From the NCBI GenBank assembly GCA_041675285.1, contig JBAYTZ010000014.1, positions 22,891 to 86,890 of the forward strand: DNA of 64,000 bases, given 5' to 3'. Position numbers and translations under genes: made by a program. This document shows, one piece after another, positions 1-64,000 of this stretch. This DNA comes from Candidatus Delongbacteria bacterium. GTDB taxonomy: Bacteria > CAIWAD01. How positions within the stretch are numbered: the first letter of the stretch is position 1; each line of letters opens with the position of its first letter. The notes below the pieces were generated by a model, which saw only the letters and a program-made list of their open reading frames with translations, had not been told where the DNA came from and ran no database searches.

Positions 1-4
1 GTCC

Positions 5-391
5 GTGGGCGAACTGCTGGACAAGATGTCCATCCTGCGCATCAAGCTGGTGGAGATCCAGGATCCGGCCAAGCGCCAGAATGTCCGCCGCGAGCTGGAC
101 GAGCTGGAGGCCGTGGCCCGGACGCATGGCCTTGCCCATCCGGAGCTGGAGCAGGGGCTGGACGAGGTGAACGCGGAACTCTGGCGCATCGAGGACGAGC
201 TGCGGGTGCTGGAGCGCGAGCAACGCTTCGACGCGCGCTTCATCGAGCTGGCCCGCGCCGTGTATTACACCAACGACCGGCGCGCCCGGCTGAAGCGTGA
301 ACTCAACGCGCACTTCGGCTCCGCGCTGGTGGAGGAGAAGCAGTACGTGGAGTACGGCGGGCCGGTCCCGCCGGGGTCCTCCGGTCCATGA
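5..391 (+). CDS. conserved hypothetical protein, possibly 5'-truncated by the window edge; coiled-coil and charged, first gene of the LPS-core operon
   Basis: ORF-track protein with real-protein composition (MSILRIKLVEIQD...). Overlaps the downstream heptosyltransferase start by 4 nt (ATGA), indicating translational coupling. No recognisable catalytic motif. Confidence 0.5.
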   Translation: MGELLDKMSILRIKLVEIQDPAKRQNVRRELDELEAVARTHGLAHPELEQGLDEVNAELWRIEDELRVLEREQRFDARFIELARAVYYTNDRRARLKRELNAHFGSALVEEKQYVEYGGPVPPGSSGP

Positions 392-1482
392 TTCGCATCC
401 TGGTCATCCAACTGCGGCGCCTTGGCGACGTGCTCATGACCACGCCGCTGCTGCGCAGCCTGCGCGGCAACTTCCCCGACGCGCGGCTGGACTTCCTCTG
501 CGAACCCGGCAGCCGTCAGGTGCTGGAGCACAATTCCCTGGTGGATGAGATCCGGCTGCTGAGCGAGCGGCCCACGGGCGTGGACCTGCTGGACCTGGCC
601 ATGGAATTGCGACGGGCCCGTTACGATTGGGTGATCGACTGCCAGGGCCTGGCCAAGACGGGCCTGCTGGCGCGGCTGAGCGGCGCGCCCGTGCGGCTGG
701 GATACGGCGGCCGCTGGTGGAGGCCGCTGGTCTACAGCACGCGCTACGTGAGACACAACGCCGATTACAGCGCCCTGGACAAGCTGCGGCTGCTGGGGCG
801 GCTGCTGGACGAGGCCCACGCCCCCGATCCCCGCGACCTGGAGCTGGAGTTTCCCGTGGCGCCCCAGGCCCGCCAGGAGGCGGAGCTGTTCTGCCGCGCC
901 ACTTTCCAGGGCACGGCCAGCCTGCCCCCCGCCCGCCCGGGCGGACCCGCGCGCTGGCCCGTGGCGGCCCTGTTCGGCGTCAGTCGGCAACCCTACAAGG
1001 TCTGGCCGGCGGAGGCGCTGGCGGAGGTGGGCCGGCGGCTGGCTGCGGCGGGGCTGCGGCCCTTCCTGGTGCACGGGCCGGGCGAGGAGGAGGCGGCCCG
1101 GCGGGTGGCGGAGCGCATCGGCCCCGCGGCCCTGGTGGACTACCCCCTGCCCTCCTTTCCCGTGCTGAAGGAGATCCTGGCCCGCTGCGCGCTCTTCGTG
1201 GGCAACGACGGCGGACCCAAGCACCTGGCGGCCCTCTCCGGCATTCCCAGCGTGGCCGTCTTCGGCCGCGTGCACCCCGAGAGCTGGACGCGCCCGGGGG
1301 ACGCCACCCAGCGCTGGGTGGCCACGGCCTCGGAGACGCGCCGCCTGCCCACCCGCGGGCCCTGCGAGACGGCCCGCAGCCTGGAGGAGATTCCGGCGGA
1401 GAGCGTCTGGCGCGAAGTGGAGTCCCTGCTGCGCGGCCAGCCCCGCCTGTTCCAGTCCCAACGGGGAGCGCGGCGGCCATGA
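388..1482 (+). CDS. ADP-heptose:LPS heptosyltransferase (glycosyltransferase family 9)
   Basis: N-terminus MIRILVIQLRRLGDVLMTTPLLRSL is the hallmark GT9 (WaaC/WaaF-like) motif. C-terminal GNDGGPKHLAAL...VAVFG block. 364 aa. Stop overlaps the next start (ATGA). Confidence 0.85.
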   Translation: MIRILVIQLRRLGDVLMTTPLLRSLRGNFPDARLDFLCEPGSRQVLEHNSLVDEIRLLSERPTGVDLLDLAMELRRARYDWVIDCQGLAKTGLLARLSGAPVRLGYGGRWWRPLVYSTRYVRHNADYSALDKLRLLGRLLDEAHAPDPRDLELEFPVAPQARQEAELFCRATFQGTASLPPARPGGPARWPVAALFGVSRQPYKVWPAEALAEVGRRLAAAGLRPFLVHGPGEEEAARRVAERIGPAALVDYPLPSFPVLKEILARCALFVGNDGGPKHLAALSGIPSVAVFGRVHPESWTRPGDATQRWVATASETRRLPTRGPCETARSLEEIPAESVWREVESLLRGQPRLFQSQRGARRP

Positions 1483-2546
1483 GGATCCTCTACGTCAACA
1501 GCACGCGTCGCTGGGGCGGCGTCAAGAGCTGGTGCCTGCGGAGTGCCCGCAGCCTGCAGCAGCGCGGTCACGAACTGTGGGTGGCCGGCCGGACGGGCGA
1601 CCCCTTCCTGGACGCCTGCCGGGACGCGGACCTGAGCATCCTGCCGCTGGCCTTCGGCATGAGCTGGTCGCCCCTGCTGATCCTGCGCCTGCACGGCCTG
1701 ATCCGCCGCCTGGGCATTGAGGTAACGGTCTGCAACACGGGCCGCGACTTGTCCACCGCGGGAGTGGCCAGCCGGCTGGCCGGCGTGCCCGTGGTGCACC
1801 GGGTGGGCTCGGGCAGCGACTTCCCCGACAGCTGGGTCCGGCGCCGCACGCACCACCTGCTGGGAACGCGCCTGCTGGCCCCCGCCCAGGTGGTCAGGGA
1901 CGAACTGCTAACGAACTACAGCTGGCTGCGTCCCGAGGACGTGGCGGTGTCCTGGAACGGCGCGCTGGCCCCGGCGCGGCCCGCCCTGCCCGGACCGGCG
2001 GACCGGCTGGTCTGCCTGTCGCGGCTGGCGGCGGGCAAGGGCCTGGAGCCGCTGCTGCAAGCCGTGGACCAACTCCAGCGCGCGGGCCGGGTCCTGCAAC
2101 TGGATCTGGTGGGCGAGGGCCCGCTGGAGGCCGAGTTGAAGTCCCGCAGCCGGGAGCTGGGTCTGGACGAGAGCGTGCGCTTCCCCGGCTTCGTCCGCCC
2201 CGCGGCCGGCGTGCTGTCGCTGGCGGGAATCGGCGTGCTGCCTTCCCTGCGCGAGGGTTTTCCCAACACCCTGCTTGAATACTGGGCCGCCGGGCTGGCC
2301 GTGGTGGCCAGCGACCTGCCCGGCGTGCGCGAGGCCCTGGATGGGAGCGGCGCGGCCCTGCTGGTGCCGCCCGGCGACCCGGGCGCGCTGGCTCAGGCCC
2401 TGGGCCGCCTGCTGGACGACGACGGCTTGCGGCGGGAAACGGCCGCGGCCGGGCAGGCCCGGCTGGCCGAGCGCTTCACCAGCGTGCGCGAGGCCGAGCG
2501 CCTGGAGGCCTTCTACCAGGGCCTGATCGCCGAGCGTCACCCATGA
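1479..2546 (+). CDS. glycosyltransferase family 4 (GT-B fold)
   Basis: True start MRILYVNSTRRWGGV at 1479, in frame inside the longer track ORF 627..2546. C-terminal EGFPNTLLEYWAAGLAVVASDLPGVRE is the GT4 E-x7-E region. Confidence 0.8.
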   Translation: MRILYVNSTRRWGGVKSWCLRSARSLQQRGHELWVAGRTGDPFLDACRDADLSILPLAFGMSWSPLLILRLHGLIRRLGIEVTVCNTGRDLSTAGVASRLAGVPVVHRVGSGSDFPDSWVRRRTHHLLGTRLLAPAQVVRDELLTNYSWLRPEDVAVSWNGALAPARPALPGPADRLVCLSRLAAGKGLEPLLQAVDQLQRAGRVLQLDLVGEGPLEAELKSRSRELGLDESVRFPGFVRPAAGVLSLAGIGVLPSLREGFPNTLLEYWAAGLAVVASDLPGVREALDGSGAALLVPPGDPGALAQALGRLLDDDGLRRETAAAGQARLAERFTSVREAERLEAFYQGLIAERHP

Positions 2547-3778
2547 CGGATCCGGTGGCGCCGCGGCAGCTGGTCATCCTCTGCTACGTCCGCCTGGACC
2601 GCCCCGGCGGCGCCGCCTGGTCCCGCCTGTTGAATTACGCCCGGGCCTTCGTGGCGGCCACCGGCGGCCACGTCCACATTTTTTCCTCGCGCTGCCTGGA
2701 CCTGGGCGCGCCGCCCCTCGAGACGGGGGTGGCGGGCTGCCTGGCCCAGGGCCGAACCCTGCCTCCGCTCGCCTGGTGGGAACAGGGGTGGCCGCGCCGG
2801 CGCCTCCGCCGGTGGCTGCGGGAGGTGCTGGAGCGGATCCGCGCGCTGGGGGGCGAGTGCTCCGTGCTGGTGGTGCCCAACAACCACGAGCTGTGGGAGA
2901 ACCGGCTGACCCGGCGCACGCTGCAGGAGGCCGGGCTGGCCGTCTATCTGGAGAAGAACGAACTCGAGCTGGGCCTGGCCCTGCACCTGCGGGGCTTCCA
3001 GTGGAACCGGCTGGGCGACTGCCTGCGCGACTGGCTGCTCTTTCCCTATCAATTGCTCAAGGCCGCGCTGCTGGACCGGCAGATCTCCCGCTACCAGGGC
3101 GTGGTGGTGATTTCCCGCCGCCTGGAGGCCTGGGTCGCGCCGCGCAATCCCAACCTGGTGCGCGTGCCCGTGCTGATGGACGAGCCGGCGCCGCACGCTG
3201 CCGACCCGCCGCCCCCCGGCTTCCAGATCGGCTTCACGGGCAGCGTGAGCCAGCGCAAGGAAGGCTTGGGCCGCTTCATCCGGGTCCTGGGCGAATTGCG
3301 CGGACAACTGCCCGACGCCGAGCTGCAGATCTACGGCAAGTGGCAGACGCCGGAGGGGCGCCGGCTGCGTGCTTTGGTCCGCCGGCTGGACCTGGAGGCG
3401 CGCGTGCATTTCCACGGCGAGCGCTCCCTCTGCGAAATCCAGCGCGTGCTGGGAGCCCACCACCTGCTGATCCTGCCGCGGCCCCGCACGCTGCAGAACG
3501 AGTACGGCTTCTCCACCAAGCTGGCCGGCTACCTGGGCTCCGGCGTAGCCACCCTGGCCACGGCGGTCAGCGACAATGCCGACTACCTCCAGGACGGCGT
3601 GAACGGCTTTCTGCTGCCGTCGGACCGGCCGGAGCGCCTGCGCGCCAAGCTGCTGGAGATCTACGGGCGGCGTGGCGAGCTGGCGGCCATCGGCGAGCGG
3701 GGTCGGCAAACAGCGTTGCAGCACTTCCATTTTTCCCGCCACGGCGAACGCCTGGCGGGCCTGTTGCGGGGTCGTTGA
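2543..3778 (+). CDS. glycosyltransferase (GT4-like)
   Basis: 411 aa. C-terminal half FQIGFTGSVSQRKEGL...FSTKLAGYLGSGVATLATAVSDNADYLQDGVNGFLLP resembles the GT4/GT1 donor-binding domain. Start overlaps the previous stop. Confidence 0.7.
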   Translation: MTDPVAPRQLVILCYVRLDRPGGAAWSRLLNYARAFVAATGGHVHIFSSRCLDLGAPPLETGVAGCLAQGRTLPPLAWWEQGWPRRRLRRWLREVLERIRALGGECSVLVVPNNHELWENRLTRRTLQEAGLAVYLEKNELELGLALHLRGFQWNRLGDCLRDWLLFPYQLLKAALLDRQISRYQGVVVISRRLEAWVAPRNPNLVRVPVLMDEPAPHAADPPPPGFQIGFTGSVSQRKEGLGRFIRVLGELRGQLPDAELQIYGKWQTPEGRRLRALVRRLDLEARVHFHGERSLCEIQRVLGAHHLLILPRPRTLQNEYGFSTKLAGYLGSGVATLATAVSDNADYLQDGVNGFLLPSDRPERLRAKLLEIYGRRGELAAIGERGRQTALQHFHFSRHGERLAGLLRGR

Positions 3779-3819
3779 GCGGGCGGACCGCCGCTGACAG
3801 CCCGCCCGCTGGAGACCCG

Positions 3820-4710
3820 CTACTCGTCCTGCGGCCAGAAGTGCTGGATCACGTCCACCAGCGCCCCGGCCAGCGAGGCAACCGCCACGCCCTGCCAGTT
3901 CTGCGTCCGCTGCAGGGCGGTCAGATCGGCGAACACGCCCCACGAGCAATCTTCCCCCACATCCTGGCTGAACTCGAACCACCAGGCGACGGAGGCCGCC
4001 ATGCACGAGGCGCTCCAGTATTCGCGCAGATCGCTGTTGGCCTTGGAATCGGCGAAGTCCTGCCACTTCCGCACCTCGGCGGCGGCGATGCCGTTCTCCA
4101 GATCGCGCAGCAGGGCCGGCAGCTCCTTGTCGTGTGCGAAGGCCCCGCGGGTCGGCCGGTCCTGCCAGGTCCGCATGAGGTCGGCGTGGGTGGGCATGTC
4201 CTGCGGCGACAACTCGCCGTCCAGCAAGCGCTTGAACAGGTTGAGACAGACCTCCCGGTCCTGCCGGGAGAACTGGTCGGCCACGCCGCAGGCCGCGGCG
4301 GCCTCCTCCATGGCGCGAAGCAGGCCCTCGGGGTTGCGCTCGGCGTGGCGCCAGGCGCTCAGACTGGCGTTGTGGAAGGCCGCCCAGGCCGGCACGTCCG
4401 CCCGCTTGACGCTGAAGTTCGGCCCGCCCCAGTAGTAGAGGTCTCCCAGGGGATCCTCCGGCAGCTCGGGCTGGCACCAGCGCGGGAACCAGATGCAGAA
4501 CCACTTGGCGGAGAGGTCCTTGGCGAAGTCGGTATCGGAGCCTTGGGAATCCCAGCTCCCGCTGAGGGGCGTGGCGGCCTCTCCTTCGAAGGAGGGCGGA
4601 CAGCCGCCCACGGGCGCGAGATCGCAACTGGTGACGAGCACCAGCACGAGGCAGCTGATGAGCAGGAGGCCGGCGGCCACCAGAGTGGGTGTGCGTCGAT
4701 GGAAGCGCAT
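3820..4710 (-). CDS. hypothetical lipoprotein
   Basis: N-terminal signal peptide with lipobox-like LISC followed by a Cys-rich secreted domain. High-GC native composition. Confidence 0.5.
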   Translation of the reverse strand: MRFHRRTPTLVAAGLLLISCLVLVLVTSCDLAPVGGCPPSFEGEAATPLSGSWDSQGSDTDFAKDLSAKWFCIWFPRWCQPELPEDPLGDLYYWGGPNFSVKRADVPAWAAFHNASLSAWRHAERNPEGLLRAMEEAAAACGVADQFSRQDREVCLNLFKRLLDGELSPQDMPTHADLMRTWQDRPTRGAFAHDKELPALLRDLENGIAAAEVRKWQDFADSKANSDLREYWSASCMAASVAWWFEFSQDVGEDCSWGVFADLTALQRTQNWQGVAVASLAGALVDVIQHFWPQDE

Positions 4711-5001
4711 GATCAGTCCTCCGGAATGGGCAGCCGGAATCCACCCGGAAGGCAGTCCGGCTGCAGTACACGTGTCGCGGATGAGGGCCGCAAAGCGGCC
4801 TCGGAGGTTGGCCGGCCGGGAGTCGAGGGCCCGGGCGCGTCGAAGTCAGGGCCCGTTCAACGGCGGGTCCCACCGGGAGTTCCGGCCGGACTGCGCCGTC
4901 TGCAGCGGGCTGCGCGGAGTGTCGATGGGACGGGACAGTCGCCGGAAGCGCCGGTGTTGGTGGGGGCTGCCGGCGGCGCGCAGGCCGGATGGTAAAAACA
5001 G

Positions 5002-5033
5002 AGGGAGCCCCCAAAAGGGGTCCCTCTGCTTGT
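5002..5033 (-). terminator. stem-loop (CAGAGGGAGCCCC-loop-GGGGTCCCTCTG) with a T-run on the minus strand; sits exactly at the GC-content boundary of the island
   Basis: Near-perfect 12-13 bp inverted repeat seen directly. Minus-strand reading gives stem + TTTTTACC. No such U-run on the plus strand. Confidence 0.5.
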
Positions 5034-5189
5034 CACTGGAACAATTGGCTTTCATCCCTTCGTTGCAGCTAAATGCTTGATAGTCAAAAGGTTGAGTGTT
5101 TCATTCTTGTGACAATTTTGACCCGTCAAACGCCGGTCAAATGGGTCCTATCCCGGTCTGATATTTGAAGGGTAACGAGCGAGGTGAGG

Positions 5190-6353
5190 ATGCTGAGGAT
5201 TCGATTCACGAAAGCGGCCCTGGAGGCCCTGCAGGGGGATGGTGCGAAGCGCACGTGGGTGTTCGACGATCAGGTGCCCGCGCTGGCCTGCATGGTGACC
5301 CCCGCGGGCGGGAAGTCCTTCTACGTGGTGAAGCACCGCAAAGGGCGCACACACCAGGTGCGCCTCGGCAGCGTGCAAGAATTGGCGGTGGATCGCGCCA
5401 GGCGCATGGCCATCGACATGGTGATGGAGATTCTAGCGGGCAGGGGGCCCGCGCCGGCGCGCCAAGTTGTGGAGGACGTGCCAGCCGAGCTCACGCTGAT
5501 GGAGGCATTTGAGGAATACATGGCGCACGCGGCCACCCGGCGGCGAGACGTGACGCTGGCAGAGTACCGGCGTGCCTGGGACATGCACCTGAGCACGTTG
5601 CAGGGGCGCCCTGTGCGCGAGCTGCGGCGGAAGGACGTGGAGGCCCTGCATCAGCGAATTGGGAAGGACAACGGCCGTATCGCTGCCAACCGCCTGGTGG
5701 CCACGCTGAAGGCTGTCCTGCATCGCGCCATTGCCGTGCACGAACTGGGCATTCCCAACCCCGCTGCGCGCATCGAGTTCTTTGAAGAACAGGAGCGCAC
5801 GCGACGGCTGGAAGCCCACGAGCTGCCGGCGTTCCTGAAGGCAATAGACGAGGATCCCAGCCGCGACCTGCGTGACTTCATCTTGCTCCTGCTCTTCACG
5901 GGAGTGCGCAAGACCAACCTGCTCGCCATGCGTTGGGAGCATGTATCACGCGAGAAGGCGCTCTGGACGATCCCAGGTGGGGAGTCGAAGACCCACCGCG
6001 AACTCCATGTGGTCCTATCCTCTCACGCCATGGCCATCCTGGAGCAGCGCGCGGCTGGGCATGCTGGGCCTTTCGTGTTCCCTGGACGCCAGAAGGGACA
6101 CATGGCATCACCGCAGAACGGCTGGGACCGCATTTGCGTGCGGGCCGGCCTCACCGACCTTCACATGCACGACCTGCGCCGCAGCCTGGCTTCCTTTCAG
6201 ATCGACACAGGCACGCCGCTGGAGGTGATCCAAAAGACGCTGGGTCATGAGTCCAAGGTGACTACGGAGATCTACGCCAGACTGGCGCTCGATCCCGTGC
6301 GGGCGAGTGTGGAGCGGGCGACGGAAGAGATGCTGCGGGCGAAGAAGGACTAA
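5190..6353 (+). CDS. int: tyrosine site-specific integrase, P4-type (N-terminal arm-binding DUF4102-like domain + catalytic domain)
   Basis: N-terminus KAALEALQGDGAKRTWVFDDQVPALACMVTPAGGKSFYVVKHRKGRTHQVRLGS is typical of P4-like integrases. C-terminal catalytic motifs HDLRRSLASF...LGHESKVTTEIYARL (H-x-x-R ... Y). RBS GAGG upstream of ATG 5190 (the track used an upstream GTG at 5184). Confidence 0.9.
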   Translation: MLRIRFTKAALEALQGDGAKRTWVFDDQVPALACMVTPAGGKSFYVVKHRKGRTHQVRLGSVQELAVDRARRMAIDMVMEILAGRGPAPARQVVEDVPAELTLMEAFEEYMAHAATRRRDVTLAEYRRAWDMHLSTLQGRPVRELRRKDVEALHQRIGKDNGRIAANRLVATLKAVLHRAIAVHELGIPNPAARIEFFEEQERTRRLEAHELPAFLKAIDEDPSRDLRDFILLLLFTGVRKTNLLAMRWEHVSREKALWTIPGGESKTHRELHVVLSSHAMAILEQRAAGHAGPFVFPGRQKGHMASPQNGWDRICVRAGLTDLHMHDLRRSLASFQIDTGTPLEVIQKTLGHESKVTTEIYARLALDPVRASVERATEEMLRAKKD

Positions 6354-6376
6354 GGCCACCGCACAACTGGCGGTGC

Positions 6377-6502
6377 AGCCTGGCTCACTTCCAGATTGAC
6401 GCCAGAACGCCGCTTGAGGCGGTTTAGAAGGAGCTGGGGCACGAGTCCAAGACGACCACTGAGATCTATGCCAGGATGGCACCGGAACCCCGTTCGGGCT
6501 AA
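6377..6502 (+). pseudogene. degenerate duplicate of the integrase 3' end (integrase C-terminal fragment with an in-frame stop)
   Basis: Translation SLAHFQIDARTPLEAV*KELGHESKTTTEIYARMAPEP parallels the intact Int C-terminus SLASFQIDTGTPLEVIQKTLGHESKVTTEIYARLALDP. Roughly 75-80% nucleotide identity by eye. Confidence 0.6.
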
Positions 6503-6877
6503 TCATGAGCAAACGATAGAGCATGTTCGAATTCCAAAGGAGTAGTAGCTTCCTTGGTCTGATGCATCATCCGAATTGCCGGACTGCAATCGGGGCAAGA
6601 ATTCCGTTGCGTCCAATGTGTCTCTAATCTGATGCCCCGGTCCGTGCTCGGTTCGTACTTACATCCGAGGCAATGGCGGAATATGACAGAGCAAGTCTTG
6701 ACAAGTCCCCCCTCTCAATCCGTCTCGATAGCGAACCCGCGTAGGTCGCATAAAGCCTATCTCGTTATACTGCGCGCAGCGTGCTTTTTCTCTGACGGGT
6801 CAAGGGGATGCGCCAGTCACATAAGATCCTGCGGGGTTTTATCTAGACTGTCTAATTCTTAGTTATGCCGAAGCAAA

Positions 6878-7822
6878 TTGAAATGTGAGAACTGGAACAT
6901 GTCTGATACGAAGTTTAGGGAACTTAAATTCAGATTACGGCTTTGGACGAACCGAATGCGATTTCAGATTTTGCGTAGTAAGAGAGGAATGCCGCTGAGA
7001 CTATACCTTGATCTTAGGTATAGGAGATTTGTACGGTGGACTATTTGGATGTTGGCAATGACAGGTCTATTGTCATCGTTCATTTCTTTTCAATCAGTAG
7101 TTGTGGCGTTTGTCTTTGGTTTGGTATTGTTTATCCTTGGTAAGGTTTTTGAGTTTTTCGCCTTTGCGCATCCTGCCGCATTTCTCCACGCACTTCCTAC
7201 ATTTGATATTGATCCAGCAAAGTGGACGGGCATGGTGTTTGGATATGCTTGTCCACCTGACAAATCGATTCCTGATGTTCCACTTGTGGGAATGGCTATC
7301 TCCGATCATAGTTATGCGAGGCAGCTGTCAGAACTCTTATTAGTTTGGTCGGACCAAGAAAAAGACGACAAGGATGGTTGCATTGTGGTAAGAGTAATTA
7401 TTCTCAATGAATCTGAGTATATGATCATCTGCAGACCTGGGATAAATAGAAAGAGAGCGAAAGATTTTTTTGACTTGCAGCGCCAGAATCTCAGCAAAGT
7501 GTCATTGATGGATATCGTTGTCGAACACCATGGAATGATTGTGTTTGGAAAGCGATGTGTGATCACAGCAAGCTCGTTCTTCCCCAAGTTTCGCGAAAAG
7601 TATAAAGATGGGACACCGGTTATATTTGGCTTCTTTGACGCGGACCGTCCAGAACTGGGCTTCATTGATGCTCTACCGCAGTTTAGGTTGTCTTCGTTTT
7701 CAATTGTCCGAAAAAATGAGCTGACAAGGCATGACCCGGAATATGATTTGCTGCCGCTTTGGGAAACTGGTGGAGTTTGGCAAGGCCCAGGTGAGCCGCC
7801 TACTCGGAAATCTTCGGCATAA
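6878..7822 (+). CDS. cassette 1: hypothetical membrane protein (2 N-terminal TM helices + cytosolic domain)
   Basis: 314 aa. Hydrophobic stretches LAMTGLLSSFISF and VVVAFVFGLVLFILG. No recognisable catalytic motif. Confidence 0.5.
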   Translation: MKCENWNMSDTKFRELKFRLRLWTNRMRFQILRSKRGMPLRLYLDLRYRRFVRWTIWMLAMTGLLSSFISFQSVVVAFVFGLVLFILGKVFEFFAFAHPAAFLHALPTFDIDPAKWTGMVFGYACPPDKSIPDVPLVGMAISDHSYARQLSELLLVWSDQEKDDKDGCIVVRVIILNESEYMIICRPGINRKRAKDFFDLQRQNLSKVSLMDIVVEHHGMIVFGKRCVITASSFFPKFREKYKDGTPVIFGFFDADRPELGFIDALPQFRLSSFSIVRKNELTRHDPEYDLLPLWETGGVWQGPGEPPTRKSSA

Positions 7823-7944
7823 CATGTGCTTGCAGCCGACTTTGCGCCTGTCACGGCGCTTGCGAGAAGTGAGCGAAGAGGAAGACAAAGAAAGCTAAGG
7901 CAAGCGCCGCGCCAGGCGCGCCGCGGCTGAAGCCAACGTTATGT
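7817..7944 (+). repeat. attC-like site 1 (GCATAAC ... GTTATGT)
   Basis: Inverse core overlaps the TAA stop. Internal inverted repeat GCGCCTGTCACGGCGCTTGC / GCAAGCGCCGCGCCAGGCGC. Shares a conserved family sequence with sites 3 and 5. Confidence 0.6.
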
Positions 7945-7976
7945 GCAGTTGAAGTTGTCATGCAAAGGAACATAAA

Positions 7977-9671
7977 ATGACACCCGCAGAATTTGAGCAA
8001 TCCGTTGATAAAGCTGTTGAGCGACTGCAGATATTCGGTCTTCCCTCAAAGTGCATATTCGGTGCTGTGTTCGGTGTGATTGATAATTTGTTTAACGGTA
8101 AGAGATTTAGTGAAAACATCGAGCCAAGAATCGATGCAGGCTGCGCACTGATTGGTCGACTCTCCTATATGGCACCACTGTTACTTACATGCGATAGTAC
8201 GCAGATAGGTAGTAGCGCACTTGACACACAACAGGCTTACTTCTCCGTCGATTCAGATGGAGAACAGTTAAAGCTATTGCAAGCATATGGCCATTTCTGT
8301 GAGATAATGCCTGAAGTACATCGTGGATACTACAAGGTCATAGAATGCACTACAAACCGGTTGCGACTCGAACATAGCAGCCCTGAATTCAGGCACTCTG
8401 AATCGCTAGATATCATACTATCAGATTTAGCGTTGCCCTACCTTGTTCGTGTTCCTACAAACTACATGAATATGTTTGATAGGCAGGCAGAGCAATTACC
8501 AAAAGGAGACAGTGAGTTTCTAAACAAGACACTGGAAATTCTGTTTAATCATCACGCTACTCACACATTTGAAGTGCCAATATTATCATCCACAGGCTTT
8601 CTTTCGGGAGTTGGTGTATCCTATGAGGAATTTAAGCGTTTCCGTGCTGCATGGTTTGCATTCGCAGACTATTGTTTAGGAATGGCAGCAGCGATATCTC
8701 GATTAGGTGTAAACGACCCTAGCAGACAAGAGCAGTTGTTGCCTGAGCTATTCGAATGGCAGACCATAAACTTTAAAGAATATTTCTGCAAAGATCTAAT
8801 TATAAAAATCTCCAATATCCATCCCGATTCATATGAGAAGATTCTCAGCTTGTACTCATTCTACACTAATAATGAGGAATCTGACATGCGGTTCGGAGAT
8901 GGTTTTTTTCCGCCATTTATTCGGTACAAAGAATCTATCTGCTTCAATCCAAATACTCTTCAAATCATGCTTTCAGAAAGAAACATTCCCTATGTATTGA
9001 ACAAAATTGATCGAAAAAGATTTGATGGTGAGATATCAGAATACATGGAACCCCAGTTGATAAGTATTGCTGTAAAGCTGTTGAAGGCAATTGGCAATTG
9101 GGTGATAGTTGAGAACAAAGCCTGGGCGGGGGGTGAATTCGATATTCTGGTATATGCCCAACATGAAAACGTTGTACTGCATATCCAAGCAAAATCGGCC
9201 ATACCAGCACAAGGCGCAAGAATGATCAAGGCAAATGAAAGCCGCATCAAAGAAGGATTAAGGCAACTAAGAGTTTTCAGAGAAAAGCCTCAATCTTTTC
9301 AGGACTCGATCCTATCTAAGGCATTGGGCTTGAAAGTCTGCAACGCTTTAGTTTTAGATTCAGTACTTAGTCGTTCCAGTTTTGGAACTCATAACCTATG
9401 GTCAGAACTTGATAACACAATTCCATTGTCACCGACAATACTGTTGCACCTAGTGAGGAAGTACAAAGACTCAACACAACAAATTTTATTAACGGATATT
9501 AAGAATGAGATTGAGAGTTTCTTCGAGTTTATTTTGGATGATATGTGTCCGATATGGTCGGAAGCAATACTTGAAATTTCCGATAAGCAAGTTCTCTTTC
9601 CGCTGCTTGAGTTTGATGCAAACAATCTATCAAAACTGCGCGAAAGACTATGGAACTACTACGCAGTTTAA
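7977..9671 (+). CDS. cassette 2: hypothetical protein with a possible C-terminal PD-(D/E)xK nuclease-like motif
   Basis: 564 aa. Segment WAGGEFDILVYAQHENVVLHIQAKS fits D ... (E/Q)xK. Otherwise no similarity I can assign. Confidence 0.5.
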   Translation: MTPAEFEQSVDKAVERLQIFGLPSKCIFGAVFGVIDNLFNGKRFSENIEPRIDAGCALIGRLSYMAPLLLTCDSTQIGSSALDTQQAYFSVDSDGEQLKLLQAYGHFCEIMPEVHRGYYKVIECTTNRLRLEHSSPEFRHSESLDIILSDLALPYLVRVPTNYMNMFDRQAEQLPKGDSEFLNKTLEILFNHHATHTFEVPILSSTGFLSGVGVSYEEFKRFRAAWFAFADYCLGMAAAISRLGVNDPSRQEQLLPELFEWQTINFKEYFCKDLIIKISNIHPDSYEKILSLYSFYTNNEESDMRFGDGFFPPFIRYKESICFNPNTLQIMLSERNIPYVLNKIDRKRFDGEISEYMEPQLISIAVKLLKAIGNWVIVENKAWAGGEFDILVYAQHENVVLHIQAKSAIPAQGARMIKANESRIKEGLRQLRVFREKPQSFQDSILSKALGLKVCNALVLDSVLSRSSFGTHNLWSELDNTIPLSPTILLHLVRKYKDSTQQILLTDIKNEIESFFEFILDDMCPIWSEAILEISDKQVLFPLLEFDANNLSKLRERLWNYYAV

Positions 9672-9691
9672 TGGGAATCTAAATTGTAATA

Positions 9692-9822
9692 GCACATAAC
9701 AACTGCATGAAGCTGATGCCTCGCCTTGTCGCGGCCTTTGCCCTGGCAGATGACGCCTGCGCGTCAGGCTTGACGAGCAAAGCCCGCGCCAAGCCGGTCA
9801 CAGCTTATGCAGAACGTTATGC
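9692..9822 (+). repeat. attC-like site 2 (GCACATAAC ... GTTATGC)
   Basis: Inverted repeats GGCCTTTGC/GCAAAGCCC and CTGCATGAAGCTGATGCC/GGTCACAGCTTATGCAG. Ends 15 bp before the cassette 3 start (RBS AAGGAG + TTG). Confidence 0.55.
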
Positions 9823-9836
9823 ACAAGGAGCAGTAG

Positions 9837-10517
9837 TTGTCTAATCAAGAGATTGAAGAAACGACAGGCGATAGGCTGTCTCAGGCTAAGATCTACTTCG
9901 CATTTGTCAACGATCATGCCTCTTCACTTGATGACAAGGCGCGTACTCTTTTAACGATCGTATCATTACTAATCGGAACAGGGGTTCTGACTTTTTTCAA
10001 AGCGACTTTTGACAGTCAAGCAACCCTTAGCATTCGTCTAGCTTTTGTGGTGCTTGAATTGTCTCTATTGGCAACCTCAGCTGTTGCATTCTTCAAAATT
10101 CTGAACGTTTTGCGACTTCACGGATATAAGGGACCGCCTGATGCAAAAGGATTCCTGGAAAAGTTCAGAACAGAAGATGCCAAGACGACGAGGGAATCAC
10201 TGGCGCATTATTATGCTGCTGCGGCGGCAGAAAATTCAGAGCAAGTAAACACGATGGCCTCATGTTTGAAGGAGGCTTTCATTTGGACAAAAGTCGCATT
10301 CGGGGTGTTTCTGTTGTCAATCGTTACGTTAACACTCGCAATGTCATTTGGTGGAGAGCCAAAAATGTCAAACCAGAATGAAGCTCCAAAAAATCCCGCA
10401 AGCGGGACAACATCAGGTCAAGGATCGCAACCAACTCAACCGGCATCATCAGCACCGCCTGAACCTAAGCCAGTTCCGGGAACTCGAATTGAAAAGAGCG
10501 ATACACCTGGCAAGTAG
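9837..10517 (+). CDS. cassette 3: small 3-TM membrane protein with a low-complexity S/P/T-rich C-terminal tail
   Basis: 226 aa. TM segments LLTIVSLLIGTGVLTFF, LAFVVLELSLLATSAVAFF and VAFGVFLLSIVTLTLAMSF. Resembles small membrane effector/sensor proteins of defence systems (SLATT-like topology), but this is only topology-level similarity. Confidence 0.5.
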   Translation: MSNQEIEETTGDRLSQAKIYFAFVNDHASSLDDKARTLLTIVSLLIGTGVLTFFKATFDSQATLSIRLAFVVLELSLLATSAVAFFKILNVLRLHGYKGPPDAKGFLEKFRTEDAKTTRESLAHYYAAAAAENSEQVNTMASCLKEAFIWTKVAFGVFLLSIVTLTLAMSFGGEPKMSNQNEAPKNPASGTTSGQGSQPTQPASSAPPEPKPVPGTRIEKSDTPGK

Positions 10518-10527
10518 AAGTACGTAT

Positions 10528-10653
10528 GCATAACATGCCGTGCAGCCGACTATGCGCTTGTCACAGTGCTTACAGAACTTGACACAAAGAAACGTCGGTA
10601 AGACGAGGCAAGCGCCGCGCCAAGCGCGACGCGGCTGACGCCAGCCGTTAGGC
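10528..10653 (+). repeat. attC-like site 3 (GCATAAC ... GTTAGGC)
   Basis: Same sequence family as site 1 (TGCAGCCGACT.TGCGC.TGTCAC ... GCAAGCGCCGCGCCA.GCGCG.CGCGGCTGA.GCC). Confidence 0.6.
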
Positions 10654-10666
10654 ATTTGGGGGAAAG

Positions 10667-11674
10667 ATGATCAGAACAGCAGCGCAAGAAATCGAAAAAG
10701 TGGAAATGGGTAGACCGCACTTAGTCATTCTTGGCGCAGGGGCAAGTTACGCATCTACACCAACTGGCGATCGATTCGGAAAGCATCTCCCGCTGATGTC
10801 GAATTTGATTGAAATCCTTGAACTTGATGACATCGTTTCGAAATCTGGAATTGACTGTAGCAAGGGCAATTTTGAAACATTCTATTCGGAGCTTTACTTG
10901 CGAAAGGATATGGAATCGCAACGGAGAGAGCTCGAAGAGCGCATTCATCGCTACTTTAGCAGTTTGGAGTTACCGGAAGAACCCACTATCTACGACCATC
11001 TTGTTCTCAGTCTGCGCGAGAAAGACTATGTAGCGACATTCAATTGGGATCCTTTCCTGGTTCAGGCAATAAAGCGAAATGGCCGACGCTTCCCAATGCC
11101 CCGTCCACTTTTTCTCCATGGAAATGTAGCTGTCGGCTATTGTCGTCATGGGCATTCAATGGGTGACATTGGAAGTTGTTGCTCTAAATGTGGCGAGAGC
11201 TTTGTTCCGACAAGGATTCTGTACCCTGTTGCAGAGAAGAACTATCAAAACACTGAATTCATAGATCGGCAGTGGAGGGCAATCCAGGCAATTCTAAATG
11301 ATACATTTATGGTCACAGTTTTTGGCTATGGTGCCCCAGCCACAGATGCGAGTGCGGTTGAATTGCTGAAAACTGCCTGGGGTGGCGGCGACACTCGGGT
11401 TATGGAAGAGATTGAGATCATCGATATTCGCGATGATAATGAGTTAGAAGATCTTTGGTCACCGTTCATACATTCACATCATTACCGAGTGCACAGCTCC
11501 TTCTACGATTCGTGGATCTCAAAACATCCCCGCAGAACGGGCGAGGCCTATATCGATCAGTTCATCGATGCGATGTTCATCGAAGACAATCCTATTCCAC
11601 GTGGTTTGAGTTTTACCGGACTCTGGGATTGGTTTCAACCTTTGTCAGATGTAGAATTTGAGGCAAATGTCTGA
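10667..11674 (+). CDS. cassette 4: SIR2-like (SIR2_2 family) NAD-binding/NADase-type protein with an internal Cys/His Zn-ribbon-like insert
   Basis: Four SIR2_2 motifs in the same order as in ThsA-type SIR2 domains: LVILGAGAS (GAGxS), ATFNWDPF (TTNYD-like), LFLHGNV (catalytic HG), VFGYGAPATD (FVGFSFxD-like). Insert CRHGHSMGDIGSCCSKCGE resembles the sirtuin Zn module. Confidence 0.7.
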   Translation: MIRTAAQEIEKVEMGRPHLVILGAGASYASTPTGDRFGKHLPLMSNLIEILELDDIVSKSGIDCSKGNFETFYSELYLRKDMESQRRELEERIHRYFSSLELPEEPTIYDHLVLSLREKDYVATFNWDPFLVQAIKRNGRRFPMPRPLFLHGNVAVGYCRHGHSMGDIGSCCSKCGESFVPTRILYPVAEKNYQNTEFIDRQWRAIQAILNDTFMVTVFGYGAPATDASAVELLKTAWGGGDTRVMEEIEIIDIRDDNELEDLWSPFIHSHHYRVHSSFYDSWISKHPRRTGEAYIDQFIDAMFIEDNPIPRGLSFTGLWDWFQPLSDVEFEANV

Positions 11675-11795
11675 CAAGAACTTGCAATTGCCCCGCCCAG
11701 CGTCACGCCGCTTGCGTTGGACGCGACGCTAATCTTGGACGGAAATGTTCGCAAGCGGCGCGCCTCTGGGTGGGCAATTGAAGTCAACGTTAGGT
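11674..11795 (+). repeat. attC-like site 4 (... GTTAGGT)
   Basis: Inverted repeats GCAATTGCCCCGCCCAGCGTCACGCCGCTTGCG / CGCAAGCGGCGCGCCTCTGGGTGGGCAATTG. 3' core GTTAGGT lies 25 bp before the cassette 5 ATG. The 5' inverse core is poorly matched (CAAGAAC). Confidence 0.5.
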
Positions 11796-11819
11796 TCACA
11801 AGGAACTGAAGTGACGTAA

Positions 11820-12704
11820 ATGAAGATATTCCCTGATCCACCGCGCTTTGCTGATGAAGTCATCAGGTCATGTAAGCGAACGAATGATTATAGACCTATA
11901 ATATTCGAGTGGTATCAACACGTAATGATGCTTGCTAATGAGGTTTCCCTAATAAGCTTTGAATCACCTTCGGTTAGACAATTGAATAGATTGCAACATA
12001 TTGTTCTAGCTGGACTTCTATTTAGATGCAGTAGACTCATGAACTCGGTAGCATTAATTTCACGGAATGGCGAGTTTGGTGAAACTACAGCTATTCTGGA
12101 TCGATGTATATTTGAATCTTCAATAAAAGTTGTTTGGTTATGTCGAAGCGGGACTTATGACAAGTTTGTGCGATTCATGGCCAATGGTCTGAAAGCCGAT
12201 GTTTGTTTGAAGAATGAAATCGAAAAGGAGATCAAATCGCGAGGAGGAGCAGTACTGGAGATCGAAAATCGAATGCTGAAGTCAATTGAGAATTTCTTAG
12301 AGATTTCAAATCTTAGTGAAGAGGATGTAAGAGATTGTAAATGTCTTCCTCGTTTTGATATCATGATGCGTGAAATTGGGGAAAGTGATCTTGGTTATAT
12401 AGTAGGACAGAAGATTAACTCACACTTTGTTCACGGAACATGGTCTGGAATGCTACATCATTGTCTGAAGGTTGGTGATGATGGACTGTTGCATGTGGGA
12501 AGAAGTAGATGTCAAACGCACTTCAGTCAGTATTTAGGTACGGCGCTACAGGTTGTCGTTGCGGTATATGCTTATTGTGAATGGATGTTTGATCAGTCAA
12601 CTGCAAAAGTTTTCAAGGATGCTCTTCAGTTTGTTTATGATGAAGTGCTCAAGGTGGAACAGTCTGCAATGGGACGAGATTTTGACGAGGTGAATGGAAC
12701 CTAA
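11820..12704 (+). CDS. cassette 5: hypothetical protein
   Basis: 294 aa, low-GC ORF with plausible protein composition. No assignable motif. Confidence 0.5.
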   Translation: MKIFPDPPRFADEVIRSCKRTNDYRPIIFEWYQHVMMLANEVSLISFESPSVRQLNRLQHIVLAGLLFRCSRLMNSVALISRNGEFGETTAILDRCIFESSIKVVWLCRSGTYDKFVRFMANGLKADVCLKNEIEKEIKSRGGAVLEIENRMLKSIENFLEISNLSEEDVRDCKCLPRFDIMMREIGESDLGYIVGQKINSHFVHGTWSGMLHHCLKVGDDGLLHVGRSRCQTHFSQYLGTALQVVVAVYAYCEWMFDQSTAKVFKDALQFVYDEVLKVEQSAMGRDFDEVNGT

Positions 12705-12830
12705 CAACAGCTTGCAGCCGACTTTGCGCCTGTCACGGCGCTTGCAGGCTGGATTTGAAGAAACGTCGGTAGGAAAAAGCAAGCGACGCGCCAGACGCGT
12801 CGCGGCTGAAGCCGCGGAGCCAAAGTCCTC
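12700..12830 (+). repeat. attC-like site 5 (ACCTAAC ...; conserved family body but no canonical GTTRRRY 3' core)
   Basis: Same family body as sites 1 and 3 up to GCGGCTGAAGCC, then diverges (GCGGAGCCAAAG). A lone GCCTAAC occurs about 60 bp downstream (12888-12894). Confidence 0.45.
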
Positions 12831-13425
12831 GCCAAATTCTTCTTCAGTGCTGACGAATGGAATCGCGGCGTTCGACTCAGCACGGTCGCCTAACCACTTG
12901 ATCCCATTGAAAATTGACGTCGCTAAGGCGGCAAACCCACTGCTGGAGCGGGCTGAAGGCCAAACAGAGAACAGTTTGCCGAAGACTTGCCTCGGATCCC
13001 CAAGCCCCGCAATGGGGCACTCAACCCATGTACCAGACCCGCTTATCTTGGCTCCCGTGTCTCACGTTGCACGGTTACCTCGGAGTGGATCATGTCCCGG
13101 CTTACATACATCGCGGCCCTCACCATCGCCCGTCCCATTCACCACTGCGCCCTCTCCCGTTCCATTCTGCTGACCCTCAAGTAGCCCGGAGCGACAGTCC
13201 AGGCCTGGTTGATCACCAGGTCTAACGCGGACCGTTCGGCCCGGGCATTCCTGTGCTCATCCCATTTCCGTGTGACACACGGATCGGGTGATCTCTGCCT
13301 ACAGGTCGCCAGGGCGAACTCTGCCCAGTTCATCACCTGTCGGCTCCGGCGCGCACCCAGCGCCCGGGCCTTGATCCCGCTCTCCGGCGAAGCCGCGCCG
13401 GCGCTGACGCAGCGCTGGAGCGGCC

Positions 13426-14124
13426 ATGCTACCCACCAAACGCACCGATGCCCTCACCCCCCAGTCCGTCGCGGACTACTTGACCCTGGCCGCGGAAAAT
13501 GCCGCGCTGCCGGCGACGCTGGAGGCGTTCCTGGCCCTCCTCGGCCCGGAGGGAAAGGACAAGAATGAAGAACGCAAGGCGGCCCTGGCGACGGTCCTCC
13601 AGAAGTTGCAGACAGGGCATCCGGCGCGTGCCAGCATCCAGCTCTGGCTGCTGGTCGCCTATGCCCCCCTGCTCCGAGGGCTTGCCGGCCGCTATTCGCG
13701 AAATGGCAACGAGCAGGCGGATGTCGAGAGCACTGTCGTGGTCGCATTCCTGGAGACCATCCAAGGCACCCCTGAAGCGCGGCTGAAGGATGCCTTTCTG
13801 CAGAAGCGGGTCTTGGACGACACCAAGGACCGGGTCCGAGTTCACCTGGGTCTGCGAGACTACCAGCAAGACAACCGCATCGAGCTCGTGGCGGACGACG
13901 CAGTGCAGGAGGACCGCGCACCGGACGAGCGGGTGGATGGATACGAGTCGCTGCTGGCCCAGATCAATGAGCTGCCCATCGCCGCCAGCGACCGCGACCT
14001 CTTGGTGGGGATCTATGTCTACGGCTACAGCATGGCCGAGCTGGCCGAGAGGTGGCACATCCCCCACGACACCGTCAAGAAGCGCTACCAGCGGCTGCTG
14101 CGGCGCCTGAAGGAAAAACTCTGA
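13426..14124 (+). CDS. sigma-70 family (ECF-like) RNA polymerase sigma factor
   Basis: Region-2-like LWLLVAYAPLLRGLAGRYSR and region-4 HTH YSMAELAERWHIPHDTVKKRYQRLLRRLKE. 232 aa. Confidence 0.65.
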   Translation: MLPTKRTDALTPQSVADYLTLAAENAALPATLEAFLALLGPEGKDKNEERKAALATVLQKLQTGHPARASIQLWLLVAYAPLLRGLAGRYSRNGNEQADVESTVVVAFLETIQGTPEARLKDAFLQKRVLDDTKDRVRVHLGLRDYQQDNRIELVADDAVQEDRAPDERVDGYESLLAQINELPIAASDRDLLVGIYVYGYSMAELAERWHIPHDTVKKRYQRLLRRLKEKL

Positions 14125-14179
14125 CCCCTGTCCCCTTTGGCCTGATTTCCCGCCCTCTTCTAAGGAAACGACCAAGGAG
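14124..14179 (+). promoter_or_regulatory. 56-bp conserved promoter/leader element, copy 1 (ACCCCTGTCCCCTTTGGCCTGATTTCCCGCCCTCTTCTAAGGAAACGACCAAGGAG)
   Basis: Near-identical second copy at 24748-24804. Both end in RBS AAGGAG 6-8 nt before an ATG. Lies immediately downstream of the sigma-factor gene. Confidence 0.55.
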
Positions 14180-14185
14180 ACCCGG

Positions 14186-14473
14186 ATGACCCAGACCGCC
14201 ACCCTGCCCACCACCGCAGACGCCGAAGAGGTCGCCAGCCGCGTCAAGGGAGCTTTCCTCATCCTGACGCTGGAGTTCGGCGGCATCGCTGCGGAGCACA
14301 ACCTCGACACCATCGTGACGGAGCGCGTGTCCGCCTCCATCGAGACGGCCCTCCGTGCCTGTCTGGAGCCCCTGGAAAGCCTGCGCACCAAGCCCGTGCT
14401 CGGGGCAACCCTCAACCTCAGACCCTACCCAGCCATAGCCCGCCTTCTGGGCGTCATCCGTGACACGCAGTAA
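14186..14473 (+). CDS. hypothetical protein
   Basis: 95 aa. ATG preceded by AAGGAG within the conserved leader. Confidence 0.45.
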   Translation: MTQTATLPTTADAEEVASRVKGAFLILTLEFGGIAAEHNLDTIVTERVSASIETALRACLEPLESLRTKPVLGATLNLRPYPAIARLLGVIRDTQ

Positions 14474-14498
14474 TCCACATCAATCTGGAGGTCCCACC

Positions 14499-15269
14499 AT
14501 GGGCCGATTCGACGACATGAACAAGCGCCACGAGCAGCACACCCTGGAGAGTGGCCGCTTCCTCAAATTCGACGACGGAGACAAGCACCTGCTGGTCTTC
14601 CTGGGCTTCCCCCACATCCGCGAGGTGTACTGGGACGGCACCAACTACCACGACTGGAAAGACGGCTGCGGCAAGGAGAAAAGCCTGAAGACCTCGATGA
14701 ACGTGGCCATCATCGAGCTGGTTGGCGGCAGATACATCTTCAAGGCCCTCAAGGTCCTGGAGAACTCCAAGACGTTCTTCAAGCAGGTCAACAAGATGGA
14801 TGTCAAGTACGGCGTCGACAACGAGATCTTCGAAGTTGAGCGCACGGGCCAGAAGGCCAAGGACACCACCTACACGATCCTTCCTGAGGCCCCCATCAGT
14901 CCCGAGCTGCGCGCCCAGCTGGACGCTCTGGAACTCAACGACCTCACCAAGGATCGCGACGACGACGACCAGAAGGGCGGCAGTGGCGGCAGCACCACCA
15001 AGCAGCCCGATCCCCCGGCCATCATCACCCAGGACGAGGGAAACGCCATCATCGAGCGGCTCAAGGCCCTCAAGGCCGCGCTGGGCGACGCCCAGGGCGC
15101 GCAGATGATGGCCGATTTCCTGGCCAAGTTCGGCATCAAGCAGATCCGCCAGCTCCCAGCGGCCAGGCTCAAGGAAGCCCAGCAGTGGATCGCGGGAGAG
15201 GAGGAGAACCTGCGTCACGCCAAGAATGATGGCGGCGTGGGTGCGGCCGAGGCCGACCCCTTCTCCTGA
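14499..15269 (+). CDS. hypothetical protein, possibly an SSB-like ssDNA-binding protein (Gly-rich linker + acidic C-terminal tip ...EADPFS)
   Basis: Start MGRFDD with GGAGG RBS. GGSGGSTT linker. Terminal DPFS resembles SSB C-terminal tips (DIPF). Weak. Confidence 0.4.
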   Translation: MGRFDDMNKRHEQHTLESGRFLKFDDGDKHLLVFLGFPHIREVYWDGTNYHDWKDGCGKEKSLKTSMNVAIIELVGGRYIFKALKVLENSKTFFKQVNKMDVKYGVDNEIFEVERTGQKAKDTTYTILPEAPISPELRAQLDALELNDLTKDRDDDDQKGGSGGSTTKQPDPPAIITQDEGNAIIERLKALKAALGDAQGAQMMADFLAKFGIKQIRQLPAARLKEAQQWIAGEEENLRHAKNDGGVGAAEADPFS

Positions 15270-15348
15270 TCCCGTTCCCCAGGGCCCGGTCGACTTCCTC
15301 ACGTGCTTGTCGACCGGGCCTCACTTCCACCCCAGCAGAGAGCCAATC

Positions 15349-17367
15349 ATGCACCTTTCGGATTCCACTCCCTGGCCGGTGCTGCCAGAGGACCTGCTCA
15401 CCCTGCCCGGCGACCCGGAGATGCAGGAGCCCATTGTCACGGCTGAAGAGGTCTTCGGCCCTGGTGGCCTTCTGTCTCAGCGGCTGCCCGACTACCAACC
15501 CAGGGCCAGTCAACTCATCATGGCCCAGGAAGTGGAGCAGGCCCTAACGGATGGCCGGAGTCTGATGGTTGAAGCGCCGACAGGCACGGGAAAGAGCCTC
15601 GCCTATTCCGTGCCGGCCATCCAGCACGCCCTAATCACTGGGCAGCGGGTGCTCATCGCTACGGCCAACATCGCCCTGCAGGAGCAGCTCACCCAGAAAG
15701 ACCTGCCCTTCCTGCAGCGAGTGCTGCCCGGCCCCTTTCGATTCGCGCTCCTCAAGGGCCGAGGGAACTTTTTATGCAGCAGCCTCCTCCTGGAACAGCG
15801 GAGCATGCTCTTCGCTGGAGTCTCCGGCGAAGACCAGGACGAGTTCGACCGCGTTCTCGACTGGACGAATCGGACCAGCACGGGCGATGCAGGCGAGCTT
15901 CCCTTCAGAGTTAAGCCCCGGGTATGGCGCCACTTCGCCGTCGGTGATACAAGCGAGTGTGCCGGCTGCACGCTGAAGTGCTACCACAAGGCCGCCATGG
16001 TCGAGGCCGAGGATGCCCAGGTGGTGGTCTGCAACTACCACCTGCTCTTTGCCCACCTGAAGGTCCAGGCGGCCACGTGCGGCATGGCCGGCGTGCTGCC
16101 GACCTTTGACGCCCTCATCTGCGACGAGGCCCACGAGGTCCCGGACATCGGCAGCGACTTTGCCGGTGAAGAGATCGGCCGCTGGAGCTTCCGTGGTTTC
16201 AAACGCCACCTCTCACGCGGTGGGTTCGAGGCACTAGACCGCGCCGCCGATGGCCTGTCCAAGGCCATCAAACTGATGGCGTTCCGGCACGCTGCGGCTG
16301 GATCGAACCGCATCAAGCTCCCCGGTCTCATCGACGAGGAACCCATTCTGGAGGCCCTACGCCACGCCTGGCTGGAGCTGCGCGCCCTGCAGGCCCAGTA
16401 CGAGGCGGAAACCAAAGAGCACGCCCAACTGGAACGCCAGAAGGAGCAGTGTCGCCAGCTGGCCCAGCTGGTCCATCGCCTGATCTGGCAGGAGTTCTCG
16501 GATTGGGTCTACTGGGTGGAGCGCCAGGAATCTCACATTGGCGAGAGCTGGAAGCTCAAGGGCAAGCCGGTTTCCATCGCACCCTTCCTGCAACAGGCTC
16601 TCTTGCCCTGGGTTCCGTTGATCGCCACCAGCGCGACGCTGACCACCACCCATGAGGACTTCACCTTCATCCGCGAGCGCATCGGCCTGGACGCTGCAAC
16701 GCGTCAGGTCGTCTTGCCCAGCCCCTTTGACTTCAGCAGCGCGGCCCTCCTGGTGGTGCCTGAAGGGCTTCCTGAGCCCAACGATCCTGCCCACCGCGAC
16801 CGCGTGCAGGGTGAGCTCCACGAAGCCGTGCAGCAGAGCGGTGGCCGGGCCCTCCTGCTCTTCACGTCCAGCCAAGCGCTGAAGGCTGCTCACAGCCTGC
16901 TGGCCCCGGAGTTCGAACGCATGAACTACGCCTGCCACTGCCAAGGCGATGCCCCCTCCACTAAGCTCATCACCCGCTTCAAGGAGGACGTGTCCAGTGT
17001 CCTCTTTGCCACGCGGACTTTCTTCCAGGGCGTGGACGTACCCGGGGAGAGCCTGTCCCTCGTGGCCCTGGACCGCTTGCCCTTCCCCTCGCCAGCGGAC
17101 CCGGTGATGGACTACATCGCCGAGCACGACCCCAAGGGCTGGTTCTTCAAGCACAGCCTGCCCATCGCCCTGATCACCTGGAAGCAAATCTTCGGTCGCC
17201 TGATCCGCCGGCACGACGACCGCGGCGTGGTGCTGCTGCTGGATGGCCGGGTGGGCACGAAGAAGTACGGCAAACAGTTCTTGAAAGCCATCCCGGGCGG
17301 CATGTTGAGCCGCGAGGTGGCGGCCATTGGGTCCTTCCTGGCCGACCCGGAGGACCCTTTCGCATGA
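15349..17367 (+). CDS. DinG/XPD-family (Rad3-like) ATP-dependent DNA helicase with an Fe-S cysteine cluster
   Basis: Walker A MVEAPTGTGKSLAY, DEAH box LICDEAHE, Cys cluster SECAGCTLKCY between the motifs. Ends ...PEDPFA. Confidence 0.8.
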   Translation: MHLSDSTPWPVLPEDLLTLPGDPEMQEPIVTAEEVFGPGGLLSQRLPDYQPRASQLIMAQEVEQALTDGRSLMVEAPTGTGKSLAYSVPAIQHALITGQRVLIATANIALQEQLTQKDLPFLQRVLPGPFRFALLKGRGNFLCSSLLLEQRSMLFAGVSGEDQDEFDRVLDWTNRTSTGDAGELPFRVKPRVWRHFAVGDTSECAGCTLKCYHKAAMVEAEDAQVVVCNYHLLFAHLKVQAATCGMAGVLPTFDALICDEAHEVPDIGSDFAGEEIGRWSFRGFKRHLSRGGFEALDRAADGLSKAIKLMAFRHAAAGSNRIKLPGLIDEEPILEALRHAWLELRALQAQYEAETKEHAQLERQKEQCRQLAQLVHRLIWQEFSDWVYWVERQESHIGESWKLKGKPVSIAPFLQQALLPWVPLIATSATLTTTHEDFTFIRERIGLDAATRQVVLPSPFDFSSAALLVVPEGLPEPNDPAHRDRVQGELHEAVQQSGGRALLLFTSSQALKAAHSLLAPEFERMNYACHCQGDAPSTKLITRFKEDVSSVLFATRTFFQGVDVPGESLSLVALDRLPFPSPADPVMDYIAEHDPKGWFFKHSLPIALITWKQIFGRLIRRHDDRGVVLLLDGRVGTKKYGKQFLKAIPGGMLSREVAAIGSFLADPEDPFA

Positions 17368-19418
17368 GCGCGCCCATCCTGGTGGACAGCCTGATTCGGA
17401 TCCCACTGCGAGACCTTTCCCCACGCGAGCGGGAGATCCTGGAGAGGGCCCTGTCCTACCCCAACCCCGCCTACCAACAGGCCAAGGCCCGGGGAGTGCA
17501 AACCCCGCGCGAGAAGGTGGACGGCGTCTGGCGCGAGATCCCCAAGCGCCTGGACGGCTTCCTGCTGGACGGGCAGGGCCGCTGGTGCATGCCCCGTGGT
17601 GCAGTAGCACTCCTGCGCAAGCACCTTCCAGCCTGGCCGGGCACAGAGGATCGGCGCAGCCGAGCACCCTTGGCGCCCAGCACACTGCCCGCCATGCGTA
17701 TCGAACTACGCCCCTACCAGCTGGCCGCCAAGGAAGCCATGGTCACCCGAACCCAGGGCGTGGTGGTGATCCCCGCCGGCGGCGGAAAGACCGTCACGGC
17801 CCTGGCCGCCTTGGTGGAGATCGGGCAGCGCACGCTGGTTCTGGTCCACACACTAGACCTGAAGGAGCAGTGGGAAGAGGAGCTGGAGGAGCACCTGGGC
17901 GTGGCGCCCGGGAAGATCGCGCCGGTGCAAGTGGCCACGGTGCAGACCCTGGCCAAGATGCATGCGGACGCTCTGACCCGGTACCTGACCGGTTTCGGCT
18001 GCCTGATTCTTGACGAAGGCCACCACGCCCCGGCCAGCACATTCGACCGCGTGGTGGCGTCCTGCCCGGCTACCTGGCGCCTGGCACTGACGGCCACTCC
18101 CGACCGGGAAGACGGCCTGACACCCAAGCTCCTGCACACCTTCGGCCCCATCCTGCACGAGACCCGCCAAGAGGACCTGCTGGCCGCCGGCTACCTGGTG
18201 CCAGCCGTCATCCACGAGGTCCACACGAGCTTCACCTTCCCCTACCAGGGCGCCGAGGACTACCAGGCCTTGGCCGAAGCATTGGCCCGGGACGAGGAGC
18301 GCAGGCGGCTGGTGCTGGACACGCTGGAGGCCCTCTACCAGGACGAGGAGCGCGTGATTCTGGTGCTATCCACCCGCGTGGAGGACCACCTGGTCCCGCT
18401 CTTCGAAGCGGCCAAGGCCCGAGGCATCCAGGGCGAGCTCCTGGCCGGGAAGGTGAAGAAGGACGCCCGGCGGCTCATCCGGCGTGCTGTGCGTGAAGGC
18501 CATGTGCGCGTGCTCTTCGCCTCGACTGTCGCAGACGAGGGCCTCAACATTCCCGAGCTGAACACCCTGCTCCTGACCTTCCCCGCCAAGGCCGAAGGCC
18601 GAGTTGAGCAGCGCGTGGGCCGGGTGATGCGCGCGTCGCCAGGCAAGACCAAGGGCGATGTCTACGACTTCATCGACAGCGCCGTGACCCATGTGGCCAC
18701 GGACGCCAAGCCCTTCCTGCGCCAGTATGCCAAGCGTCGGGCCGCCTACAAGAAGCTCCGGGCCAGCATCGTGAGGGCCGCTCCTGCGGCCCAGGCCGCC
18801 AACAGCGCCCTTGATGCCGGGCTGCTGCATCCCGTGCTCGCCCCGGCGATCCTGAAGCCCCACGCGGGCCGACGGCTGGTGGTGGGCATGGATCCTTCCT
18901 TCACCCACTTCGCTCTGGTAGCCGTGGACGTCGACCTCTGGTGGCCCGTGGCCATGACCACGCTCACCACCGCGCCCAGCGACAAGAAGCTGGGCATCCG
19001 CAAGGCCGACGATGACGGGCGTCGGTTGGAGATCCTGGCACTGGGCATCCGCGACTTCCTGGCCCGATTCCGCCCGGACCTACTCTGCTGCGAAACCCCG
19101 TCCTCCGGCGCCCAAAGCGCCGCGGCCTTGAAGGGCCTGGCCTATGCCAAGGCCCTCCTGGTGACGGCCAAGGTCTACCACGAAACGCCCACCATCTGGC
19201 TCCTGCCCGGGGACATCAAAGAGCGGGTGGGCGGCGGCCTCATTGCCACCAAGCAGCGAGTGGCCCAGTCCGCCCAGGCCTGCCGCGCCAGGGACGGCAG
19301 GCCGTGGTCGGAGGCCGGCTGGGACGCCACCAAGGACAAGAGCGAGCACCAGTTCGACGCCGCGGCGGCCATCCTGGCCAGCGTGAACGAGGACCTGTTC
19401 CAGGCCGTGATTCGATAG
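17364..19418 (+). CDS. SF2 helicase (DEAD/DEAH, type III res-subunit-like) fused to a C-terminal RuvC-like Holliday-junction resolvase domain
   Basis: VVVIPAGGGKTVTALAA (motif I), LILDEGHHAP (motif II), VLFASTVADEGLNIPELN and RVGRVMR (motifs V/VI). C-terminal 170 aa align to RuvC: VVGMDPSF (D), LLCCETPSS (E), DAAAAILAS (DAxDA). Confidence 0.7.
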   Translation: MSAPILVDSLIRIPLRDLSPREREILERALSYPNPAYQQAKARGVQTPREKVDGVWREIPKRLDGFLLDGQGRWCMPRGAVALLRKHLPAWPGTEDRRSRAPLAPSTLPAMRIELRPYQLAAKEAMVTRTQGVVVIPAGGGKTVTALAALVEIGQRTLVLVHTLDLKEQWEEELEEHLGVAPGKIAPVQVATVQTLAKMHADALTRYLTGFGCLILDEGHHAPASTFDRVVASCPATWRLALTATPDREDGLTPKLLHTFGPILHETRQEDLLAAGYLVPAVIHEVHTSFTFPYQGAEDYQALAEALARDEERRRLVLDTLEALYQDEERVILVLSTRVEDHLVPLFEAAKARGIQGELLAGKVKKDARRLIRRAVREGHVRVLFASTVADEGLNIPELNTLLLTFPAKAEGRVEQRVGRVMRASPGKTKGDVYDFIDSAVTHVATDAKPFLRQYAKRRAAYKKLRASIVRAAPAAQAANSALDAGLLHPVLAPAILKPHAGRRLVVGMDPSFTHFALVAVDVDLWWPVAMTTLTTAPSDKKLGIRKADDDGRRLEILALGIRDFLARFRPDLLCCETPSSGAQSAAALKGLAYAKALLVTAKVYHETPTIWLLPGDIKERVGGGLIATKQRVAQSAQACRARDGRPWSEAGWDATKDKSEHQFDAAAAILASVNEDLFQAVIR

Positions 19419-19429
19419 GGAGACTGTCC

Positions 19430-22312
19430 GTGGGGTATCTGGATCTGGTGGAGCGCATCAAGCGCGAGTTGACGATGGACGAGCTGGTCCCGCACCACAC
19501 GGGACGGAAGCCCATCCGCTGCCCGCTCCCCGGCCACGAGGACAAGGACGGGTCCTTCCTGGTCTACCAGGAGACCAACTCCTGGTGGTGTCCCAGCCAT
19601 CCCCACACACGCTGCGGTGGCAGCCCCATCGACTACATCATGCTGGAGCAGCACCTCGACTTCAAGGGTGCCGTTAGGCATGCCGCCGCCCTCAAAGGCT
19701 GGGACCTTGCGCCGCCGTCCGAAGAGGATCGCATCGCAGAAGAGGCCCGCCACAAGCGTGAGGAGACACTCAGCGCCCTGGTGCGCTATGCCCATGGACA
19801 GCTCCTCGCCGACACGGATGTGGCCAAGGAGGCGCGCGAGTATCTGGCAGCCCGAGGCTTCCACGAGAAGCTGCTGGAATACCACCAGGTGGGTCTGCTG
19901 AGCTTGGAGAAGCTCTACCAGGTGCGTGGCACCCACCCCCTCCTGGCGGACTTCAACCAGGCGGATTTCGAAGAGGCCGGTTTGCGAGGGGCGACGGGCA
20001 GCCTCCTCTTCCGGGACACGCGCATCGCCTTCCCCTTGCTGATCCGCCAGCGCGCTGTGGGCATGACCTTTCGCGCCATTCCGGGCTCCAGCGACAAGCG
20101 GAAGTTCGTCCACCTGGCCGGCCAGCCGGCCGGCTTGTGGAACCAGGACGCGCTGTTCAACAAGGACCGAGAGGTGACCGTCGGCGAGGGCGTCCCGGAT
20201 GCCGCCACGCTGGCCGGGTGGGAGATCCCAGCGGTGGGCAACCTGGGCCTGGAGGTGGCCAAGAACGCCCACCTCTTTGCCCACCTACGCGTGGTCACTC
20301 TCGTCTGGGACAACGACAAGGCCGGGCGCAGCCGGGTGGTGAACGCGGGCCGGGCCATCCAGGCCGCCCTGCGCGACGGGGAGGTGCGGATCCTCCACAT
20401 GCCTGGCGAGAAGGACATCAACGACTGGGCGCGAGCCGGGGGAACCAAGGAGGAGTTCCTGACCCTTCTGTGTGGGGCCCCGGATCTCTTGACCTACCAG
20501 GTGCAGCTGCTGCCAGACGTGAAGGCCGGCGAGCGCATGACGCGCGATGCACAGGCCGCGCTGCATGAGCTCCTGGCCGACGTCAAGGGGCTAGACGAGA
20601 ACTTACAGGACGTCTACCTGAAGAGGATTGCAGCCCGGGTCGATTCCAAGCCGCTGACCCTGAAAGGCATGATCCGGGCACAGGGAAAGAAGACAGCCGG
20701 GTCTGGAGCCGACGTGGGTGACTCGACAACACCCACGCTGGTGGCCTCTCAGGCCCCTGCCCTGGGGGCCGTATTCAAGGACGAAATCCCCTACCGGGCA
20801 GCCCTTGGGTTCCAGTTCAACGAGGCCCCCACCGCCAACATCGGCGTCTGGCTCAGGCCGAAGGATGACGAGCCTCTCGCCCCTTTCCTCATCGAGTCAG
20901 TGATCCAGGACGGGAAACCGTCCATCTCCTTGGTCCCCTATGCGGCACGCAGCAGGAAGGCCAAGGGCAAGATCAGCTTCCCCAATGAAGACCTACCCCG
21001 CTGGACAAAGGGCGATGCGCCCTACAGCATGGAGAGCTTGCTGACCGCCCCCGAGGCCAACACGCCGAATGCCGCCCACGTCTTCACGAGGATGCGTAGC
21101 CTGATCAAGCGATTCATCTGGTACCCCGCCGACCACGAATACGACGTCGTGACCATCTGGATCATGATGACCTACTTCTTCCCCGTCTTTGGTCGCGTGG
21201 GCTATCTGCACTTCAACGGCGGGTCGGGATCAGGCAAGAGCCTCAGCCTTCGCTTCATCGAGGCCCTGGCCTTCAACGCACTCAAGACCGCCAACATCAG
21301 CGACGCAGCCCTCTACCGCATTGTCGACGGATCCCGCTCCACCCTCCTGATGGACGAGGCCGAGCGTCTGAGCTTTCCCAAGGCCGGCACGCTGGAGGCC
21401 ATCATCCGCTCCCTCTTTCTGGACTCCTATGCCGAGGGGGCGGTGGTCTATCGGATGAACATGGAGACCGAGCGCCCCGAGCCTTTTGATGCTTTCGGCC
21501 CCAAATGCATGGGCAGCATCAACAAGATCGACCCTGTGTTGAACAACCGTTGCATCACCATCCACTGCCTGCGAAAGGAAAAGGGCGTCCACCTCGCCCA
21601 CCATGCCCAGATGGCTGAGGAGTTTTCACGTCTAGCTTCGCAGCTCCGGGACATGATGCACTGCATGGTGCTGACCCGGTTCCACGATGTCAGGCGAATC
21701 TTCACGGTTGACTTGATGGGGGCCTACACCGAGATCGAGAACCGCGAGTACGAGATCTGGATTTCCCTGATCGCCATGGCCCGCCTGGTGGACCAGGACG
21801 CGGAGTGGGATGAGACGCAGTCCCTGACGGACATCATCCTGAAAGCCCAGCACAGCAAAGAAGTCGAGCGGGAGGAGGAGGCCCGCAGAGAAAGCGTCGA
21901 CATCCTCATCCTGCAGACGCTGCTGAACATCATCACCGGCGATGACCAGGACACGTACGAGGTGCGCGGCGACGCCTGGAAGTACGTAAGCCACAAGCTC
22001 GCCGAGGGCATTCATTCCGAGCTCAACCAGGATGGCACGTGGCCCTTTGAGAAGCCGCTCACAAGCAACCGCCTGACCAACCTGCTGAAAACCCAGCACG
22101 TCATCGAGGAGGCCGATGTCAGCCGGCCCTTCATAGGCGGCAAGCGCGTGCGAGCCCTCAAGATCCGCCACGATAACCTTCGCAAGGCGCTGCAGCGCAT
22201 GCACGGCCTGAGCGCTGAAGACGAGGCTGCGCTTCCTACCGCCACCGAAGACCAAGCAACCCCGCCCCACCCCATGCCAACCCAAACCAAGCAGGACGAC
22301 CTGCCCTTTTGA
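19430..22312 (+). CDS. DNA primase (CHC2 zinc finger + TOPRIM) with a C-terminal P-loop (primase-helicase/D5-like) domain
   Basis: CPLPGHEDKDGSFLVY...WWCPSH zinc finger. TOPRIM EVTVGEGVPDA ... VWDNDKAGRS. Walker A HFNGGSGSGKS. Start GTG 19430 with GGGAGA RBS directly after the upstream stop. Confidence 0.8.
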   Translation: MGYLDLVERIKRELTMDELVPHHTGRKPIRCPLPGHEDKDGSFLVYQETNSWWCPSHPHTRCGGSPIDYIMLEQHLDFKGAVRHAAALKGWDLAPPSEEDRIAEEARHKREETLSALVRYAHGQLLADTDVAKEAREYLAARGFHEKLLEYHQVGLLSLEKLYQVRGTHPLLADFNQADFEEAGLRGATGSLLFRDTRIAFPLLIRQRAVGMTFRAIPGSSDKRKFVHLAGQPAGLWNQDALFNKDREVTVGEGVPDAATLAGWEIPAVGNLGLEVAKNAHLFAHLRVVTLVWDNDKAGRSRVVNAGRAIQAALRDGEVRILHMPGEKDINDWARAGGTKEEFLTLLCGAPDLLTYQVQLLPDVKAGERMTRDAQAALHELLADVKGLDENLQDVYLKRIAARVDSKPLTLKGMIRAQGKKTAGSGADVGDSTTPTLVASQAPALGAVFKDEIPYRAALGFQFNEAPTANIGVWLRPKDDEPLAPFLIESVIQDGKPSISLVPYAARSRKAKGKISFPNEDLPRWTKGDAPYSMESLLTAPEANTPNAAHVFTRMRSLIKRFIWYPADHEYDVVTIWIMMTYFFPVFGRVGYLHFNGGSGSGKSLSLRFIEALAFNALKTANISDAALYRIVDGSRSTLLMDEAERLSFPKAGTLEAIIRSLFLDSYAEGAVVYRMNMETERPEPFDAFGPKCMGSINKIDPVLNNRCITIHCLRKEKGVHLAHHAQMAEEFSRLASQLRDMMHCMVLTRFHDVRRIFTVDLMGAYTEIENREYEIWISLIAMARLVDQDAEWDETQSLTDIILKAQHSKEVEREEEARRESVDILILQTLLNIITGDDQDTYEVRGDAWKYVSHKLAEGIHSELNQDGTWPFEKPLTSNRLTNLLKTQHVIEEADVSRPFIGGKRVRALKIRHDNLRKALQRMHGLSAEDEAALPTATEDQATPPHPMPTQTKQDDLPF

Positions 22313-22323
22313 GAGGATCCATC

Positions 22324-23688
22324 ATGGCTGAGAAGAAACCCCACCAGCTCGCCGACAGCTACCGGCTCATCGGGCTGTCAGCCGAGAACTTCCTGCGGCT
22401 GAAGGCTGTGCGCATCGCCTTCGACCCGAAGGCCAACGCGGCCGAGCTCTCCGGCGAGAACGGCCAGGGCAAGTCCAGTGTCATCAAAGCCATCTGGACG
22501 GCGCTGGGTGGCGCCAAGGTGCTGGAGGACGAGCGCGTGCCGGTCCATGAGGATGCGGACAAGGCCAGCATCACCCTGGACCTGGCGCCGGCCGATGATG
22601 CCCGTGCCGGCAGCCCGCGGCGGATCCGCATTACGCGGACTATCAGCGCCGACGGTGGCTGGGGCCTCAAGATCTGGACCCCGGACAAGGGCAGCTTTCC
22701 CAGCCCCCAAGCCATCCTGGACACCTTCTTCCACACCCTGTGCTTCGACCCCAGCGAGTTCGTGCGCATGGACCAGAAGAAGCGCAACAAGGTCATGATC
22801 GACCTGGCCGGCGTGGGCGACCGCATCACCCCGCTGAAGGTGAAGCGGCAGGGCATCTACGACGAGCGCACGGGGATCAACCGCGACCTGAAGAACGCCC
22901 AGGCGCGCCTGGACGAGATGGAGCCACCGGATCTGGACGTCCCCGCCGAGGTCAGCCTGACCGAGCTGAATCGCCAGATCGATGAAGCCCGTCGGAAGGA
23001 GGAAGCCAATGAGCATGTGCGACGCGAGCTGCAGGGCCTCTACGACGCGCACGCCGAGGCCAAGCAGCTGGTGGCCGACCTGGAGGCCCGGCTTACCACA
23101 GCGCGCGACCGGGTGGAGGAGTTGGTGGCGCTGGGCCAGGAGAAGAAGAAGTCCGTGCTGGCGCTGGTGGACCCAGGCCTGCAGGCCCTGCGCGACAAAC
23201 TGCAGACGGCCGAGACCGACAACGAGCAGGCCCGCACCGCACGCAAGTACGCCGAGGAGACGACCGAAGTCGAGCGCCTGCAGGGCAGGAGCGAAGAGCT
23301 CACGAGCCGGATCGACGCCGTGAATGACGAGATCGCCCAGGTGCTGCTTTCGGCCACGTTCCCCATCCCCGACCTGGCCATCACCGAAGAGGGCGACGTG
23401 GTGTACCGCGGGAAGCTATTTGAGCAGGCGTCCGACGCCGAGCGCCTGGAGGTGTCCCTGGCCATGGGCGCGGCCATGAACCCGCGTCTGCGCTTCCTGG
23501 CCCTGCGCGAGGCATCTATGATGACCGAACGGACGCGGGACCGCGTGAAGGCCTGGGCGGCCGAGCACGACGTCCTGGTCCTCTTTGAGCTGGCCACCAG
23601 CCAGCACATCGGGATCCACATCGAGGATGGCGAGGTGGCGGGCCAGGCTGCAGAAGGCGAGCAGCAGGAGGAAAGCCATGCGGCCTGA
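22324..23688 (+). CDS. RecF/RecN/SbcC-like (SMC-head) AAA ATPase
   Basis: Walker A GENGQGKSSVIKAI, long coiled-coil middle, C-terminal LRFLALREASMMTERTRDRVKAWAAEHDVLVLFE (signature / Walker B-like). Confidence 0.6.
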   Translation: MAEKKPHQLADSYRLIGLSAENFLRLKAVRIAFDPKANAAELSGENGQGKSSVIKAIWTALGGAKVLEDERVPVHEDADKASITLDLAPADDARAGSPRRIRITRTISADGGWGLKIWTPDKGSFPSPQAILDTFFHTLCFDPSEFVRMDQKKRNKVMIDLAGVGDRITPLKVKRQGIYDERTGINRDLKNAQARLDEMEPPDLDVPAEVSLTELNRQIDEARRKEEANEHVRRELQGLYDAHAEAKQLVADLEARLTTARDRVEELVALGQEKKKSVLALVDPGLQALRDKLQTAETDNEQARTARKYAEETTEVERLQGRSEELTSRIDAVNDEIAQVLLSATFPIPDLAITEEGDVVYRGKLFEQASDAERLEVSLAMGAAMNPRLRFLALREASMMTERTRDRVKAWAAEHDVLVLFELATSQHIGIHIEDGEVAGQAAEGEQQEESHAA

Positions 23689-24304
23689 TGGCCTTCGAAG
23701 CCAGCCGGTCACCGGCGGCACCCTCTACCACGAAACCCCTGCGGCCTGGGAGATCCTGGCCATCCTGGGCCGGAAGCTGCTGCCCATGGAAAAGCTGCTG
23801 GAGCTGCTGGCAGGCTTCCATTCGAGCGATCTGCACGCGGCCTATTGGCTGACACGCCGACGCGCCGAACTGGTGCGCCGGGACCTTTTAGTGGACGGTG
23901 AGGACGCCGGTCGGGGCGCCCGCATCCGGGCCCGAAACATCCTGGCCAGGGCGAGCCGCCAGAGCATGTTGGTCGAGCAGACCATGCTGCTTGAAGAGGA
24001 TCTGCGCGCCGTGCGAGAGGAGATTCGGGGCAGCCCGCCGGCAAATATCGGGACCCACCTTCGGTCCAGCCTCCAGGTCTTGGTCCTGGCAGGATCCGCG
24101 CAGCCGCTGTCCGTGCGGCTGCGCCGGCTCTTAGCCATGCACCCGGATCGGCTTGAGGCCGCACGCCTTCGCATGCTGACCCTGCCGGACAATGCATGGC
24201 TTCGAAAGGGCTGGCCCAGCAGGCTGGAGCGCCCCCACATGCGCAGGGTGCTGGAGCTGGCCTCGCAACTCCAGCGTGAGCTGTTTGCCAACCGGGAGAC
24301 GTGA
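23678..24304 (+). CDS. hypothetical protein
   Basis: ATG with GGAGGAAAG RBS, in frame within the longer track ORF 23585..24304. Confidence 0.4.
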   Translation: MRPDGLRSQPVTGGTLYHETPAAWEILAILGRKLLPMEKLLELLAGFHSSDLHAAYWLTRRRAELVRRDLLVDGEDAGRGARIRARNILARASRQSMLVEQTMLLEEDLRAVREEIRGSPPANIGTHLRSSLQVLVLAGSAQPLSVRLRRLLAMHPDRLEAARLRMLTLPDNAWLRKGWPSRLERPHMRRVLELASQLQRELFANRET

Positions 24305-24721
24305 GTGGCGTCGGCCAAGAAGAAACGTGGACCCGGAACACCCCCCCGGGAAGAGCGGAACCTGGACCCCCACTGGACGAACTGGGAGGTACTGGCCGCC
24401 TTTGGCGAGGATGAGCGTGGTGACACCTACCTCGACGCCGTCAAGCGTTTCTGCTGTCTGCCCAGCGAGGAGGACGTCTGGCTGGACGAATTGGTGCGTG
24501 CTGCCCATCGAGCCCACGACCGTGCCGGCTCCTGCCAGACGGGCCGCATGGCGGCGTGGCGCGTTTTCCGCCGGGCCGGCATGATCCTGCTGCATGACTT
24601 CATGGAAGACCTGCAGGTTGAGACCGGGAGGCTTAAGCCCCGGGCCGCGTTTTACTGGCCAGCCAAAGCCATGACCGTGGTTATCACCACGAACTGGCGG
24701 GTGGACACCGATGTGAAGTAG
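24305..24721 (+). CDS. hypothetical protein
   Basis: 138 aa. GTG start immediately after the upstream stop. Confidence 0.4.
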   Translation: MASAKKKRGPGTPPREERNLDPHWTNWEVLAAFGEDERGDTYLDAVKRFCCLPSEEDVWLDELVRAAHRAHDRAGSCQTGRMAAWRVFRRAGMILLHDFMEDLQVETGRLKPRAAFYWPAKAMTVVITTNWRVDTDVK

Positions 24722-24747
24722 CCCCCAGGTTCCTGCCTTTTTCTTCC

Positions 24748-24804
24748 ACCCCTGTCCCCTTTGGCCTGATTTCCCGCCCCCTTCTAAGGAAACGACCAAG
24801 GAGG
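24748..24804 (+). promoter_or_regulatory. 56-bp conserved promoter/leader element, copy 2
   Basis: Identical to copy 1 except 1-2 nt. Followed by AAGGAG and ATG 24813. Confidence 0.55.
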
Positions 24805-24812
24805 CGGCAGCC

Positions 24813-24947
24813 ATGCCCAATCATTCCAAACGCCACCCGCGCTTCTACCTCGCCCACCTCCTCCGGGCCACCACCCTGGGCATCGTAGAACTCAGCAACC
24901 AGGCCGCATTCCAGAAGGCCCCTTGCGTCGAGGACGCAATCGCATGA
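24813..24947 (+). CDS. small ORF (44 aa) driven by the conserved leader
   Basis: AAGGAG-N8-ATG. Not in the ORF track (short). Stop overlaps the next start (ATGA). Confidence 0.35.
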   Translation: MPNHSKRHPRFYLAHLLRATTLGIVELSNQAAFQKAPCVEDAIA

Positions 24948-25216
24948 GCCGCGCATTGACGCCCGTACAGCCGCAATCGGTGGACGAGATAGTGGTTGAA
25001 ATCCACAGACAGCTCGGCTACTCGGTCAGGCCACCCGCGCTCTTGACAGCCAGCGAAGTGGGCAGCGTCCTGCGCATCAAGGAGGCGACCCTACGCAACT
25101 GGCGATCTGCCCAGCGACCAGGTCTGCCGTTCACACGCATTGGGAACTCGCCCATGTATCGCCCCCGCGACGTCGCTGCCTTCATCCTGTCCTGCACCGA
25201 AGGAGCCTCCCAATGA
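24944..25216 (+). CDS. AlpA/excisionase-family helix-turn-helix DNA-binding protein
   Basis: LLTASEVGSVLRIKEATLRNWRS...LPFTRIGNSPMYRPRDVAAFI matches the AlpA/Xis-type HTH pattern. Confidence 0.5.
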   Translation: MSRALTPVQPQSVDEIVVEIHRQLGYSVRPPALLTASEVGSVLRIKEATLRNWRSAQRPGLPFTRIGNSPMYRPRDVAAFILSCTEGASQ

Positions 25217-25677
25217 ACACCGCCCTGTTTGCCGTGACTGCTGCTTGCGCCGCAGTTGCCTGGTACGGGCACCGCACCCGCATCGCCCGTGCCCTGTGCG
25301 AGGACCGCACACTATGGCGCGCCAACCTGACCCGCGGGCTGGCGGAGGCATCTCAGGCCATCGCCCAGACATCGGAGGCCGCGGCCGCCGCTCTCAAGCT
25401 GGTGGCCGAGGCAATTCAAGGCACCGGGGAGATGGGCGTCCTGGAGTCCAGCGTCCTGGCCGAGCGCGTGGCCGAAGGGGCCAGCCTGGACACGCGGGCG
25501 GCCCAGGCCCCCAGTGTCGCGCGGGCCTTGGTGATGCTGCAGGAGATCGCCGCAGCGCGCGAGCTCATCCGCATGATGGAGCCCACCGGCGCCCGGGACA
25601 CCACCCTGCAGGACGACGCCATCCAGCACCTGGACGCCGCCACGGCGGCCTTCCTGTGCACGCCCAGGACCAACTGA
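25213..25677 (+). CDS. hypothetical protein
   Basis: 154 aa, Ala-rich; translationally coupled. Confidence 0.4.
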   Translation: MNTALFAVTAACAAVAWYGHRTRIARALCEDRTLWRANLTRGLAEASQAIAQTSEAAAAALKLVAEAIQGTGEMGVLESSVLAERVAEGASLDTRAAQAPSVARALVMLQEIAAARELIRMMEPTGARDTTLQDDAIQHLDAATAAFLCTPRTN

Positions 25678-25705
25678 CCACATCCCAATTCCAATCGGAG
25701 GATCC

Positions 25706-26326
25706 ATGCGCCGAGGCAAGAATGACATCGAGGGCCAGGTGGTTCCACTGAATCAGGTGACCACCCCTACCACGGGCAAGGACCGCAAGGGCGGTCCCAC
25801 CGACATCGATTGCAGGGCCTATGACCGGCTGATCCACGAGGTGCAGCATCTGGAGGAGCTCACAGGCTGCGCCGGCTGGGGCCGCTTCTTCGGTGGGCTC
25901 TTGCGCGAGGCCGACGAGGCTCGCACCCAGCTGGAGTTCGCCGAGAAGCCCCGCGACGTAATCAAGCTGCAGGCCACCATCGCCCTGGTGAAAAGCCAGC
26001 TCAAGAAGCTGCACCAGCCGGTGGAGGACTTAAGCGCCATGCGCACCAAGTGGCCACTGTTCACGGGCGAGATGCCCTGGCGCGCGGACTTCGATGAGCC
26101 CACCGGTCGCGTGACGCTGAACTGGGCTGGGCAGGGCCCCGCGCCAGAGAGTTATCACCCCATCACAGATCCCGAGGACGGTGAGGACGCGCCCGCAGGG
26201 GACCAGCCCGCGGAGCCGGCCGCCCTACCCAGTCGGCCCTGCCTCGACGAGGACGACCCGGACGAGGAAGAGGACCTGGACACCACCGGCCCCGGTCCCG
26301 AGCCAGACGACCCCTTCGGGAACTGA
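25706..26326 (+). CDS. hypothetical protein (acidic C-terminal tail ending DDPFGN)
   Basis: 206 aa. Confidence 0.4.
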   Translation: MRRGKNDIEGQVVPLNQVTTPTTGKDRKGGPTDIDCRAYDRLIHEVQHLEELTGCAGWGRFFGGLLREADEARTQLEFAEKPRDVIKLQATIALVKSQLKKLHQPVEDLSAMRTKWPLFTGEMPWRADFDEPTGRVTLNWAGQGPAPESYHPITDPEDGEDAPAGDQPAEPAALPSRPCLDEDDPDEEEDLDTTGPGPEPDDPFGN

Positions 26327-26329
26327 CCC

Positions 26330-26677
26330 ATGACCACCCAGGACATCGTCACCCAGCTGCGCACCCTCCATGGCTACACCGACCTCGACGCCAAGCGCGC
26401 CGTGCGTGACACGCTGGACGTGCTGCGCCACATGCTGGACGAGCTGGACGCGGGCGAGGGCTTGACGCTTCCCGGGATTGGCCGCTGGCTGTGCCGGGTG
26501 AAGGCCAGGCCCCATGGCGCGCATGGACTGGAGATCGTCTGGAACAACAGCCGGCAGATCAGCGAGGGGATGGCAGCGCGCACCCTGCCCGCGGATGACC
26601 CCAGGGTGGTCAAGGCGCTGAAGAAGAAGAATGGGCCCTGGCGCCCGTGGGGCCAGGACTGGAGCCCGGGAGAATGA
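26330..26677 (+). CDS. possible HU/IHF-like DNA-binding protein
   Basis: GEGLTLPGIGRWLCRVKARPHG parallels the HU arm (G.V.L.GFG.F.VR.R.AR). Weak. Confidence 0.35.
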   Translation: MTTQDIVTQLRTLHGYTDLDAKRAVRDTLDVLRHMLDELDAGEGLTLPGIGRWLCRVKARPHGAHGLEIVWNNSRQISEGMAARTLPADDPRVVKALKKKNGPWRPWGQDWSPGE

Positions 26678-27108
26678 GCATGCACCGGCACCCAGCGCCC
26701 CTCAGCCCCACCGCCGCCGAGCACCTGGCCCTGATCGCCGACGCCCTGCACGTCCCACGCGACACGCCTGGGCATGAATTGGTCCAGCTGGTTTCCGTGC
26801 GCTGCAGGCCCATGGACAGGCAGCACCTGGACCGGCTGGTCACGGGAAGCCTCAAGAGCGCCATTCACGCCCATGGCCCAATCACCCACGAAGGCATCTG
26901 CAGCACGGCCAGACGCATGTCCGGCCAGATCCACGCAGTCCTTTGCGCCCAACACATGGGCCTGGACGACCCCGGGCAGGAGCTGCCAAGCGGGCCCGCA
27001 GCCATGCCGAACCCCCCAGAGGATGCGCCGCCCTACAGCCCGACTTGGTTGTCGGCAACGGCCAGCTCCATCAACACGCCACCCCACAACGAGAGGACCA
27101 CACCATGA
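26674..27108 (+). CDS. hypothetical protein
   Basis: ATGA-coupled to neighbours. Confidence 0.3.
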   Translation: MSMHRHPAPLSPTAAEHLALIADALHVPRDTPGHELVQLVSVRCRPMDRQHLDRLVTGSLKSAIHAHGPITHEGICSTARRMSGQIHAVLCAQHMGLDDPGQELPSGPAAMPNPPEDAPPYSPTWLSATASSINTPPHNERTTP

Positions 27109-28526
27109 GTGTTGAGCCCGTTTCCCAGGAGATGGCCACCCAGGCCGCCGGCGCCTGGCTGGCGCGCTTGCCCGAATCTCAAGCCGCCGGTCGGGCAGGC
27201 GTCACCGTCTTGGAGACGATGGATCTGGACGACGACCACCCAGGCTTCCACGTCGTTTCCAGCGGCATCACCACCGTCCTTGTCGCTGGCGACCTGCAGG
27301 CCCAACCGATCCTGGGCTGGGCGGATCATGGCGACCTGCAGGGCCTGGGCGAAGACATCCCGGAAGGCCTGCGCGAGCTTCTCGCCGCCTGGGGCCAGCA
27401 GATCCTCATCACCCGGCAGGCACCGCCGGAGCGCGCTGGCGGAGACAACCCCAACCGCGCCAAATGGGAGCACCTCCTGGACACAAGTGGGCGCGCCCAG
27501 GAGGAAGAGCAAGTCAAGGTGATCCCGCCGCTCCTGACCGCGCGCTGGGGCCAGGGCGCAGGCTGGAACGCCCACTGTCCCATCGATGCGGCCGGCCCCG
27601 CGGGGCGCGCCTATGCGGGCTGCGTGGCCACGGCCATGGGCCAGGTGCTGCATCACCATCACCACCCTTGGCGGGGACGAAACATCCAGTCCTACGAGCA
27701 CGACAAGTACGGCGAAATCAGCTTGGATTTTCTTGAGGAGACGCCGGCCTGGAAGGCGCTGGCCGACCAGGGTGCCACAGACGCTGCAGCGCGCCTGCTC
27801 TTCATGGCCGGCGTTGCCGCGCGCATGAACTACGGCTACCGGAGTTCCACGGCCAGCTCCAGCAACATCCCCGTCGCCTTGCGCGGCTTCCTGCGCTTCG
27901 CCGACACCACCCGTCTGGTGTGGCGGGCGAGCACGCCGCCGGAGATTTGGGAGGAGCTGATTCGGGAAGAGCTTGATGCCGGTCGCCCCATCATCCACCG
28001 CGGCCAAGGGGCCCAGGGTGGGCACGCCTTCAACCTGGACGGCTGGCGGTCGGACGGGTTCAAGCACGTGAACTTCGGCTGGAACGGGTCCTACAACGGC
28101 TGGTACACCTTGGATGACATCACCCCGGGCAACTGGAGCTTCACCAGCACGCAGGGCATGGTGGTGGGCATCCAGCCGCGCGAGGAGGAGCTGCTTGCCC
28201 CACCCGATGGTGAGCATGGCGTGCCGTCCGGCGGCATCACGCTGCGCTGGCGCCCGCAGCCAGGCATGGCGCGCGTGGAGTTGGATGTCTCCACCAACGC
28301 CCAGTTCACACCTGTCATCCGCCGGGCCGTACTCCCGGGCGGCATCACCAAACACTTTCTGACCGGCCTTGCGCCAAGCGCGCGCCACTTCTGGCGTCTC
28401 ACCTGGGTAGACAAGGTGGGCAACCGCCGCACCACGCAGGCGTGCAGTTTCGTCACCGGATCCCAGCCTACCACCGGCAGACCCGGTCAGCACTCCACAA
28501 CCATCAAGCCGGAGATCCTGCCATGA
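27105..28526 (+). CDS. peptidase C10 (streptopain/SpeB-like cysteine protease) with a propeptide and a C-terminal beta-rich (Ig/FN3-like) domain
   Basis: Catalytic Cys block YAGCVATAMGQVLHHH (SpeB GCVATATAQIMKYH). His block GGHAFNLDGWRSDGFKHVNFGWNG (SpeB [24 protein letters not shown]). RBS GAGAGGA before ATG 27105. Confidence 0.85.
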   Translation: MSVEPVSQEMATQAAGAWLARLPESQAAGRAGVTVLETMDLDDDHPGFHVVSSGITTVLVAGDLQAQPILGWADHGDLQGLGEDIPEGLRELLAAWGQQILITRQAPPERAGGDNPNRAKWEHLLDTSGRAQEEEQVKVIPPLLTARWGQGAGWNAHCPIDAAGPAGRAYAGCVATAMGQVLHHHHHPWRGRNIQSYEHDKYGEISLDFLEETPAWKALADQGATDAAARLLFMAGVAARMNYGYRSSTASSSNIPVALRGFLRFADTTRLVWRASTPPEIWEELIREELDAGRPIIHRGQGAQGGHAFNLDGWRSDGFKHVNFGWNGSYNGWYTLDDITPGNWSFTSTQGMVVGIQPREEELLAPPDGEHGVPSGGITLRWRPQPGMARVELDVSTNAQFTPVIRRAVLPGGITKHFLTGLAPSARHFWRLTWVDKVGNRRTTQACSFVTGSQPTTGRPGQHSTTIKPEILP

Positions 28527-28912
28527 AGCACGCCATCCGCACCGCTCTGCTCCTCTTGGTCCTGGTCGGAACCAGCGCCGCCTGGGACGCGCCCGAGCTC
28601 ATCACGCCCATGCTGGGCCAGCGCCACGTCCCCACTCAGGGCACGCTCTTCGCATGGGTGCCCAAGGCCGGTTACCACACCTGGATCTTGCAGGTGGCCG
28701 ACAACCAGGGCCTGCTCCACCCCTTTGTGGATGTGGAGACCCATGCCACCAACATGCACTGCCCGACGCCCTTGCCCGCTGCCGCCCACCTTTACTGGCG
28801 GGTCCTCTACGTCAACGACGAGGGTCAGGTCTACTGGTCCGGCACGGGGCACTTCTGGACCACGCCGGTCATGCCTCGACACATCCCGGCCACCAGCCTG
28901 AGCATGGACTGA
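28523..28912 (+). CDS. secreted hypothetical protein (signal peptide); possible partner or inhibitor of the C10 protease
   Basis: MKHAIRTALLLLVLVGTSAAWDAPE signal peptide. ATGA overlap with the protease stop. Confidence 0.45.
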   Translation: MKHAIRTALLLLVLVGTSAAWDAPELITPMLGQRHVPTQGTLFAWVPKAGYHTWILQVADNQGLLHPFVDVETHATNMHCPTPLPAAAHLYWRVLYVNDEGQVYWSGTGHFWTTPVMPRHIPATSLSMD

Positions 28913-28996
28913 CCGCCGCGCCGTGAATCGGCTCATCTGGGGCAGCCGGCCCTGTCCCAACCACCCCTCATCCTGACCCAGCACGAAAGGACCCCA

Positions 28997-29590
28997 ATGC
29001 TCCACCATTTCATGATCGACATCGAGACCTGGGACACGGCGCCCACGGCCGTCATCCGCGCCATCGCCATCGTGGGTTTCAACCTGAACGGCACACTCAA
29101 TGAGATGACACTCGTCGACTGCCGGCGAACCGTGGATGAGCAGATCCAGGCCGGTCGGACCACCAGCGCCGAAACCGTGGACTGGTGGGCCAAGCAGTCG
29201 TTCGGGCTGGGCGACCTGCTGGTGGACACGCGCCATCACGCCACTGACACGGGGATCTACCAGACGGAGATCGTCGAGCCGCGCTGCTTGGCTGACGTGG
29301 TGAGAAACGTCGAGGACGGCCTGATGGCCGAGGACGGCGAAATCCGCGTCTGGAGCCGTGGCCACTTCGACATCACCATCCTGGAGAACCTGCTGCAGGC
29401 CCAAGGCGATCCGGTCCCCTGGCGCTACAGCCAGGTGCGCGATGTGCGCACCCTTGACGAGATCATCCCACCCGACATGGCCCAGTGGGAGCATCACCCG
29501 CTCTCCGATTGTCTGGCGCAAATCCGGCAAGTGTGCATGGCAATGCGCATGGCCAAGGCCGCCGCCAGCGAAGCGTTCAACACCCATTGA
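28997..29590 (+). CDS. DEDDh-type 3'-5' exonuclease
   Basis: MIDIETWDT (D-x-E) and H-x4-D (HHPLSD) motifs. Confidence 0.55.
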   Translation: MLHHFMIDIETWDTAPTAVIRAIAIVGFNLNGTLNEMTLVDCRRTVDEQIQAGRTTSAETVDWWAKQSFGLGDLLVDTRHHATDTGIYQTEIVEPRCLADVVRNVEDGLMAEDGEIRVWSRGHFDITILENLLQAQGDPVPWRYSQVRDVRTLDEIIPPDMAQWEHHPLSDCLAQIRQVCMAMRMAKAAASEAFNTH

Positions 29591-29604
29591 AAACCGGAGC
29601 GACC

Positions 29605-30036
29605 ATGAGCACCACCCAACCCATCAAAGACATCTGCGCGGCCCACAGCGCGGGGCGCGAACAAGGCCTCGTCATCGAGGAGGCGGACACCCTGGCAGCC
29701 AAGGAAATGGCAAGCCTCATATACGTCAACGACGAACTCCGGCGAGCCTATGTCCTGGGGATCGAATGGGGCCAGGCTGTCCGCCAGCGGGCCATGGCAC
29801 GCGACGCGGCCAATCCCCTCAAGGCGCTGGTGGACGCGCGGAAGGCGCTGGCCGATGCAGACATCTCCATCCTCTGCCCGGGCGAAGGTGATGTCGAGCT
29901 CGCCAGCGTGGCCGATTCCATCACCCGGATGGCCACGGCACTCCGCAAGGCCCACCAAGAGATTGCAGCAGCCCACCAGGTCCTGGATGCCGCCGGCGTG
30001 CCGCATGTCATGCCCTGCCAGGCCAGCCAGAACTGA
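29605..30036 (+). CDS. hypothetical protein
   Basis: ATG in frame within track ORF 29485..30036. Confidence 0.4.
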   Translation: MSTTQPIKDICAAHSAGREQGLVIEEADTLAAKEMASLIYVNDELRRAYVLGIEWGQAVRQRAMARDAANPLKALVDARKALADADISILCPGEGDVELASVADSITRMATALRKAHQEIAAAHQVLDAAGVPHVMPCQASQN

Positions 30037-30050
30037 AAGGGCGGACAAGT

Positions 30051-30272
30051 ATGCGATTCGACATCCCCTACTGGTTGAACGACGAACAGCGTGACACGCT
30101 GCTGGAGAATTGGGATCGCTACCAGGCCATCGTGGTCGCACTCTTAAGCCCGGCCACATCAAGATCAACCCCCATCGATGATGCCGTGCGCTTGACGCTC
30201 TCCGAGGCGGCATGGAAGAAGGATCTGCTGCAGCGGCAGGCTGCGCGCACCACTTCAGGCGGGACTTCATGA
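30051..30272 (+). CDS. hypothetical protein
   Basis: 73 aa. Confidence 0.3.
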   Translation: MRFDIPYWLNDEQRDTLLENWDRYQAIVVALLSPATSRSTPIDDAVRLTLSEAAWKKDLLQRQAARTTSGGTS

Positions 30273-30739
30273 GCGACACCAAGGCCCAGATGGCCAGGCT
30301 CAACGAGCGCATGGACAAGGCTGCCGAGTTCATGCGCGAGTTCAAGATTGAAGTCCTGGAACGCATTGAGCGCCTGGAACAGCGCGTCACAACGATCGAA
30401 CAGGCCCTGGGCGACCACCTTCGCGAGCACCAAGCCCGGGACGCGGCCAGCCCGCCGCCCAGGCCGCGGGCGCCGCGCGTCGTGCGCACGCCTGGCGGGA
30501 AGATCCGGGATCCCCTACTGGCAGCACTCAGCGCGCGGAAGGCGGACATCGGGCTCAACACCAGGCAGTTGGCCGGGCTGCTGGGCTACCCCCGGAACAC
30601 AGTTTCGAATTGGCTGAATCGAGTCAATGCGCCGACTCACCCGGGTGACCGCGCGCGCATCCACGAGTGGGTCAGCCTGGCAGAAAACGCGCCGGCGCGT
30701 TTGATCCGCGAGTGGCGAGAGGAGACAGACCGTGGATGA
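30269..30739 (+). CDS. hypothetical coiled-coil protein with a C-terminal HTH-like segment
   Basis: RQLAGLLGYPRNTVSNWLNR. ATGA coupling. Confidence 0.4.
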   Translation: MSDTKAQMARLNERMDKAAEFMREFKIEVLERIERLEQRVTTIEQALGDHLREHQARDAASPPPRPRAPRVVRTPGGKIRDPLLAALSARKADIGLNTRQLAGLLGYPRNTVSNWLNRVNAPTHPGDRARIHEWVSLAENAPARLIREWREETDRG

Positions 30740-31276
30740 ACCATGGACCCGAATTCTGGACGTGCCCGATCGCAAACCCGGGCAGTCGGGCAGAAATGGA
30801 GATTCCGTGATACAAACTGACAGGAGTATTTTGCCCGACTGCCCGAGTTTGCCTTCGGGCAGTTCGAATACAGGCAACCAACGTGTAGCTTTGAAAAAGC
30901 CCGAAGTCCTGCCCAAAGTACATCCCATGGGGGTGTCACCCCCCCCTGAGAAATCAAAAAACCTACCCGCGGGACTCCGCCCGCACGAACTCAGTTTTTT
31001 TCTCCTTTTAAGAAGTAAATGCCAGTGCGGGCAGAGTCCCGCGGGAAGTCGCTTTTTCGTCTTACAGACCCAAGGTGACACCCCTGGGAAAACAGGTTTG
31101 GGCGGTCTTTGGTCTAACACCTCAGGGTGGGAGATTCGTCACTCCCAAGGCGAACGCCGCAATTCCGCCCTAACCGCCGGTCTTCCTCCTGTCCCCCCAT
31201 GCCGCCGCCGCGCGGCCGCAGGCGCGCCCCACCACGCCGCGAACGCCATCAGCCGAACCCACGGAAGGATCCTCCC
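30740..31276. promoter_or_regulatory. 0.5-kb structured non-coding region: several hairpins including a 21-bp-stem hairpin (30966-30986 / 31025-31045, 38-nt loop with T7 run) flanked by inverted GGGGTGTCACCCC / GGTGACACCCC motifs
   Basis: Inverted repeats read directly from the sequence. No credible ORF. Lies between the regulatory/replication genes and the nuclease gene. Confidence 0.5.
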
Positions 31277-32665
31277 ATGACGACGCCACACGCGGCGCCT
31301 CTGACGCCCTGCTGCCCTAACCTGCCCCTCCTGGACCCCAAGCTCCCCGATGGCTTCCAGGTCCACAACGAGCACTGGTCCTTCTCCCGGCTGGACACCT
31401 ACGCCAGGTGCCCCCTCGCCTACAAGGCCAGGTACCTCGACCCCCAGATCTACGGCGCCGACTACGTCAAGCCCTTGCCAGACCCCAGTAGCCCGGCCGT
31501 CCTCGGCACCCTCTGCCACCGGACGCTGGAACTCGCCGGACTGACTCTCAAGCAAGCACGCCACATGGGCAGGCTCTTCCGCCAACAGAAGCTCATCCTC
31601 GACTGCCTCCACCAGGCCTTCCAAGAGAAGCCCGAAAAAGGCGACGTCATCCACACCGGCCAGGTCCTGGCCGATGCCCAGGCCATCCTTGTTGAGTACC
31701 TGAAGAACGGCGACTTCTACGCCGACCAGATCCTCGGCCTGGAGTGGCCCTTTGACTTCGTCATCGAAGACCCCCTGGGAGACATCCGCATCATCGGCTT
31801 CATCGACCGCCTGGAAATGACGCCCGAAGGCGTAGTGCGCCTCAAGGATTACAAGACCAACCGCATGCTCTACACCAAGGACGAGCTCAGGCAGTCCCTC
31901 CAGGCCTCCATCTACGAGCTGGCCGTCCGCGACAGCGAAGCCCTGGCCGTCACACCCGACACGCCCGTCGACTTCGAGTTCGTCCTCTTGCGCCATGGCC
32001 TGTCCCAGCGAACCACGCGCTCGGAGAGCGACCTGCAGCTGGCCGTCCACCAGATCACCTGCCTCGTCCACCGCTGCGAAGGGTCGCGCACCTTTCCCGC
32101 TCAGCTGAACAAATACTGCGCCTACTGCGACCACAAGGTCCAGTGCCCCTTTTGGCGGGAAGTGGTCGCACGCGGCCTGCCCCAGGCCCACGTCGGCGCC
32201 AGCGATCTGTCCGCCATCGCCGTCGAATACGAACGCATGACCGACGCCGCCAAGGTCCTCTACGCCCGGAAGGAGGAGATGGCCGACCTCATGAAGATCC
32301 ACCTCATCGGAAGCGAGCAGATCGAGACGCCCACACACCTCTTCCGCACCAGCGCCAACAATGAGACCACCTTCAGCGATCCCTTCCGCGTCGCCAAGCT
32401 CCTCGCCCAGGTCTACCACCGGCCCGTCAGTCAGGTCCTGCGACGCATCGGCCGCATCTCCAAGACTGAGTTCGACGCCGTCATGAAAGACGCCGAGCAG
32501 CGCGTGACCGCCACGGCCCTTGCCGAACTGAAGACGGAGCTGGAACCGCTCATCGAGACCATGCCCAACCCCAAACTCCAGGCCTACAAGCGCCCCGTGG
32601 AGGCGGAAGGGCAGCCGGCCAAACGGGTGAAGCGGCCCCAGGTGAAGCGCAGGCTGAAGGTTTGA
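31277..32665 (+). CDS. PD-(D/E)xK nuclease, Cas4/RecB-family, with C-terminal Fe-S cysteine cluster
   Basis: HWSFSRLDTYARCPLAYKARYLD (N-terminal Cys), IIGFIDRLE...VRLKDYKT (D...ExK), CAYCDHKVQCPF (three C-terminal Cys). RBS GGAAGGA. Confidence 0.7.
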   Translation: MTTPHAAPLTPCCPNLPLLDPKLPDGFQVHNEHWSFSRLDTYARCPLAYKARYLDPQIYGADYVKPLPDPSSPAVLGTLCHRTLELAGLTLKQARHMGRLFRQQKLILDCLHQAFQEKPEKGDVIHTGQVLADAQAILVEYLKNGDFYADQILGLEWPFDFVIEDPLGDIRIIGFIDRLEMTPEGVVRLKDYKTNRMLYTKDELRQSLQASIYELAVRDSEALAVTPDTPVDFEFVLLRHGLSQRTTRSESDLQLAVHQITCLVHRCEGSRTFPAQLNKYCAYCDHKVQCPFWREVVARGLPQAHVGASDLSAIAVEYERMTDAAKVLYARKEEMADLMKIHLIGSEQIETPTHLFRTSANNETTFSDPFRVAKLLAQVYHRPVSQVLRRIGRISKTEFDAVMKDAEQRVTATALAELKTELEPLIETMPNPKLQAYKRPVEAEGQPAKRVKRPQVKRRLKV

Positions 32666-32848
32666 ACGCGGTCTGAGGGTACTGACAATTGAACCTGACA
32701 AGACCTCAAGTTGATGTCAGATCAAGAAAATTGAGCGGAAAATGAAGCTAGAAACGGTTGGGGATACGCAGCGTGAGCCCGCCGGCCCTGGATGCCCCGG
32801 CCGGCCTGTCTGGAGCTGGGGCAGCTTGACTTCAACGCGGAGGCCAGC

Positions 32849-33562
32849 ATGAAGCCGGAACCGGGGAAAGTGGACACGGGAACCCGCGGGGGATTCGGCC
32901 GGTCCCCGCGCTGCAACCGGGAGCTGGAGGACGGCCGGCTTTGCCGCCAGCCGGTCCCGATGGCGGGCATGCGCTGCTACCTGCACCAAGCCAAGCCGGA
33001 GGACCTGGTCCCGGCGCCGGACTTGCCCGCGGGCGTGGTTGTCCCGTCCCTCTTCCAGGACCCGGCTTGGCAGTTGTCCCTGGTCGGGTTCGTGGCTGAC
33101 ATTTACCGCGACTACGCCGGGCTCAATAAAGGCGCGGACCTGCGCCAGATCCTGGCGGCCGGCGCGGCCCACGTGCGGCTGACCTACGGCATGGAGGCTC
33201 TGGAGCCGAAGGACATTGAGCTGCTGTCCAGGGTGGTGGACAGGCACCTGCGCAACCTGCGGGCGACGCCCAAGGAACAGGAGGCCGGCCGGGCCGGGAA
33301 GGACGGCAAGGGTGCCCTGGGTGCCTTGGCTGCCGGCGTCCAGGTGGGCGCCTTGCTGGAACGCGTCCGTGGGGCGCTGTCGCCGGCCCAGCGACGCGCG
33401 CTGGCCGCGGGCCGGCCCATCGCCGGCGCGGAGGTCCTGCAGGCAAACGCGCCGGCTGTGGCCCCGGACGAGGCTGAGGTCTTGGACGACGAGGACGACC
33501 TTGGCGTGCCCAGACCCATCGGCCTGGCGGGCGAGGACCTTCCGCCGGACCCGTTTGCCTGA
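32849..33562 (+). CDS. hypothetical protein with an N-terminal C/H-rich segment (ends ...PPDPFA)
   Basis: Plausible composition, whereas the overlapping minus-strand ORF is R/G/Q-rich. Start uncertain (32792 or 32849). Confidence 0.4.
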   Translation: MKPEPGKVDTGTRGGFGRSPRCNRELEDGRLCRQPVPMAGMRCYLHQAKPEDLVPAPDLPAGVVVPSLFQDPAWQLSLVGFVADIYRDYAGLNKGADLRQILAAGAAHVRLTYGMEALEPKDIELLSRVVDRHLRNLRATPKEQEAGRAGKDGKGALGALAAGVQVGALLERVRGALSPAQRRALAAGRPIAGAEVLQANAPAVAPDEAEVLDDEDDLGVPRPIGLAGEDLPPDPFA

Positions 33563-33883
33563 AAACCGCGAAAAAACGTCCAGGATCATGCCGCCCCGCC
33601 TTGGGGCGGCATTTGTGTGTCAAAGGGATCGCCCACCAGGTGCGTGCGAAAATGTCCGAGAATGGCTGTTCCCGGACGTTGGCGCGGGCATAGAGTGCGT
33701 ACATCACCTGCCGGCAGCCTGGCAAACGGGTGGGCCGGGGGGTGGTCTGGCGCAAAGCGGCAGGCCCCGCCGGGGCATCTTGGCTGTAAGGGGTGCTTTT
33801 GCGCACGCGTAGCTGGCCTATATGCAGAAGCTCCAGTGCTATACTCTTCCACCAATCTTGTTGCCTATTCAAGCAGGAAAGCT

Positions 33884-36800
33884 ATGAGCGACTCCACATC
33901 AGGGCGAAGCCTTTTCATTGTTGACAACAGCGTCTCCAACTGGACTGGAATCCGATATCTAGATGAATGGGCCGGCATCGCCAAATCCTTCGACGTGGCG
34001 ACCGGCTACTTCGAGATCGGCGCCCTTTTGGCCCTGGATGGCAAGTGGCAAGGATTGGACAAGCTGCGCATCCTCATGGGGGCGGAAACCACTCAACGCA
34101 CGCGCCAGGCGCTGCGCGAGGCGGTCACTTCGCGAGCGACGAATCGGCTGGACAACAGCCTGGAGGAGGAGAAGGATGCCAACCCTTTCCTCCGCGGCGT
34201 GCCGGCGATTCTCGATGCCCTGCGGCGCGGCCAGATTGATGTCCGGGTCTACGACAAGGACAAGTTCCACGCCAAGGCCTACATCACACACGCCAAACTG
34301 GAAGTCGTCGGTTCCCAGGCCCTGGTTGGCTCCAGCAACTTCACTCGACCAGGCCTGACCAAGAACATCGAGTTGAACATCCAGGTCCAGAGCGCGCGGG
34401 AAGTGGCGCAGCTCCAGGAGTGGTTTGAAATCCACTGGAATGACGCCCGTGAGGTGACAGACGCGGTCATTCGCATCATCGAGCGCCAAACGCAGGAGTA
34501 TGCCCCATTCGAGATCTATGCCAAGGCCCTTCAGGAGTATTTCCGCGGACATGAGCTGACGGACACTGAGTGGGAAGATGGGCAGTCGCGCATGTTTCCC
34601 GTGTTGGATCGTTACCAGAAAGAGGCCTATTGGAAGCTGCAAAAGATTGCCCATGCCCATGGTGGGGCCTTCCTCTGCGACGGGGTGGGTTTGGGTAAGA
34701 CTTTCGTGGGACTGATGCTCATTGAGCGCTTGATCCTGCACGAGGGCAAGCGGGTGGTGCTCTTCGCGCCCAAGACCGCCAAGGAAGGGGTCTGGGAGCG
34801 GGACCTGAAGCGCTATCTGCCTCACATCGGCGGCATTAGCGGCGGCGCGGATTTCAGCAATCTGGCCGTCTTCAGTCACTCGGACTTGGGACGCAAAGGA
34901 GATTTCCCCGAGCGCTTCCGGCGAATGACGGAGTTGGCCGATGTGGTGATCGTGGATGAGGCGCATCACTTTCGCAACCCCGGCACCCCAGGGGACGCGG
35001 ATGCAGAAGTGGAGCCCTCCCGCTACTTCCAGCTCTTCAACCTCCTCGACAACACGCAACGATCCAAGACGCTCTACATGCTGACGGCCACGCCCATCAA
35101 CAACAGCTTGCATGATTTCCGGCACATGGTGGAGCTGTTCTCGCGTCGCCAGGAGGATTGGTTCAAGTCCCTGGGCATCCACAACCTGCGTGCCCACGTC
35201 AACAAGCTGGAGCGGGACCTGCGCCAGCGCATGGCGAGTGCAGCTGTGGCAAAAACCCAGTCGACGGAAGTCGCCCTGGGCGAACTGACGACGGAGCTGC
35301 AGGAAGTCCTCGCCGCGGATCCGCTGATCGGTGAGTTGGTGGTCCAGCGCAGTCGCTCCTATGTGCGGGAGAGCCAGTTGCGTGAGCATGGCAAGGCGGC
35401 GGTCTTCCCCGTGCGCAGGCCCCCCCAGGTGGCGGACTACAGCATCCGCAAGAGTTACGGACGCTTGCTGGAGATCTTTGAGCTGGCCTTCCGCAAGGAA
35501 CACCCGCTGTTTTCGCTGCCCATGTACTACCCCTTGGCCTTTCCTCGGGTTGAGGATGGCAGCGTGGATCCTTTCGAGGAGAGCCGACAGAAGGAGGTGG
35601 TGGGGCTCATCCGCACCCAGTTCCTGAAGCGCTTCGAAAGCTCGGTGGCGTCCTTTGAGATTTCCTGCGACCGGCTGTTGAAGAAGCTGCTCGCTTTCCT
35701 GGAGATCCATTGCGAGACGGAGCGGGAGCGCAGGTTGCTGGAGCGCTGCCTCCTGCAGCACAAAGACGTGCTGGGCTTTGTCCATTCCCGGCAGAGCGAG
35801 ATCTGGGAGAGCGAGGCCGGTGAAGAGGGCGAGAGCGACTTGATACCACCCGAGTTCCTGGCCCGGGTGACCAAGCTGGATCGCGCCGAGTACCGCGTGG
35901 AAGACATGATCCAGGAGACCCTGCAAGATGTGAACCAGATCGCGGCCTTCTTGGAGGAAGCCAGGCATTTCCAGCCCAAGCATGACGACAAGCTGCGTCG
36001 GCTGGTGCGCCTGCTGAAGTCCAAGGAACTGGCGGGACAGAAGGTGCTGGTGTTCACCGAGTACGCCGACACGGCCCGCTACCTGAAGCGCCAATTGCGT
36101 GCGGAGGGCATTGAAGGCGTCGGTGAGGTGGACGGCGGCACGCCGGGCAGCCGCGCCCAGGTGATTGCCCGGTTCGCGCCCTATTACAACGGACACAGCT
36201 CTGCTGAGATGGAGGCGGAAGGAGGCGAGATCAGGGTGTTGATTTCCACCGACGTCCTGTCGGAAGGCCTCAACCTCCAGGACGCGTCACGGATGATCAA
36301 CTACGACATCCACTGGAACCCCGTGCGCTTGATGCAGCGCATCGGCCGTGTGGACCGCCGCTTGAATCCGGAAGTGGAGGCGCGCCTTCTGGCGGACCAT
36401 CCCGAGCTGAAGGGCTCGCGCGGCATCGTCCACTACTGGAATTTCCTCCCGCCCGATGAGCTGAACCAGTTGCTTAGTCTCTACACCATCGTCACGCGCA
36501 AGACTCTGCTGATCTCGCGGACTCTGGGCATTGAAGGCGGCAAGCTGCTTCGGCCGGAGGACATGTACGACGACCTCAAGGTCCTCAATGCCCATGACGC
36601 GGCCTACGAGGGCTCGCGCACCGTGGTCGAGGACTTGCACTTGGAATACCAGGCCTTGCTGGCTGCGATGCCGGAGCTGGAGGCGAAGTTGAAAGCGCTA
36701 CCGGGGGCTGTGTTCAGTGGCCGGGAGGCAGTGACAGCAGGTCTACGCGGCGTGTTTTTCTGCTACGCCCTGCCTGCTCTGGACCTGGAGACCGGCGAGT

Positions 36801-37054
36801 TCAGCCTGACGGCCGGCCCCACCCGCTGGTACTTGGCCGACCTGGAGCAAAACCGCATCCTGGAAGAGCCGGGCGAGATCGTCGAGCATGTGCGCAGCAC
36901 GCCGGAGACGGCGCGGCGCTGCCAAATGGATGAGGTCCTGCTAAAGGACTGGCGCGGGCGCGTCGAGAAGCACATCAAGAACACCTACCTCAAGCGCGTG
37001 GACGCTCCCATCGGCGTCAAGCCGGCTCTGCGTTGCTGGATGGAGGTCAATTGA
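33884..37054 (+). CDS. PLD-nuclease (HKD) domain fused to an SNF2-family helicase (SNF2_N + Helicase_C)
   Basis: HKD motif FHAKAYITHAKLEVVGSQALVGSSNF. Helicase motifs LCDGVGLGKTF (I), VIVDEAHHFRN (II), LISTDVLSEGLNLQD (V), QRIGRVDRR (VI). AGGAAAG RBS. Confidence 0.85.
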   Translation: MSDSTSGRSLFIVDNSVSNWTGIRYLDEWAGIAKSFDVATGYFEIGALLALDGKWQGLDKLRILMGAETTQRTRQALREAVTSRATNRLDNSLEEEKDANPFLRGVPAILDALRRGQIDVRVYDKDKFHAKAYITHAKLEVVGSQALVGSSNFTRPGLTKNIELNIQVQSAREVAQLQEWFEIHWNDAREVTDAVIRIIERQTQEYAPFEIYAKALQEYFRGHELTDTEWEDGQSRMFPVLDRYQKEAYWKLQKIAHAHGGAFLCDGVGLGKTFVGLMLIERLILHEGKRVVLFAPKTAKEGVWERDLKRYLPHIGGISGGADFSNLAVFSHSDLGRKGDFPERFRRMTELADVVIVDEAHHFRNPGTPGDADAEVEPSRYFQLFNLLDNTQRSKTLYMLTATPINNSLHDFRHMVELFSRRQEDWFKSLGIHNLRAHVNKLERDLRQRMASAAVAKTQSTEVALGELTTELQEVLAADPLIGELVVQRSRSYVRESQLREHGKAAVFPVRRPPQVADYSIRKSYGRLLEIFELAFRKEHPLFSLPMYYPLAFPRVEDGSVDPFEESRQKEVVGLIRTQFLKRFESSVASFEISCDRLLKKLLAFLEIHCETERERRLLERCLLQHKDVLGFVHSRQSEIWESEAGEEGESDLIPPEFLARVTKLDRAEYRVEDMIQETLQDVNQIAAFLEEARHFQPKHDDKLRRLVRLLKSKELAGQKVLVFTEYADTARYLKRQLRAEGIEGVGEVDGGTPGSRAQVIARFAPYYNGHSSAEMEAEGGEIRVLISTDVLSEGLNLQDASRMINYDIHWNPVRLMQRIGRVDRRLNPEVEARLLADHPELKGSRGIVHYWNFLPPDELNQLLSLYTIVTRKTLLISRTLGIEGGKLLRPEDMYDDLKVLNAHDAAYEGSRTVVEDLHLEYQALLAAMPELEAKLKALPGAVFSGREAVTAGLRGVFFCYALPALDLETGEFSLTAGPTRWYLADLEQNRILEEPGEIVEHVRSTPETARRCQMDEVLLKDWRGRVEKHIKNTYLKRVDAPIGVKPALRCWMEVN

Positions 37055-37923
37055 TGCCCCGCAAGAAGCAGGATGCCGATCCGCCGACCCTGGGTCGCGG
37101 AGGAGAGATCGTCCTGTTCCAGGAAGGTGGCGTGGGGCGTCTGGAAGTCAGGCTGCAGGGGGAGACCCTCTGGCTGAGCCTGCAGCAGCTGGCCGATCTC
37201 TATCAGCGCGACAAGTCGGTCATTTCCCGCCATCTGCGAAGCATCCTCGCCACGGGGGAGTTGGAGCGTGAGGTAGTTGTTGCAAAAAACGCAACAACTG
37301 CCGCCGACGGCAAGACCTATCAGGTGGACTTCTACAACCTGGACATGATCATCTCCGTCGGTTACCGCGTTCACTCCTTGCGCGGCACCCAATTCCGCAT
37401 CTGGGCCACCCGCACCCTGAAGGACACTTTGGTGCGCGGCTACACGTTGAACGAGAGTCGCCTGCAAGCCCAGGTGGAACGCCTGGAGGGCCTGCTGGCC
37501 GCCGTCCAATTGGTGGGGCGCGTCGCCACGGAGCGCTCCCTGAGCAGCGGCGAGGCCAAGGGCCTGCTCAAGGTCGTGGGCGACTTCTCGCTGGCGCTGG
37601 ACCTGCTGGACCAGTATGACCACGGCCGCCTCTCTCTACGAAGCACGACGGCCAGCGCGGGCCGCGTCCTGGAAGAAACCCGCAGACGCAGGCCCGCGCC
37701 CCGCTGCGCCCTGGTGCTGGGCCGGGTGGACGCCAAGCGGACGCCGGACCGCGCCGCGCCGGTTCTTGCTGGCCGGGGCCTTTGGGCTGCCCGTCCTAAC
37801 CGTCCGCCAAGACGCCCAGCTGGCCACGGCTTTGGGGGTTGGATATGTCCCGTCCGCATCCAGCCGGGGGGCGCGGAAGACCTGGAAGCCGTGGCAAAGT
37901 GGATTGATGGAGGAAAACCGTGA
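37054..37923 (+). CDS. RhuM-family (virulence protein RhuM-like) protein; C-terminal ~90 aa atypical and possibly degenerate
   Basis: LFQEGGVGRLEVRLQGETLWLSLQQLADLYQRDKSVISRHLRSI...DFYNLDMIISVGYRVHSLRGTQFRIWATRTLKD is the RhuM signature. Distal part is R/P/G-rich. Start overlaps the upstream stop. Confidence 0.65.
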   Translation: MPRKKQDADPPTLGRGGEIVLFQEGGVGRLEVRLQGETLWLSLQQLADLYQRDKSVISRHLRSILATGELEREVVVAKNATTAADGKTYQVDFYNLDMIISVGYRVHSLRGTQFRIWATRTLKDTLVRGYTLNESRLQAQVERLEGLLAAVQLVGRVATERSLSSGEAKGLLKVVGDFSLALDLLDQYDHGRLSLRSTTASAGRVLEETRRRRPAPRCALVLGRVDAKRTPDRAAPVLAGRGLWAARPNRPPRRPAGHGFGGWICPVRIQPGGAEDLEAVAKWIDGGKP

Positions 37924-39203
37924 TGGTCGACAAGGGCTTTCCAGCCGGTTACGAGCCGCAGGGGAGCACTGAGGCTGCCGAGTGGTACCGCCTAGCCGCT
38001 GAGCAAGGGAATACAATGGCCCAGCGCAATCTGGGGGTCATGTACTACAACGGCGAGGGCGTGCTGCAAGACTACACAGAGGCTGTCAAGTGGTTTCGAC
38101 TAGCGGCTGAGCAGGGGTACGCGCCGGCTCAGTATAACCTGGGGGTTGCGTGCGCCAAGGGCCTGGGCGTGCCGCAGGACTACGTTGAGGCCGTCAAGTG
38201 GTACCGCCTGGCTGCTGAACATGGGAACGCAGGAGCCCAGTTAAATCTGGGATTCTTGTACCACAGCGGCGAGGGCGTGCCGCAGAACGGCGCTGAAGCC
38301 GTCAAGTGGTACCGCCTTGCGGCGGAGCAAGGCAATGTAAGTGCCCAGAACAACCTGGGAGTCATGTACAAGAGCGGCCAGGGTGTGCCGCAGGACTACA
38401 TTGAGGCCGTTAAGTGGTACCGCCTTGCGGCGGAGCAAGGACATGTAAGTGCCCAGAACAACCTGGGGGACATGTACAGTGGCGGCCAAGGCGTGCCGCA
38501 GGACTACGCAGAGGCCGCCAAGTGGTCCCGCCTTGCCGCGGAGCAGGGGTGCGCGCCGGCACAGTACAATCTAGGGGTTGCATGCGCCAAAGGCAGGGGC
38601 GTGCCGCATAACGACGCAGAGGCAGTCATGTGGTACCGCCTAGCCGCTGCGCAGGGGTACGCACCGGCTCAGTACAACATGGGAGTCATGTACGACGACG
38701 GCCGAGGCGTGCCGCAGGACTACGTTGAGGCTGCCAAATGGTACCGCCTAGCCGCTGAGCAGGGCCATGTAAGTGCCCAGAACAACTTGGGGGGCATATA
38801 CGGCGGCGGACAAGGCGTGCCGCAGGATGACGCAGAGGCTGCCAAGTGGTTCCGCCTAGCAGCGGAGCAAGGCCATGTAGGTTCCCAGTACAACCTGGGG
38901 GTTGCGTGCCACCTCGGCCAAGGCGTGCCTCAGAACTACGCGGAAGCAGCCAAGTGGTACCGCCTAGCCGCTGAGCATGGGTACGCACCGGCTCAGTACA
39001 ACCTGGGTGTCATGTACAACGACGGCCGAGGCGTGCCGCAGGACTATATCATGGCTCACCTGTGGTGGAACCTTGCTGCCACCAGCGGGGATGAGGACGC
39101 GGTGAGGGGTAGAGGCACTGTGGCTGGCAAGATGACCCCTGCCCAAATCGCAGAGGCGCAACGTCTCGCCCGCGAGTGGAAGCCCACACCGGAGAAGCCA
39201 TGA
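37923..39203 (+). CDS. Sel1-repeat (SLR/TPR-like) protein, ~11 tandem 36-aa repeats
   Basis: Repeating AEAVKWYRLAAEQG.A.AQ.NLG.MY..G.GVPQDY units. GGAGG RBS. Stop overlaps the methyltransferase start. Confidence 0.85.
   Translation: MVDKGFPAGYEPQGSTEAAEWYRLAAEQGNTMAQRNLGVMYYNGEGVLQDYTEAVKWFRLAAEQGYAPAQYNLGVACAKGLGVPQDYVEAVKWYRLAAEHGNAGAQLNLGFLYHSGEGVPQNGAEAVKWYRLAAEQGNVSAQNNLGVMYKSGQGVPQDYIEAVKWYRLAAEQGHVSAQNNLGDMYSGGQGVPQDYAEAAKWSRLAAEQGCAPAQYNLGVACAKGRGVPHNDAEAVMWYRLAAAQGYAPAQYNMGVMYDDGRGVPQDYVEAAKWYRLAAEQGHVSAQNNLGGIYGGGQGVPQDDAEAAKWFRLAAEQGHVGSQYNLGVACHLGQGVPQNYAEAAKWYRLAAEHGYAPAQYNLGVMYNDGRGVPQDYIMAHLWWNLAATSGDEDAVRGRGTVAGKMTPAQIAEAQRLAREWKPTPEKP
37960..39110 (+). repeat. DNA-level tandem repeat (period 108 bp) encoding the Sel1 repeats
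   Basis: Recurring ...gtggtaccgcct.gc.gc.gagca.gg... units visible in the sequence. Confidence 0.6.
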
Positions 39204-42200
39204 GCAAGACCCAAGACCGGAACTGGGAGCGCCTGCGCTCCATCAAGACGATCGAGGAGCTGCTAGCCTATTTGAGGGAGGAGCTTGACTGGCCGCTCGA
39301 AGGCGCGGACGTCGAGGACGTCGCCTTCGAATACACACCCGAGGAGCTGGGCCTGGAGCCCGCCCTGGCGGTTAAGATCGATTCCATTCACCGTCTGCGT
39401 CCGCTGAGCACGCACCAACCCTGGGGCATTTTCTTCGTCGACTTCGAGCCCAAGAATCTGCCCGTCACGGCCCTGCGCCGCATCCTGGGCCGCGTGGTCT
39501 TGAAGAAGCGCGCCAAGGGCAGCGCGCAGGCCTGGCACGCAGACGACCTGCTCTTCATCTCCACCTACGGGCAAGGGCCCAGCCGCCAGATCTGCCTGGC
39601 GCACTTCTCCGCCAGCGAGGGAGCGCGCGACCTACCCACCCTCAAGGTGCTGGGCTGGGACGAGCAGGACACGGCACTGCACCTTGCCCACGCCGCCAAC
39701 ACCCTGGTCAAGCACCTCACGTGGCCGGAAAACGAGAACGACCTGGAGATCTGGCGCAAGACTTGGAGCGCAGCCTTCACGCTGGGGCATCGGGAAGTCA
39801 TCTCCACGGCCAAGGATCTCTCCATTCGGCTGGCGGCGCTGGCGAGGGCGATTCGCCTGCGCATCACCACGGCGCTGGCGATCGAGAGCGAGAGCGGCCC
39901 GCTCACGCGTCTGATGCATGCCTTCCGCGAGGCCCTGGTCCACGACCTGACGGTGGAGAGCTTCGCCGACATGTACGCCCAGACCATCGCCTACGGCCTG
40001 CTCTCGGCGCGCATCACTGATCCACACAAGAAGACTGCTGACGATTTCGCAGGTCACTTGCGCACCAACCCCTTCCTGCGGGAGCTGATGGAGACCTTCC
40101 TGAAGGTGGGTGGACGGCAAGGGAAAGCGGGCGGGTCAGGCATCGACTTCGATGAGCTGGGCGTCTTCGATGTGGTGGAGCTGCTGGACGACGCCAACAT
40201 GGAGGCCGTCGTCCGCGACTTCGGCGACAGGAACCCACAGGAAGACCCAGTCATCCATTTCTATGAGGAGTTTCTTCGGCATTACGATCCAGGTGAGAAG
40301 AAAAAGCGTGGCGTCTTCTACACGCCGCGCCCGGTGGTAAGCTACATCGTGCGCTCGGTGGACGAGCTGCTGCGAACGGAGTTCGGCCTGGAGGACGGGC
40401 TGGCCGACACCACCACGTGGGGCGAGATGCTACAGCGACAGCCCGGCCTGCAGCTGCCCAACCTCTCAGAGGACTCCGACCACCCGCGCCTGCTGGACCC
40501 GCAGCATCCCTTCGTGCAGATCCTCGACCCGGCCACGGGCACGGGCACCTTCCTCGTTGAGGTCATCGAGATCATCCACCGCACGATGACCACCAAGTGG
40601 ACGGCCCACGGTCACAGCGAGAAGCAGATCGAGGCGCTCTGGAACGCCTATGTGCCGCGCCACCTGCTGCCGCGCCTGCACGGCTACGAGCTGCTCATGG
40701 CGCCCTACGCCATCGCCCATCTCAAGATCGGCCTCAAGCTCCATGAGACGGGCTACCACTTCGACAGCGAGGAGCGGGCACGCATCTACCTGACCAACGC
40801 CCTGGAGCCGGCCAACGACAAGCAGATCACGACGGCCATGCTGCCGGCGCTGGCGCACGAAGCTCAAGCGGTCAGCATGATTAAACGTCACCAAAGGTTC
40901 TCCGTCATCATTGGTAATCCTCCATATGCAAGAGATTCCGCAAACCGCAGTGATTATGCGGAGAATCTCGTAGCAATCTACAAGGAGGACGTGAGGAATG
41001 AACGAAACATCCAACCTCTGTCTGATGACTATGTGAAATTCATCGGGATGGCTCAAGCCGTAATGTCATCATGCGGTACAGGAATTGTTGGATTCATCAC
41101 AAATCACAGCTTTATTAAGGGAGTAATTCATCGAGGGCTAAGAAGACGTGTTTGTCAGTTCTTCCAGAGGGCATACTTTTTGGACCTTCACGGCAACTCG
41201 AACATCAACGAGCAGCCGCCAAAGGACATTGAGGACGAAAACGTCTTTGACATTCGACAAGGTGTTGCAGTCTCATTGCTGACCAGAGTTTCCGCTGTTG
41301 TTGGTTATAAAGACCAAACTAAAGTTTCTGAACTCTGGGGAAAGCGGACAGAGAAATATGAATATTTACTGAAGCAAAGACATGGTGATAATGATTGGAT
41401 TCTCGTTGAACCAAAACCGCCGGAATACGAACTCATTGTAGCCGGTGATGGATCTACTCAAGTTGAATTTGATTCGTTATTCCACCTGCATGATTGGTTT
41501 CCAACTTCAGCGACTGGATTTATCACGCACCGTGACGAATTGGTGATCGATTATGATCAGTCAAACCTTATGCGAAGGATTCACGATTTAGTGGATAAAA
41601 ATATTTCTGATGAAGAGGTTATCAAGAAATATTCCTTAGAGAGCAATTCGGACTGGAATCCAATTGATGCTAGAAAACAACTTCGGGCAGTAAAGGAGTT
41701 ACAAGAAAGAGTTGTTCGTTGCACTTATCGCCCGTTTGATAGTAGATGGTGCTGGTGGGGACGAGAACTAATGGATCGCCCGCGTCAGGAGTTATTTGAG
41801 TTTTTCGTAAAACCTAACTTGACGCTGTTATGTAAACGACAGAACAAAAGGACTCCTTTCTCTTACGCATTTGTTGCCTCTGAAATAACAGAAAGTTGCA
41901 CATTTGAGAGTGCACATGCGAATAATGTTGCGTTTCCAATCTTCGTCCACACAAATGACCTGTTGTTTGGGAAGAACATCATTCATCCAAACATTGGTGA
42001 TGAAATTGTAAGTAGAGTTCGAAGACGGCTTAATTTGAATTTAGTTTCGCTTGCTATGGGTGATTTGAAGGTGACCTGCGGGCCGCGCGATTTATTGCAC
42101 TACGTATATGCAACCATTCATGCACCTAGCTACCGGACGAGATATGAGGCGTGCCTGATTAAAAGCTTCCCGCGCATTCCGTTGACATATAATCTGGACC

Positions 42201-42715
42201 TGTTCCGCGACCTCACACTTTTTGGCGGCAGGCTCGTCGCTTTGCATCTGCTGGAGTCGCCCACCCTCGACCACTTCATCACCACCTACGCCGGCCCGCC
42301 CCAACCAGAAGTCGGGCGCGTGGGCTGGTCGGATGGCACAGTCTGGTTGGATGCCGCGGCCACCAAGAAAGGGCAGCCCGCCACGCCCGGCAGAATGGGC
42401 TTCAAGGGCGTGCCCGAGGAAGTCTGGAACTTCCACATCGGCGGCTACCAGGTCTGCGAGAAGTGGCTGAAGGACCGCAAGGGGCGGCGGCTGTCGGACG
42501 AGGACATCGCCCATTACCAGAAGATTGTCGTGGCGCTGAAGGAGACGATCCGCCTGATGGGCGAGATCGACGAGGTCATTGAGAAGCATGGCGGGTGGCC
42601 GGGGGCGTTTGCCGCAGGACCGGCGGCGGGTGCGGCGGACTATCCGACCTGCGAGACGGGGCAACGCAAGGCGGCGGAAACGGGCGACCTGTTTGGGCAA
42701 AATGCGGAGTCTTGA
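39200..42715 (+). CDS. type IIG restriction-modification / PglX-like gamma-class N6-adenine DNA methyltransferase (1171 aa), GC-mosaic
   Basis: Motif X/I GVFYTPRPVVSYIV and LDPATGTGTFLVEV, motif IV VIIGNPPYARDS, long C-terminal TRD-like region. GC drops from ~65% to ~40% between ~40860 and ~42200 within the ORF. Confidence 0.85.
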   Translation: MSKTQDRNWERLRSIKTIEELLAYLREELDWPLEGADVEDVAFEYTPEELGLEPALAVKIDSIHRLRPLSTHQPWGIFFVDFEPKNLPVTALRRILGRVVLKKRAKGSAQAWHADDLLFISTYGQGPSRQICLAHFSASEGARDLPTLKVLGWDEQDTALHLAHAANTLVKHLTWPENENDLEIWRKTWSAAFTLGHREVISTAKDLSIRLAALARAIRLRITTALAIESESGPLTRLMHAFREALVHDLTVESFADMYAQTIAYGLLSARITDPHKKTADDFAGHLRTNPFLRELMETFLKVGGRQGKAGGSGIDFDELGVFDVVELLDDANMEAVVRDFGDRNPQEDPVIHFYEEFLRHYDPGEKKKRGVFYTPRPVVSYIVRSVDELLRTEFGLEDGLADTTTWGEMLQRQPGLQLPNLSEDSDHPRLLDPQHPFVQILDPATGTGTFLVEVIEIIHRTMTTKWTAHGHSEKQIEALWNAYVPRHLLPRLHGYELLMAPYAIAHLKIGLKLHETGYHFDSEERARIYLTNALEPANDKQITTAMLPALAHEAQAVSMIKRHQRFSVIIGNPPYARDSANRSDYAENLVAIYKEDVRNERNIQPLSDDYVKFIGMAQAVMSSCGTGIVGFITNHSFIKGVIHRGLRRRVCQFFQRAYFLDLHGNSNINEQPPKDIEDENVFDIRQGVAVSLLTRVSAVVGYKDQTKVSELWGKRTEKYEYLLKQRHGDNDWILVEPKPPEYELIVAGDGSTQVEFDSLFHLHDWFPTSATGFITHRDELVIDYDQSNLMRRIHDLVDKNISDEEVIKKYSLESNSDWNPIDARKQLRAVKELQERVVRCTYRPFDSRWCWWGRELMDRPRQELFEFFVKPNLTLLCKRQNKRTPFSYAFVASEITESCTFESAHANNVAFPIFVHTNDLLFGKNIIHPNIGDEIVSRVRRRLNLNLVSLAMGDLKVTCGPRDLLHYVYATIHAPSYRTRYEACLIKSFPRIPLTYNLDLFRDLTLFGGRLVALHLLESPTLDHFITTYAGPPQPEVGRVGWSDGTVWLDAAATKKGQPATPGRMGFKGVPEEVWNFHIGGYQVCEKWLKDRKGRRLSDEDIAHYQKIVVALKETIRLMGEIDEVIEKHGGWPGAFAAGPAAGAADYPTCETGQRKAAETGDLFGQNAES

Positions 42716-42750
42716 TCGCAGCTAGGTGGGCGCCAGGCCGAGAGGTGAAC

Positions 42751-43455
42751 ATGGAACCAGGTCCGATCCGTTACCGGGACTTGCCGGATGATTTCCTGCT
42801 GCGGGCGGAATTGGTTTTTCACGCCATTGAAGATGCCGGCCTGATGGAGCGAACGGATTTCCTCGTCAACTTCCAGCGCGAGATTCATCCCATGCGGGAA
42901 TTGATGCTGTGGGAGCGGCTTGCCGTGGCCTATCGGAGCCGGTGGCGCAACCGAGCGGGCTCGGTCGCGGAGCGCAAGTCGTGGTTGACCTTGCTTCTTC
43001 TGGCATCCAGTGGCGCGACGGCACATGAAGGGGATCTGACTGGGGCACTGGAGCTGGAAGAAGCGCGCTTGGCCTTTCAGGAGGCCGCCACGGCGGGTAG
43101 AAACTGCTTGTCGAGCGCCGTTGATGCGCGTGCGGTGAAACAAAGCACCCTGGCGTTGGCGGCGATTCTGAGTCGGGACATTGGTCGTGCCATTCAATTC
43201 CACTGGAACCAGATCGACCGGCTGTTGGAATCGGAAGCATGGGAACCGGATGAGGTGGAAGCTCGGCTGCGAGAACTGCATGCCACGGTGGACGAACTGG
43301 CTGATGAACGCGAAAACCTGTCAATAGAACTCAATGACCGGTCTGATGAGCTGGAAGCCATGATCCAGGGGAAGCGCGAGATACTTGAAAGGGAGCGTCG
43401 CGAGGAGCTGCTGCGGCAATCCAGTCTGGGCAATCTATTCGGCGAGGAGAACTGA
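42751..43455 (+). CDS. hypothetical coiled-coil protein (first gene of a 3-gene operon)
   Basis: GAGGTGA RBS. 234 aa. C-terminal coiled coil (ELHATVDELADERENLSIELNDRSDELEAMIQGKREILERERREE). Confidence 0.45.
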   Translation: MEPGPIRYRDLPDDFLLRAELVFHAIEDAGLMERTDFLVNFQREIHPMRELMLWERLAVAYRSRWRNRAGSVAERKSWLTLLLLASSGATAHEGDLTGALELEEARLAFQEAATAGRNCLSSAVDARAVKQSTLALAAILSRDIGRAIQFHWNQIDRLLESEAWEPDEVEARLRELHATVDELADERENLSIELNDRSDELEAMIQGKREILERERREELLRQSSLGNLFGEEN

Positions 43456-43456
43456 G

Positions 43457-44620
43457 ATGGACGTGCTGGAACTCCAACACATCGGGCAAATCCAAAAAGC
43501 CCGAATCGAGTTTGGGGATCTCACCGTTTTGGTGGGTCCTCAAGCCACTGGCAAGAGCATAACACTACAGCTACTCAAGTTGTTGGTTGACATGCGCCAC
43601 GTTCAGGAAGACCTTCGTCGTCACGGCTTGGACTGGGGCGGCAAGCTGCCTGAGTTCCTTGACCTCATGCTTGGCGAAGGCATGCACTCCATCTGGTCTG
43701 AGAAGAGCACGATTCGCTGGCAGAACCGCGATGTGGACATGGTAGCGCGCGCCAAGCGTCGCATCAAGGCGCCTGAGCTTGGGCAAGGAGAGCAGATGTT
43801 CTTCATCCCAGCGCAACGAGTATTGACTCTGCGCGACGGCTGGCCGCGCCCCTTCACTGATTACTCCGCCGGTGATCCCTTCGCAGTGCGGGAGTTCAGC
43901 GAAAAGTTGCGCCTGCTGATGGAGCAGGAATTCGTTCAGGGTGATCAGCTCTTTCCACGCGCTAATCGGTTGAAACAAATCTATCGAGACGAGTTACGTG
44001 CTCACGTGTTCGCCGGGTTTGATTTGAAGGTGGACCGTTCCCGACCACAGAAGCGTATGGTTCTAGGTAATGCACATGGCGAACTCCCGTTTATGGTTTG
44101 GTCGGCGGGGCAACGAGAATTCATGCCGCTATTGCTCGGCCTCTATTGGTTGATGCCACCCGGGAGAATGGCAAAGCGGAAGTCCGTGGATTGGGTTGTT
44201 GTAGAAGAGCTTGAAATGGGGCTCCATCCGCGAGCTATCAGCCTGATGTTACTGCTGGTGCTGGAGTTGCTCTCACGCGGCTATAGAGTCTGTTTGTCGA
44301 CACACTCACCACAAGTCTTAGAAATGGTTTGGGCCTTGAATCACTTACGTGAGCAGAATTCCAGTGAGTCAAAGTTAGGCAGATTGTTTGACGTGCAAGC
44401 TGGCACTCAATTAAAGGCTGTTTTTCATGATACAATGAAGCGAGTGTTTAAGGTCTACTATTTCGAGCGTGATGGTGCAGTACGAAACATTTCTGGGCTT
44501 GATCCAGGTTCAACAGAGTCCTTTGTTGCAGGTTGGGGAGGCCTAACGGACTTCAGTGCAAGAGCCAATGAAGTTGTGGCATCTGCCGTGGCTGATGGGC
44601 TGCGGAGGCGCAAAGCATGA
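43457..44620 (+). CDS. ABC-type (AAA_15/AAA_21-like) ATPase of the OLD/abortive-infection type
   Basis: Walker A LVGPQATGKS. Distal D-loop/Walker B block DWVVVEELEMGLHP typical of the AAA_21 family. Start 2 nt after the upstream stop. Confidence 0.7.
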   Translation: MDVLELQHIGQIQKARIEFGDLTVLVGPQATGKSITLQLLKLLVDMRHVQEDLRRHGLDWGGKLPEFLDLMLGEGMHSIWSEKSTIRWQNRDVDMVARAKRRIKAPELGQGEQMFFIPAQRVLTLRDGWPRPFTDYSAGDPFAVREFSEKLRLLMEQEFVQGDQLFPRANRLKQIYRDELRAHVFAGFDLKVDRSRPQKRMVLGNAHGELPFMVWSAGQREFMPLLLGLYWLMPPGRMAKRKSVDWVVVEELEMGLHPRAISLMLLLVLELLSRGYRVCLSTHSPQVLEMVWALNHLREQNSSESKLGRLFDVQAGTQLKAVFHDTMKRVFKVYYFERDGAVRNISGLDPGSTESFVAGWGGLTDFSARANEVVASAVADGLRRRKA

Positions 44621-45072
44621 CTTTCACACAAGCAGTTGCAGCCTCACCTGACATTGCAAGCGCATATCAGCGAGGTTTAGGAGCATTGAAGGCTGTAGAT
44701 CGTGCTCATATTACGGTCAATAAGTCCACAAAACTCAAGGGAAGTGTTGATATTGATTCAACGTTGCAATCTAAGTGCCCAACTGAACACCGTTGGGATT
44801 ATGGGATTGGTAAGTCACAGGGTGGGAAGAAGGGTGATAAAGTCATCTGGGTTGAAATCCATCCAGCAAAAGACGGTGAAATCAATACGATGATGGACAA
44901 ATTGGCCTGGTTGAAGTCTTGGCTTCAGACATCCGCTACTGACTTGGATGCATTGTCGCGTGAATTCATATGGATATCAAGCGGAAAAACTACCATCACG
45001 CAAGGTAGCCCCGCAGCGAGAAAAATGGCCTTGGCTGGGTTGAGATTAGCGGGACATCATCTTCATCTTTGA
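44617..45072 (+). CDS. hypothetical small protein (151 aa) translationally coupled to the ATPase
   Basis: 4-nt ATGA overlap with the ATPase gene. No recognisable motif. Confidence 0.45.
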   Translation: MTFTQAVAASPDIASAYQRGLGALKAVDRAHITVNKSTKLKGSVDIDSTLQSKCPTEHRWDYGIGKSQGGKKGDKVIWVEIHPAKDGEINTMMDKLAWLKSWLQTSATDLDALSREFIWISSGKTTITQGSPAARKMALAGLRLAGHHLHL

Positions 45073-45281
45073 TGAATAGTGAGTAGCAAAGCGGATCAAA
45101 CCTGACCCGCTTCGCATAAGACGCCAGCTGACCATCAGGCCTGGGATTCCAGTGGAACCAATGTTTCCAGCCGTTCTGCCACCTACTCCACACTCTCCTA
45201 TAAGGCCTGCATCCGCCCCATCACTGTGGCCATCTGCGCTTGCAGCTCTGCGTCCTGTGTAGTTGTCGTGGGGTTGTTCTT

Positions 45282-45494
45282 TCAGCGGGTTAGGTTGGAA
45301 ATGAACTCGCCGTTCTCGTCGTAGACCTTGATGATGCAACGGCCAGAGCCGATGGGGTCGGGGACAACTGTGTAGGTCCAGCCTTCGGCCTCGCCCTTGC
45401 CCAGGTCGGTCGCGGCCTTCTCGGCTTCAGCTTCGGTGAGGAATACCCAGGTCGGGGCGTTGGTGAGGAGCAGCATGTTCATGGTCCCTTTCAT
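45282..45494 (-). CDS. hypothetical small protein
   Basis: ORF track. Part of the leftward small-gene module. Confidence 0.35.
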   Translation of the reverse strand: MKGTMNMLLLTNAPTWVFLTEAEAEKAATDLGKGEAEGWTYTVVPDPIGSGRCIIKVYDENGEFISNLTR

Positions 45495-45540
45495 AGGGCC
45501 AGAGCGGGTGTTCGAGCCGGCCCTGGCGCGCCGCTTGTTG

Positions 45541-45786
45541 TCAGGCAGCCGTCTCGTTACTGACCATCTCGGCGTTTGCAGCGGCGTCCTCGATGGCCTC
45601 TGCCAGTGCGGTGACTTGGGTGGTGATGTTGGCCAAGTCGTGCCGGAAGCGCTTGTCGGCGCCTAGCTGTGCCTCGGCCTGCGCCAGCGTTGCTCGCAGC
45701 GATTCAACCTGGGCGCTGGCGGTCCCAAGCAGGAAGAGGCCGTTCTCAAGGGGCTGGGCGGTTGTTGTCATCGTCTTGCGTGCCAT
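45541..45786 (-). CDS. hypothetical small protein (Ala-rich)
   Basis: ORF track. Confidence 0.35.
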   Translation of the reverse strand: MARKTMTTTAQPLENGLFLLGTASAQVESLRATLAQAEAQLGADKRFRHDLANITTQVTALAEAIEDAAANAEMVSNETAA

Positions 45787-45817
45787 GGTTGTCCCTCTAT
45801 GCGTTGTTGTCGGGAGT

Positions 45818-46036
45818 CTATTCAGCGGTTGGCAGAAAGAAGCTGCGGGGGCTTCTGATGGTGCGGCAGTGAATCCAGCGGGTGAAAGCCGCTACGTTCC
45901 GACGTTTCAGCTCAGTCGAGATGCTGATTGCCAGCTCGGTGTTTGATGGGTCGTTCATGGTGTATTCCCAGGTATCGATCAGCCAAGTCAGGCTCTGCGT
46001 CTTAAGGTTGTTTCCGGTGTTTGTCTCGTTCGTCAT
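45818..46036 (-). CDS. hypothetical small protein
   Basis: ORF track. Preceded on the minus strand by conserved promoter repeat copy 1. Confidence 0.4.
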   Translation of the reverse strand: MTNETNTGNNLKTQSLTWLIDTWEYTMNDPSNTELAISISTELKRRNVAAFTRWIHCRTIRSPRSFFLPTAE

Positions 46037-46048
46037 TGGTCTAACTCC

Positions 46049-46094
46049 CGTTTTGATGGGTATAATTACGCAGAGACACTTTTCATAAGCAAGT
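46049..46094 (-). promoter_or_regulatory. conserved ~45-bp promoter/operator repeat, copy 1 (plus-strand CGTTTTGATGGGTATAATTACGCAGAGACACTTTTCATAAGCAAGT)
   Basis: Three near-identical copies (46049, 47097, 48011), each immediately 5' of a minus-strand ORF. Minus-strand reading gives TTGACT/TTGCTT -N17-18- TAGTTA/TAATTA. Confidence 0.5.
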
Positions 46095-46345
46095 TAAAGG
46101 TGAGAAATATTTTGACTTATTTAAATAGCTGAGACAGTCAAGAGCTGACGGGATGCTGGTAAAGCAGAAGCGCTCCATCCGGGGCGCTTTCAGCAATTGG
46201 TTCTGTCACAGCTTTAGGGCGATGCGCCATGGGCTGCTTAGAACGACCGTTTTTATAGCGGCGATAGCTTGGCATGGGTCGATGCCTGCCGACACTTTTT
46301 AGCGACGGCGGCTTCCACGTTGTTCATGGGGTGGTACTTGGGAGT

Positions 46346-46684
46346 TTAGCTTTGGCTGCCGGTCATGTAGACGAGGCCGTACTTGTGCCGGAGACCCAGG
46401 CCTTGGGGCTTCAGGTGGCGCGCATCGAGCAGCATGCCGTCGTCGGTTGGCTTGGCTTCCGGCGTCCTGGTGACGGTCCAGTCGTTTTCCAGGTTCACTC
46501 CGCAGGCGATGTTGCCGGGTTGGTTCAGCCAGCGGCAGGCCTGCTCGACCATGTCGCACTCATGGGAGCTTGGGAAGCTGTGCAGGCCTCGGCCCAGGTG
46601 GATGGCGAAGTTGCTGGGGAAAACGTGGGCGGTGAAGTTGTGGGCGCCGGTGGCGGTGTAGGTGACCGTGTAGTTGGTAGTCAT
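46346..46684 (-). CDS. hypothetical protein
   Basis: ORF track. Confidence 0.35.
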   Translation of the reverse strand: MTTNYTVTYTATGAHNFTAHVFPSNFAIHLGRGLHSFPSSHECDMVEQACRWLNQPGNIACGVNLENDWTVTRTPEAKPTDDGMLLDARHLKPQGLGLRHKYGLVYMTGSQS

Positions 46685-46744
46685 GGGTTCGTTCCCTTGT
46701 TGGCCAGGGCTGGGCGCCTGGGCGACCCAGCCCCAGGTGGTTGC

Positions 46745-47059
46745 CTAGAAGCGGTCGCAGACGGCCCAGGCGGCCTTGCTGCCGTAACCGAGCTGGTTAC
46801 CTTCGATTAGGTAGATGATCTCGGGGTCGGTGCTGGGCTCCCTGCGCGGGCCGACCTCGTCGTCTTCCAGCTCGATGTCCAGCCCCATCAGGCGCTCGGC
46901 CTCTTGCTGGTCCTCGTCGTCGGTGATGGCGCTCTTGGTGGTGAGGCCAAGCAGGGAGTTTTCAAATGGCCAGCTCTGCTGGGTCATCAGGCGGACCTCA
47001 GCGTCCGGGTGTTCCTGGGCCAGTTCTTCCAGTCGGGCGATCAGGTCGGTGAGTAGCAT
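46745..47059 (-). CDS. hypothetical acidic protein
   Basis: ORF track. Preceded by promoter repeat copy 2. Confidence 0.4.
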   Translation of the reverse strand: MLLTDLIARLEELAQEHPDAEVRLMTQQSWPFENSLLGLTTKSAITDDEDQQEAERLMGLDIELEDDEVGPRREPSTDPEIIYLIEGNQLGYGSKAAWAVCDRF

Positions 47060-47096
47060 GTCCGTGTCTCCTGTTTTCCCGGCGGGTGTCTTGTCC

Positions 47097-47142
47097 GCCT
47101 TTTGTTGGGCATAACTACGCAGAGTGATACTCGTTAGTCAAG
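47097..47142 (-). promoter_or_regulatory. conserved ~45-bp promoter/operator repeat, copy 2
   Basis: CTTTTTGTTGGGCATAACTACGCAGAGTGATACTCGTTAGTCAAGT. Confidence 0.5.
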
Positions 47143-47289
47143 TAAAGATCGAGTAATAGTGGACTAAATAGTTGAGATAGTTTTATAGAAGTGAATTAAG
47201 AATAGATAAAGCATAAGGCGCTTTGAAGCGCCTTATGCAGCAATGAGTGTGACCTCCCAATCCGACTCCCTGTCCAGGGTCGTCGTTGG

Positions 47290-47562
47290 TCATGCCTCCT
47301 GACTGGGCGGGGCAGGCGGCAGTTTGGCTTCCAGGTTACTGGCCACCAGCTCCAGACTGCCCTTCAGCTCCTCCAGGCGGCCCATCACTGCGCCCATCTG
47401 TTGCTGCAACTCGGCGTCCTGCCCAAGCTGCAGGAATGCCTGCTGAAGGGCGACCTCCAGGCGAGTCACCCGCTTGCGCGCGCCGTCCAGATTTGTCTTG
47501 CCTTCCGCCAACTGCCCGGCCACAAAGGCCTTCACGTCCCAGTTCTGCTTTGCCATGATCAA
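47290..47562 (-). CDS. hypothetical coiled-coil protein
   Basis: ORF track. Confidence 0.35.
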   Translation of the reverse strand: MIMAKQNWDVKAFVAGQLAEGKTNLDGARKRVTRLEVALQQAFLQLGQDAELQQQMGAVMGRLEELKGSLELVASNLEAKLPPAPPSQEA

Positions 47563-47592
47563 ATCTCCCTGTTGATTGTGTGGTGATTCCGG

Positions 47593-48024
47593 TTACTTGC
47601 TGGCGCGGCCCAGCTCAAAGGCGGCGCGCAGGGCGTCCTTAAGCTGTAGGACGCTAACCTCTTGGAAATCGAGGGCGTCCATCCGGCGCTCCTTCAGCGT
47701 TTTGATCCCGAGGTGGACCTGGGCCAGGACCTCCATGCCGGCGTCAATCGTCGCGTCGTCGGCGCCAGGCTGGGCGGCGGCGGCCGGCGCCTGCCAGAGC
47801 TTTTGGGCGGCGGGGAAGCCGATCCACTCGCCGTTCGCTCCCAGGCCGCGGTTGGCCATCTCGTCGCGGGCAAGCTGGACCGTGTCCAGGGTGTCAGTTG
47901 CCATGAGCTGGATCAGGTTGGTTTTAAAGAGCTGCATGAAAGCGGCTTCGTCTTCGCCCAGCATGTTGATCAGGCCTTTGCGCGTCATCTTCGTCATGGG
48001 TCCATCTCCTCGTTTGGTGGGCAT
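47593..48024 (-). CDS. hypothetical protein
   Basis: ORF track. Preceded by promoter repeat copy 3. Confidence 0.4.
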   Translation of the reverse strand: MPTKRGDGPMTKMTRKGLINMLGEDEAAFMQLFKTNLIQLMATDTLDTVQLARDEMANRGLGANGEWIGFPAAQKLWQAPAAAAQPGADDATIDAGMEVLAQVHLGIKTLKERRMDALDFQEVSVLQLKDALRAAFELGRASK

Positions 48025-48055
48025 AACTACGCAGAGACACTTTTCTTAGTCAAGT
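48011..48055 (-). promoter_or_regulatory. conserved ~45-bp promoter/operator repeat, copy 3
   Basis: CGTTTGGTGGGCATAACTACGCAGAGACACTTTTCTTAGTCAAGT. Confidence 0.5.
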
Positions 48056-48175
48056 TGGTTTTGATAAATAGTCAGTAATTAAATTCTTCAAAAAGGTCTT
48101 TACGTGAGCACGACTTGAATCAAGAGAGGAAACGCCCCTTTCGGGGCGCTTTGGTCATGCTGATCAATTCCAAGG

Positions 48176-48625
48176 TCAAGTTCCGGGTGCCTGATCCCGC
48201 AGTTGCTCCAACTTTGTTTCCACCCATTCCGCCGGGTAGAGCAAGAGCAGCCACTCGCCAATCTGATTCAGGCACTGCAGGTAGGCACCACGGGCTCCGT
48301 ACTTGGACACGCTGCGCGTGATGACGTGGTTGTGGCCATTCACCTGCACGCGGCCTTCCCAGGCGTGGCGGACCCACACCTTCCCGGATCCCCGCACTTC
48401 CGTGCGCAGCGTGGGGTAGAGGTAGCGGCTGGTTTCGATACGAAGCTGCTCGGGGCTCTGCTGCAAGCCCAGTCGGACTTCCCGGCGCTGAGTGCGAAGC
48501 CGGCGCATGGCCAGGGCGGCAGGAGTTTGGCTATAGGGTTCTGCGCCCATGAGTTGCGATTCTGTGGACATCGTCATCTTTCTGTTTGATAGGGTTAAAG
48601 TCGTAAAAACACAAGGAATGATCAA
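48176..48625 (-). CDS. hypothetical protein
   Basis: ORF track. Immediately upstream (5') of the XerC-like recombinase gene's 3' end region. Start uncertain. Confidence 0.35.
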   Translation of the reverse strand: MIIPCVFTTLTLSNRKMTMSTESQLMGAEPYSQTPAALAMRRLRTQRREVRLGLQQSPEQLRIETSRYLYPTLRTEVRGSGKVWVRHAWEGRVQVNGHNHVITRSVSKYGARGAYLQCLNQIGEWLLLLYPAEWVETKLEQLRDQAPGT

Positions 48626-48750
48626 TAAGACCGAGTTGAACAGACATTGATCACTTCGTAAACCAACAAACCGCTCCTGTCAGGACTTCGAGTATACATC
48701 CTGTGAATGCCCCTCCAAACCTGCCACGGCTCCCGTTTGCCTCCCCATGA

Positions 48751-49599
48751 TCAGTTCCGCCTGCCCTCGATGGCGGCCCTAAGCTCCTCGTCGGCCACGT
48801 GGGCGTAGATGGCCGTGGTCTTGGGGCTTTCGTGGTCCAGGGCCAGTTGCACGAGGCGCAGGTTGCCCGTCTTCTTCAGCAGGCTGGTGGCAAAAGTGTG
48901 CCTCAGAACGTGTGGGTGGATTCCGCGAGAAATCCCGGCCAGGGCCACCCAGAAGTCCAGGAGCCGGCGGATGTGCCGGGTGCCGATGCCCTTCCCGGTC
49001 GTGCTGCGGAAAAGCGGAGCCTGCGCCGGCTGGCGCGCAACCAGCAGCTTCAGGATGTCCCGGGTTTCCACCGGCAGGAACCGGGTTCGCTGCTTGCCCC
49101 CCTTGGTGCTCACCCGAATCATCTTCTCGCTTAGTTCCACGTCGCCCACGGTCAGGGCGGCGGCCTCGGCCACACGCAGGCCTGTGTCCAAGAGCAGGCA
49201 GAAGAGAGCACGGTCCCTGGGCTGGCTGGTCACGTCTGAGCGTGTGCGTAGGGTTTTACGCAGCGCCTTCTCCTCGGCTTCGCTGAGGTAGTCGGGGGCG
49301 GCGGTATGAATGCGCGGCATGCGCATGGCGCCGACCTCAGCCGCCAGGGGGTGCTTGGCCCAGGTCAGGAACTGGTTGAGGACGGTCAACGCCCGTCGCT
49401 GAGTCAGGCTTGACCGCCCCTCTCGGACGAAGTACCGTGTGATCCGATCCATGGTCAGGGTTTTCAAGTCGGAGGACTGGCCATCCTCTTCCAGGGCTGT
49501 GGCCAGCCGGCGCAGTTCGGCCAAGTAGGGGACTCGCGTGCTGTAGGCCAGCTGCCTGGACTGGAGGTGCTCGTCGAAGCGCTGGAAGTGGGCGCGCAT
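48751..49599 (-). CDS. tyrosine recombinase/integrase (XerC/XerD-like, phage integrase family)
   Basis: C-terminal HVLRHTFATSLLKKTGNLRLVQLALDHESPKTTAIYAHV (H-x-x-R ... Y). N-terminal SAM-like core-binding domain. Start taken at MRAHFQRF (rc ATG 49597-49599). Confidence 0.8.
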   Translation of the reverse strand: MRAHFQRFDEHLQSRQLAYSTRVPYLAELRRLATALEEDGQSSDLKTLTMDRITRYFVREGRSSLTQRRALTVLNQFLTWAKHPLAAEVGAMRMPRIHTAAPDYLSEAEEKALRKTLRTRSDVTSQPRDRALFCLLLDTGLRVAEAAALTVGDVELSEKMIRVSTKGGKQRTRFLPVETRDILKLLVARQPAQAPLFRSTTGKGIGTRHIRRLLDFWVALAGISRGIHPHVLRHTFATSLLKKTGNLRLVQLALDHESPKTTAIYAHVADEELRAAIEGRRN

Positions 49600-49723
49600 G
49601 GGGTCTCCGTGGTTGGGTGGCGGCAAGGCGGGATCGCAAGGTCCCGCCCGCGCATGTCTCTGGACATGAGTCTGCACTAGTCGGGTCCGAAAGTCAAGTC
49701 TCAACCCATTGAGAGTAAACGAG

Positions 49724-51310
49724 ATGGGCATCAAGCCTCCGCGGCCAGCCAAGCTCTCCTCCGACGAGATGGCCTTTGCCCAGATCCTCTTGGATCCGGT
49801 CGCGTTCGCCGCGGCCTTTCTGACTCAGCTGGATGGAGAGACCGCCGGGCAGCCGATGGCGCTGTGGCCCCACCAGCAGGAGGACCTGCGTGAGCCAGAC
49901 CTGCAGGTGGTCCACCAGGACGGCCGGGCGGTGGGCAAGACCGTGGACATCGTGGTTCAGGTCCTTCACTACGGCGTGACCGCCCAGAACGGGCGCATGC
50001 TGGTGACGGCGCCCAACGACGGCCACGTGAACAAGGTCATCGAGGAGGTGGAGGCCCACCTTCAAAACAGCGAGTTCCTGCTGGAGATGGTGGCCATCGA
50101 CCAGAATGGCCGGCACCGGATCACGCGCAAGCCCTATTACCAGATGACCTGGAAGAACGGCACGATCATCTACTTCCGCCCCGCCGGCCCCACGGGCAAG
50201 AGCGTGCGCGGCCTCCACTGCGATCGCGTGCTGGTGGACGAGGCCGCCTGGTACCCAGAGCCTGCCTGGCGGGCCCTGCGCCGGGTCTTGAACCGCGGCG
50301 GCCAGATGCGCTGCTACTCGAACCCCAATGGCCTGCGCAACACGACGTATTACCGGATTACCCAGAAGGGCAGCGGCTGGCGGGTATTCCACTGGCCCAG
50401 TTGGATCGTGCCTGGCTGGACGGAGGACGACACCGAGCGGGAAGCCCGGTTCTACGGCGGCCGCGACACGGCAGGTTTCCAGCACGAGGTGGTGGGCGAC
50501 CACGGCGCGCCGAGCTATGCGGCCTTCAACATCCGCCAATTCCAGGCCTGCCAGCGCAAGCTGGAAAAGGCATATAAGGTGATCCGCCTGGACGGCGAGG
50601 AGTTCGAAGCTCTGCAGAGCGTGGACGAGGCCATCGACCGCATGTACGGCCTGCTCGACCAGCTCGAAGAGAATCGCGGCACCTACTGGCTGGGCGGCGA
50701 CCTCGGCTACACGAACGACCCCAGCGAGCTCACCGTCTGGCTGGACGACGAGCGCGGCCGCCTGGTGCCCGTTCTGCGCGTCCACAACGAGCGGCTGCCC
50801 TACACCTACCAGGCGGCGCTGATCGCCATCCTCGACGACCACTTCGACTTCGCCGGCCTTGGCCTTGACGCTGGCTCCAACGGCCTGGCCGTGGAGCACA
50901 TCCTCACCACCGAGGACCGCTACTCGGGCCACCAGTTCGCCTACCGCGTGGAGACCTACGACTTCGGCGGCACGCTGACCACGGGCTACGATCCCCAGGG
51001 GCGGCCCAAGAACCAGCGCACCAAGGAGTACATGACCAGCCTGATCAATGGGCGGCTGGCGGCGCGCACCATCCTTTTCCCCGCCGGCGACGCGGACCCG
51101 GACTGGGAGGACCAGTTCTGCACGCAGACCTACTCGCAGAACCAAGCGGGTCGACTGATCTATTCCAAGGGCAACGACCACATCATCGACAGCGCGCGCT
51201 GCGCAGCCCTGAGAAAGGAGCGCGAGCTCCTGAAGCAATTGGTGGACGACAACTCCTCCAGCGAGGCTGAATTCGTCATGCCGCTGGTCACCGACAACGT
51301 CTTCGTCTAG
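49724..51310 (+). CDS. terL: phage terminase large subunit
   Basis: P-loop GRAVGKT near the N-terminus. ~530 aa with an ATPase N-terminal half and a nuclease-like C-terminal half (acidic residues DGEEF...DLGYTNDPSE). Position directly upstream of the portal. Confidence 0.7.
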   Translation: MGIKPPRPAKLSSDEMAFAQILLDPVAFAAAFLTQLDGETAGQPMALWPHQQEDLREPDLQVVHQDGRAVGKTVDIVVQVLHYGVTAQNGRMLVTAPNDGHVNKVIEEVEAHLQNSEFLLEMVAIDQNGRHRITRKPYYQMTWKNGTIIYFRPAGPTGKSVRGLHCDRVLVDEAAWYPEPAWRALRRVLNRGGQMRCYSNPNGLRNTTYYRITQKGSGWRVFHWPSWIVPGWTEDDTEREARFYGGRDTAGFQHEVVGDHGAPSYAAFNIRQFQACQRKLEKAYKVIRLDGEEFEALQSVDEAIDRMYGLLDQLEENRGTYWLGGDLGYTNDPSELTVWLDDERGRLVPVLRVHNERLPYTYQAALIAILDDHFDFAGLGLDAGSNGLAVEHILTTEDRYSGHQFAYRVETYDFGGTLTTGYDPQGRPKNQRTKEYMTSLINGRLAARTILFPAGDADPDWEDQFCTQTYSQNQAGRLIYSKGNDHIIDSARCAALRKERELLKQLVDDNSSSEAEFVMPLVTDNVFV

Positions 51311-51319
51311 GAGGGCTCG

Positions 51320-52846
51320 ATGGGCTTGTTTGGCATCGGAACGCGTGCCCAGCTTGCGGCCGAAAGCGTCCACCACGTGGGAGGCGAGCTAGAGGCCCAG
51401 GCAGCCACGGTGGATCCGTTCGGCAGCGAGATGGCGGAGACGGGCATTCCCGCTGAGTGGCTGGATCGCGGCACGAAGGCATGGGAGTACTACCAGCAGG
51501 AGCCCATCGTCAACAACTGCATCAACGCCTGGCGCACGCTGGCCCTGGGCGAGGACTTCACGCTGATCGCCTCCAGCACCGAGCTGCAGAAGGACGTGGA
51601 CGCACTGAAGGAGCGGCTGGGCCTCAAGCGCTGGTTGAAGGACCAGCTCCTGCAACTGTTGACGAAGGGCGAGGCCGCGGCCTTCAAAGAGTACGGTGGC
51701 GAGAAGAAGGGCGAGACCGAGGACGGCCAGCCGCAGTACAAGGACTTCTCCCAGGTGAAGGCCCTGAACCCGCTCCTCCTGGACGTGGTCGTGGAGGACG
51801 GCAAGACGACCAAGGTGACGTCCTTCAAGCTGGATGCATCCAAGCAGCGCGTGGAGGTGGGTCCGGTCGCGATTGATCAGTTCCGGCGCTGGATGTGGGA
51901 CGCGCCTGGCTTCGCCGAGCACGGCACCAGCATGGTGCTACCAGCATTCGAGTCCATCGAGCTTCTGCGGGACTACCGGCGCGCCGAGCGCGCCATCGCC
52001 AAACGCTGGGCCATGCCCATCCGCCTAATCAAGGTGGGCGGGCAGTTCGGCAAGACTGTGGTGATGCCCAAGGCCTCAATGCTGAAGGACATCAAGAAGG
52101 TCTTTGACTCCATGAGCGCCCAACAGGGGGCGGTGGTGCCGTTCTACGTGACCATCGACACCTACGGCGCTGAGGGTGAGGCGTTGAAGGTCGAAGAGAA
52201 GGCCAAGGAGACCAAGGGCGACATCATCGTCGCCATGGGCTTCACACGGGCGTTGGTCAGTGGCGACGGGGCCAATTTCTCCACCGCCAGCCTGGGCTTC
52301 GCCAAGGTCCAGCTGATGCTCTCGGACATCCGCGACATGGCGCGCGAGATGCTGCGCTGGGTGCTGGACGACTACCTGGCCATGCGCGGGCAGGAGGGCG
52401 AGAGCGTCCACATCGCCTTCCAGGAGATCGACCTCTCCGCCGGCGCCGACCAGCGCAAGGTGCTGGTGGATCTCTACGACCGCGGGCTGATCAGCGTGCG
52501 CAGCCTGCAGGCGCTGATGGGCCTTTCGCCGGACATCGAGCACGCCCAGATCGGGCGCGAGACCAAGCAGGTGATCGCCCCGCTCTCACCGGGCGACATC
52601 GTGGGCCTGGCCCAGCAGGAGATGCTCAGCCTCGACCAGGTCTTCTACCTGCTCAACCTGGCGGAGCGGCTGAAGGGGGCGCCGGAGGCTGCGCCAGCGC
52701 CAGCGCCGCCTGAGAACGGCGCACCGCAGACCGGCGACGTGGCCGGCCTCTACCAGCAGGTGGACCAGCTCATCCGCGCCCGGGCCGTGCTGGTGGCCCG
52801 CGAACGCGTACGAGAGCTGGCCGCGGATTCCACGCCAACCGCCTGA
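51320..52846 (+). CDS. phage portal protein
   Basis: 508 aa. Located between terminase and MuF-like gene. Composition consistent with portal. Stop overlaps the next start. Confidence 0.55.
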   Translation: MGLFGIGTRAQLAAESVHHVGGELEAQAATVDPFGSEMAETGIPAEWLDRGTKAWEYYQQEPIVNNCINAWRTLALGEDFTLIASSTELQKDVDALKERLGLKRWLKDQLLQLLTKGEAAAFKEYGGEKKGETEDGQPQYKDFSQVKALNPLLLDVVVEDGKTTKVTSFKLDASKQRVEVGPVAIDQFRRWMWDAPGFAEHGTSMVLPAFESIELLRDYRRAERAIAKRWAMPIRLIKVGGQFGKTVVMPKASMLKDIKKVFDSMSAQQGAVVPFYVTIDTYGAEGEALKVEEKAKETKGDIIVAMGFTRALVSGDGANFSTASLGFAKVQLMLSDIRDMAREMLRWVLDDYLAMRGQEGESVHIAFQEIDLSAGADQRKVLVDLYDRGLISVRSLQALMGLSPDIEHAQIGRETKQVIAPLSPGDIVGLAQQEMLSLDQVFYLLNLAERLKGAPEAAPAPAPPENGAPQTGDVAGLYQQVDQLIRARAVLVARERVRELAADSTPTA

Positions 52847-55800
52847 TGCCACGCGCAGCCTGCAGCTGCGGCAGCTGGCACGCGCCCCTGCCCCGAGGAG
52901 AGCTCCACCTGGAGGTGGAGGCGCTCCTCCTGCCCCTGGGCAGCCGGGCTATCAGCTCCCACGCACTCACCCAGCGCCAGGCCATCGAGCAGGCCACGGC
53001 CCAGAGCCTGGCTCAGGCCGGGGCCTACTCGGACGAGGTGCTGGCCGGCAGCCTGAAGGCCCTGGACCGCGCGGCCAAGGACGTGAAGGCTCATGTGTTG
53101 GCGCTGGGTGACCTGTCACAGTTCGGTCCCGACGCCCAGCCGGGCAAGGCCGTGCAGCTGACTCGGCTGAAGGCCCTGGACAAGCACCTGGCCCAGACTG
53201 CCGCCCAGCTCAAGAAGGACCTGTCGCTGGTCCATCAGGACCTGACGGCCACGGCGACCAAGGCCGGCATCGAGGGCAAGCTGGCCCAGCTGGGCGCCAT
53301 GAAGGTGGGCGGCTACCAGGCCCTGGATCAGGCGGGCCGGGAGGCCTTGGCTGAGGCGGCCTTCTCCCTCGTTCCCACCGACGCCCTGGACTTCCTCTCG
53401 AACTATCAGCTGCAGCTTCTGGGCAAGCTTTCAGACGACCTGGTGGCCGGCATCAAGGGCGCCGTGCAGGTGGGCATTGCCCAGGGCGAAGGTCCGGCCA
53501 AAATCGCCCGGCGTATTGGCGGCATCGTCAAGGACCCGGACGAGTTCCGCCAGGTGGGAAAGACGGTCTTCAAGACCGTGCAGCAGCGCGCCGAACTCAT
53601 CGCGCGTAGCGAGGTGATGCGCGCCTACAACCAGGGCGCGCTGAAGTTCGAAGCGCAAGTGGGGATCAAGCGCGTGCGCTGGCTGACGGCCGGCGACGAG
53701 CGCACCTGCCCCGACTGCGGACCGCTGGACGGCAAGGAAACCAGCCTGGTAGACCTGCCGAGCCAGCCGCTACACCCCGCTTGCCGTTGCACGCATGTGC
53801 CGGCGGACATCTCCCAACTCATGACCAAGGATGTCTTGGAGTCTCAGTTGGCGGGGATGACTCTGGAGGACGCCGCTGTCAAGGAGGCGCTGAAGGACGG
53901 GGATTACAGCAAGCTCACCCAAGTCCAGCTGCGCGAGGTGGCCAAGGAGAAGGGCGTGTCCATCGCCCGCACCAAGGCCGACCGCATCGCCCTCTTGTCG
54001 AAGGCCGCGGGCCAGAGCGAGGAGTGGCTGGCTGGGCACACGCCCGCCGAGCTGGAGGCTTGGTTCAAGCAGTACAAGGTCGGTGCGCTCAAGAGCAAGG
54101 ACGAGCTGGTGGCGGCCCTGCACAAGGCCGACCACGCCACGGACGCGGCCAAGGCAGCAGCCCTCAAACAAGCCGAGGAAGCGGCCAAGCAGGCCAAGCA
54201 GGCGGCCGAGGACGCCGCTGCGAAACTGGCCAAGACGAACCAGGCCGTGGCGGACTTCCATAGCGAGCTGGGCAAGCTGAAGGCCCTGGAGACGGATCCG
54301 GGCACGTTCGGCGAGTACCACGCCCAGATCGATGTAATGGTCCAGCACCTCTTCAAGACGAAGGAGCTGCTGGGCCCCCAGCAACTGGCCGAGCTGGAAC
54401 AGTACGTGCTTACGTCGCACCACGCCTTCGCCAGCGCGGTGGAGGCCTTGCCCCAGGCCGTCCGGCGGGATATCCTCAAGGCGGCGAAGGTCAAGAACTT
54501 CCAGTGGTTCACGAAGGACGAGTCGGTCGCTTATCTGACGGACGTGACGGCCCAGACCAAGCTGGCTGAGCAGGTCGCGGCCAAGGTGGCGGCCGCCAAG
54601 GACGCGGCAAAGCTCAAGAAGGCTACGCCGCCGTCCAAGCCCACACCACCCGTGCCACAGCCCACGGCCGCGCCCGCCAGCCCCGCGGTCCAGGCCCGCA
54701 CGGCCGATGATGCCTGGCAGGAGCTCAAGGCCCGGAACCCCTTCCGCTTCCACAGCGACGCCAGCGAGCTGGGCGGCGTCCACACGAAGTACTTCTACCT
54801 GGATGAGGCCGGCGACAAATGGCTGTTCAAGCCCATCGCCGAGGACTTCCGCGCCTGGGGCGACGAGGTGGCCTACCTCATCCAGCGCGAGATCGACCCG
54901 GAAGCCATCGAGGTGCGCTGCATCGAGCTGAAGGACCTGCACGGGAAGCGGCGCCTGGGCTCGATCCAAAAGATGAAGAAGGGGCTCAGGGATCCCGCGA
55001 ACTTCGAGAAGATGGATGTGGCGGCCATTGACTCTGCGGAGCTGGTGCAGATCCAGCACGAGCAGGTGGTGGACTGGCTCATCTCCAACCACGATGGCCA
55101 CGCGGGCCAGTTCCTGCGCGCCCAGGACGGCCGGGTTTACGGTATCGACAAGGGGCAGCTCTACAAGTACTTCGGCCGCGACACGCTGTCCGTGGACTAC
55201 GCACCCAACGCCGGCGGGCGTTTCGACGAGCCGCTCTACAACAAGCTCCTGCGCACCCACCGGGATGGGAAGATCAAGCTGGACCTCCAAGCCACGGAGG
55301 AACGCATCCGCCGGGTGGAGGCGATCTCCGACGCGGCCTTCCGCGAGATGCTCATGCCCTATGCCGGCCGCCGCTTCGCCGGCCAGCCCGGCGCGCTGGA
55401 GGATTTCCTACGCGCCGCGGTGGATCGCAAGAACGCCATCCGGGCGGACTTCGAGCGCCTCTACAGCCAGATCGAATCAGCGCGCACAGGCAAGCAGGTG
55501 ACCTTCCGCTTCGGTGCCGCTGTGGCGGAACCGGCTCTTGCGAAGACTGTGGACGACGGGCTGGCCTGGGCGCGGGGCAGCCGCATCGACCTGCCAGAAG
55601 AAGTGAAGACCATCCGGGAATCCGGCTGGCAAGGGCGCTCCCTGGCGGTGGACAGGGGCGACATCGAGGACCAGAACGTGCTGGTGCGGGAGGTGGCGGG
55701 CCTGAGCGGCGAGCGGCAGACCGTGCTGCAGCTGCGGCTGCGGCCCGAGGCGGACAAGCGTGTGGTGAAGGTCTTCAAGGCCAATGTGGTGGGCGAGATT

Positions 55801-57285
55801 CCCAAGGAACTGGTGCACGAGGATGAGTTCTGGGATACGATCCTGGCTGCGGCCAAGACGGTCAACACGCACAAGGGCGATTTGGGTTACAACACGGGCA
55901 AGCTCAGCGCGGCCGAGGAGCTTCGTCCCCGGCTGCAGCGCTTGGCCAAGGGCGGCAACCCGCTGGAGCAGGCGATGGCGCGCCAGTACCTGGACGTGCT
56001 GGACGCGATTGCTCAGGCCGTGGATGCCACGCGGCAGGGCATGTCCACGGGCATGCCTCTGATCAAGCCCTACGCGCCCAGCGCGGCGGACCTGAAGGCG
56101 CTGCGGCAGGGGATGAAGGCCGCGCCCAAGACAAGCGGCCTGCGCGTGTCCACCAGCCCGGTGTGGACCGAGGACCGCCTGGCCACGCGCGGCCACGGCC
56201 TGGCCGTGGAGGCGGAGAACGTGCCCCTGTCGCGTTGGCATTCTGGTATCCACGACAAGCTGGTAGAGTACCACGCAGACCTGGGCGATGGGGTCGAGGT
56301 CGTCTACAAGCCCTGGCAGGGCACGGGCCGAGCGGAGGGCAAGAGCTACGCCCTGCAGGGCCGCATGTCGGTGCGCGTGCGCGAGGGGACCAGCGAGGCC
56401 ACTGTGGCACGGGCGATGGACAAGCTGAAAGTCCTGGGTCTGGACGCCGCGCCTGCCTCGGCCGTGGACGAGGAGCTCATGTACCTGCAGAAGGTGGCCT
56501 ATGTCGCCAAGGTGGACCAGACCCCGGCCTTTCTGGCGGCGGCGGAGGAAGCGCGCAAGGCAGGCTCGGGCGAGGCGGCCGTACGCGTCTGGCGCGAGGC
56601 CTGGAGCCGGCACCTGGGCGTCAAGGACGTGACCAAGCTCCCCGACTACAATCCCGCCGGCATCCACCAGGCCAGCACCACGGGCGCCAAGGCCGGCGCC
56701 GGCATGCGCGTGCAGTACCGCTTTGATATCCCGCGCGAAGAGCTGGCCAGGGAGCTGGAGGGTTACACGCTCATGCACCACCTGACCAAGGGCACGGTGG
56801 AGGACTTTCTGGATGCTGTGCTGCCCACCAACCGTGCCTTCGTGCCCACGGCCGACCGATTCGGCGTGGGCGTGCCGCTGGGCGGCATGAGCCCAACCCA
56901 GGACCTGAACACAGGTGGTGCCAGCTATTTCTTCACGCGGATCATCAAGGGCGCCAGCCCCTATCCCAACAGCATCCGCTTCAAGGTGGACATGCTACGG
57001 CGCGCGGACGCCATCAGCTACAGCAGCGACAAGTACGGCAAGGTGGTGGGCGATTTCGTGCGCGAAAACCGAATCTCGGACATTCCAACCTGGAAGCGAA
57101 TGCCAAACTACGGGGGCAACGAGACGATCTTCAAGGGCGCGGTCCCACTGCTGGAGCACTTGGACGCCATCGTGGTGGACAGTCAGGCCAGGCGGACGCG
57201 AGTGCTGGCCTTGTTCAAGAAGCACGGGATCACGGCGCTGCCCGACGGGCGGGGCATCGATGACGCGGTGAGGGTGAACGGATGA
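52846..57285 (+). CDS. phage head-morphogenesis (Mu F / SPP1 gp7-like) domain fused to a ~1100-aa extension (Ala/Lys coiled coil + divergent kinase-like domain + C-terminal domain)
   Basis: MuF signature ARSEVMRAYNQGALKFEAQVGIKRVRWLTAGDERTCPDCGPLDGKE (aa ~250-300). Coiled coil AAKAAALKQAEEAAKQAKQAAEDAAAKLAK. Segment WLISNHDGHAGQF...YGIDKGQ resembles a kinase catalytic loop plus DFG-like motif. Confidence 0.7.
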   Translation: MPRAACSCGSWHAPLPRGELHLEVEALLLPLGSRAISSHALTQRQAIEQATAQSLAQAGAYSDEVLAGSLKALDRAAKDVKAHVLALGDLSQFGPDAQPGKAVQLTRLKALDKHLAQTAAQLKKDLSLVHQDLTATATKAGIEGKLAQLGAMKVGGYQALDQAGREALAEAAFSLVPTDALDFLSNYQLQLLGKLSDDLVAGIKGAVQVGIAQGEGPAKIARRIGGIVKDPDEFRQVGKTVFKTVQQRAELIARSEVMRAYNQGALKFEAQVGIKRVRWLTAGDERTCPDCGPLDGKETSLVDLPSQPLHPACRCTHVPADISQLMTKDVLESQLAGMTLEDAAVKEALKDGDYSKLTQVQLREVAKEKGVSIARTKADRIALLSKAAGQSEEWLAGHTPAELEAWFKQYKVGALKSKDELVAALHKADHATDAAKAAALKQAEEAAKQAKQAAEDAAAKLAKTNQAVADFHSELGKLKALETDPGTFGEYHAQIDVMVQHLFKTKELLGPQQLAELEQYVLTSHHAFASAVEALPQAVRRDILKAAKVKNFQWFTKDESVAYLTDVTAQTKLAEQVAAKVAAAKDAAKLKKATPPSKPTPPVPQPTAAPASPAVQARTADDAWQELKARNPFRFHSDASELGGVHTKYFYLDEAGDKWLFKPIAEDFRAWGDEVAYLIQREIDPEAIEVRCIELKDLHGKRRLGSIQKMKKGLRDPANFEKMDVAAIDSAELVQIQHEQVVDWLISNHDGHAGQFLRAQDGRVYGIDKGQLYKYFGRDTLSVDYAPNAGGRFDEPLYNKLLRTHRDGKIKLDLQATEERIRRVEAISDAAFREMLMPYAGRRFAGQPGALEDFLRAAVDRKNAIRADFERLYSQIESARTGKQVTFRFGAAVAEPALAKTVDDGLAWARGSRIDLPEEVKTIRESGWQGRSLAVDRGDIEDQNVLVREVAGLSGERQTVLQLRLRPEADKRVVKVFKANVVGEIPKELVHEDEFWDTILAAAKTVNTHKGDLGYNTGKLSAAEELRPRLQRLAKGGNPLEQAMARQYLDVLDAIAQAVDATRQGMSTGMPLIKPYAPSAADLKALRQGMKAAPKTSGLRVSTSPVWTEDRLATRGHGLAVEAENVPLSRWHSGIHDKLVEYHADLGDGVEVVYKPWQGTGRAEGKSYALQGRMSVRVREGTSEATVARAMDKLKVLGLDAAPASAVDEELMYLQKVAYVAKVDQTPAFLAAAEEARKAGSGEAAVRVWREAWSRHLGVKDVTKLPDYNPAGIHQASTTGAKAGAGMRVQYRFDIPREELARELEGYTLMHHLTKGTVEDFLDAVLPTNRAFVPTADRFGVGVPLGGMSPTQDLNTGGASYFFTRIIKGASPYPNSIRFKVDMLRRADAISYSSDKYGKVVGDFVRENRISDIPTWKRMPNYGGNETIFKGAVPLLEHLDAIVVDSQARRTRVLALFKKHGITALPDGRGIDDAVRVNG

Positions 57286-57791
57286 GCGAGGACATGCGCG
57301 AGCAGCAGCGGCGAGTGTTCCAGGTCTATCTGGACCGTCTGCACGAGGACCCGGGCTGCGAGGTGGGCGTCACCTGGGTGGCGGACCGGGACACGCTGGT
57401 GTCCTTCTCAGCCGGCATGCGCGTCCTGTCTGCGACGCCACTATTCAACAGGGCGACAGGCGAGATCGAGCGCTGGCGCCACTGGCTGCTCTTCGCCGAG
57501 ATGGGCATCTTGGACACCTTCGGCGGCGGCCACCCCGTGCACTGCTTCGAATGTGAATTGCTGGAGCAGGATGCCCTGCACGTCAGGCTGCGGGAGGTAG
57601 GCGGCACCTACGAGTTCCTCATCTGCCACAACGACCCGCACGACGACGACGAGCGCCAGGCCGCGGTGTATCACGATTGGGCGCAGGCCGTGAAGGAGCT
57701 AGGCGGCGAGCCAGCGCTGCAGGCGCTGCTTGACCGCCAGGCGGAGCAGTGGACGCAGACGCTGCGGACTACGGGGGAGATGAAGCCATGA
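57282..57791 (+). CDS. hypothetical protein; candidate immunity protein for the toxin-like C-terminus of the MuF fusion
   Basis: ATGA-coupled directly downstream of the MuF-fusion gene. 169 aa, acidic. Confidence 0.4.
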   Translation: MSEDMREQQRRVFQVYLDRLHEDPGCEVGVTWVADRDTLVSFSAGMRVLSATPLFNRATGEIERWRHWLLFAEMGILDTFGGGHPVHCFECELLEQDALHVRLREVGGTYEFLICHNDPHDDDERQAAVYHDWAQAVKELGGEPALQALLDRQAEQWTQTLRTTGEMKP

Positions 57792-58204
57792 GGGTGCACT
57801 GGTTCTACGTCTTCGACCTGGAGGCTGAAGGACGCAAGAAACCCATCGGCGCGTGGATTCTCCAGGACGGTGTGCTCGATTACGTCTTCGACCCCGCCTA
57901 CCCGGACGACGAGGCGATCCCATCAGACCTCATCAATCGCATGCTAGAGGTTGGCGAAAAGGTGCTTGGCCTGGAAGGTTTGAGATACTGGCGAGAGCAC
58001 GTGGGCTATACCCATAGCGCTAGCCAGATCAAGGAAGAAGACGTGACGGATTACACCATGTGGTTCTGGGAAAGGCAGGCCGCTGTGACCGAGGGCTGTA
58101 GTTTGAGACGCGGAGGGGGGCTCGGGGCAGGCGCTGGCCAACTTCCGACGAAGAGCGCAATTGCCCAGACTGAGACCCGTTGGACGGCAATGAGTTCGAC
58201 TTAG
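57788..58204 (+). CDS. hypothetical protein
   Basis: ATGA-coupled. 138 aa. Confidence 0.35.
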   Translation: MRVHWFYVFDLEAEGRKKPIGAWILQDGVLDYVFDPAYPDDEAIPSDLINRMLEVGEKVLGLEGLRYWREHVGYTHSASQIKEEDVTDYTMWFWERQAAVTEGCSLRRGGGLGAGAGQLPTKSAIAQTETRWTAMSST

Positions 58205-58406
58205 CCGACCTGCCTTGTTTGCCTCCGCATCCACGAGCCCGTCGTCCTCAAGGTTACCCTCTTTAGGGACATACTGGAAGATCACCATGCACGCCAGGCA
58301 TTGGAGAACTTGGAGATCCAGAAAGCGCTAGAGCATCGATGACGAGTTGCAGATTCTTCTTCAGTGTAAAGAGTATTAAGTCAGAGTCTGCGCTAAATGG
58401 GTTAAA

Positions 58407-58437
58407 GTGTCAATATGATGTCAATTAGTAGTGTCAA
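58407..58437. repeat. three (G/A)TGTCAA direct repeats spaced ~one helical turn (TTGACA x3 on the minus strand) at the GC-content boundary of the low-GC island
   Basis: GTGTCAAtatgATGTCAAttagtaGTGTCAA seen directly. Confidence 0.4.
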
Positions 58438-58545
58438 CTAATTTAGTATCGGAGTTTAGTTGTCTGATATTATCACGCTTATATTTCAAGAATACACAAA
58501 TCTAGATGACTGTATGTGCAAATACGGCTGAACTTAATATTATGC

Positions 58546-59169
58546 TCACTTCTTGTCAGTGATGGCCGAGATGCCTTTGATCTGAAACCAGCTCTTTGAA
58601 GGTAGAAGCGGGGAATAGAATCTATTACCGCCAACCCTTGTAGCTGTCTGAATCAAGGCATCCATTGCGGCACCTAGTCCATCCTCCTTGTAGGCTGTTG
58701 ATCGGCTTCCATTTGTAAGGCAAGGTATACTAGGATGTTTTATGTCTGAAAGGTATGCATCGAAGGTATCACGTGCCACAGCCATGCCAAAAATGCGCCA
58801 AGCATACTTCCTTCCCAGATAGTGACCATCAGGTGCGCTATATTGAATTCGATCATCTGATTTTTGCGTTTCGAGAGCTCTACATTCCTCCCCGAGCAAG
58901 CGTGCGACGTAGTGACTCTTGTGCGGATCTACTTCGTCTGCCTTTGCAGTAGCCGATACATCAACCCAGTTCAAGCCGTTTTTAACAGTAAATCCTATAT
59001 TGTATCTCTGTCCTTCCATGAGAATTGGTTCATGATTCGCAATGAATTGGTACACCGTGGTTGTGTTTTTCGGAGAAAAGCTGTGTAAAAACTTGCCATT
59101 CGGATAGGGAATAATATTGTAGTTTGTGACAATCAAGACTGGCGTAGTATGTAACTTTCGAGACTTCAT
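58546..59169 (-). CDS. hypothetical protein (low GC) downstream of hamB
   Basis: Start MKSRKL with GAGGAG RBS (rc ATG 59167-59169). The track ORF extends further upstream in frame to 59325. No motif assigned. Confidence 0.45.
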   Translation of the reverse strand: MKSRKLHTTPVLIVTNYNIIPYPNGKFLHSFSPKNTTTVYQFIANHEPILMEGQRYNIGFTVKNGLNWVDVSATAKADEVDPHKSHYVARLLGEECRALETQKSDDRIQYSAPDGHYLGRKYAWRIFGMAVARDTFDAYLSDIKHPSIPCLTNGSRSTAYKEDGLGAAMDALIQTATRVGGNRFYSPLLPSKSWFQIKGISAITDKK

Positions 59170-59360
59170 CGGTCTGGTCTCCTCAAAGTGATTAGTAGGC
59201 TTGAGATCCTTTGGGTTGGCTCGAAGCTCTTGCGGGGCCACTCCCGGACGTGAAAGCCGTCGCCATTTCCTCCCAAAGAGAGTTTTGGAGCGAGTAATCA
59301 ACAATCCTTGACTATACTCAATCATATACCATGCCGAAACATACTTGGCGGGGTTTTTAG

Positions 59361-61664
59361 CTATTCAGGCAAATACCACTCGATTATTTCTCGTACATGA
59401 TCCGGAGCTTCACTTATGGCGTTTCGGAAGACGATATTCTCCACTGTGATCGAATCCACATATTCTGCTATCTCTTCAATGCGGTCTGGTGCGAATCCAT
59501 ATCGCATGAGCAGGATATGTTTGGCGTTGTTTGTTCCATATTTGAGAAGTTCAATCATACGATCTGCGCGATCATCAATAGTCCGCTCACTGTAGATCTT
59601 GAAGGCCGCTACGAAGGTATCTGAGAGACAGAAGGAAATAACTTGATCGAGATAGTCATAAGTGTCAAACAACACCGCATCATAGCTAACTACATTGGCC
59701 GGCGTGCCCTCAACGAATAGAGGGAATCGTCGCACTAGTGTCTTGTTTGGCAGTTGGCTAGCTGCTTGAGAGAACTCCGCCTGCCCTTGTCTTCCGAGAT
59801 TTCTTCTTGAAATGTGACTGTACCGAATTCCAACTATTTCTTTGAATGCTCGTCCTTGTATGGTGTGCAAAAATATCTGAATGGCTTGGCTAAACACCGC
59901 AACTTCGCCTTCGACGAGACACCGCCCTAGGGCGGCTTCGTAGATTTTTCTATAACAATCGCAAACATTGTGTCTGATTTCGGCCTTGTCCTCCCCCCCA
60001 ATGCTTGCTCTTATACCACGGGCATCTGCAAAAACGCTGTCGAGAATTTGACTGGCACTTTCTAGGACGATTGCGGTTGATAGTCGCTCAACTCGCGACA
60101 TCGGCAAGTTCTTATCCTCATCAAAGGTGTTTTCGCGAATAGAATTCAAGTATTCACCAGTGTCACTGTCTTCTGAGTAGTCGCCAGTCTCAATTATTGA
60201 TGCCTCATCTAGTCTCAAGGGGAAGTTCATCCGGTCAATGAAGAGCTTTGGATTTGTAGTGTACACATAACCGAAATCAAACTCGCTGCCACTCGTGAGT
60301 CTGCCAGCCCGACCAATTAGATTCTTGAAGGCCAGTGCTCGCTCCTTCTCTCTACCTGGCAGCCATGGATTCTTGAGCCATACTACGTCAAATGGCATGT
60401 TCACACCTTGGGCAAGAGTGCTTGTTGCGAAGCACATGACCGCATGGCCTCCACGAATGAAATCCTCTATGAGAAAACGAACCTCGAGTGGAACAGATCC
60501 ATGGTGAATGACGACTCCCTTTCTCAGTAGGGTTATCATGTCTGAACGATGCTCATTCTCGTTTGCACCGATGATGTCGACTATCCTACTTACAATTCTA
60601 AGAGCATCTGGCTCCTCAATTGGAGGCAGATCTGTAATGTGATCAGAGAAGTCTGTTAGATAGCTTCCATCATAGATTGATGCTTTAGATACGTAGACCA
60701 ATATGGAATGCTGCGGGGAAAGACAGAATGTCGGGAAGTCACATTCGAACTGCACGCAGTTTTTCAGATGATGCCCGTTGGTCAAGTAAGGTGAGAAGCA
60801 GTAATCTCGGCCGTTCGAGTGTCTGAAGACGCAAATCCTACCGACAGATCCGTGATCATATGAATGAGCGTATCCCCTTTCGAAATCGATTTCATGTTTG
60901 CTGAATTGAGCCTCAGGGTTGATGACAAAGGGGTGGGCAAAAACCAACTTTGCACGCGGGAAGTGCTTGATGATCCTTCGAACCGTGACATCAAACAGTA
61001 CACCCCGCGTATCATCTTCCGAGATTTGTGCTTCATCGAGAAAGAAGGTACCCACCGACTGCAACTCGCGAGATAGTCTGAACAGATCTTTCGTGCGTTC
61101 AGGGGTTAGGACGAAAATTCTGCGGGGTGCCCGAACTGTGAAAATTTGTTCAACAAAAGGACAAATCATCACATTTTTGTCGCTGCGAAAGCGATCTCTG
61201 AAAGCCCCCATGTACTCGGCGATCAGCGCTCGTGATGGCACAATGACAACGGCATCTTGCAGGTCCCGAGCTATATACTCGCGGACTGCGTAGGACTTCC
61301 CAGAACTTGTTGGCGCAGAGATTGATACATACTGCATCGAATCGATGGACCGGCTGACACTTGCCTGAATAGGTGTTAGACGCTTGCCATATTCTTGTTC
61401 ATGGGTTCTTCCGAAACCAGACATAAGAAATGAATAGAGATTGTTGTCTTCTTGTACTTTGTGAAATAGTCCTAACGCCGCCAGAATTTGACCCTCGACT
61501 CTTGTGAAGGCAAGGGAGTGGTACCGTTTATAGTAGGCGAGCGCTTCAAGGTCAGTTAGTGAGGTTGGTCCTTCACGATGCAGTCTGTCCAACAAGACCG
61601 CCAACTCCGTCGTTACATTCACGCTTGCGAGTATAGATCTAAGCGCCATGGCTGACACCGACAA
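59361..61664 (-). CDS. hamB: Hachiman HamB-like SF2 (DExH-type) helicase
   Basis: ISAPTSSGKSYAV (motif I), FFLDEAQI (motif II), ATSTLAQGVNMP (V), NLIGRAGRL (VI). 767 aa. Overlaps and follows a DUF1837-like PD-(D/E)xK gene. Low GC (~42%). Confidence 0.7.
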   Translation of the reverse strand: MSVSAMALRSILASVNVTTELAVLLDRLHREGPTSLTDLEALAYYKRYHSLAFTRVEGQILAALGLFHKVQEDNNLYSFLMSGFGRTHEQEYGKRLTPIQASVSRSIDSMQYVSISAPTSSGKSYAVREYIARDLQDAVVIVPSRALIAEYMGAFRDRFRSDKNVMICPFVEQIFTVRAPRRIFVLTPERTKDLFRLSRELQSVGTFFLDEAQISEDDTRGVLFDVTVRRIIKHFPRAKLVFAHPFVINPEAQFSKHEIDFERGYAHSYDHGSVGRICVFRHSNGRDYCFSPYLTNGHHLKNCVQFECDFPTFCLSPQHSILVYVSKASIYDGSYLTDFSDHITDLPPIEEPDALRIVSRIVDIIGANENEHRSDMITLLRKGVVIHHGSVPLEVRFLIEDFIRGGHAVMCFATSTLAQGVNMPFDVVWLKNPWLPGREKERALAFKNLIGRAGRLTSGSEFDFGYVYTTNPKLFIDRMNFPLRLDEASIIETGDYSEDSDTGEYLNSIRENTFDEDKNLPMSRVERLSTAIVLESASQILDSVFADARGIRASIGGEDKAEIRHNVCDCYRKIYEAALGRCLVEGEVAVFSQAIQIFLHTIQGRAFKEIVGIRYSHISRRNLGRQGQAEFSQAASQLPNKTLVRRFPLFVEGTPANVVSYDAVLFDTYDYLDQVISFCLSDTFVAAFKIYSERTIDDRADRMIELLKYGTNNAKHILLMRYGFAPDRIEEIAEYVDSITVENIVFRNAISEAPDHVREIIEWYLPE

Positions 61665-62376
61665 CTATGATCGCATGAGAGTTGTTGACCCGGGCAACCT
61701 GACGTGCTTGCTCAACTGCATGTCGAAGTACATTGAGAGGTCGATGCGCGTCCAGCGAGAATGCAATAACGACCCCCCATGTGTCCCTATCAAGTTCATC
61801 CATTCCTTCTGGGGCAAGGAGTTGAAGATGAGGAGTGTCTCGAAGATGCTTCTCTTCTTCAATGAAGCGATCGATCTGTTCGATTGCGTCACTGTATGGA
61901 TTGCTGTTTGAGGAGTACTTAGCTTCTCCGAAGTGGATGACGTGAGCTGGGCATATGGTGTGAAAGTCAAACCCTTCGTTCCCGCTGATCTGTGCCTTCC
62001 AAAGCTCCGCAATTGGGAGTGCCGTGTGGGAGAACACGAGTTCAATGGCCTTCGATGCGCCCATTGAAACCATCAACTCGCCGAACGCGCTGTTCACTTT
62101 ATTCGTGTCTGCTGTCTGGCGAAACAGGTCAGCGAGGCGCGTTGCGGTTTCAGCCACTGTGTGCCGATATGCACGCTGCGATCTCGGATCCAAGTCCATG
62201 ATCCAGGATGTGTCAAGGATGTCTCTAGTTAAGTACGTCGCCATTCTCTCGACGTCCGACACTTTGACATGGCAGATGAGAATGTGGGGCTGCCCGTGGT
62301 CTCCTTCGACAGCGGCCATCTCACAACCCATTTCCACTACAGGATTTATCGCCAGATACTGGTATCCGTCAGTCAC
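61639..62376 (-). CDS. hamA: Hachiman HamA-like protein (DUF1837-like PD-(D/E)xK nuclease fold)
   Basis: 245 aa. GFDFHTICPAHVIHFGEAKY fits D...ExK. 26-nt overlap with the helicase gene in the classic hamA-then-hamB order. Confidence 0.6.
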   Translation of the reverse strand: MTDGYQYLAINPVVEMGCEMAAVEGDHGQPHILICHVKVSDVERMATYLTRDILDTSWIMDLDPRSQRAYRHTVAETATRLADLFRQTADTNKVNSAFGELMVSMGASKAIELVFSHTALPIAELWKAQISGNEGFDFHTICPAHVIHFGEAKYSSNSNPYSDAIEQIDRFIEEEKHLRDTPHLQLLAPEGMDELDRDTWGVVIAFSLDAHRPLNVLRHAVEQARQVARVNNSHAIIVVGVSHGA

Positions 62377-62948
62377 GATCTCACCCGTTACGATTCTGGG
62401 TTAATCCTCTACCGAGCCACATTCAGTTTCACTCAATTCTGCGCCGCTTGATAATCATTGTCGGCCCATCGTGAGCTTCAACTGCGTTGTGCTTGCCATT
62501 GTGCCTAAACTCAAATGGCCATTGAATGCAAGTTCCGTGACAGACGTAGAGTCGGCTGCATACTGGCTTCGCTTCGGGTCCGATCTGTGTACAAAGTGTG
62601 CTTCACCCGCTCATGCGAACCCAACCGCCTTATTGCTCCAGTCCTCGACAGCAGCCTCAAGTATACACTTCGATTGTACATCTTCGAAATCTGAGTAGCT
62701 GGGCATCGTATCTCAGTTCCATTGCCTGTCGCTATGCGATGTCCATTGCCTTTTCATTGGAAAGATATTCAGAGGATAGCAAGTCGAAGGCTTGATTACC
62801 ACTCAGAAATACTAAAGAATGCAGAATTGCTTTTTCAAGCACCATCGGCCTATGCACTATCACCAACAAGTCTTGACATGCCCTCTCGGACAGGAGATCG
62901 TATCCGCGAATCCATGAACTCGCGGGGACGAGCATGCCTTTTCTAACC

Positions 62949-64000
62949 GTCGAAGCTGCCCTCTTCCCTGAGCTGACCGCCCAAGGTGCCGGCGCGCCCC
63001 AGAGCGTCGTCCAGTACATCGGGAACAAGCGCAAGCTACTAGACTGGATCCGCGAGCAGATCCCCGAGGGCGTGAAGACCGTGGTCGATGCCTTCGCTGG
63101 CGGCGGAAGCGTGAGCTACATGCTCAAGCGCGAGGGCTTCGCCGTCCATTCCAACGACAGCCTGCACTGGCCCCATCACATCGCCCGGGCCGTGGTGGTC
63201 AACCAGAGCGAGATCGTGACGGACGAGGAGATTGAGGCCCTCTGTCAGCCCAACCCCAAGGCCGGCACCTTCGTCCGGGACAACTACGCCGGCAAGTTCT
63301 GGAAGCCCGAGATCCATGGCGTCATCGACGAGGTGCGCGAGAACGTTGACGCCCTGAAGGGCTATAAGCGCGACCTCGCCCTAGCCGCCCTGGGCGCTAC
63401 CATGCTTTCGGCCCGCGGCTGGTTTCCCCAGTTCACCACCAGCAAGGTCAGCGAGGATGGATACTCGCCCGAGCAGTTCTACAAGCGTCTGGGCGAGGTC
63501 ATTCGGCGTCTCAACTCCATGGTCTTGGAGGGGCCCGCCTGCACGGCCCAGCGCTTGGACGTGCGCGAGTTCTTGCCCAAAGTGGATGCAGATCTGGCTT
63601 ACTTCGACCCCCCTTATGTGACTGAATTCAGCGCGGCCAACTACAGCGCCAACTACCACGTCGTCGACGCGGTGATGGTCAAGGGCGAGGGCCGCACTCC
63701 CAACGCCGACAGTGTCACACGGATGGAAAAGACCCAGGGCGACCTGACCAAGGCCAACATCCTGGAGTTCTTCCAAGAGGTCTTCGGGGCGTCCGAGCAC
63801 ATCCCCAACTGGCTCTTGTCCTACCGCGACCACAGCTACCCCAGCGAAGCCGAAATGCAGGAGCTCTTCGTGAAGGCCGGACGCGAGTTCCGGTTGGAGA
63901 CGAAGGACTTCTCCTACGGCAGCCTGGCCGGCAAGCGGCGGAATGAAGAGCCGGCCAAGGCCAAGGAGTACCTGTTCGTGGGCACGGCCAAGACGGCCGA
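62949..64000 (+). CDS. Dam-type (D12 class) N6-adenine DNA methyltransferase, 3'-partial at the window end
   Basis: YIGNKRKLLDWI N-terminal motif, FAGGGSV (motif I), AYFDPPYV (motif IV DPPY). High-GC gene starts exactly where the low-GC island ends. Confidence 0.8.

Follow-up and report, generated by a model that had tools for sequence, protein, structure and literature searches.

The window, that is, the whole 64-kb stretch of DNA analysed, carried an element that is probably a temperate prophage in an uncultivated Delongbacteria genome, with genes for a terminase, a portal protein and MuF between 49.7 and 57.3 kb of the window. The features of interest lay on the + strand as follows:

13092..13184, + strand: 30-aa conserved upstream ORF (MSRLTYIAALTIARPIHHCALSRSILLTLK), preceded by a GGAG Shine-Dalgarno sequence of its own
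13185..13425, + strand: structured noncoding leader of the sigma gene, ~240 nt (alignment, RNAalifold)
13426..14124, + strand: gene for a 232-aa protein judged to be a divergent ECF-like sigma-70-family factor (profile matches, predicted fold)
14124-14179, + strand: repeat copy 1 (P1), 55/56 identical to copy 2; CCTGTCC 14127-14133, variable spacer 14134-14145, TTTCCCGC 14146-14153, TT 14158-14159, GGAAA 14164-14168, AAGGAG ribosome-binding site 14174-14179
14186..24721, + strand: P1-headed operon of eight tightly packed genes (Pfam, PHROG, gene calls, synteny)
24748-24803, + strand: repeat copy 2 (P2), 55/56 identical to copy 1; CCTGTCC 24751-24757, TTTCCCGC 24770-24777, GGAAA 24788-24792, AAGGAG 24798-24803
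24813..24947, + strand: 44-aa ORF, a truncated remnant of a nucleoside 2-deoxyribosyltransferase-like gene
24944..32665, + strand: P2-headed operon (Pfam, PHROG; synteny in relatives)

The initial annotation had placed a 56-bp repeat in front of two operons, and this was borne out: the copies differed only by a T/C mismatch at repeat position 33 and had the same orientation. The coordinates given for copy 1 held, and those for copy 2 ran one base too far (to 24804). The 56-mer occurred exactly twice in the window, as direct repeats, and gave no match in 100 shuffles with up to 3 mismatches tolerated. Identity between the copies ended precisely at both repeat boundaries. Copy 1 started on the last base of the sigma-gene TGA stop (14122-14124) and ended 6 nt short of the ATG at 14186; copy 2 started 26 nt past the stop (24719-24721) of a 138-aa gene, immediately 3' of a T-rich tract (CTTTTTCTTCC), and ended 9 nt before the ATG of the 44-aa ORF. 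Both copies thus terminated in a ribosome-binding site 6-9 nt ahead of a start codon. The possibility that the repeat is coding sequence of a longer ORF was set aside, the ORFs overlapping it being antisense only and of a type common in GC-rich DNA.

From its sequence matches and predicted fold, the product of the gene ending at copy 1 was judged to be a divergent ECF-like sigma-70-family protein, as had been proposed. It matched Pfam Sigma70_ECF (E = 1.4e-4; 22.3 bits, above the cut-off of 21.1), PHROG 1740 sigma factor (E = 6e-8) and, over the full model at residues 75-232, NCBIfam TIGR02937 at a score just below the cut-off (40.4 against 42.9 bits; E = 2.2e-10); Pfam matches to region 4 were weak. 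A profile of the family reached a bona fide ECF sigma, P0167, which carries Pfam Sigma70_r2 (E = 7e-19) and aligned over residues 75-232. This alignment and the AF2 model (pLDDT 82) supported a sigma-2 domain (regions 2.1-2.4), and the protein also had a sigma-4 helix-turn-helix domain. Top Foldseek hits of the model were sigma factors throughout, and several family members are named sigma-70 family by NCBI. The N-terminal extension of ~75 aa was highly conserved and specific to the family. No recognisable anti-sigma gene was present.

The P1-headed operon encoded a 95-aa helical protein, a 256-aa protein, a DinG-like helicase, a ResIII/XPB-like helicase, a primase, an AAA_23 (SbcC/RecF-like) ATPase, a 208-aa protein and the 138-aa protein. 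Behind P2, the 44-aa ORF is what is left of a gene that is intact in the related element L009, where a full-length 137-aa homologue (14130-14540; phrog_355, E = 6e-21) aligned with it at the N-terminus; in L008 the corresponding ORF was shortened to 29 aa. The operon that followed included genes for an HTH_17 excisionase/AlpA-like protein, small conserved proteins, an HU-like protein, a C10 peptidase, an Rv2179c-like exonuclease, an HTH_23 protein and a PD-(D/E)XK exonuclease.

Relatives were searched for the 56-mer, as the initial annotation had proposed, and both copies were found at matching syntenic positions in seven elements (the window and six relatives) from Delongbacteria metagenomes. 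The P2-position copy was present in 6/6 relatives with sequence there (L008, L009, L021, L022, L023, L024), and in three further lineages the motif was seen only at the first position. The P1 position and layout, directly 3' of the sigma stop codon, were kept in 10/10 lineages examined, which amount to only ~5-6 independent lineages for the sigma-motif association; their sigma proteins were 45-67% identical. Copy number was exactly two per element: nhmmer with a 46-nt core profile found no third copy in the window plus ~390 kb of related loci, none occurred in host flanks or elsewhere in the ~390 kb, and the two-block pattern alone returned no additional sites. Distant replication-module relatives that lack this sigma gene (L010-L012) also lacked the motif, and a degraded remnant (L026) retained sigma and P1 together. 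L025, with an AAA_23 protein 48% identical, had no motif at the P2 position, and its contig ended before sigma could be read.

All copies shared one ungapped layout, namely CCTGTCC, a variable 12-nt spacer, TT(C/T)(C/G)CC(G/T)C, N4, TT, N4 and GGAAA, so that the architecture CCTGTCC-N30-GGAAA was kept with invariant blocks and TGTCC-N16-CC(G/T)C occurred in 17/17 distinct copies. Block 1 was CCTGTCC and block 2 either TTCGCCGC or TTTCCCGC. The spacer differed even between the two copies of L021 and of L022. Core positions 14-35 were the same in both copies of each element and element-specific (CATTAG in L022, TCGCAG in L024). The motif was always oriented like the downstream genes, with the start codon 15-29 nt after GGAAA. 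Distant relatives shared only ~44 nt, from CCTGTCC to GGAAA and excluding the ribosome-binding site; identity extended through that site in the window's group and ended before it in the other group.

In 10/10 related elements a 28-31-aa ORF preceded the sigma gene, in every case with GGAG 7-8 nt ahead of the ORF, a stop 240-246 nt before the sigma ATG and a conserved C-terminal LSRS-type motif; in L001 and L004 the ORF was also among the called genes. The leader between this ORF and sigma was more conserved (75% mean nucleotide identity) than the sigma coding sequence (67%) or the next gene (61%), and its indels had lengths that were not multiples of three. RNAalifold gave 70 pairs, 11 with compensatory changes, in a multibranch domain closed by GACAG (13193-13197) with CUGUC (13337-13341) and followed by more hairpins. 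Cells were paired in 94.4% of cases, compared with 35-44% when partners were slid, and double-sided changes affected 11 pairs, compared with 5.8±1.6 in shuffled alignments (0/500 as high) and 1-4 when slid; these figures come from only 10 sequences of ~6 lineages, and the alignment on which they were computed is also the one that yielded the structure. The minimum free energy z-score was -4.05. Pairing was higher on the + strand (94.4%) than on the - strand (83.4%) because of 91 G-U cells. The leader's best matches in Rfam 15 (E = 4.6 and 8.2) were far below gathering scores, and nothing in Rfam matched at E ≤ 1 across 13000-26000.

With covariation-supported structure and strand asymmetry, the sigma leader is a candidate new cis-regulatory RNA that is not in Rfam. 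Its terminal hairpin (13395-13421) is predicted to hold the sigma Shine-Dalgarno sequence GGAG (13417-13420) in the 3' arm and so to sequester it, from which we infer that the leader controls sigma translation. Structured 5' leaders give translational control of sigma genes in the rpoS and rpoH mRNAs, and the long leader predicted here to occlude a ribosome-binding site resembles them, but it has no sequence or Rfam relationship to them and its structure is preceded by a conserved upstream ORF. A ligand, temperature, an sRNA or translation of the upstream ORF would be possible triggers.

The repeat was also considered as a structured cis-regulatory RNA and rejected as such. RNAalifold found no consensus structure in it (-0.16 kcal/mol, 2 invariant pairs, no covariation), single sequences folded no better than shuffles (z = +0.28, -0.79, -1.90, -0.96), and there was no Rfam match. 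The riboregulatory leader that the initial annotation had entertained as an alternative, together with the conserved secondary structure that it suggested looking for in the transcribed leader, was thereby not sustained for the repeat.

A dedicated promoter or operator, the main proposal of that annotation, fits the motif, which headed two long co-directional operons, was conserved among relatives to a far greater degree than the coding sequence next to it and was specific to the element family. The preferred reading, given about an even chance, is that the 56-bp copies are twin promoters of this temperate-phage-like element, most likely read by its own ECF-like sigma factor; co-occurrence and position are what point to that protein as the reader. 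The motif is bipartite, with two blocks 16 nt apart (TGTCC to CC(G/T)C) and a freely varying 12-nt spacer, 5' of genes and in the same orientation. It is not of host type, having no sigma-70-type -10, whereas host-type TTGCTT-N18-TAATTA promoters were present elsewhere in the element. Most ECF groups have an AAC core in the -35 element and a CGT-like -10, whereas the putative -35 here (CCTGTCC) lacked AAC, and the -10 candidate, GC-rich and only weakly defined, was not CGT-like. The system therefore resembles a canonical ECF one (group 4) in its sigma-2 and sigma-4 domains, its end-to-end TIGR02937 match and a bipartite candidate promoter with a ~16-nt spacer, but differs in the extra ~75-aa N-terminal region, the score just below the curated cut-off, the lack of an anti-sigma gene, the -35-like element and a sigma gene that does not lie 3' of its own promoter. 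Conservation ran well beyond a normal -10, through TT-N4-GGAAA, and the element-specific positions 14-35, identical in both copies, suggest either gene conversion or a second reader, which could be a protein that binds an operator or a signal at the RNA level.

If the copies are promoters, CCTGTCC would be the -35-type element and TT(C/T)(C/G)CC(G/T)C the -10-type element, with 16 nt from TGTCC to CC(G/T)C, and transcription would start near the TT-N4-GGAAA block, giving a 5' leader of ~20-30 nt with the ribosome-binding site as its sole content. A holoenzyme of RNA polymerase and the element's sigma would read both sites, P1 driving the 10.5-kb replication operon right behind the sigma gene and P2 the next, recombination/processing operon, whose products include the excisionase-like HTH protein and nucleases. 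Because P1 lies downstream of the sigma gene and does not drive it, the circuit would form a feed-forward cascade, with no autoregulatory loop. Sigma output may be gated after initiation, through the upstream ORF and the ~240-nt leader masking the Shine-Dalgarno sequence.

It is less probable, and on balance unlikely, that the motif is an operator or loading site for another DNA-binding protein of the element, overlapping a host-sigma promoter. The HTH_17 AlpA/excisionase-like protein, an HTH_23/CI-like protein or a Q-like antiterminator would be candidates, with the variants as immunity or specificity groups. Positions 14-35 behaved as operator-repressor or Q/QBE pairs do, being the same within an element and different between elements; several HTH proteins were encoded just 3' of the motif; and the WC326 MAG held at least four related elements, a setting in which specificity would matter. 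L010, a distant relative without the sigma gene, had four operator-like copies joined to TTGACA. Against an operator, the motif contained no sigma-70-type -10 or -35. Dyad symmetry was not shared across lineages, a UUUCC/GGAAA inverted repeat being lost in L006, L021 and L022, and an operator would not explain why the motif strictly adjoins the sigma gene.

Still less likely, and doubtful in our view, is a linear or weakly structured RNA signal heading both operons, such as a nut/boxA-like antitermination site, a protein- or sRNA-binding leader or a translation-initiation module, on transcripts that start further 5', as they would, for instance, with read-through from sigma. No terminator separated copy 1 from the sigma gene, which makes transcription of this copy probable, and in the window's group identity continued through the ribosome-binding site, though in the other group it stopped short of it. 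Lambda nutL and nutR are likewise two copies heading two operons, alike within one element and differing among related ones, and nut sites work as RNA via a conserved boxB hairpin. The present motif shares with them two near-identical, element-specific short sequences heading two operons, but it includes promoter-like blocks and has no conserved hairpin: a boxB-like hairpin (5 bp, 5 nt) was possible in L023 and L005 and broken in L022, L024 and the window's group. The lack of conserved structure or covariation and the shuffle-like folds also weigh against an RNA signal, as does a terminator-like hairpin with a T-run directly 5' of copy 2 in L009, after which transcription must restart.

There is only a slim chance that the identity within an element reflects gene conversion or recombination between intergenic linkers, with no regulatory meaning beyond a generic ribosome-binding region. 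Element-specific substitutions were common to both copies in the window, L008, L009 and L024, as conversion would produce, but the blocks were invariant while sigma proteins were ~50% identical and neighbouring genes had 44-60% nucleotide identity. In L021 and L022 the spacers had diverged between copies with blocks and positions 14-35 unchanged, which points to selection and not to tract conversion. Co-resident elements of one MAG retained distinct variants, and no mosaic breakpoint was found at P1 or P2. Att-like recombination sites flanking an excisable or exchangeable 10.6-kb replication cassette are most improbable: direct repeats do bracket a functional module, but it contained no recombinase, copy 1 adjoined the sigma stop and both copies adjoined start codons in all lineages, and no module-less single-copy relative was seen except the degraded L026 remnant.

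Phage and plasmid sigma factors with private promoters are a classic timing device for gene expression. The phage sigma-70-family proteins phiEco32 gp36 and Salmonella phage 7-11 gp47 redirect the host core RNA polymerase in lytic enterobacterial podophages with eight late promoters, and gp47 recognises the bipartite promoter GTAAtg-N16-aCTA (PMC8948821). The twin-promoter reading of the present element agrees with these systems in a phage-encoded sigma-70-family protein, a few consensus-sharing sites before gene blocks and, as in 7-11, a bipartite site of the 16-nt spacing class (here TGTCC-N16-CC(G/T)C). It differs in that the element is integrated and temperate, belongs to a candidate phylum and has only two sites; the operons are for replication and recombination and not late genes, and the conserved unit is longer (~44-56 nt). 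SigN (ZpdN) of the Bacillus subtilis plasmid pBS32 is a plasmid sigma with its own regulon on pBS32, and two promoters serve sigN, an autoregulatory one that depends on SigN and a SigA promoter repressed by LexA (PMC6751061). The present sigma is similarly carried by a mobile element, with a regulon that would be confined to the element and tied to its replication, but unlike sigN it has no motif copy 5' of its gene, and control is apparently via the leader and upstream ORF.

An element-encoded sigma with a private promoter-like pair is a strategy well known from phages, here in a lineage new for it. A bolder extension, considered improbable, is that each sigma (or second factor) has co-evolved with its own promoter pair, forming orthogonal circuits that insulate co-resident prophages, and that a structured leader RNA of a new class, with the upstream ORF, senses a host signal and switches sigma on as an induction switch. 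The candidate sigma/promoter pair is compact and very well defined: its unit is 44-56 nt long, it has two sites, and natural variants exist in some number. Pairs of this kind could be used as orthogonal parts, and how promoter specificity evolves among co-resident prophages could be tested on the natural variants. The private-sigma strategy would extend to temperate elements of Candidatus Delongiibacteriota, an almost unstudied phylum in which, as a more unexpected by-product, the sigma leader with its upstream ORF may gate prophage development.

The 56-mer ACCCCTGTCCCCTTTGGCCTGATTTCCCGCCC(T/C)CTTCTAAGGAAACGACCAAGGAG occurred exactly twice in the window, the two copies being identical at 55 of 56 positions; no chance matches were expected, even allowing three mismatches. 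The repeat at two distant sites reported by the initial annotation was thus confirmed, far from chance, as follows:

14124-14179, plus strand: repeat copy 1 (P1), with GGAAA at 14164
24748-24803, plus strand: repeat copy 2 (P2), with GGAAA at 24788
Within P1 and P2: CCTGTCC and TTTCCCGC, the blocks putatively read by the sigma factor

Copy 1 opened on the final base of the TGA stop codon of a 232-aa gene (13426-14124), and its end lay 6 nt 5' of the ATG at 14186. Copy 2 began 26 nt past the stop codon of a 138-aa gene and ended 9 nt ahead of the ATG of a 44-aa ORF (24813-24947). The ends of the repeat were the exact limits of identity, and the flanking sequences showed no relationship between the copies. 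A piece of coding sequence was rejected as an explanation, as overlapping ORFs were only antisense and of the type found in GC-rich DNA. A profile of the 46-nt core had exactly two matches per element and none in host flanks, with nothing further in the window or in approximately 390 kb of loci (next best E-value 2.5). The two upstream blocks as a lone pattern showed no excess (6 sites vs. 3.65 expected), and neither this search nor the nhmmer profile found third or weaker copies beyond chance. A third promoter within the leader of the 232-aa gene was discarded: CCTGTCGGCTCCGGC resembled the start of the motif, lacked the second and third conserved blocks, and was missed by nhmmer.

The window came from a 104-kb metagenome contig (ENA ERZ27247358), which NCBI places in a MAG of Candidatus Delongbacteria (phylum Candidatus Delongiibacteriota). 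Its layout was:

1-5 kb: host glycosyltransferase genes, 70-75% GC
5184-6353: P4-type tyrosine integrase
6.9-12.9 kb: low-GC cargo region
14186-24721, plus strand, after the sigma-like gene: eight tightly packed replication-type genes (DinG-like helicase, ResIII helicase, primase, AAA_23 ATPase, others)
3' of copy 2 to about 32.7 kb, plus strand: second operon (HTH_17 excisionase-like protein, nucleases, other genes)
33.6-45 kb: defence-like cargo (PLD-SNF2 helicase, RhuM, Sel1 protein, type ISP restriction-modification enzyme, AAA_21 protein)
After the defence-like cargo and before the terminase, minus strand: second integrase
49709-51310: large terminase
51320-52846: portal
52846-57285: MuF-like head protein

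From these gene assignments, the element would most simply be a prophage. A degenerate motif scan found a 65-kb IMG/VR viral contig that was 100% identical to the related element L009 across copy 2. Protein search for the sigma family in IMG/VR, exact 24-mer and AAA_23 protein searches of GTDB representative genomes, and megablast against INPHARED phages gave no matches, and literature searches found no description of the element family or of phage regulation in Delongbacteria. In L009, the first gene 3' of copy 2 was nucleoside 2-deoxyribosyltransferase-like and intact (14130-14540; phrog_355, E = 6e-21); its counterpart was shortened to 44 aa in the window (24813-24947) and to 29 aa in the related element L008 (about 12470-12560).

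Other repeats were present in the window. Each low-GC (41-47%) block of cargo genes was followed by an imperfect palindrome about 130 nt long (7815-7950, 10525-10660, 11667-11810 and 12697-12830); their outer arms (GCATAAC…GTTATGT/GTTAGGC/GTTAGGT) were similar to integron attC R''/R' boxes, and folding as single-stranded DNA gave z = -2.7 to -4.3. The series looks like an attC cassette array in a prophage cargo slot, with no adjacent integron integrase. An 81-nt unit occurred three times (46029-46109, 47078-47158 and 47990-48070), and on the minus strand comprised a sigma-70-type promoter (TTGCTT-N18-TAATTA), a ribosome-binding site (GGGAG) and the first part of a small gene (ATGACGAA), the units together forming an array of paralogous small minus-strand genes. 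Within the defence-like cargo, nine to ten tandem 108-nt units (37920-39203) encoded a protein with ten Sel1 repeats, between the RhuM-like gene and the type ISP restriction-modification gene.

Syntenic elements (L003/L009, L004/L008, L005, L006/L007, L021, L022, L023, L024, L026-28 and L029) were reached in other contigs via homologues of the sigma-like and AAA_23 proteins. Their sigma proteins were only 45-67% identical to that of the window; the motif lay directly 3' of the sigma stop codon in every element, and wherever sequence was available at the second position, a second copy was found (window, L008, L009, L021, L022, L023 and L024). Motif copies aligned without gaps as C-CTGTCC, 12 variable nt, TT(C/T)(C/G)CC(G/T)C, N4, TT, N4 and GGAAA, with a start codon 15-29 nt past GGAAA and a Shine-Dalgarno sequence in between. 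Identity between the two copies ran on through AAGGAG in the subgroup of the window and ended right after GGAAA in the other subgroup, so that the ribosome-binding site is no defining part of the unit. The distant low-GC relative of the replication module L010, without a sigma gene of this family, carried AATAACGGCGGTTTTCCCTTGACA four times (7141-7170, 9026-9055, 9381-9410 and 12179-12208), in which a -35 hexamer adjoins a sequence resembling an operator.

The initial annotation had proposed an ECF-like sigma factor gene before copy 1, and several lines of evidence agreed. The 232-aa protein had weak region 4 matches and a Sigma70_ECF match in Pfam, matched NCBIfam TIGR02937 (sigma70-ECF) end-to-end over residues 75-232 (E = 2.2e-10; 40.4 bits vs. 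a cut-off of 42.9), and matched PHROG 1740 'RNA polymerase sigma factor' (E = 6e-8). The top Foldseek matches of its AlphaFold model (pLDDT 82, built from 22 homologues) against the PDB were all sigma factors. When 1.8 billion representative proteins were searched with the family profile, only about 10 close relatives were returned; the same profile also reached canonical ECF sigmas over residues 75-232, among them P0167 (Pfam Sigma70_r2, E = 7e-19). On these grounds, we class the protein as a divergent ECF-like sigma, extended at its N-terminus by about 75 aa that are highly conserved and specific to the family. The P1 operon opens with a 95-aa gene; considered as a candidate anti-sigma, its product gave no family matches and no informative fold match, the AF2 model being a generic three-helix protein (pLDDT 71).

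Block, free spacer and block, in fixed orientation before start codons, give the motif the look of a bipartite promoter, and the best-supported reading of the repeat is a promoter dedicated to the sigma of the element. TGTCC would be a -35-type element and CC(G/T)C the core of a -10-type element, 16 nt apart, with transcription starting near TT-N4-GGAAA. ECF-type promoters fall in this spacing class, among them those of phage 7-11 gp47 (GTAAtg-N16-aCTA; PMC8948821). In L009, a terminator-like hairpin with a T-run preceded P2. The motif contained no sigma-70-type hexamers, and a scan of 12.8-25.3 kb for the sigma-70 consensus gave no site, while ordinary TTGCTT-N18-TAATTA promoters were present elsewhere in the element, which argues that a non-primary sigma is needed. 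A sigma-54-type promoter was rejected by eye, the required GG/GC spacing not being conserved.

The initial annotation had also offered a riboregulatory leader as a reading of the 56-mer, and this was rejected. Across 16 copies, RNAalifold predicted next to no shared structure (-0.16 kcal/mol, two invariant pairs, no covariation), individual folds were no better than shuffled sequence and unlike one another, and the 56-mer had no match in Rfam. A boxB-like hairpin was possible in L023 and broken in L022, L024 and the group of the window.

Recognition of the motif by the sigma, the key step of the dedicated-promoter reading, is putative and is suggested by gene adjacency, joint absence and joint retention. 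The sigma gene and P1 were strictly adjacent in every lineage, sigma and motif were both missing from L010-L012 (distant relatives of the replication module), and sigma and P1 were kept together in the degraded remnant L026. This remnant (L026-L028; JGI 3300044629, 3300043803; SRR21524777) retained the upstream ORF, the leader, sigma and P1, followed by just two tiny ORFs, beyond which the genes were host-like (LTD/Por secretion tail, Na/H exchanger). Its leader was 89% identical to that of the window and its sigma CDS only 61%, which points to mosaic exchange.

Variation in the motif was matched within elements. The two copies of one element were identical at 37-43 of 43 positions, and copies from different subgroups at 23-30. 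Both copies carried CT at positions 27-28 in the window, GG in L008 and GT in L009, and among these three A/T at position 12 was likewise element-specific and common to both copies, as were CATTAG in L022 and AAAAAC…TCGCAG in L024. The spacer separating the first two blocks was the only part to differ between the copies of L021 and between those of L022, positions 14-35 remaining identical; this speaks more for selection that keeps the downstream halves alike than for simple tract conversion. Single Delongbacteria MAGs held three to four related element copies, each with its own motif variant and differing in the cargo upstream of the sigma leader (e.g., Fic, SIR2-HerA, FGE-sulfatase, CHAP, DUF5677). 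One MAG contained the window, L008, L009 and an L005-type element (NCBI locus tags WC326_01620, _02080/_02110, _08435/_08470, _12865); GCA_030685015.1 contained L023, L024 and L029 (contigs 58, 88 and 100). The sigma CDS was the most divergent segment between co-resident elements (67-76% nucleotide identity; replication genes 82-90%), and their comparison showed no mosaic breakpoints at P1 or P2. This divergence leaves room for specificity or orthogonality, and equally for another factor that reads the motif, e.g., a protein binding it as an operator.

The approximately 330 nt 5' of the sigma ATG exceeded the sigma gene in conservation (mean nucleotide identity: leader 75%, sigma CDS 67%, next gene 61%). 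This region comprised:

13092-13184: upstream ORF with its own GGAG, 28-31 aa across lineages and in frame in all 10
13185-13425: noncoding leader stretch of about 240 nt, with indels not multiples of three

The upstream ORF stopped 240-246 nt before the sigma ATG. The consensus fold of the leader had 70 pairs, 11 with compensatory changes; 94.4% of cells were paired (vs. 35-44% with partners slid), and double-sided changes and covariation score exceeded all 500 shuffles. With 91 G-U cells, pairing was 94.4% on the plus strand and 83.4% on the minus strand, and the leader of the window folded 4 standard deviations better than shuffles. The sigma Shine-Dalgarno (13417-13420) lay within the 3' arm of a terminal hairpin (13395-13421) in 10 of 10 sequences. 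The evidence for the structure is good, not final: the independent lineages number about six, and the alignment assessed is also the one that yielded the fold. We read the leader as a probable translational gate on sigma synthesis, in principle like rpoS/rpoH leaders, and, as it had no match in Rfam, as a candidate new cis-regulatory RNA. DNA conservation ran about 200 nt further 5' of the upstream ORF (window 12870-13091 and relatives), and included CTTGATCCCATTGAAAATTGAC…, a hairpin (CCGCTGCTGGAGCGG) and TATCTTGGCTCCCGT; this stretch, in which no clear sigma-70 consensus was found, may hold the early promoter, or an operator, for the sigma transcript.

The system is a further member of an already known kind, the sigma factor that a phage or mobile element encodes together with promoters of its own. 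It is unusual in the long conserved unit, the restriction to two sites, the lack of AAC in the -35-like block, the variation matched within each element, and the position of the sigma gene upstream of its presumed target promoter and behind a structured leader.

Follow-up and report, generated by a model that had tools for sequence, protein, structure and literature searches.

Our analysis revealed that four unrelated proteins encoded in the early region of a single prophage share one type of C-terminal tip, in which D-P-F is followed by a few further residues (DPFx), and that this tip is characteristic of the family to which the element's SSB belongs. With a probability of about 0.55 we regard DPFx-COOH as a short linear docking motif by which several proteins bind one receptor; the docking itself, the single receptor and the identity of that receptor are what we infer. 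The initial annotation of the window (the whole stretch of 64,000 nucleotides analysed here) had listed four tails, EADPFS, PEDPFA, PDDPFGN and PPDPFA, and all of them were confirmed in the ORF list and in our census, while a fifth, KQDDLPF on a primase/P-loop protein, had been overlooked; its interpretation of the tails as a docking or recruitment tag is partly supported. The genes and sites concerned are as follows.

14499..15269, + strand: protein A, the phage-type SSB of the element, 256 aa, with an OB-fold by structure prediction
15024..15230, + strand: three-helix C-terminal domain of the SSB, residues 176-244, candidate receptor of the tip
15255..15266, + strand: DPFS tip of the SSB (tail EADPFS), from homologue conservation
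15349..17367, + strand: DinG/XPD-like SF2 helicase ending PEDPFA (Pfam Helicase_C_2 8.5e-33, DEAD, ResIII; phrog_2488)
17353..17364, + strand: DPFA tip of the DinG-like helicase, from comparison with related elements
17364..19418, + strand: SF2 helicase fused to a RuvC-like domain, without a tail (Pfam ResIII, Helicase_C; phrog_16, phrog_159)
19430..22312, + strand: DnaG-like primase (Zn ribbon and Toprim) fused to a P-loop domain, ending KQDDLPF (weak Pfam and clear PHROG primase matches)
22295..22309, + strand: DDLPF, a canonical tip of the bacterial SSB type with terminal Phe, conserved in relatives
25706..26326, + strand: protein C, 206 aa, ending PDDPFGN, with a conserved N-terminal domain of about 140 aa and a variable P/A/D/E-rich linker
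26309..26323, + strand: DPFGN tip of protein C; 20 of 20 homologues end DPF[GAD][NDEA]{0,2}
31127..32665, + strand: PD-(D/E)XK nuclease (Pfam PDDEXK_1 1.9e-28)
32849..33562, + strand: protein D, 237 aa, ending PPDPFA, with an N-terminal Cys/His zinc-ribbon-like motif and a helical core
33548..33559, + strand: DPFA tip of protein D, from homologue tails

In a six-frame census, the only ORFs ending in DPF plus zero to three residues (DPF.{0,3}$) among 3029 stop-to-stop ORFs are these four, all of them genes on the + strand of the one early region. For 46 plausible proteins, amino-acid composition predicts 0.02 such endings where four are observed (P(>=4) = 7e-9). A post-hoc control, in which the last 30 residues of each protein were permuted and any tripeptide was counted, gave a tripeptide recurring in the last six residues of at least four proteins in 39 of 20000 shuffles. 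Codon bias, which had been named at the outset as something to check, is not the cause of the shared ending. In fact the codons of the tail D, P and F differ synonymously between related elements (GAC/GAT, CCC/CCT/CCA/CCG, TTC/TTT), and the DNA past the stop codons of the tailed genes is unrelated, so that a DNA-level repeat as the source of the common ending is ruled out as well. The comparison of codons indicates that selection is on the tail peptide rather than on the DNA.

The tails are thus beyond chance, and they are conserved at the protein level and mostly preceded by disordered linkers. When homologues were inspected, as had been suggested, the tail was found in 23 of 24 for protein A, 20 of 20 for protein C, 31 of 34 for protein D and, for the DinG-like helicase, in all six related elements. 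For example, D253 and F255 of protein A are invariant and P254 nearly so in the 24 homologues (45-87% identity), and D202, P203 and F204 of protein C are invariant in 17 aligned homologues despite many indels in the linker. Two homologues of protein D end DDLFD, and two others (P0076 and P0078) have two DPF copies. The DinG-like helicase, whose start at 15349 was picked by comparison with relatives (the longest ORF begins at 15226), ends EDPF[AE] or DDPFS in the related elements L001, L002, L003, L005, L006 and L019, and among metagenomic loci AVDPFS in L051 and [VI]DPLS in L067, L068 and L084; the tip is missing from the homologue in Bacillus phage HSE3 and from several metagenomic homologues, and a single-protein query of the genome and viral contigs returned no close relatives. 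In 171 of 171 tabulated DPF tails the Phe is followed by one to three residues, and the tails listed from related and metagenomic elements agree; a Phe in the last position is found only in the primase tip DDLPF.

Linkers of low pLDDT lie ahead of the tips in proteins A and D, while the tail of the DinG-like helicase is merely about eight residues long. In proteins C and D the linkers are rich in P, A, D and E and vary in length between homologues. Directly before the tip, C, D and also the DinG-like helicase have acidic residues, and protein A has mostly G, A and E. Moreover, in protein D a disordered acidic region of about 45 residues stands ahead of the tail, where pLDDT averages 65 over the last seven residues, up from 36-46 in the blocks before.

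Protein A, previously only an SSB-like candidate, is by structure prediction a phage-type SSB. Its OB-fold (about residues 20-150), whose core has an alpha helix between strands 3 and 4 as a feature of the gp32/gp2.5 type, is followed by an acidic and Gly-containing linker (about 154-172), the three-helix domain (about 176-244) and a flexible tail. Its family comprises 767 clusters at 50% identity, usually ending E-V/I-D-P-F-A, and this is a family not described in any domain database for which DPFx is the characteristic tip: among the best 150 representatives of the 767 clusters, 99 end DPFx, six have a canonical [DE][LIVMP]PF ending, and 13 were counted as xPF, which includes more IPF/LPF endings. 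One member, P0185, has DPFx and a canonical tip in tandem. Since the two types swap within the family and P0185 has both, the pattern of endings implies that they are functionally equivalent. The DPFA tip stays the same on SSBs whose metagenomes and GC contents differ widely. The family gave no Pfam match in 40 scanned members, and protein A no PHROG match and no PDB sequence match. Against cultured phages, tblastn found nothing when the query was protein A or the family member P0085, and only weak N-terminal matches when it was P0118; protein A is weakly related to gp48 of phage phiCTP1, which is annotated 'SSB'. A DNA pattern for EVDPFA-stop found five loci in IMG/VR, with little context.

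The tip also seems to spread. In an unrelated metagenomic locus (L051), endings of the form [ED]DPF[AST] or VDPFS are found on the SSB, on the DinG-like helicase and on two small proteins that have no homology to C or D. Judging from these endings, DPFx appears to be a portable motif that unrelated proteins have received in two or more independent lineages. As for the bearers themselves, protein C has no match in Pfam, PHROG or PDB, and sequence and profile searches of PDB, Pfam and PHROGs gave no family for protein D. The gene for D always comes after that of the PD-(D/E)XK nuclease, which recurs near the SSB in metagenomic loci and may work with the SSB as an exonuclease in recombination. 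Of all neighbours of DPFA-tipped SSBs the SF2/RuvC-like protein is the most constant, being present at about 17 of 22 long metagenomic SSB loci; its own ending EDLFQAVIR, with EDLF, was rejected as a tail, since distant homologues do not conserve it and it is probably part of the fold.

The fifth tail belongs to the other class. The primase/P-loop protein has a Walker A motif, GGSGSGKS, at aa 639 of the ORF counted from 19304, and for its C-terminal half neither Pfam nor PDB gave a match and PHROGs gave no family. In the related elements L001, L002, L003, L005 and L019 the protein ends in QDDLPF, DDEQLPF, DAEDLPF or a tandem GDIPFDDVPF, and in L002, where it is split in two genes, the second retains the tip. 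No DNA polymerase gene or domain was found among the scanned proteins of the window, an absence which is not absolute because the element extends past the window, and a search of the window for a clamp gene was likewise negative. Considering that no polymerase gene was found, the canonical tip of the primase is probably for host proteins, namely those that read the host SSB tip.

According to the docking explanation, the tip of the SSB family would in this prophage lineage also have been placed on the DinG-like helicase, C and D, and the four tailed proteins would plug into one receptor, meeting at SSB-coated ssDNA or competing with the SSB there. If docking is accepted, our preferred receptor is the SSB's own three-helix C-terminal domain, a tentative choice that we put clearly short of even odds. 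The lead comes from a weak structural resemblance of this domain to the Redβ CTD, which binds the SSB C-terminal peptide (PMC6393309), and to λ Orf, likewise a binder of SSB tails, together with the co-occurrence of the domain with DPFx tips: OB-containing members with the domain have 157 DPFx-like and five canonical tips, and those without it three and seven (Fisher 1e-7 for the association). Docking of a tail into the neighbouring molecule would then make SSB filaments cooperative, with the one socket serving the helicase, C and D as well. A more speculative form of this model, which we hold to be rather unlikely, is an SSB with a plug (DPFx) and a socket (the three-helix domain) that would polymerise head-to-tail on ssDNA. 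Proteins gaining DPFx, such as the helicase, C, D or the unrelated small proteins of L051, would join or cap the filament, and the primase/helicase would mimic the tip of the host SSB so as to attract the host polymerase.

The strongest competing view, still an unlikely one, is that DPFx, like DDLPF, docks in the host pockets for SSB-Ct (clamp-loader chi, PriA, RecO, RecQ, exonucleases), by which host replication and repair enzymes would be recruited to the element's DNA or titrated away. With no polymerase gene found in the window, host Pol III must be engaged; DPFA and DD(I/L)PF interchange within the SSB family and P0185 has both; and there is a precedent in the E. coli DinG-family helicase YoaA, which binds chi via its C-terminal 18 residues (PMC8378479). 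However, the element keeps a separate and perfect canonical tip on its primase, which suggests two different receptors. Canonical recognition uses the carboxylate of the terminal Phe, whereas the Phe of DPFx is never terminal. Moreover, the constancy of DPFA across metagenomes and GC contents is a better fit to a co-inherited phage receptor than to pockets specific to a host.

Such a phage receptor could also be another protein of the element, the main candidates being the SF2/RuvC-like protein, which lacks a tail and accompanies DPFA-tipped SSBs more constantly than any other neighbour, and the primase/P-loop protein; we consider this a little less probable still. It would parallel the bacterial SF2 helicases and DnaG, which bind the SSB tip, and T4 Dda, which binds gp32; yet at the long SSB loci L022, L060 and L067 no SF2 helicase is within reach, and a pocket on these proteins has no structural or sequence support. 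It is also conceivable, though improbable, that there is no common receptor, and that the acidic tails act in cis as DNA mimics auto-inhibiting their own protein, with DPF arising by convergence. In T7 gp2.5 and E. coli SSB the acidic tail folds back on the groove with which the protein itself binds DNA, and all bearers of the tail are plausibly DNA-binding. However, without a shared reader it is hard to explain why the D-P-F core is invariant in four unrelated folds and recurs in the unrelated L051 proteins, and the flanks are not uniformly acidic, with a G/A-rich sequence before the tail in A.

Less probable still is that the tips are degradation tags for a host or element protease that time the turnover of early proteins. 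Although LPF at the C-terminus of SsbA acts as a ClpXP-dependent degron in some strains of Streptococcus mutans and the element encodes a C10 cysteine peptidase, the study of that degron saw no recognition of a GFP-DPF variant, and the effect was strain-specific and absent from E. coli (PMC5143411); a constitutive degron on an abundant SSB throughout a family is implausible, and the propeptide-inhibitor domain of the C10 peptidase is of a kind typically seen in secreted enzymes. This degron paper was the only relevant result of a literature search for DPF-type tips on phage SSBs. Chance or codon bias, for which the small number of proteins speaks and nothing else, is hardly credible given four tails against 0.02 expected, a census matching only real genes, and tails kept despite synonymous changes.

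Short C-terminal tips wire bacterial and phage replisomes, and the bacterial SSB tip is a target for antibacterial drugs. DPFx adds a second and systematically different type of tip, with a non-terminal Phe, and its acquisition by further proteins would be a natural experiment in which an interaction network grows through a four-residue motif. That phage-type and host-type tips stand on different proteins predicts which components talk together and which with the host. DPFx may serve moreover as an annotation handle, by which C and D become assignable to the replication and recombination machinery via their tails.

Several known systems can be compared. In clamp-binding tails (bacterial QL[SD]LF; the C-termini of T4 gp43, gp33 and gp55), unrelated proteins likewise carry one short hydrophobic and acidic peptide at the C-terminus for docking on a hub, and the two D homologues ending DDLFD are reminiscent of them; the clamp-binding motif itself was rejected for DPFx, which has no Gln at position 1, has Pro where Leu or Met is needed, and has E, P, A or G at positions -3 and -2. 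In T7, as in the prophage, the SSB and the helicase/primase of one phage (gp2.5 and gp4, whose tails end in Phe) have similar acidic and aromatic C-terminal tails, a pattern that phiCTP1, a weak family member, repeats with an SSB ending GADVF and a helicase ending GTEVF. However, the tails of gp4 and gp2.5 share one patch on the phage DNA polymerase (PMC12339929, which also treats the gp2.5 tail), whereas no polymerase gene was found in the window, and the prophage differs further in having bearers of unassigned function (C and D), at least four clients and two distinct classes of tip. The favoured mechanism for the tail of protein A is matched by HSV-1 ICP8, where an FNF motif in the disordered C-terminal tail of the SSB docks on the neighbouring ICP8 and gives cooperative filaments (PMC12409425), although ICP8 is unrelated both as a protein and in its motif, and further FNF-tagged proteins are not known.

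The bacterial SSB-Ct (...DDD(I/L)PF-COOH) is the tip to which the tails had been likened from the beginning, and the likeness holds for the acidic and aromatic character, the Pro-Phe pair, the disordered linker and the OB-fold SSB; it does not extend to the Phe, which is never last in DPFx, to the aliphatic residue before Pro, which is missing, or to the bearers, several of which are not SSBs, and the canonical form is borne by the primase of the same element. In the bacterial interactome the SSB gives the tail and its partners the pockets; if the plug-and-socket SSB is true, the logic of DPFx may be the reverse, the SSB acting both as socket and as plug.

Our results confirmed that four proteins of the prophage end, where the initial annotation had placed the tails, in Asp-Pro-Phe plus one to three residues (DPFx), and revealed a fifth protein with the canonical bacterial SSB-type tip ([DE][LIVMP]PF). 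The features concerned are as follows.

5169-6353, integrase, start of the prophage
~13.4-33.6 kb, + strand, early region
14499-15269, + strand, protein A (SSB)
15349-17367, + strand, DinG-like helicase
17364-19418, + strand, SF2 helicase/RuvC-like protein, tail-less
19430-22312, + strand, primase/P-loop protein
25706-26326, + strand, protein C
32849-33562, + strand, protein D
48751-49824, minus strand, second integrase
49.7-57.3 kb, after the second integrase, terminase, portal and MuF-like protein

In the window, only 4 of the 3029 six-frame stop-to-stop ORFs end in DPF plus 0-3 residues, namely A, the DinG-like helicase, C and D, all of them long, coding-like and on the + strand. Among 46 plausible proteins 0.02 such tails would be expected (P(>=4) = 7e-9), and in a stricter post-hoc control, where the last 30 residues of each protein were shuffled and tripeptide recurrence was scored in the last six, any tripeptide recurred in at least four proteins in 39 of 20000 shuffles; a chance origin of the shared tails is excluded. 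Moreover, the DPF codons vary synonymously across related elements and the DNA beyond the stop codons is unrelated, so that the conserved object is the peptide, and neither a repeat at the DNA level nor codon bias accounts for it. The codon-bias objection raised in the initial annotation thus fails on this variation as well as on the count of four against 0.02. Internal DPF occurs five times in the 46 proteins against about two expected; the portal protein (51311-52846) has VDPFG near its N-terminus (residue 35), probably by chance.

The initial annotation had also suggested looking for the tails in homologues, and in those drawn from a 5.8-billion-protein collection they are conserved. For A, 23 of 24 homologues (45-87% identity) end in DPF[SADNE] and one in DAFA, with D253 and F255 invariant; for C, one to three residues follow DPF at the end of 20/20, most often G then D/N/E, and past an indel-rich linker D-P-F are the only invariant residues; for D, 31 of 34 end in DPFx and two in DDLFD, and two have a second, upstream DPF copy. 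[ED]DPF[AES] is the ending of the DinG-like helicase throughout the related elements retrieved, some from the same sample and some from others (L001-L009, L019), and a six-frame census of these loci found no further protein families with such tails. In a distant relative, L009, D ends in DDLDDLFD, and an HTH_3 repressor-like protein (6228-6974), a putative transcription regulator, ends in QIDEIPF, a canonical SSB-type tip.

Protein A has no sequence match in Pfam, PHROG or PDB. Its AF2 model (pLDDT 76) has four parts: an N-terminal domain (beta1-beta2-beta3-alpha-beta4-beta5), a disordered acidic/Gly linker, a confident three-helix C-terminal domain (176-244) and a floppy tail. Searched with a profile built from A and its homologues, 1.84 billion representatives gave 767 clusters at 50% identity, and 40 diverse members gave 0 Pfam matches; the SSB family behind the DPFx tails is undescribed. 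Among the best 150 of the 767 clusters, 99 have DPFx tips (consensus E-V/I-D-P-F-A), six are of the canonical [DE][LIVMP]PF class, with more IPF/LPF among the 13 counted as xPF, and other tips are NPFE, DPYA and DPLS. One of them, P0185, bears both tip types in tandem (ADPFADSDDIPF). In 171/171 tabulated DPF tails one to three residues come after Phe, mostly A, S or G, to which an acidic residue may be added; in IPF/LPF-class tips Phe is terminal. From this tally and the Phe position, DPFx is an SSB tip built differently from the bacterial one and, as far as the sequences tell, exchangeable with it in evolution. The gene order of ECF-like sigma factor, small ORF and SSB (window 13426-15269) is kept far out in the family (P0132, L015), and in P0132 a single product of 511 aa joins sigma region 4 to a following SSB, whether as a fusion or through a merged gene call.

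The window derives from a metagenome-assembled genome designated 'Candidatus Delongbacteria bacterium', with locus tags WC326_.... Its prophage (~65% GC, in host DNA of ~72%) is ordered as integrase, early region, cargo island, second integrase, then terminase, portal and MuF-like genes. The early region runs from an ECF-like sigma factor, a 95-aa protein, A and the DinG/XPD-like helicase through a fusion of an SF2 helicase with a RuvC-like domain, another of a DnaG-like primase with a P-loop domain, a RecF/SMC-like ATPase and several proteins of unknown function, C among them, to an HU-like protein, a C10 peptidase, a DEDD-type exonuclease, a PD-(D/E)XK nuclease and D; no DNA polymerase gene was found within the window. 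The C10 cysteine peptidase (26943-28526), streptopain-like with an I69 inhibitor propeptide, is unusual in a replication module and is also kept in a related element (L008 1-1046). Directly inside the left integrase, a low-GC island (6800-12700; 42-50% against ~65%) that encodes a DUF5677 protein, besides several ORFs matching no family, is probably separately acquired cargo. Between D and the large terminase (33563-49824; also in L007, L008 and L009) lies a variable cargo slot, always ended by a minus-strand XerC-like integrase; the slot has the look of a hotspot for defence genes equipped with a recombinase of its own. It holds an SNF2/PLD helicase, RhuM, a Sel1-repeat protein, a Type ISP restriction enzyme and an AAA_21 ATPase in the window, an MmeI-type enzyme in L007, a DNA methylase and DUF4928 in L008, and AbiJ/Abi_C and RelE/MqsA in L009. 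Here the endings of the Type ISP enzyme (39113-42715, GDLFGQNAES) and of the next ORF (42583-43455, GNLFGEEN) are a second case of resemblance, both consisting of [DN]LFG and a few residues after it; the MmeI enzyme does not end in this way. Elements of this type recur in the same MAG or sample: at least four diverged copies lie on different contigs, with 66-100% identity in the SSB (locus tags WC326_12870, _08465, _02105 and _01630; elements L001, L002).

The fifth tail, KQDDLPF on the primase/P-loop protein, is a canonical tip with Phe last and is kept in every related element; it stays on the second, P-loop half where the gene is split (L002), and is duplicated in L019 (GDIPFDDVPF). One element thus carries two tip classes on different proteins. 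The simplest reading, by analogy, is that the canonical tip would imitate the host SSB and thereby engage the clamp loader or other host factors. In this protein (19430-22312; L002 14915-17835) the C-terminal half, encoded by a gene of its own in L002, has a Walker A (GGSGSGKS) and a Walker B-like motif (LLMDEAE) but no Pfam or PDB match, and it may represent a helicase family not yet described.

A scan of metagenomes yielded 80 loci carrying members of the SSB family. E[VI]DPFA ends nearly all the SSBs there, and most long loci have the tip on no ORF but the SSB. The DinG-like neighbour is without a tail in L022, L034, L037 and L042, and ends in ADPFDPTLF in L035, GDIPF in L060, [VI]DPLS in L067, L068 and L084, and AVDPFS in L051. 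In L051 four proteins share the ending (E/V)DPF(A/S/T): the SSB, the helicase and two small ones with no homology to C or D. The tip on nearly all SSBs and the parallel in L051 indicate that it is ancestral on the SSB and, judging by these endings, was copied independently onto other proteins in at least two lineages. It behaves as a portable short linear motif, the reader of which would be something always present.

The shared docking tag proposed in the initial annotation therefore stands as far as the tails go, which are real, conserved and extend well beyond the four proteins, while the docking, like all that is said here of tip binding, is what we infer. Three candidate receptors are always or nearly always present. 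The first would be the SSB's own three-helix C-terminal domain, conserved family-wide (motifs RLKxLPR and FLxxFG); among OB-containing members, those with this domain have 157 DPFx-like versus 5 canonical tips and those without it 3 versus 7 (Fisher 1e-7). A tail entering the neighbour's domain would lead to tail-to-neighbour polymerisation. The second may be the tail-less SF2 helicase, which accompanies the SSB in ~17/22 long loci. The third would be host proteins, and docking of DPFx in their pockets is possible but disfavoured, as its Phe is non-terminal and the element holds a separate canonical tip. The tips might instead be degrons, for which one strain-specific precedent concerns LPF, but DPF is not recognised there (PMC5143411). 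Tails that are purely cis-acting DNA mimics would leave the invariant D-P-F across unrelated folds unexplained.

Among known systems, the primase/P-loop tip may be likened to the tail of T7 gp4, which binds the polymerase at a site used by the SSB tail too (PMC12339929), and to the C-terminus by which E. coli YoaA, a DinG-family helicase, binds chi (PMC8378479). The three-helix domain of the SSB weakly resembles a known SSB-tail-binding module, the Redβ CTD, which binds the SSB-Ct peptide with a Kd of ~10 µM (PMC6393309), and the predicted polymerisation would be like that of HSV ICP8 (PMC12409425). In Clostridium phage phiCTP1 (L016, NC_014457.1), a cultured phage with its own DNA polymerase and beta clamp genes, the annotated SSB is a weak family member without the C-terminal domain; it ends in GADVF and the replicative helicase in GTEVF, a T7-like shared tail. 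The DPFx tails are best classed as a putative variant of the known docking principle of SSB and T7 tails.

Follow-up and report, generated by a model that had tools for sequence, protein, structure and literature searches.

The archaeal protein Hef carries an SF2 helicase and a structure-specific endonuclease acting on branched DNA in one polypeptide. In the bacterial RuvABC system, RuvC partners non-covalently with the hexameric AAA+ protein RuvB and with RuvA. Among phage proteins, T5 D10 and T4 UvsW are branch-migration enzymes, and the activity of this helicase clade on three- and four-way junctions has been shown experimentally (PMC5180179); phage RuvC enzymes are promiscuous and cut forks and flaps in addition to junctions (PMC3864405). 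In a window of 64,000 nucleotides of a Candidatus Delongbacteria contig (JBAYTZ010000014.1), a prophage gene was found that encodes a helicase and a RuvC-family nuclease as a single protein. We propose that this protein is probably a bifunctional enzyme of a temperate phage's replication/recombination module, in which a branch-migration motor is tethered to a RuvC endonuclease. Its most likely function would be to move the branch points of recombination or replication intermediates and, coupled to this, to cleave them.

Gene layout and the helicase half

The gene is a single ORF of 684 aa and was also called as one gene by an independent gene caller on the source contig. Its parts, in positions of the window, are as follows:

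17364..19418, + strand: whole gene, XPB/D10-like helicase fused to RuvC nuclease, 684 aa; stop codon TAG at 19416-19418; 16 full-length homologues
17364..17678, + strand: N-terminal domain, residues 1-105, mixed beta/alpha; pLDDT ~82-85 over residues 10-90 in the full-length model
17679..18728, + strand: SF2 helicase core, residues 106-455, two RecA-like domains, XPB/UvsW/T5-D10 type
17778..17792, + strand: motif I (Walker A), GGGKT, residues 139-143; invariant in 16/16 fusions
18012..18023, + strand: motif II, DEGH, residues 217-220; invariant among the fusions
18105..18113, + strand: RED motif, residues 248-250, directly after motif III (TAT, 243-245); a hallmark of XPB
18609..18623, + strand: motif VI, QRVGR, residues 416-420, arginine finger; invariant among the fusions
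18729..18875, + strand: linker, residues 456-504, a single helix and then a tether rich in Ala/Pro and poorly conserved
18876..19415, + strand: RuvC-family nuclease domain, residues 505-684

The original prediction had read the ORF as an SF2 helicase of the res-subunit type with a RuvC domain, and both assignments were borne out by the searches. The helicase half matched the Pfam models ResIII (residues 113-248, E = 9e-20) and Helicase_C (residues 321-424, E = 3e-12), and its core matched phrog_16 (E = 2.7e-69). T5 D10 was 28% identical over 403 aa (E = 2e-32), the homology extending over essentially the whole length of D10. Matches to an archaeal XPB and to UvsW were obtained both by sequence (E = 4.6e-31 and 1.4e-7, respectively) and with Foldseek (E = 7e-18 and 5e-11), and the NCBIfam XPB model was matched at E = 4e-33, which is under the cut-off of this equivalog model (115 vs 610 bits). 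The RED motif aligned to the 'ferEDg' stretch of A. fulgidus XPB; R248 and D250 were invariant among the fusions and E249 was replaced by Ala in three homologues. Judged by its motifs I, II, III and VI and the RED motif, all of which are intact, the helicase half is a complete SF2 helicase of the XPB/UvsW/T5-D10 type.

The N-terminal domain possibly has a role in DNA or branch recognition. Its mean pairwise identity among the fusions was 0.60; phage helicases aligned to the fusion protein from residue 23 onward, and helicase-only relatives covered ~66-68% of it, consistent with an N-terminal domain in common. The linker had a mean pairwise identity of 0.49, compared with 0.75 in each of the flanking helicase and RuvC domains, and both halves are under equal purifying constraint. 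T5 D10 and the helicase-only relatives terminate at the position of the linker. The full-length structure model was poor (pLDDT 65, pTM 0.35), and pLDDT was <50 across much of residues 389-487.

The RuvC-family nuclease domain

The model phrog_159, 'RuvC-like Holliday junction resolvase', matched the C-terminal half at E = 3e-20, and E. coli RuvC (1hjr) matched the C-terminal domain at E = 1.7e-4 in a single-sequence search. The NCBIfam RuvC model matched the fusion sequence only at E = 0.008. The fusion's own sequence had no match to Pfam RuvC (E <= 1 in one scan, E <= 0.01 in a second); membership of the RuvC family rests on profile, transitive and structural evidence. A family profile made from the C-terminal domain of the fusion and 50 stand-alone relatives (51 sequences) matched solved bacterial RuvC structures at E = 3.9e-18 to 6.5e-14, and 49 of the 51 sequences matched Pfam RuvC. 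The nuclease domain was modelled with RuvC topology and high confidence (pLDDT 95.5, pTM 0.90), and the best 12 PDB matches of this model were all bacterial RuvC (target-normalised TM 0.75-0.83); the identity of the domain to cellular RuvC was only ~17-21%. RuvC surpassed every other RNase H-like family matched (Kae1, RuvX and MOC1) by about four orders of magnitude in E-value and no transposase was among the top matches of the structure search. These results speak against an unstructured segment or a transposase remnant. The C-terminal domain is thus confirmed as a genuine RuvC-family nuclease, far beyond chance. Its extent, predicted as ~170 aa, was corrected to ~180 aa following a linker of ~50 aa.

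The domain contains the motifs GMDPS (residues 508-512), CCETP (575-579) and EHQFDAAAA (661-669). Residues D510, E577, H662 and D665 were mapped with reference to published RuvC catalytic tetrads (PMC3864405):

18891..18893, + strand: codon of D510 (GMDPS), equivalent to RuvC D7; invariant in 16 fusions and 51 family members
19092..19094, + strand: codon of E577 (CCETP), equivalent to E. coli RuvC E66; invariant, aligned to 'AIEQV' of 1hjr
19251..19253, + strand: codon of K630 (ATK), matching the lysine of SAEK in E. coli RuvC; invariant throughout the family alignment
19347..19358, + strand: H662-Q-F-D665 (EHQFDAAAA), equivalent to T. thermophilus RuvC H143/D146 and E. coli D138/D141

D510 corresponded in the alignments to D7 in T. 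thermophilus RuvC and, in E. coli and D. radiodurans RuvC, to the GIDPG stretch, K630 to 'GSAEK' and 'GRADK' in RuvC structures, and the H662-D665 stretch to 'NHAADALA' of D. radiodurans RuvC. D665 was invariant and H662 at least 90% conserved among the 16 fusions and 51 family members. All the positions that had been claimed as preserved (MDPS, CCETP and DAAAA) were found, the tetrad and K630 being invariant or nearly so. F69, the aromatic wedge of E. coli RuvC, aligned to Ser or Gly in this phage nuclease family, and junction handling may therefore differ from that of E. coli RuvC. The promiscuity of phage RuvC enzymes likewise leaves room for a true substrate other than a Holliday junction.

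Distribution, prophage context and proposed function

Sixteen fused homologues of 680-695 aa, with 56-92% identity, were found in independent assemblies from ENA, JGI, NCBI and Logan, three copies being present in one MAG. Two short matches of the fusion clade proved to be pieces of this fusion truncated at the 5' end. Among 1.84 billion representatives, searched exhaustively, 601 relatives of the nuclease domain were found at E <= 1e-3; among the 150 relatives listed, all those outside the fusion clade (148, of 125-265 aa each) were stand-alone proteins of ~185 aa. Outside the fusion clade, the nearest relatives of each part encode that part alone: the closest nucleases were stand-alone (<=38% identity), and the closest helicases (<=44% identity, ~460 aa) showed the same synteny and lacked the RuvC domain. 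The fusion is rare, and its domain architecture is new and made up of known parts. It had been described as not belonging to a standard annotated family; this holds for Pfam, NCBIfam, PHROG and PADLOC, none of which has a model covering it, but the automatic JGI/IMG name already mentions each of the two parts ('superfamily II DNA or RNA helicase/Holliday junction resolvasome RuvABC endonuclease subunit'). No description of a helicase-RuvC fusion was found in the literature.

The surrounding prophage is indicated by integrase, terminase, portal and MuF-like genes. The genes around the fusion are as follows:

15349..17367, + strand: DinG/YoaA-like helicase, directly upstream, its stop overlapping the start of the fusion; Pfam Helicase_C_2, E = 8.5e-33
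19430..22312, + strand: primase with zinc ribbon, Toprim and, at its C-terminus, a P-loop NTPase; Walker A GGSGSGKS at residue 597, LLMDE at residue 639
22324..23688, + strand: SbcC/Rad50-like AAA_23 ATPase; position kept in the loci of fused homologues

The module thus runs from the DinG/YoaA-like helicase through the fusion, the primase-helicase and the SbcC-like ATPase to exonucleases, in agreement with the predicted location in a replication module, and the same gene order was observed around divergent fused homologues. The upstream helicase, whose position is kept in relatives' loci, matched NCBIfam YoaA at E = 3e-151, under the cut-off. The primase gene starts with GTG 12 nt past the stop of the fusion, with GGGAG upstream of the start, and its product is a probable replicative primase-helicase. 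Since the role of the replicative helicase is already taken by the P-loop domain of the primase, an accessory role is left for the fusion protein. Stand-alone nuclease relatives adjoin SbcCD-like, RecA, RecT, DnaB or primase genes. An XPB-like helicase was found beside them in 0/5 loci and no RuvC gene was found within 6 kb of helicase-only relatives; the separate relatives therefore lend the pairing of helicase and RuvC no independent support from gene neighbourhoods.

In the proposed mechanism, the N-terminal two-thirds would act as a double-strand DNA translocase of the XPB/UvsW/T5-D10 type within SF2, tethered by the flexible linker of ~50 residues to a Mg2+-dependent endonuclease. Like all RuvC enzymes, the RuvC domains would pair via helix alpha-B, and the pair would bind to a Holliday junction or a branch point of another kind; both tethered motors would then grip the flanking duplex arms and shift the branch point by ATP hydrolysis, and the paired active sites (D510, E577, H662 and D665) would nick two strands and so resolve the structure. 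Dimerisation, the substrate and the coupling of both activities are what we infer here. A single polypeptide probably moves and cuts branched phage DNA, which would support recombination-dependent replication or fork repair and would also debranch concatemeric phage DNA ahead of terminase packaging.

A Hef-like or XPB-Bax1-like enzyme processing forks or bubbles, and not a Holliday junction resolvasome, is possible but rather unlikely. Here the motor would act on stalled forks, D-loops or bubbles, opening or regressing them, and the tethered RuvC domain would cut one arm, leading for instance to replication restart or recombinogenic ends. Archaeal XPBs, XPB-Bax1 complexes among them, are the closest solved helicases, the Hef helicase domain is weakly matched, forks and flaps are also cut by phage RuvC enzymes (PMC3864405), and the adjoining gene is a YoaA/DinG-like fork-repair helicase. 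The nuclease, however, is a true RuvC that has the complete tetrad and the dimerisation helix alpha-B, its closest structures are junction-specific cellular RuvC, and D10 and UvsW, which among characterised phage proteins are the motor's nearest homologues, also act on four-way junctions (PMC5180179). This reading overlaps the tethered motor-resolvase that we favour and differs mainly by the preferred substrate.

A defence or counter-defence effector, i.e. a Cas3-like or PbeA/Dnd-restriction-like helicase-nuclease degrading host or competing foreign DNA in place of handling replication intermediates of the phage itself, seems improbable. PADLOC PbeA (E = 1.7e-31), type IV restriction helicase and NCBIfam dnd_restrict_1 (E = 2.4e-26) models matched, but only over the generic helicase core, with XPB-level scores far under the curated cut-offs, and no defence model in PADLOC or NCBIfam includes the RuvC domain. 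The upstream DinG-like gene matched the PADLOC model 'type IV DinG, associated' at E = 5e-111, yet partner genes of Pbe, Dnd and type IV CRISPR systems were absent. The defence island further downstream in the same prophage is a separate block (33.6-44.6 kb), whereas the fusion sits between replication genes, with their order kept, in every element examined. It is very improbable that the RuvC domain is catalytically silent and serves as a dimerisation or junction-recognition module steering the helicase to branch points, like the inactive nuclease domain of FANCM. The divergence of the fusion sequence from Pfam RuvC and the unconserved aromatic wedge residue would fit such a role. Inactive nuclease domains normally lose their catalytic residues, whereas the metal-binding and catalytic residues and the lysine were invariant (H662 nearly so) in the 16 fusions and stand-alone relatives. 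A merging of adjacent helicase and RuvC genes by sequencing or assembly error, or by a lost stop codon, on one contig could be imagined from the metagenomic source and the separate relatives of each part; this artefact is effectively refuted by the 16 distinct full-length homologues from different samples and assemblers, with uninterrupted frames and an alignable linker, by the three copies in one MAG, and by the truncated nature of the two short matches.

Comparison with known systems

By sequence, the C-terminal domain is closest to the stand-alone phage RuvC-like resolvases of phrog_159 (up to 38% identity), e.g. the SSU5-like 'RuvC resolvase' of phage Cyrano and gp080 of Klebsiella phage P184; the characterised prototype is RuvC of lactococcal phage bIL67, which was absent from the top structural matches of the domain. 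These proteins have the same invariant residues and similar recombination/replication neighbourhoods but, unlike the fusion, comprise ~170-220 aa without a helicase. T5 D10 and T4 UvsW share homology with nearly the entire helicase part and are likewise encoded in phage replication/recombination clusters, D10 near SbcCD and a Holliday junction resolvase. Neither has a nuclease, and in T5 the equivalent functions are spread over separate genes (D10, SSB, SbcCD, a RusA-like resolvase and FEN), its resolvase D14 belonging to the unrelated RusA family.

Among solved structures, archaeal XPB matches the helicase best in both sequence and fold and has the RED motif in common with it, whereas Bax1 is a protein of its own from a different nuclease family and works on bubble or fork DNA during excision repair rather than as part of a phage module. 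The helicase of Hef is weakly similar (1wp9, E = 6.5e-8; NCBIfam Hef, E = 1.7e-13), but its nuclease has the ERCC4/XPF fold, unrelated to the RNase H-like RuvC, and Hef is a cellular archaeal protein and not a phage protein. Bacterial RuvC (Pfam PF02075) has the same fold and order of secondary structures as the nuclease of the fusion, and both have the tetrad D7/E66 or E70/D138 or H143/D141 or D146 and the SxK lysine in common, the F69-type aromatic wedge of E. coli RuvC being replaced by Ser/Gly. The proposed logic is also that of RuvABC, in which a motor shifts the junction and RuvC cuts it; in the fusion, the nuclease is linked covalently to a monomeric-type SF2 motor.

The RuvC domain of the fused protein

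The open reading frame at 17364-19418 on the forward strand is real and encodes 684 aa; a single 684-aa gene was also obtained from an independent gene caller (104-kb metagenome contig, ENA ERZ27247358). The next gene starts 12 nt past its stop codon. The protein comprises an N-terminal domain (residues 1-105), a helicase core (106-455), a linker (456-504) and a RuvC domain (505-684). The original prediction, of an SF2 helicase joined to a RuvC-like resolvase, had quoted three motifs, all of which were found, i.e. GMDPS at 508-512, CCETP at 575-579 and EHQFDAAAA at 661-669.

Direct assignment of the C-terminal domain by Pfam or NCBIfam failed: the RuvC domain of the window had no match to Pfam RuvC (PF02075) at E <= 1 or E <= 0.01, and the fusion scored 16 bits with NCBIfam RuvC, for which the cut-off is 163. 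The assignment therefore came from PHROGs, from a profile of the family and from a structure model. In PHROGs, phrog_159 ('RuvC-like Holliday junction resolvase') matched the last 180 residues of the fusion at E = 3e-20. As a single sequence, the domain reached E. coli RuvC (1hjr; E = 1.7e-4), E577 being aligned with E66, and weakly matched T. thermophilus RuvC, D510 being aligned with D7. A family alignment was made of the domain and 50 stand-alone relatives, i.e. separate small proteins. In these 51 sequences D510, E577, K630 and D665 were invariant and H662 was at least 90% conserved; phrog_159 was matched by all 51 and Pfam RuvC by 49, the window's own domain being one of the two that missed it. 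The family profile matched solved RuvC structures of D. radiodurans, E. coli, P. aeruginosa and T. thermophilus at E = 3.9e-18 to 6.5e-14, and its 'EHxxDA' was aligned with 'NHAADA' of D. radiodurans RuvC. The aligned catalytic positions of the domain correspond to the tetrads published for E. coli RuvC (D7/E66/D138/D141) and T. thermophilus RuvC (D7/E70/H143/D146; PMC3864405), i.e. Asp-Glu-(Asp/His)-Asp, and the tetrad D510, E577, H662 and D665 was invariant in 16 fusions. Judged by these alignments, the C-terminal domain is a diverged member of the RuvC family, reached transitively.

An AF2 model of the domain, built with the family alignment, had a pLDDT of 95.5 and a pTM of 0.90 and showed the RuvC order of elements in an RNase H-like fold (b1-b2-b3-aA-b4-aB-b5-aC...aE; elements E11-16, E21-28, E33-41, H53-75, E79-83, H92-112, E116-119, H121-129, H136-145 and H163-179 in the numbering of the model). 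When this model was searched with Foldseek, the best 12 PDB matches were all bacterial RuvC proteins (E = 2e-10 to 7e-8, target-normalised TM 0.75-0.83), followed only at about 1e-4 by Kae1, RuvX and MOC1. Because the model is confident and bacterial RuvC ranks well ahead of these proteins, the RuvC identity proposed originally was borne out: the domain is not disordered, and a transposase remnant or other RNase H-like family was ruled out by the fold ranking. A large-terminase nuclease was likewise ruled out; the element has its own terminase, and none was present among the top fold matches. Helix 586-606 of the fusion is modelled as the counterpart of alpha-B. The aromatic wedge residue that is important in E. 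coli RuvC (F69) is absent from the phage family, where the profile alignment has Ser/Gly after the catalytic Glu. In this region 'EQV-FMAKN' of 1hjr was aligned with 'ElpsGGaKS' of the profile, and the fusion reads E577-T-P-S-S-G-A-Q-S.

The XPB/D10-like helicase and distribution of the fusion

The helicase part was recognised by two Pfam families and carried four SF2 motifs, all of them invariant across the 16 fusion sequences.

Helicase features of the fused protein (residue numbers)
113-248, ResIII (Pfam, E = 9e-20)
139, motif I, GGGKT
217, motif II, DEGH (DExH)
243, motif III, TAT
321-424, Helicase_C (Pfam, E = 3e-12)
416, motif VI, QRVGR

A third family, ERCC3_RAD25_C, lay just under its Pfam threshold (26.2 bits against 27), and phrog_16 ('DNA helicase') matched at E = 2.7e-69. 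By sequence, the solved relatives were archaeal XPB/Rad25 (E = 4.6e-31), TFIIH XPB, T4 UvsW (E = 1.4e-7) and RadD, in falling order, and a fold search, for which the full-length AF2 model was mediocre (pLDDT 65, pTM 0.35), ranked them in the same way. Global TM-scores of this weak model to XPB were low (0.2-0.4). In a comparison with two XPB features, the thumb (ThM) insertion and the N-terminal damage-recognition domain, regions 276-310 and 389-487 of the model had a pLDDT below 50, and its N-terminal domain was confidently folded. A RED motif (R248-E249-D250) after motif III was aligned with that of A. fulgidus XPB, its R and D being invariant and its E249 replaced by A in 3 of the 16 fusions. 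The best NCBIfam match of the helicase was XPB (repair_heli_XPB), and since its 114.7 bits are far under the equivalog cut-off of 610, the motor is classed from its sequence as XPB-like and not as an XPB orthologue. The D10 helicase of phage T5 was aligned along essentially its entire length with the helicase part (28% identity, 403 aa, E = 2e-32), and its end coincided with the start of the linker. D10 and T4 UvsW are experimentally demonstrated branch-migration enzymes, with XPB as the closest characterised relative (PMC5180179); branch migration by the motor of the fusion is predicted from its homology to D10 only.

The uninterrupted helicase-RuvC architecture was common to fifteen database clusters of 680-695 aa and 56-92% identity from NCBI, JGI, ENA and Logan assemblies. 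Mean pairwise identity among the fusions was 0.75 in both the helicase core and the RuvC domain, 0.60 in the N-terminal domain and 0.49 in the linker, which indicates that the two enzymatic halves, connected by a variable tether, are equally constrained. The helicases next in similarity showed at most 44% identity and, at about 455-500 aa, extended over just the N-terminal two-thirds of the fused protein. Residues 455-684 were searched exhaustively with HMMER against 1.84 billion representatives, which yielded 601 relatives at E <= 1e-3. Among the best 150 of these 601, the fusion was found only in the cluster of the homologue P0001, and the other 148 matches listed were 125-265 aa long (median 186); the short matches P0085 and P0234 were 5'-truncated pieces of fusion genes. 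In GTDB (185,579 species-representative genomes), close relatives were present in one MAG, in three copies. Scanning of IMG/VR with single proteins gave no fusion relatives, and among 50,697 records of cultured phages none gave a single match over at least 80% of the fused protein; these records contained the two parts only separately, as helicase-only matches or as stand-alone RuvC genes, the latter e.g. in SSU5-like phages and Klebsiella phage P184. The top 50 matches of a BFVD fold search were viral helicases, none of which evidently combined helicase and RuvC; two longer weak matches were A0A6J5R402 and A0A8S5QRJ9. For an internal start that would give a separate RuvC protein, no convincing Shine-Dalgarno sequence together with a conserved start codon was found ahead of residue 505.

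The fusion is real, rare and apparently undescribed. The claim that its architecture lies outside the standard families largely held, with no model for it in Pfam, NCBIfam, PHROGs or PADLOC; the automatic naming of JGI already lists both components. No description of a helicase-RuvC fusion was found in the literature, of which the coverage was incomplete, so that this absence is not proof. It would, to our knowledge, be the first SF2 helicase naturally fused to RuvC to be described.

Genomic neighbourhood and unfused relatives

The window holds an integrated phage with an integrase, a terminase large subunit, a portal and a MuF-like head protein. In its replication and recombination module, a sigma-like gene, the gene of a ~256-aa protein and a DinG/YoaA-like helicase gene precede the fusion, which is followed by a primase, an SbcC-like ATPase and, later, a DEDD-type and a PD-(D/E)XK exonuclease. 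The module showed no DNA polymerase gene.

Features of the prophage (positions in the window)
5184-6353, integrase
9837-10517, weak PycTM-like protein
14499-15269, ~256-aa protein, acidic tail at 15255-15269
15349-17367, DinG/YoaA-like helicase, acidic tail at 17353-17367
19430-22312, primase, 960 aa, zinc ribbon and Toprim, C-terminal P-loop NTPase, acidic tail at 22298-22312
26943-28526, streptopain-like cysteine protease (Peptidase_C10, E = 1.6e-46; Inhibitor_I69 pro-domain)
33617-44620, defence island, including a RhuM-family protein and a Sel1-repeat protein
33617-37054, HKD(PLD)+SNF2 helicase (PADLOC C3a139, E = 2e-59)
39176-42715, Type IIG/ISP restriction-methyltransferase (E = 1e-181)
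43385-44620, AAA_21 ATPase (candidate system PDC-M56A, E = 4e-150)
52846-57285, MuF-like minor head protein, 1479 aa, long C-terminal extension without known function

The P-loop domain of the primase has a Walker A motif (GGSGSGKS, residue 597) and LLMDE (residue 639), and its only library family match was phrog_21086, a PHROG of unknown function. The protein is probably the replicative primase-helicase of the element. The gene order of the module was kept around the divergent fused homologues P0015, P0012 and P0007 and also around P0017 and P0019, two helicase-only relatives in which just the extra domain is missing; around P0023, also helicase-only, the helicase-then-primase order was kept with no DinG-like gene upstream. 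Six-frame searches with a narrow and a broad HMM revealed no RuvC-like ORF within 6 kb on either side of helicase-only genes (loci L001-L004) and no second RuvC in the window. Stand-alone RuvC relatives adjoined SbcCD-like, RecA, RecT, DnaB or primase genes (five loci); because none of the five lay beside an XPB-like helicase in this 'Rosetta stone' test, the fusion mirrors no widespread gene pair.

The slots beside the XPB-like helicase gene differed between related elements, being occupied by a 248-aa gene without known identity in L004 (6468-7214), a sigma70_r4 gene in L001 (7377-7715) and an N6/N4 methyltransferase in L008 (8769-10004). Such variation would fit a site prone to insertion, at which a RuvC gene might have been picked up and joined to its neighbour. 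The 262-aa protein P0087, with a DUF2201/VWA-like annotation, shared a 60-residue stretch with the RuvC domain (residues 581-641, 77% identity) and may be a chimera or recombination remnant; in the loci L014 and L016, too, DUF2201 genes were observed close to stand-alone RuvC genes.

On three replication proteins of the window the C-terminus is an acidic tail like that of SSB (...EADPFS, ...PEDPFA and ...QDDLPF), and each of the three has its tail conserved throughout the four fusion-carrying elements (the window, L006, L007 and L008). L001 and L002, which are helicase-only relatives, keep the tail on the ~250-aa protein only, and the fusion protein itself has none. The pattern suggests that the three proteins dock to a common partner, by analogy with SSB-Ct or the T7 gp2.5/gp4 tails.

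Further features were observed elsewhere in the prophage, among them the defence island. The streptopain-like protease gene, an unusual cargo in a phage early region, sits between the replication genes and the exonucleases, and a homologue occupies the equivalent site in L008. The MuF-like protein, with a weak 'endonuclease VII' match (phrog_3281, E = 2.6e-4) at residues 340-387, may be a packaged effector or toxin fusion. The G+C content was 42-55% at 6000-13000 and 58000-62000, about 63-68% in the phage genes and 72% in the flanking chromosome (1-4000). The low-G+C segment at 6000-13000, between integrase and replication module, contains unannotated genes, a DUF5677 protein and the weak PycTM-like protein, and looks like recently acquired cargo.

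Predicted role and comparison with known systems

In the most economical reading, the fusion would bind branched DNA, move the branch point with ATP and then cut, since a primase-helicase fills the replicative role, the motor belongs to a branch-migration clade and the RuvC domain is catalytically intact. Migration and cleavage of branched DNA, which we infer to be the probable function, would serve recombination-dependent replication or fork repair and the debranching of concatemers ahead of packaging. As RuvC enzymes are alpha-B-mediated dimers producing paired nicks (PMC3864405), two fusion chains paired in this way would bring along two flexibly tethered motors, an arrangement formally like two RuvB rings on either side of RuvC. 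It is possible, if somewhat doubtful, that the protein acts as a one-gene 'mini-resolvasome', i.e. a homodimer held together by RuvC whose two tethered XPB-type motors pump opposite junction arms and drive DNA through the pair of nuclease sites. In that case neither RuvA nor RuvB would be needed for resolution to be mechanically coupled to sequence scanning and branch migration.

The main rival to Holliday-junction processing concerns the substrate, namely incision at forks or bubbles, as with Hef or XPB-Bax1, to which we assign a low probability. A role in defence is unlikely, because the likeness to PADLOC and NCBIfam models (PbeA, dnd_restrict_1) is limited to the helicase core and partner genes are absent. 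The PADLOC matches (PbeA, type IV REase, DrmD and Cas3) covered segments of the core only, e.g. PbeA profile positions 270-336 and 534-635, with none over residues 456-684 and no system partner genes flanking the fusion; a known anti-phage defence system was ruled out on this basis. That the RuvC domain is inactive is also unlikely, given the invariant tetrad, and an assembly artefact is excluded by 16 independent sequences with the fusion.

How Holliday-junction movement is coordinated with cleavage has been studied mainly in the multi-subunit RuvABC system. The mini-resolvasome, if true, would be a minimal system for this coupling, and the fusion, with its monomeric-type SF2 motor, would offer independent evolutionary evidence that phage helicases of the XPB/D10/UvsW type cooperate with junction resolvases, as well as a compact one-gene system for the biochemistry and structure of coupled migration and resolution. 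It could also serve as a tool enzyme for ATP-dependent debranching. Its importance is limited in that the parts, a diverged RuvC member and an XPB/UvsW/D10-like SF2 helicase, are well known, the predicted role is conventional and the fusion is restricted to a narrow prophage clade in uncultured bacteria. Hef, XPB-Bax1 and RuvABC are functionally analogous helicase-nuclease arrangements, but none of them has an SF2 motor and RuvC in one chain. Phage T5 represents an unfused analogue, in which D10, SSB, SbcD, SbcC, a RusA-like resolvase and FEN are encoded within one cluster.
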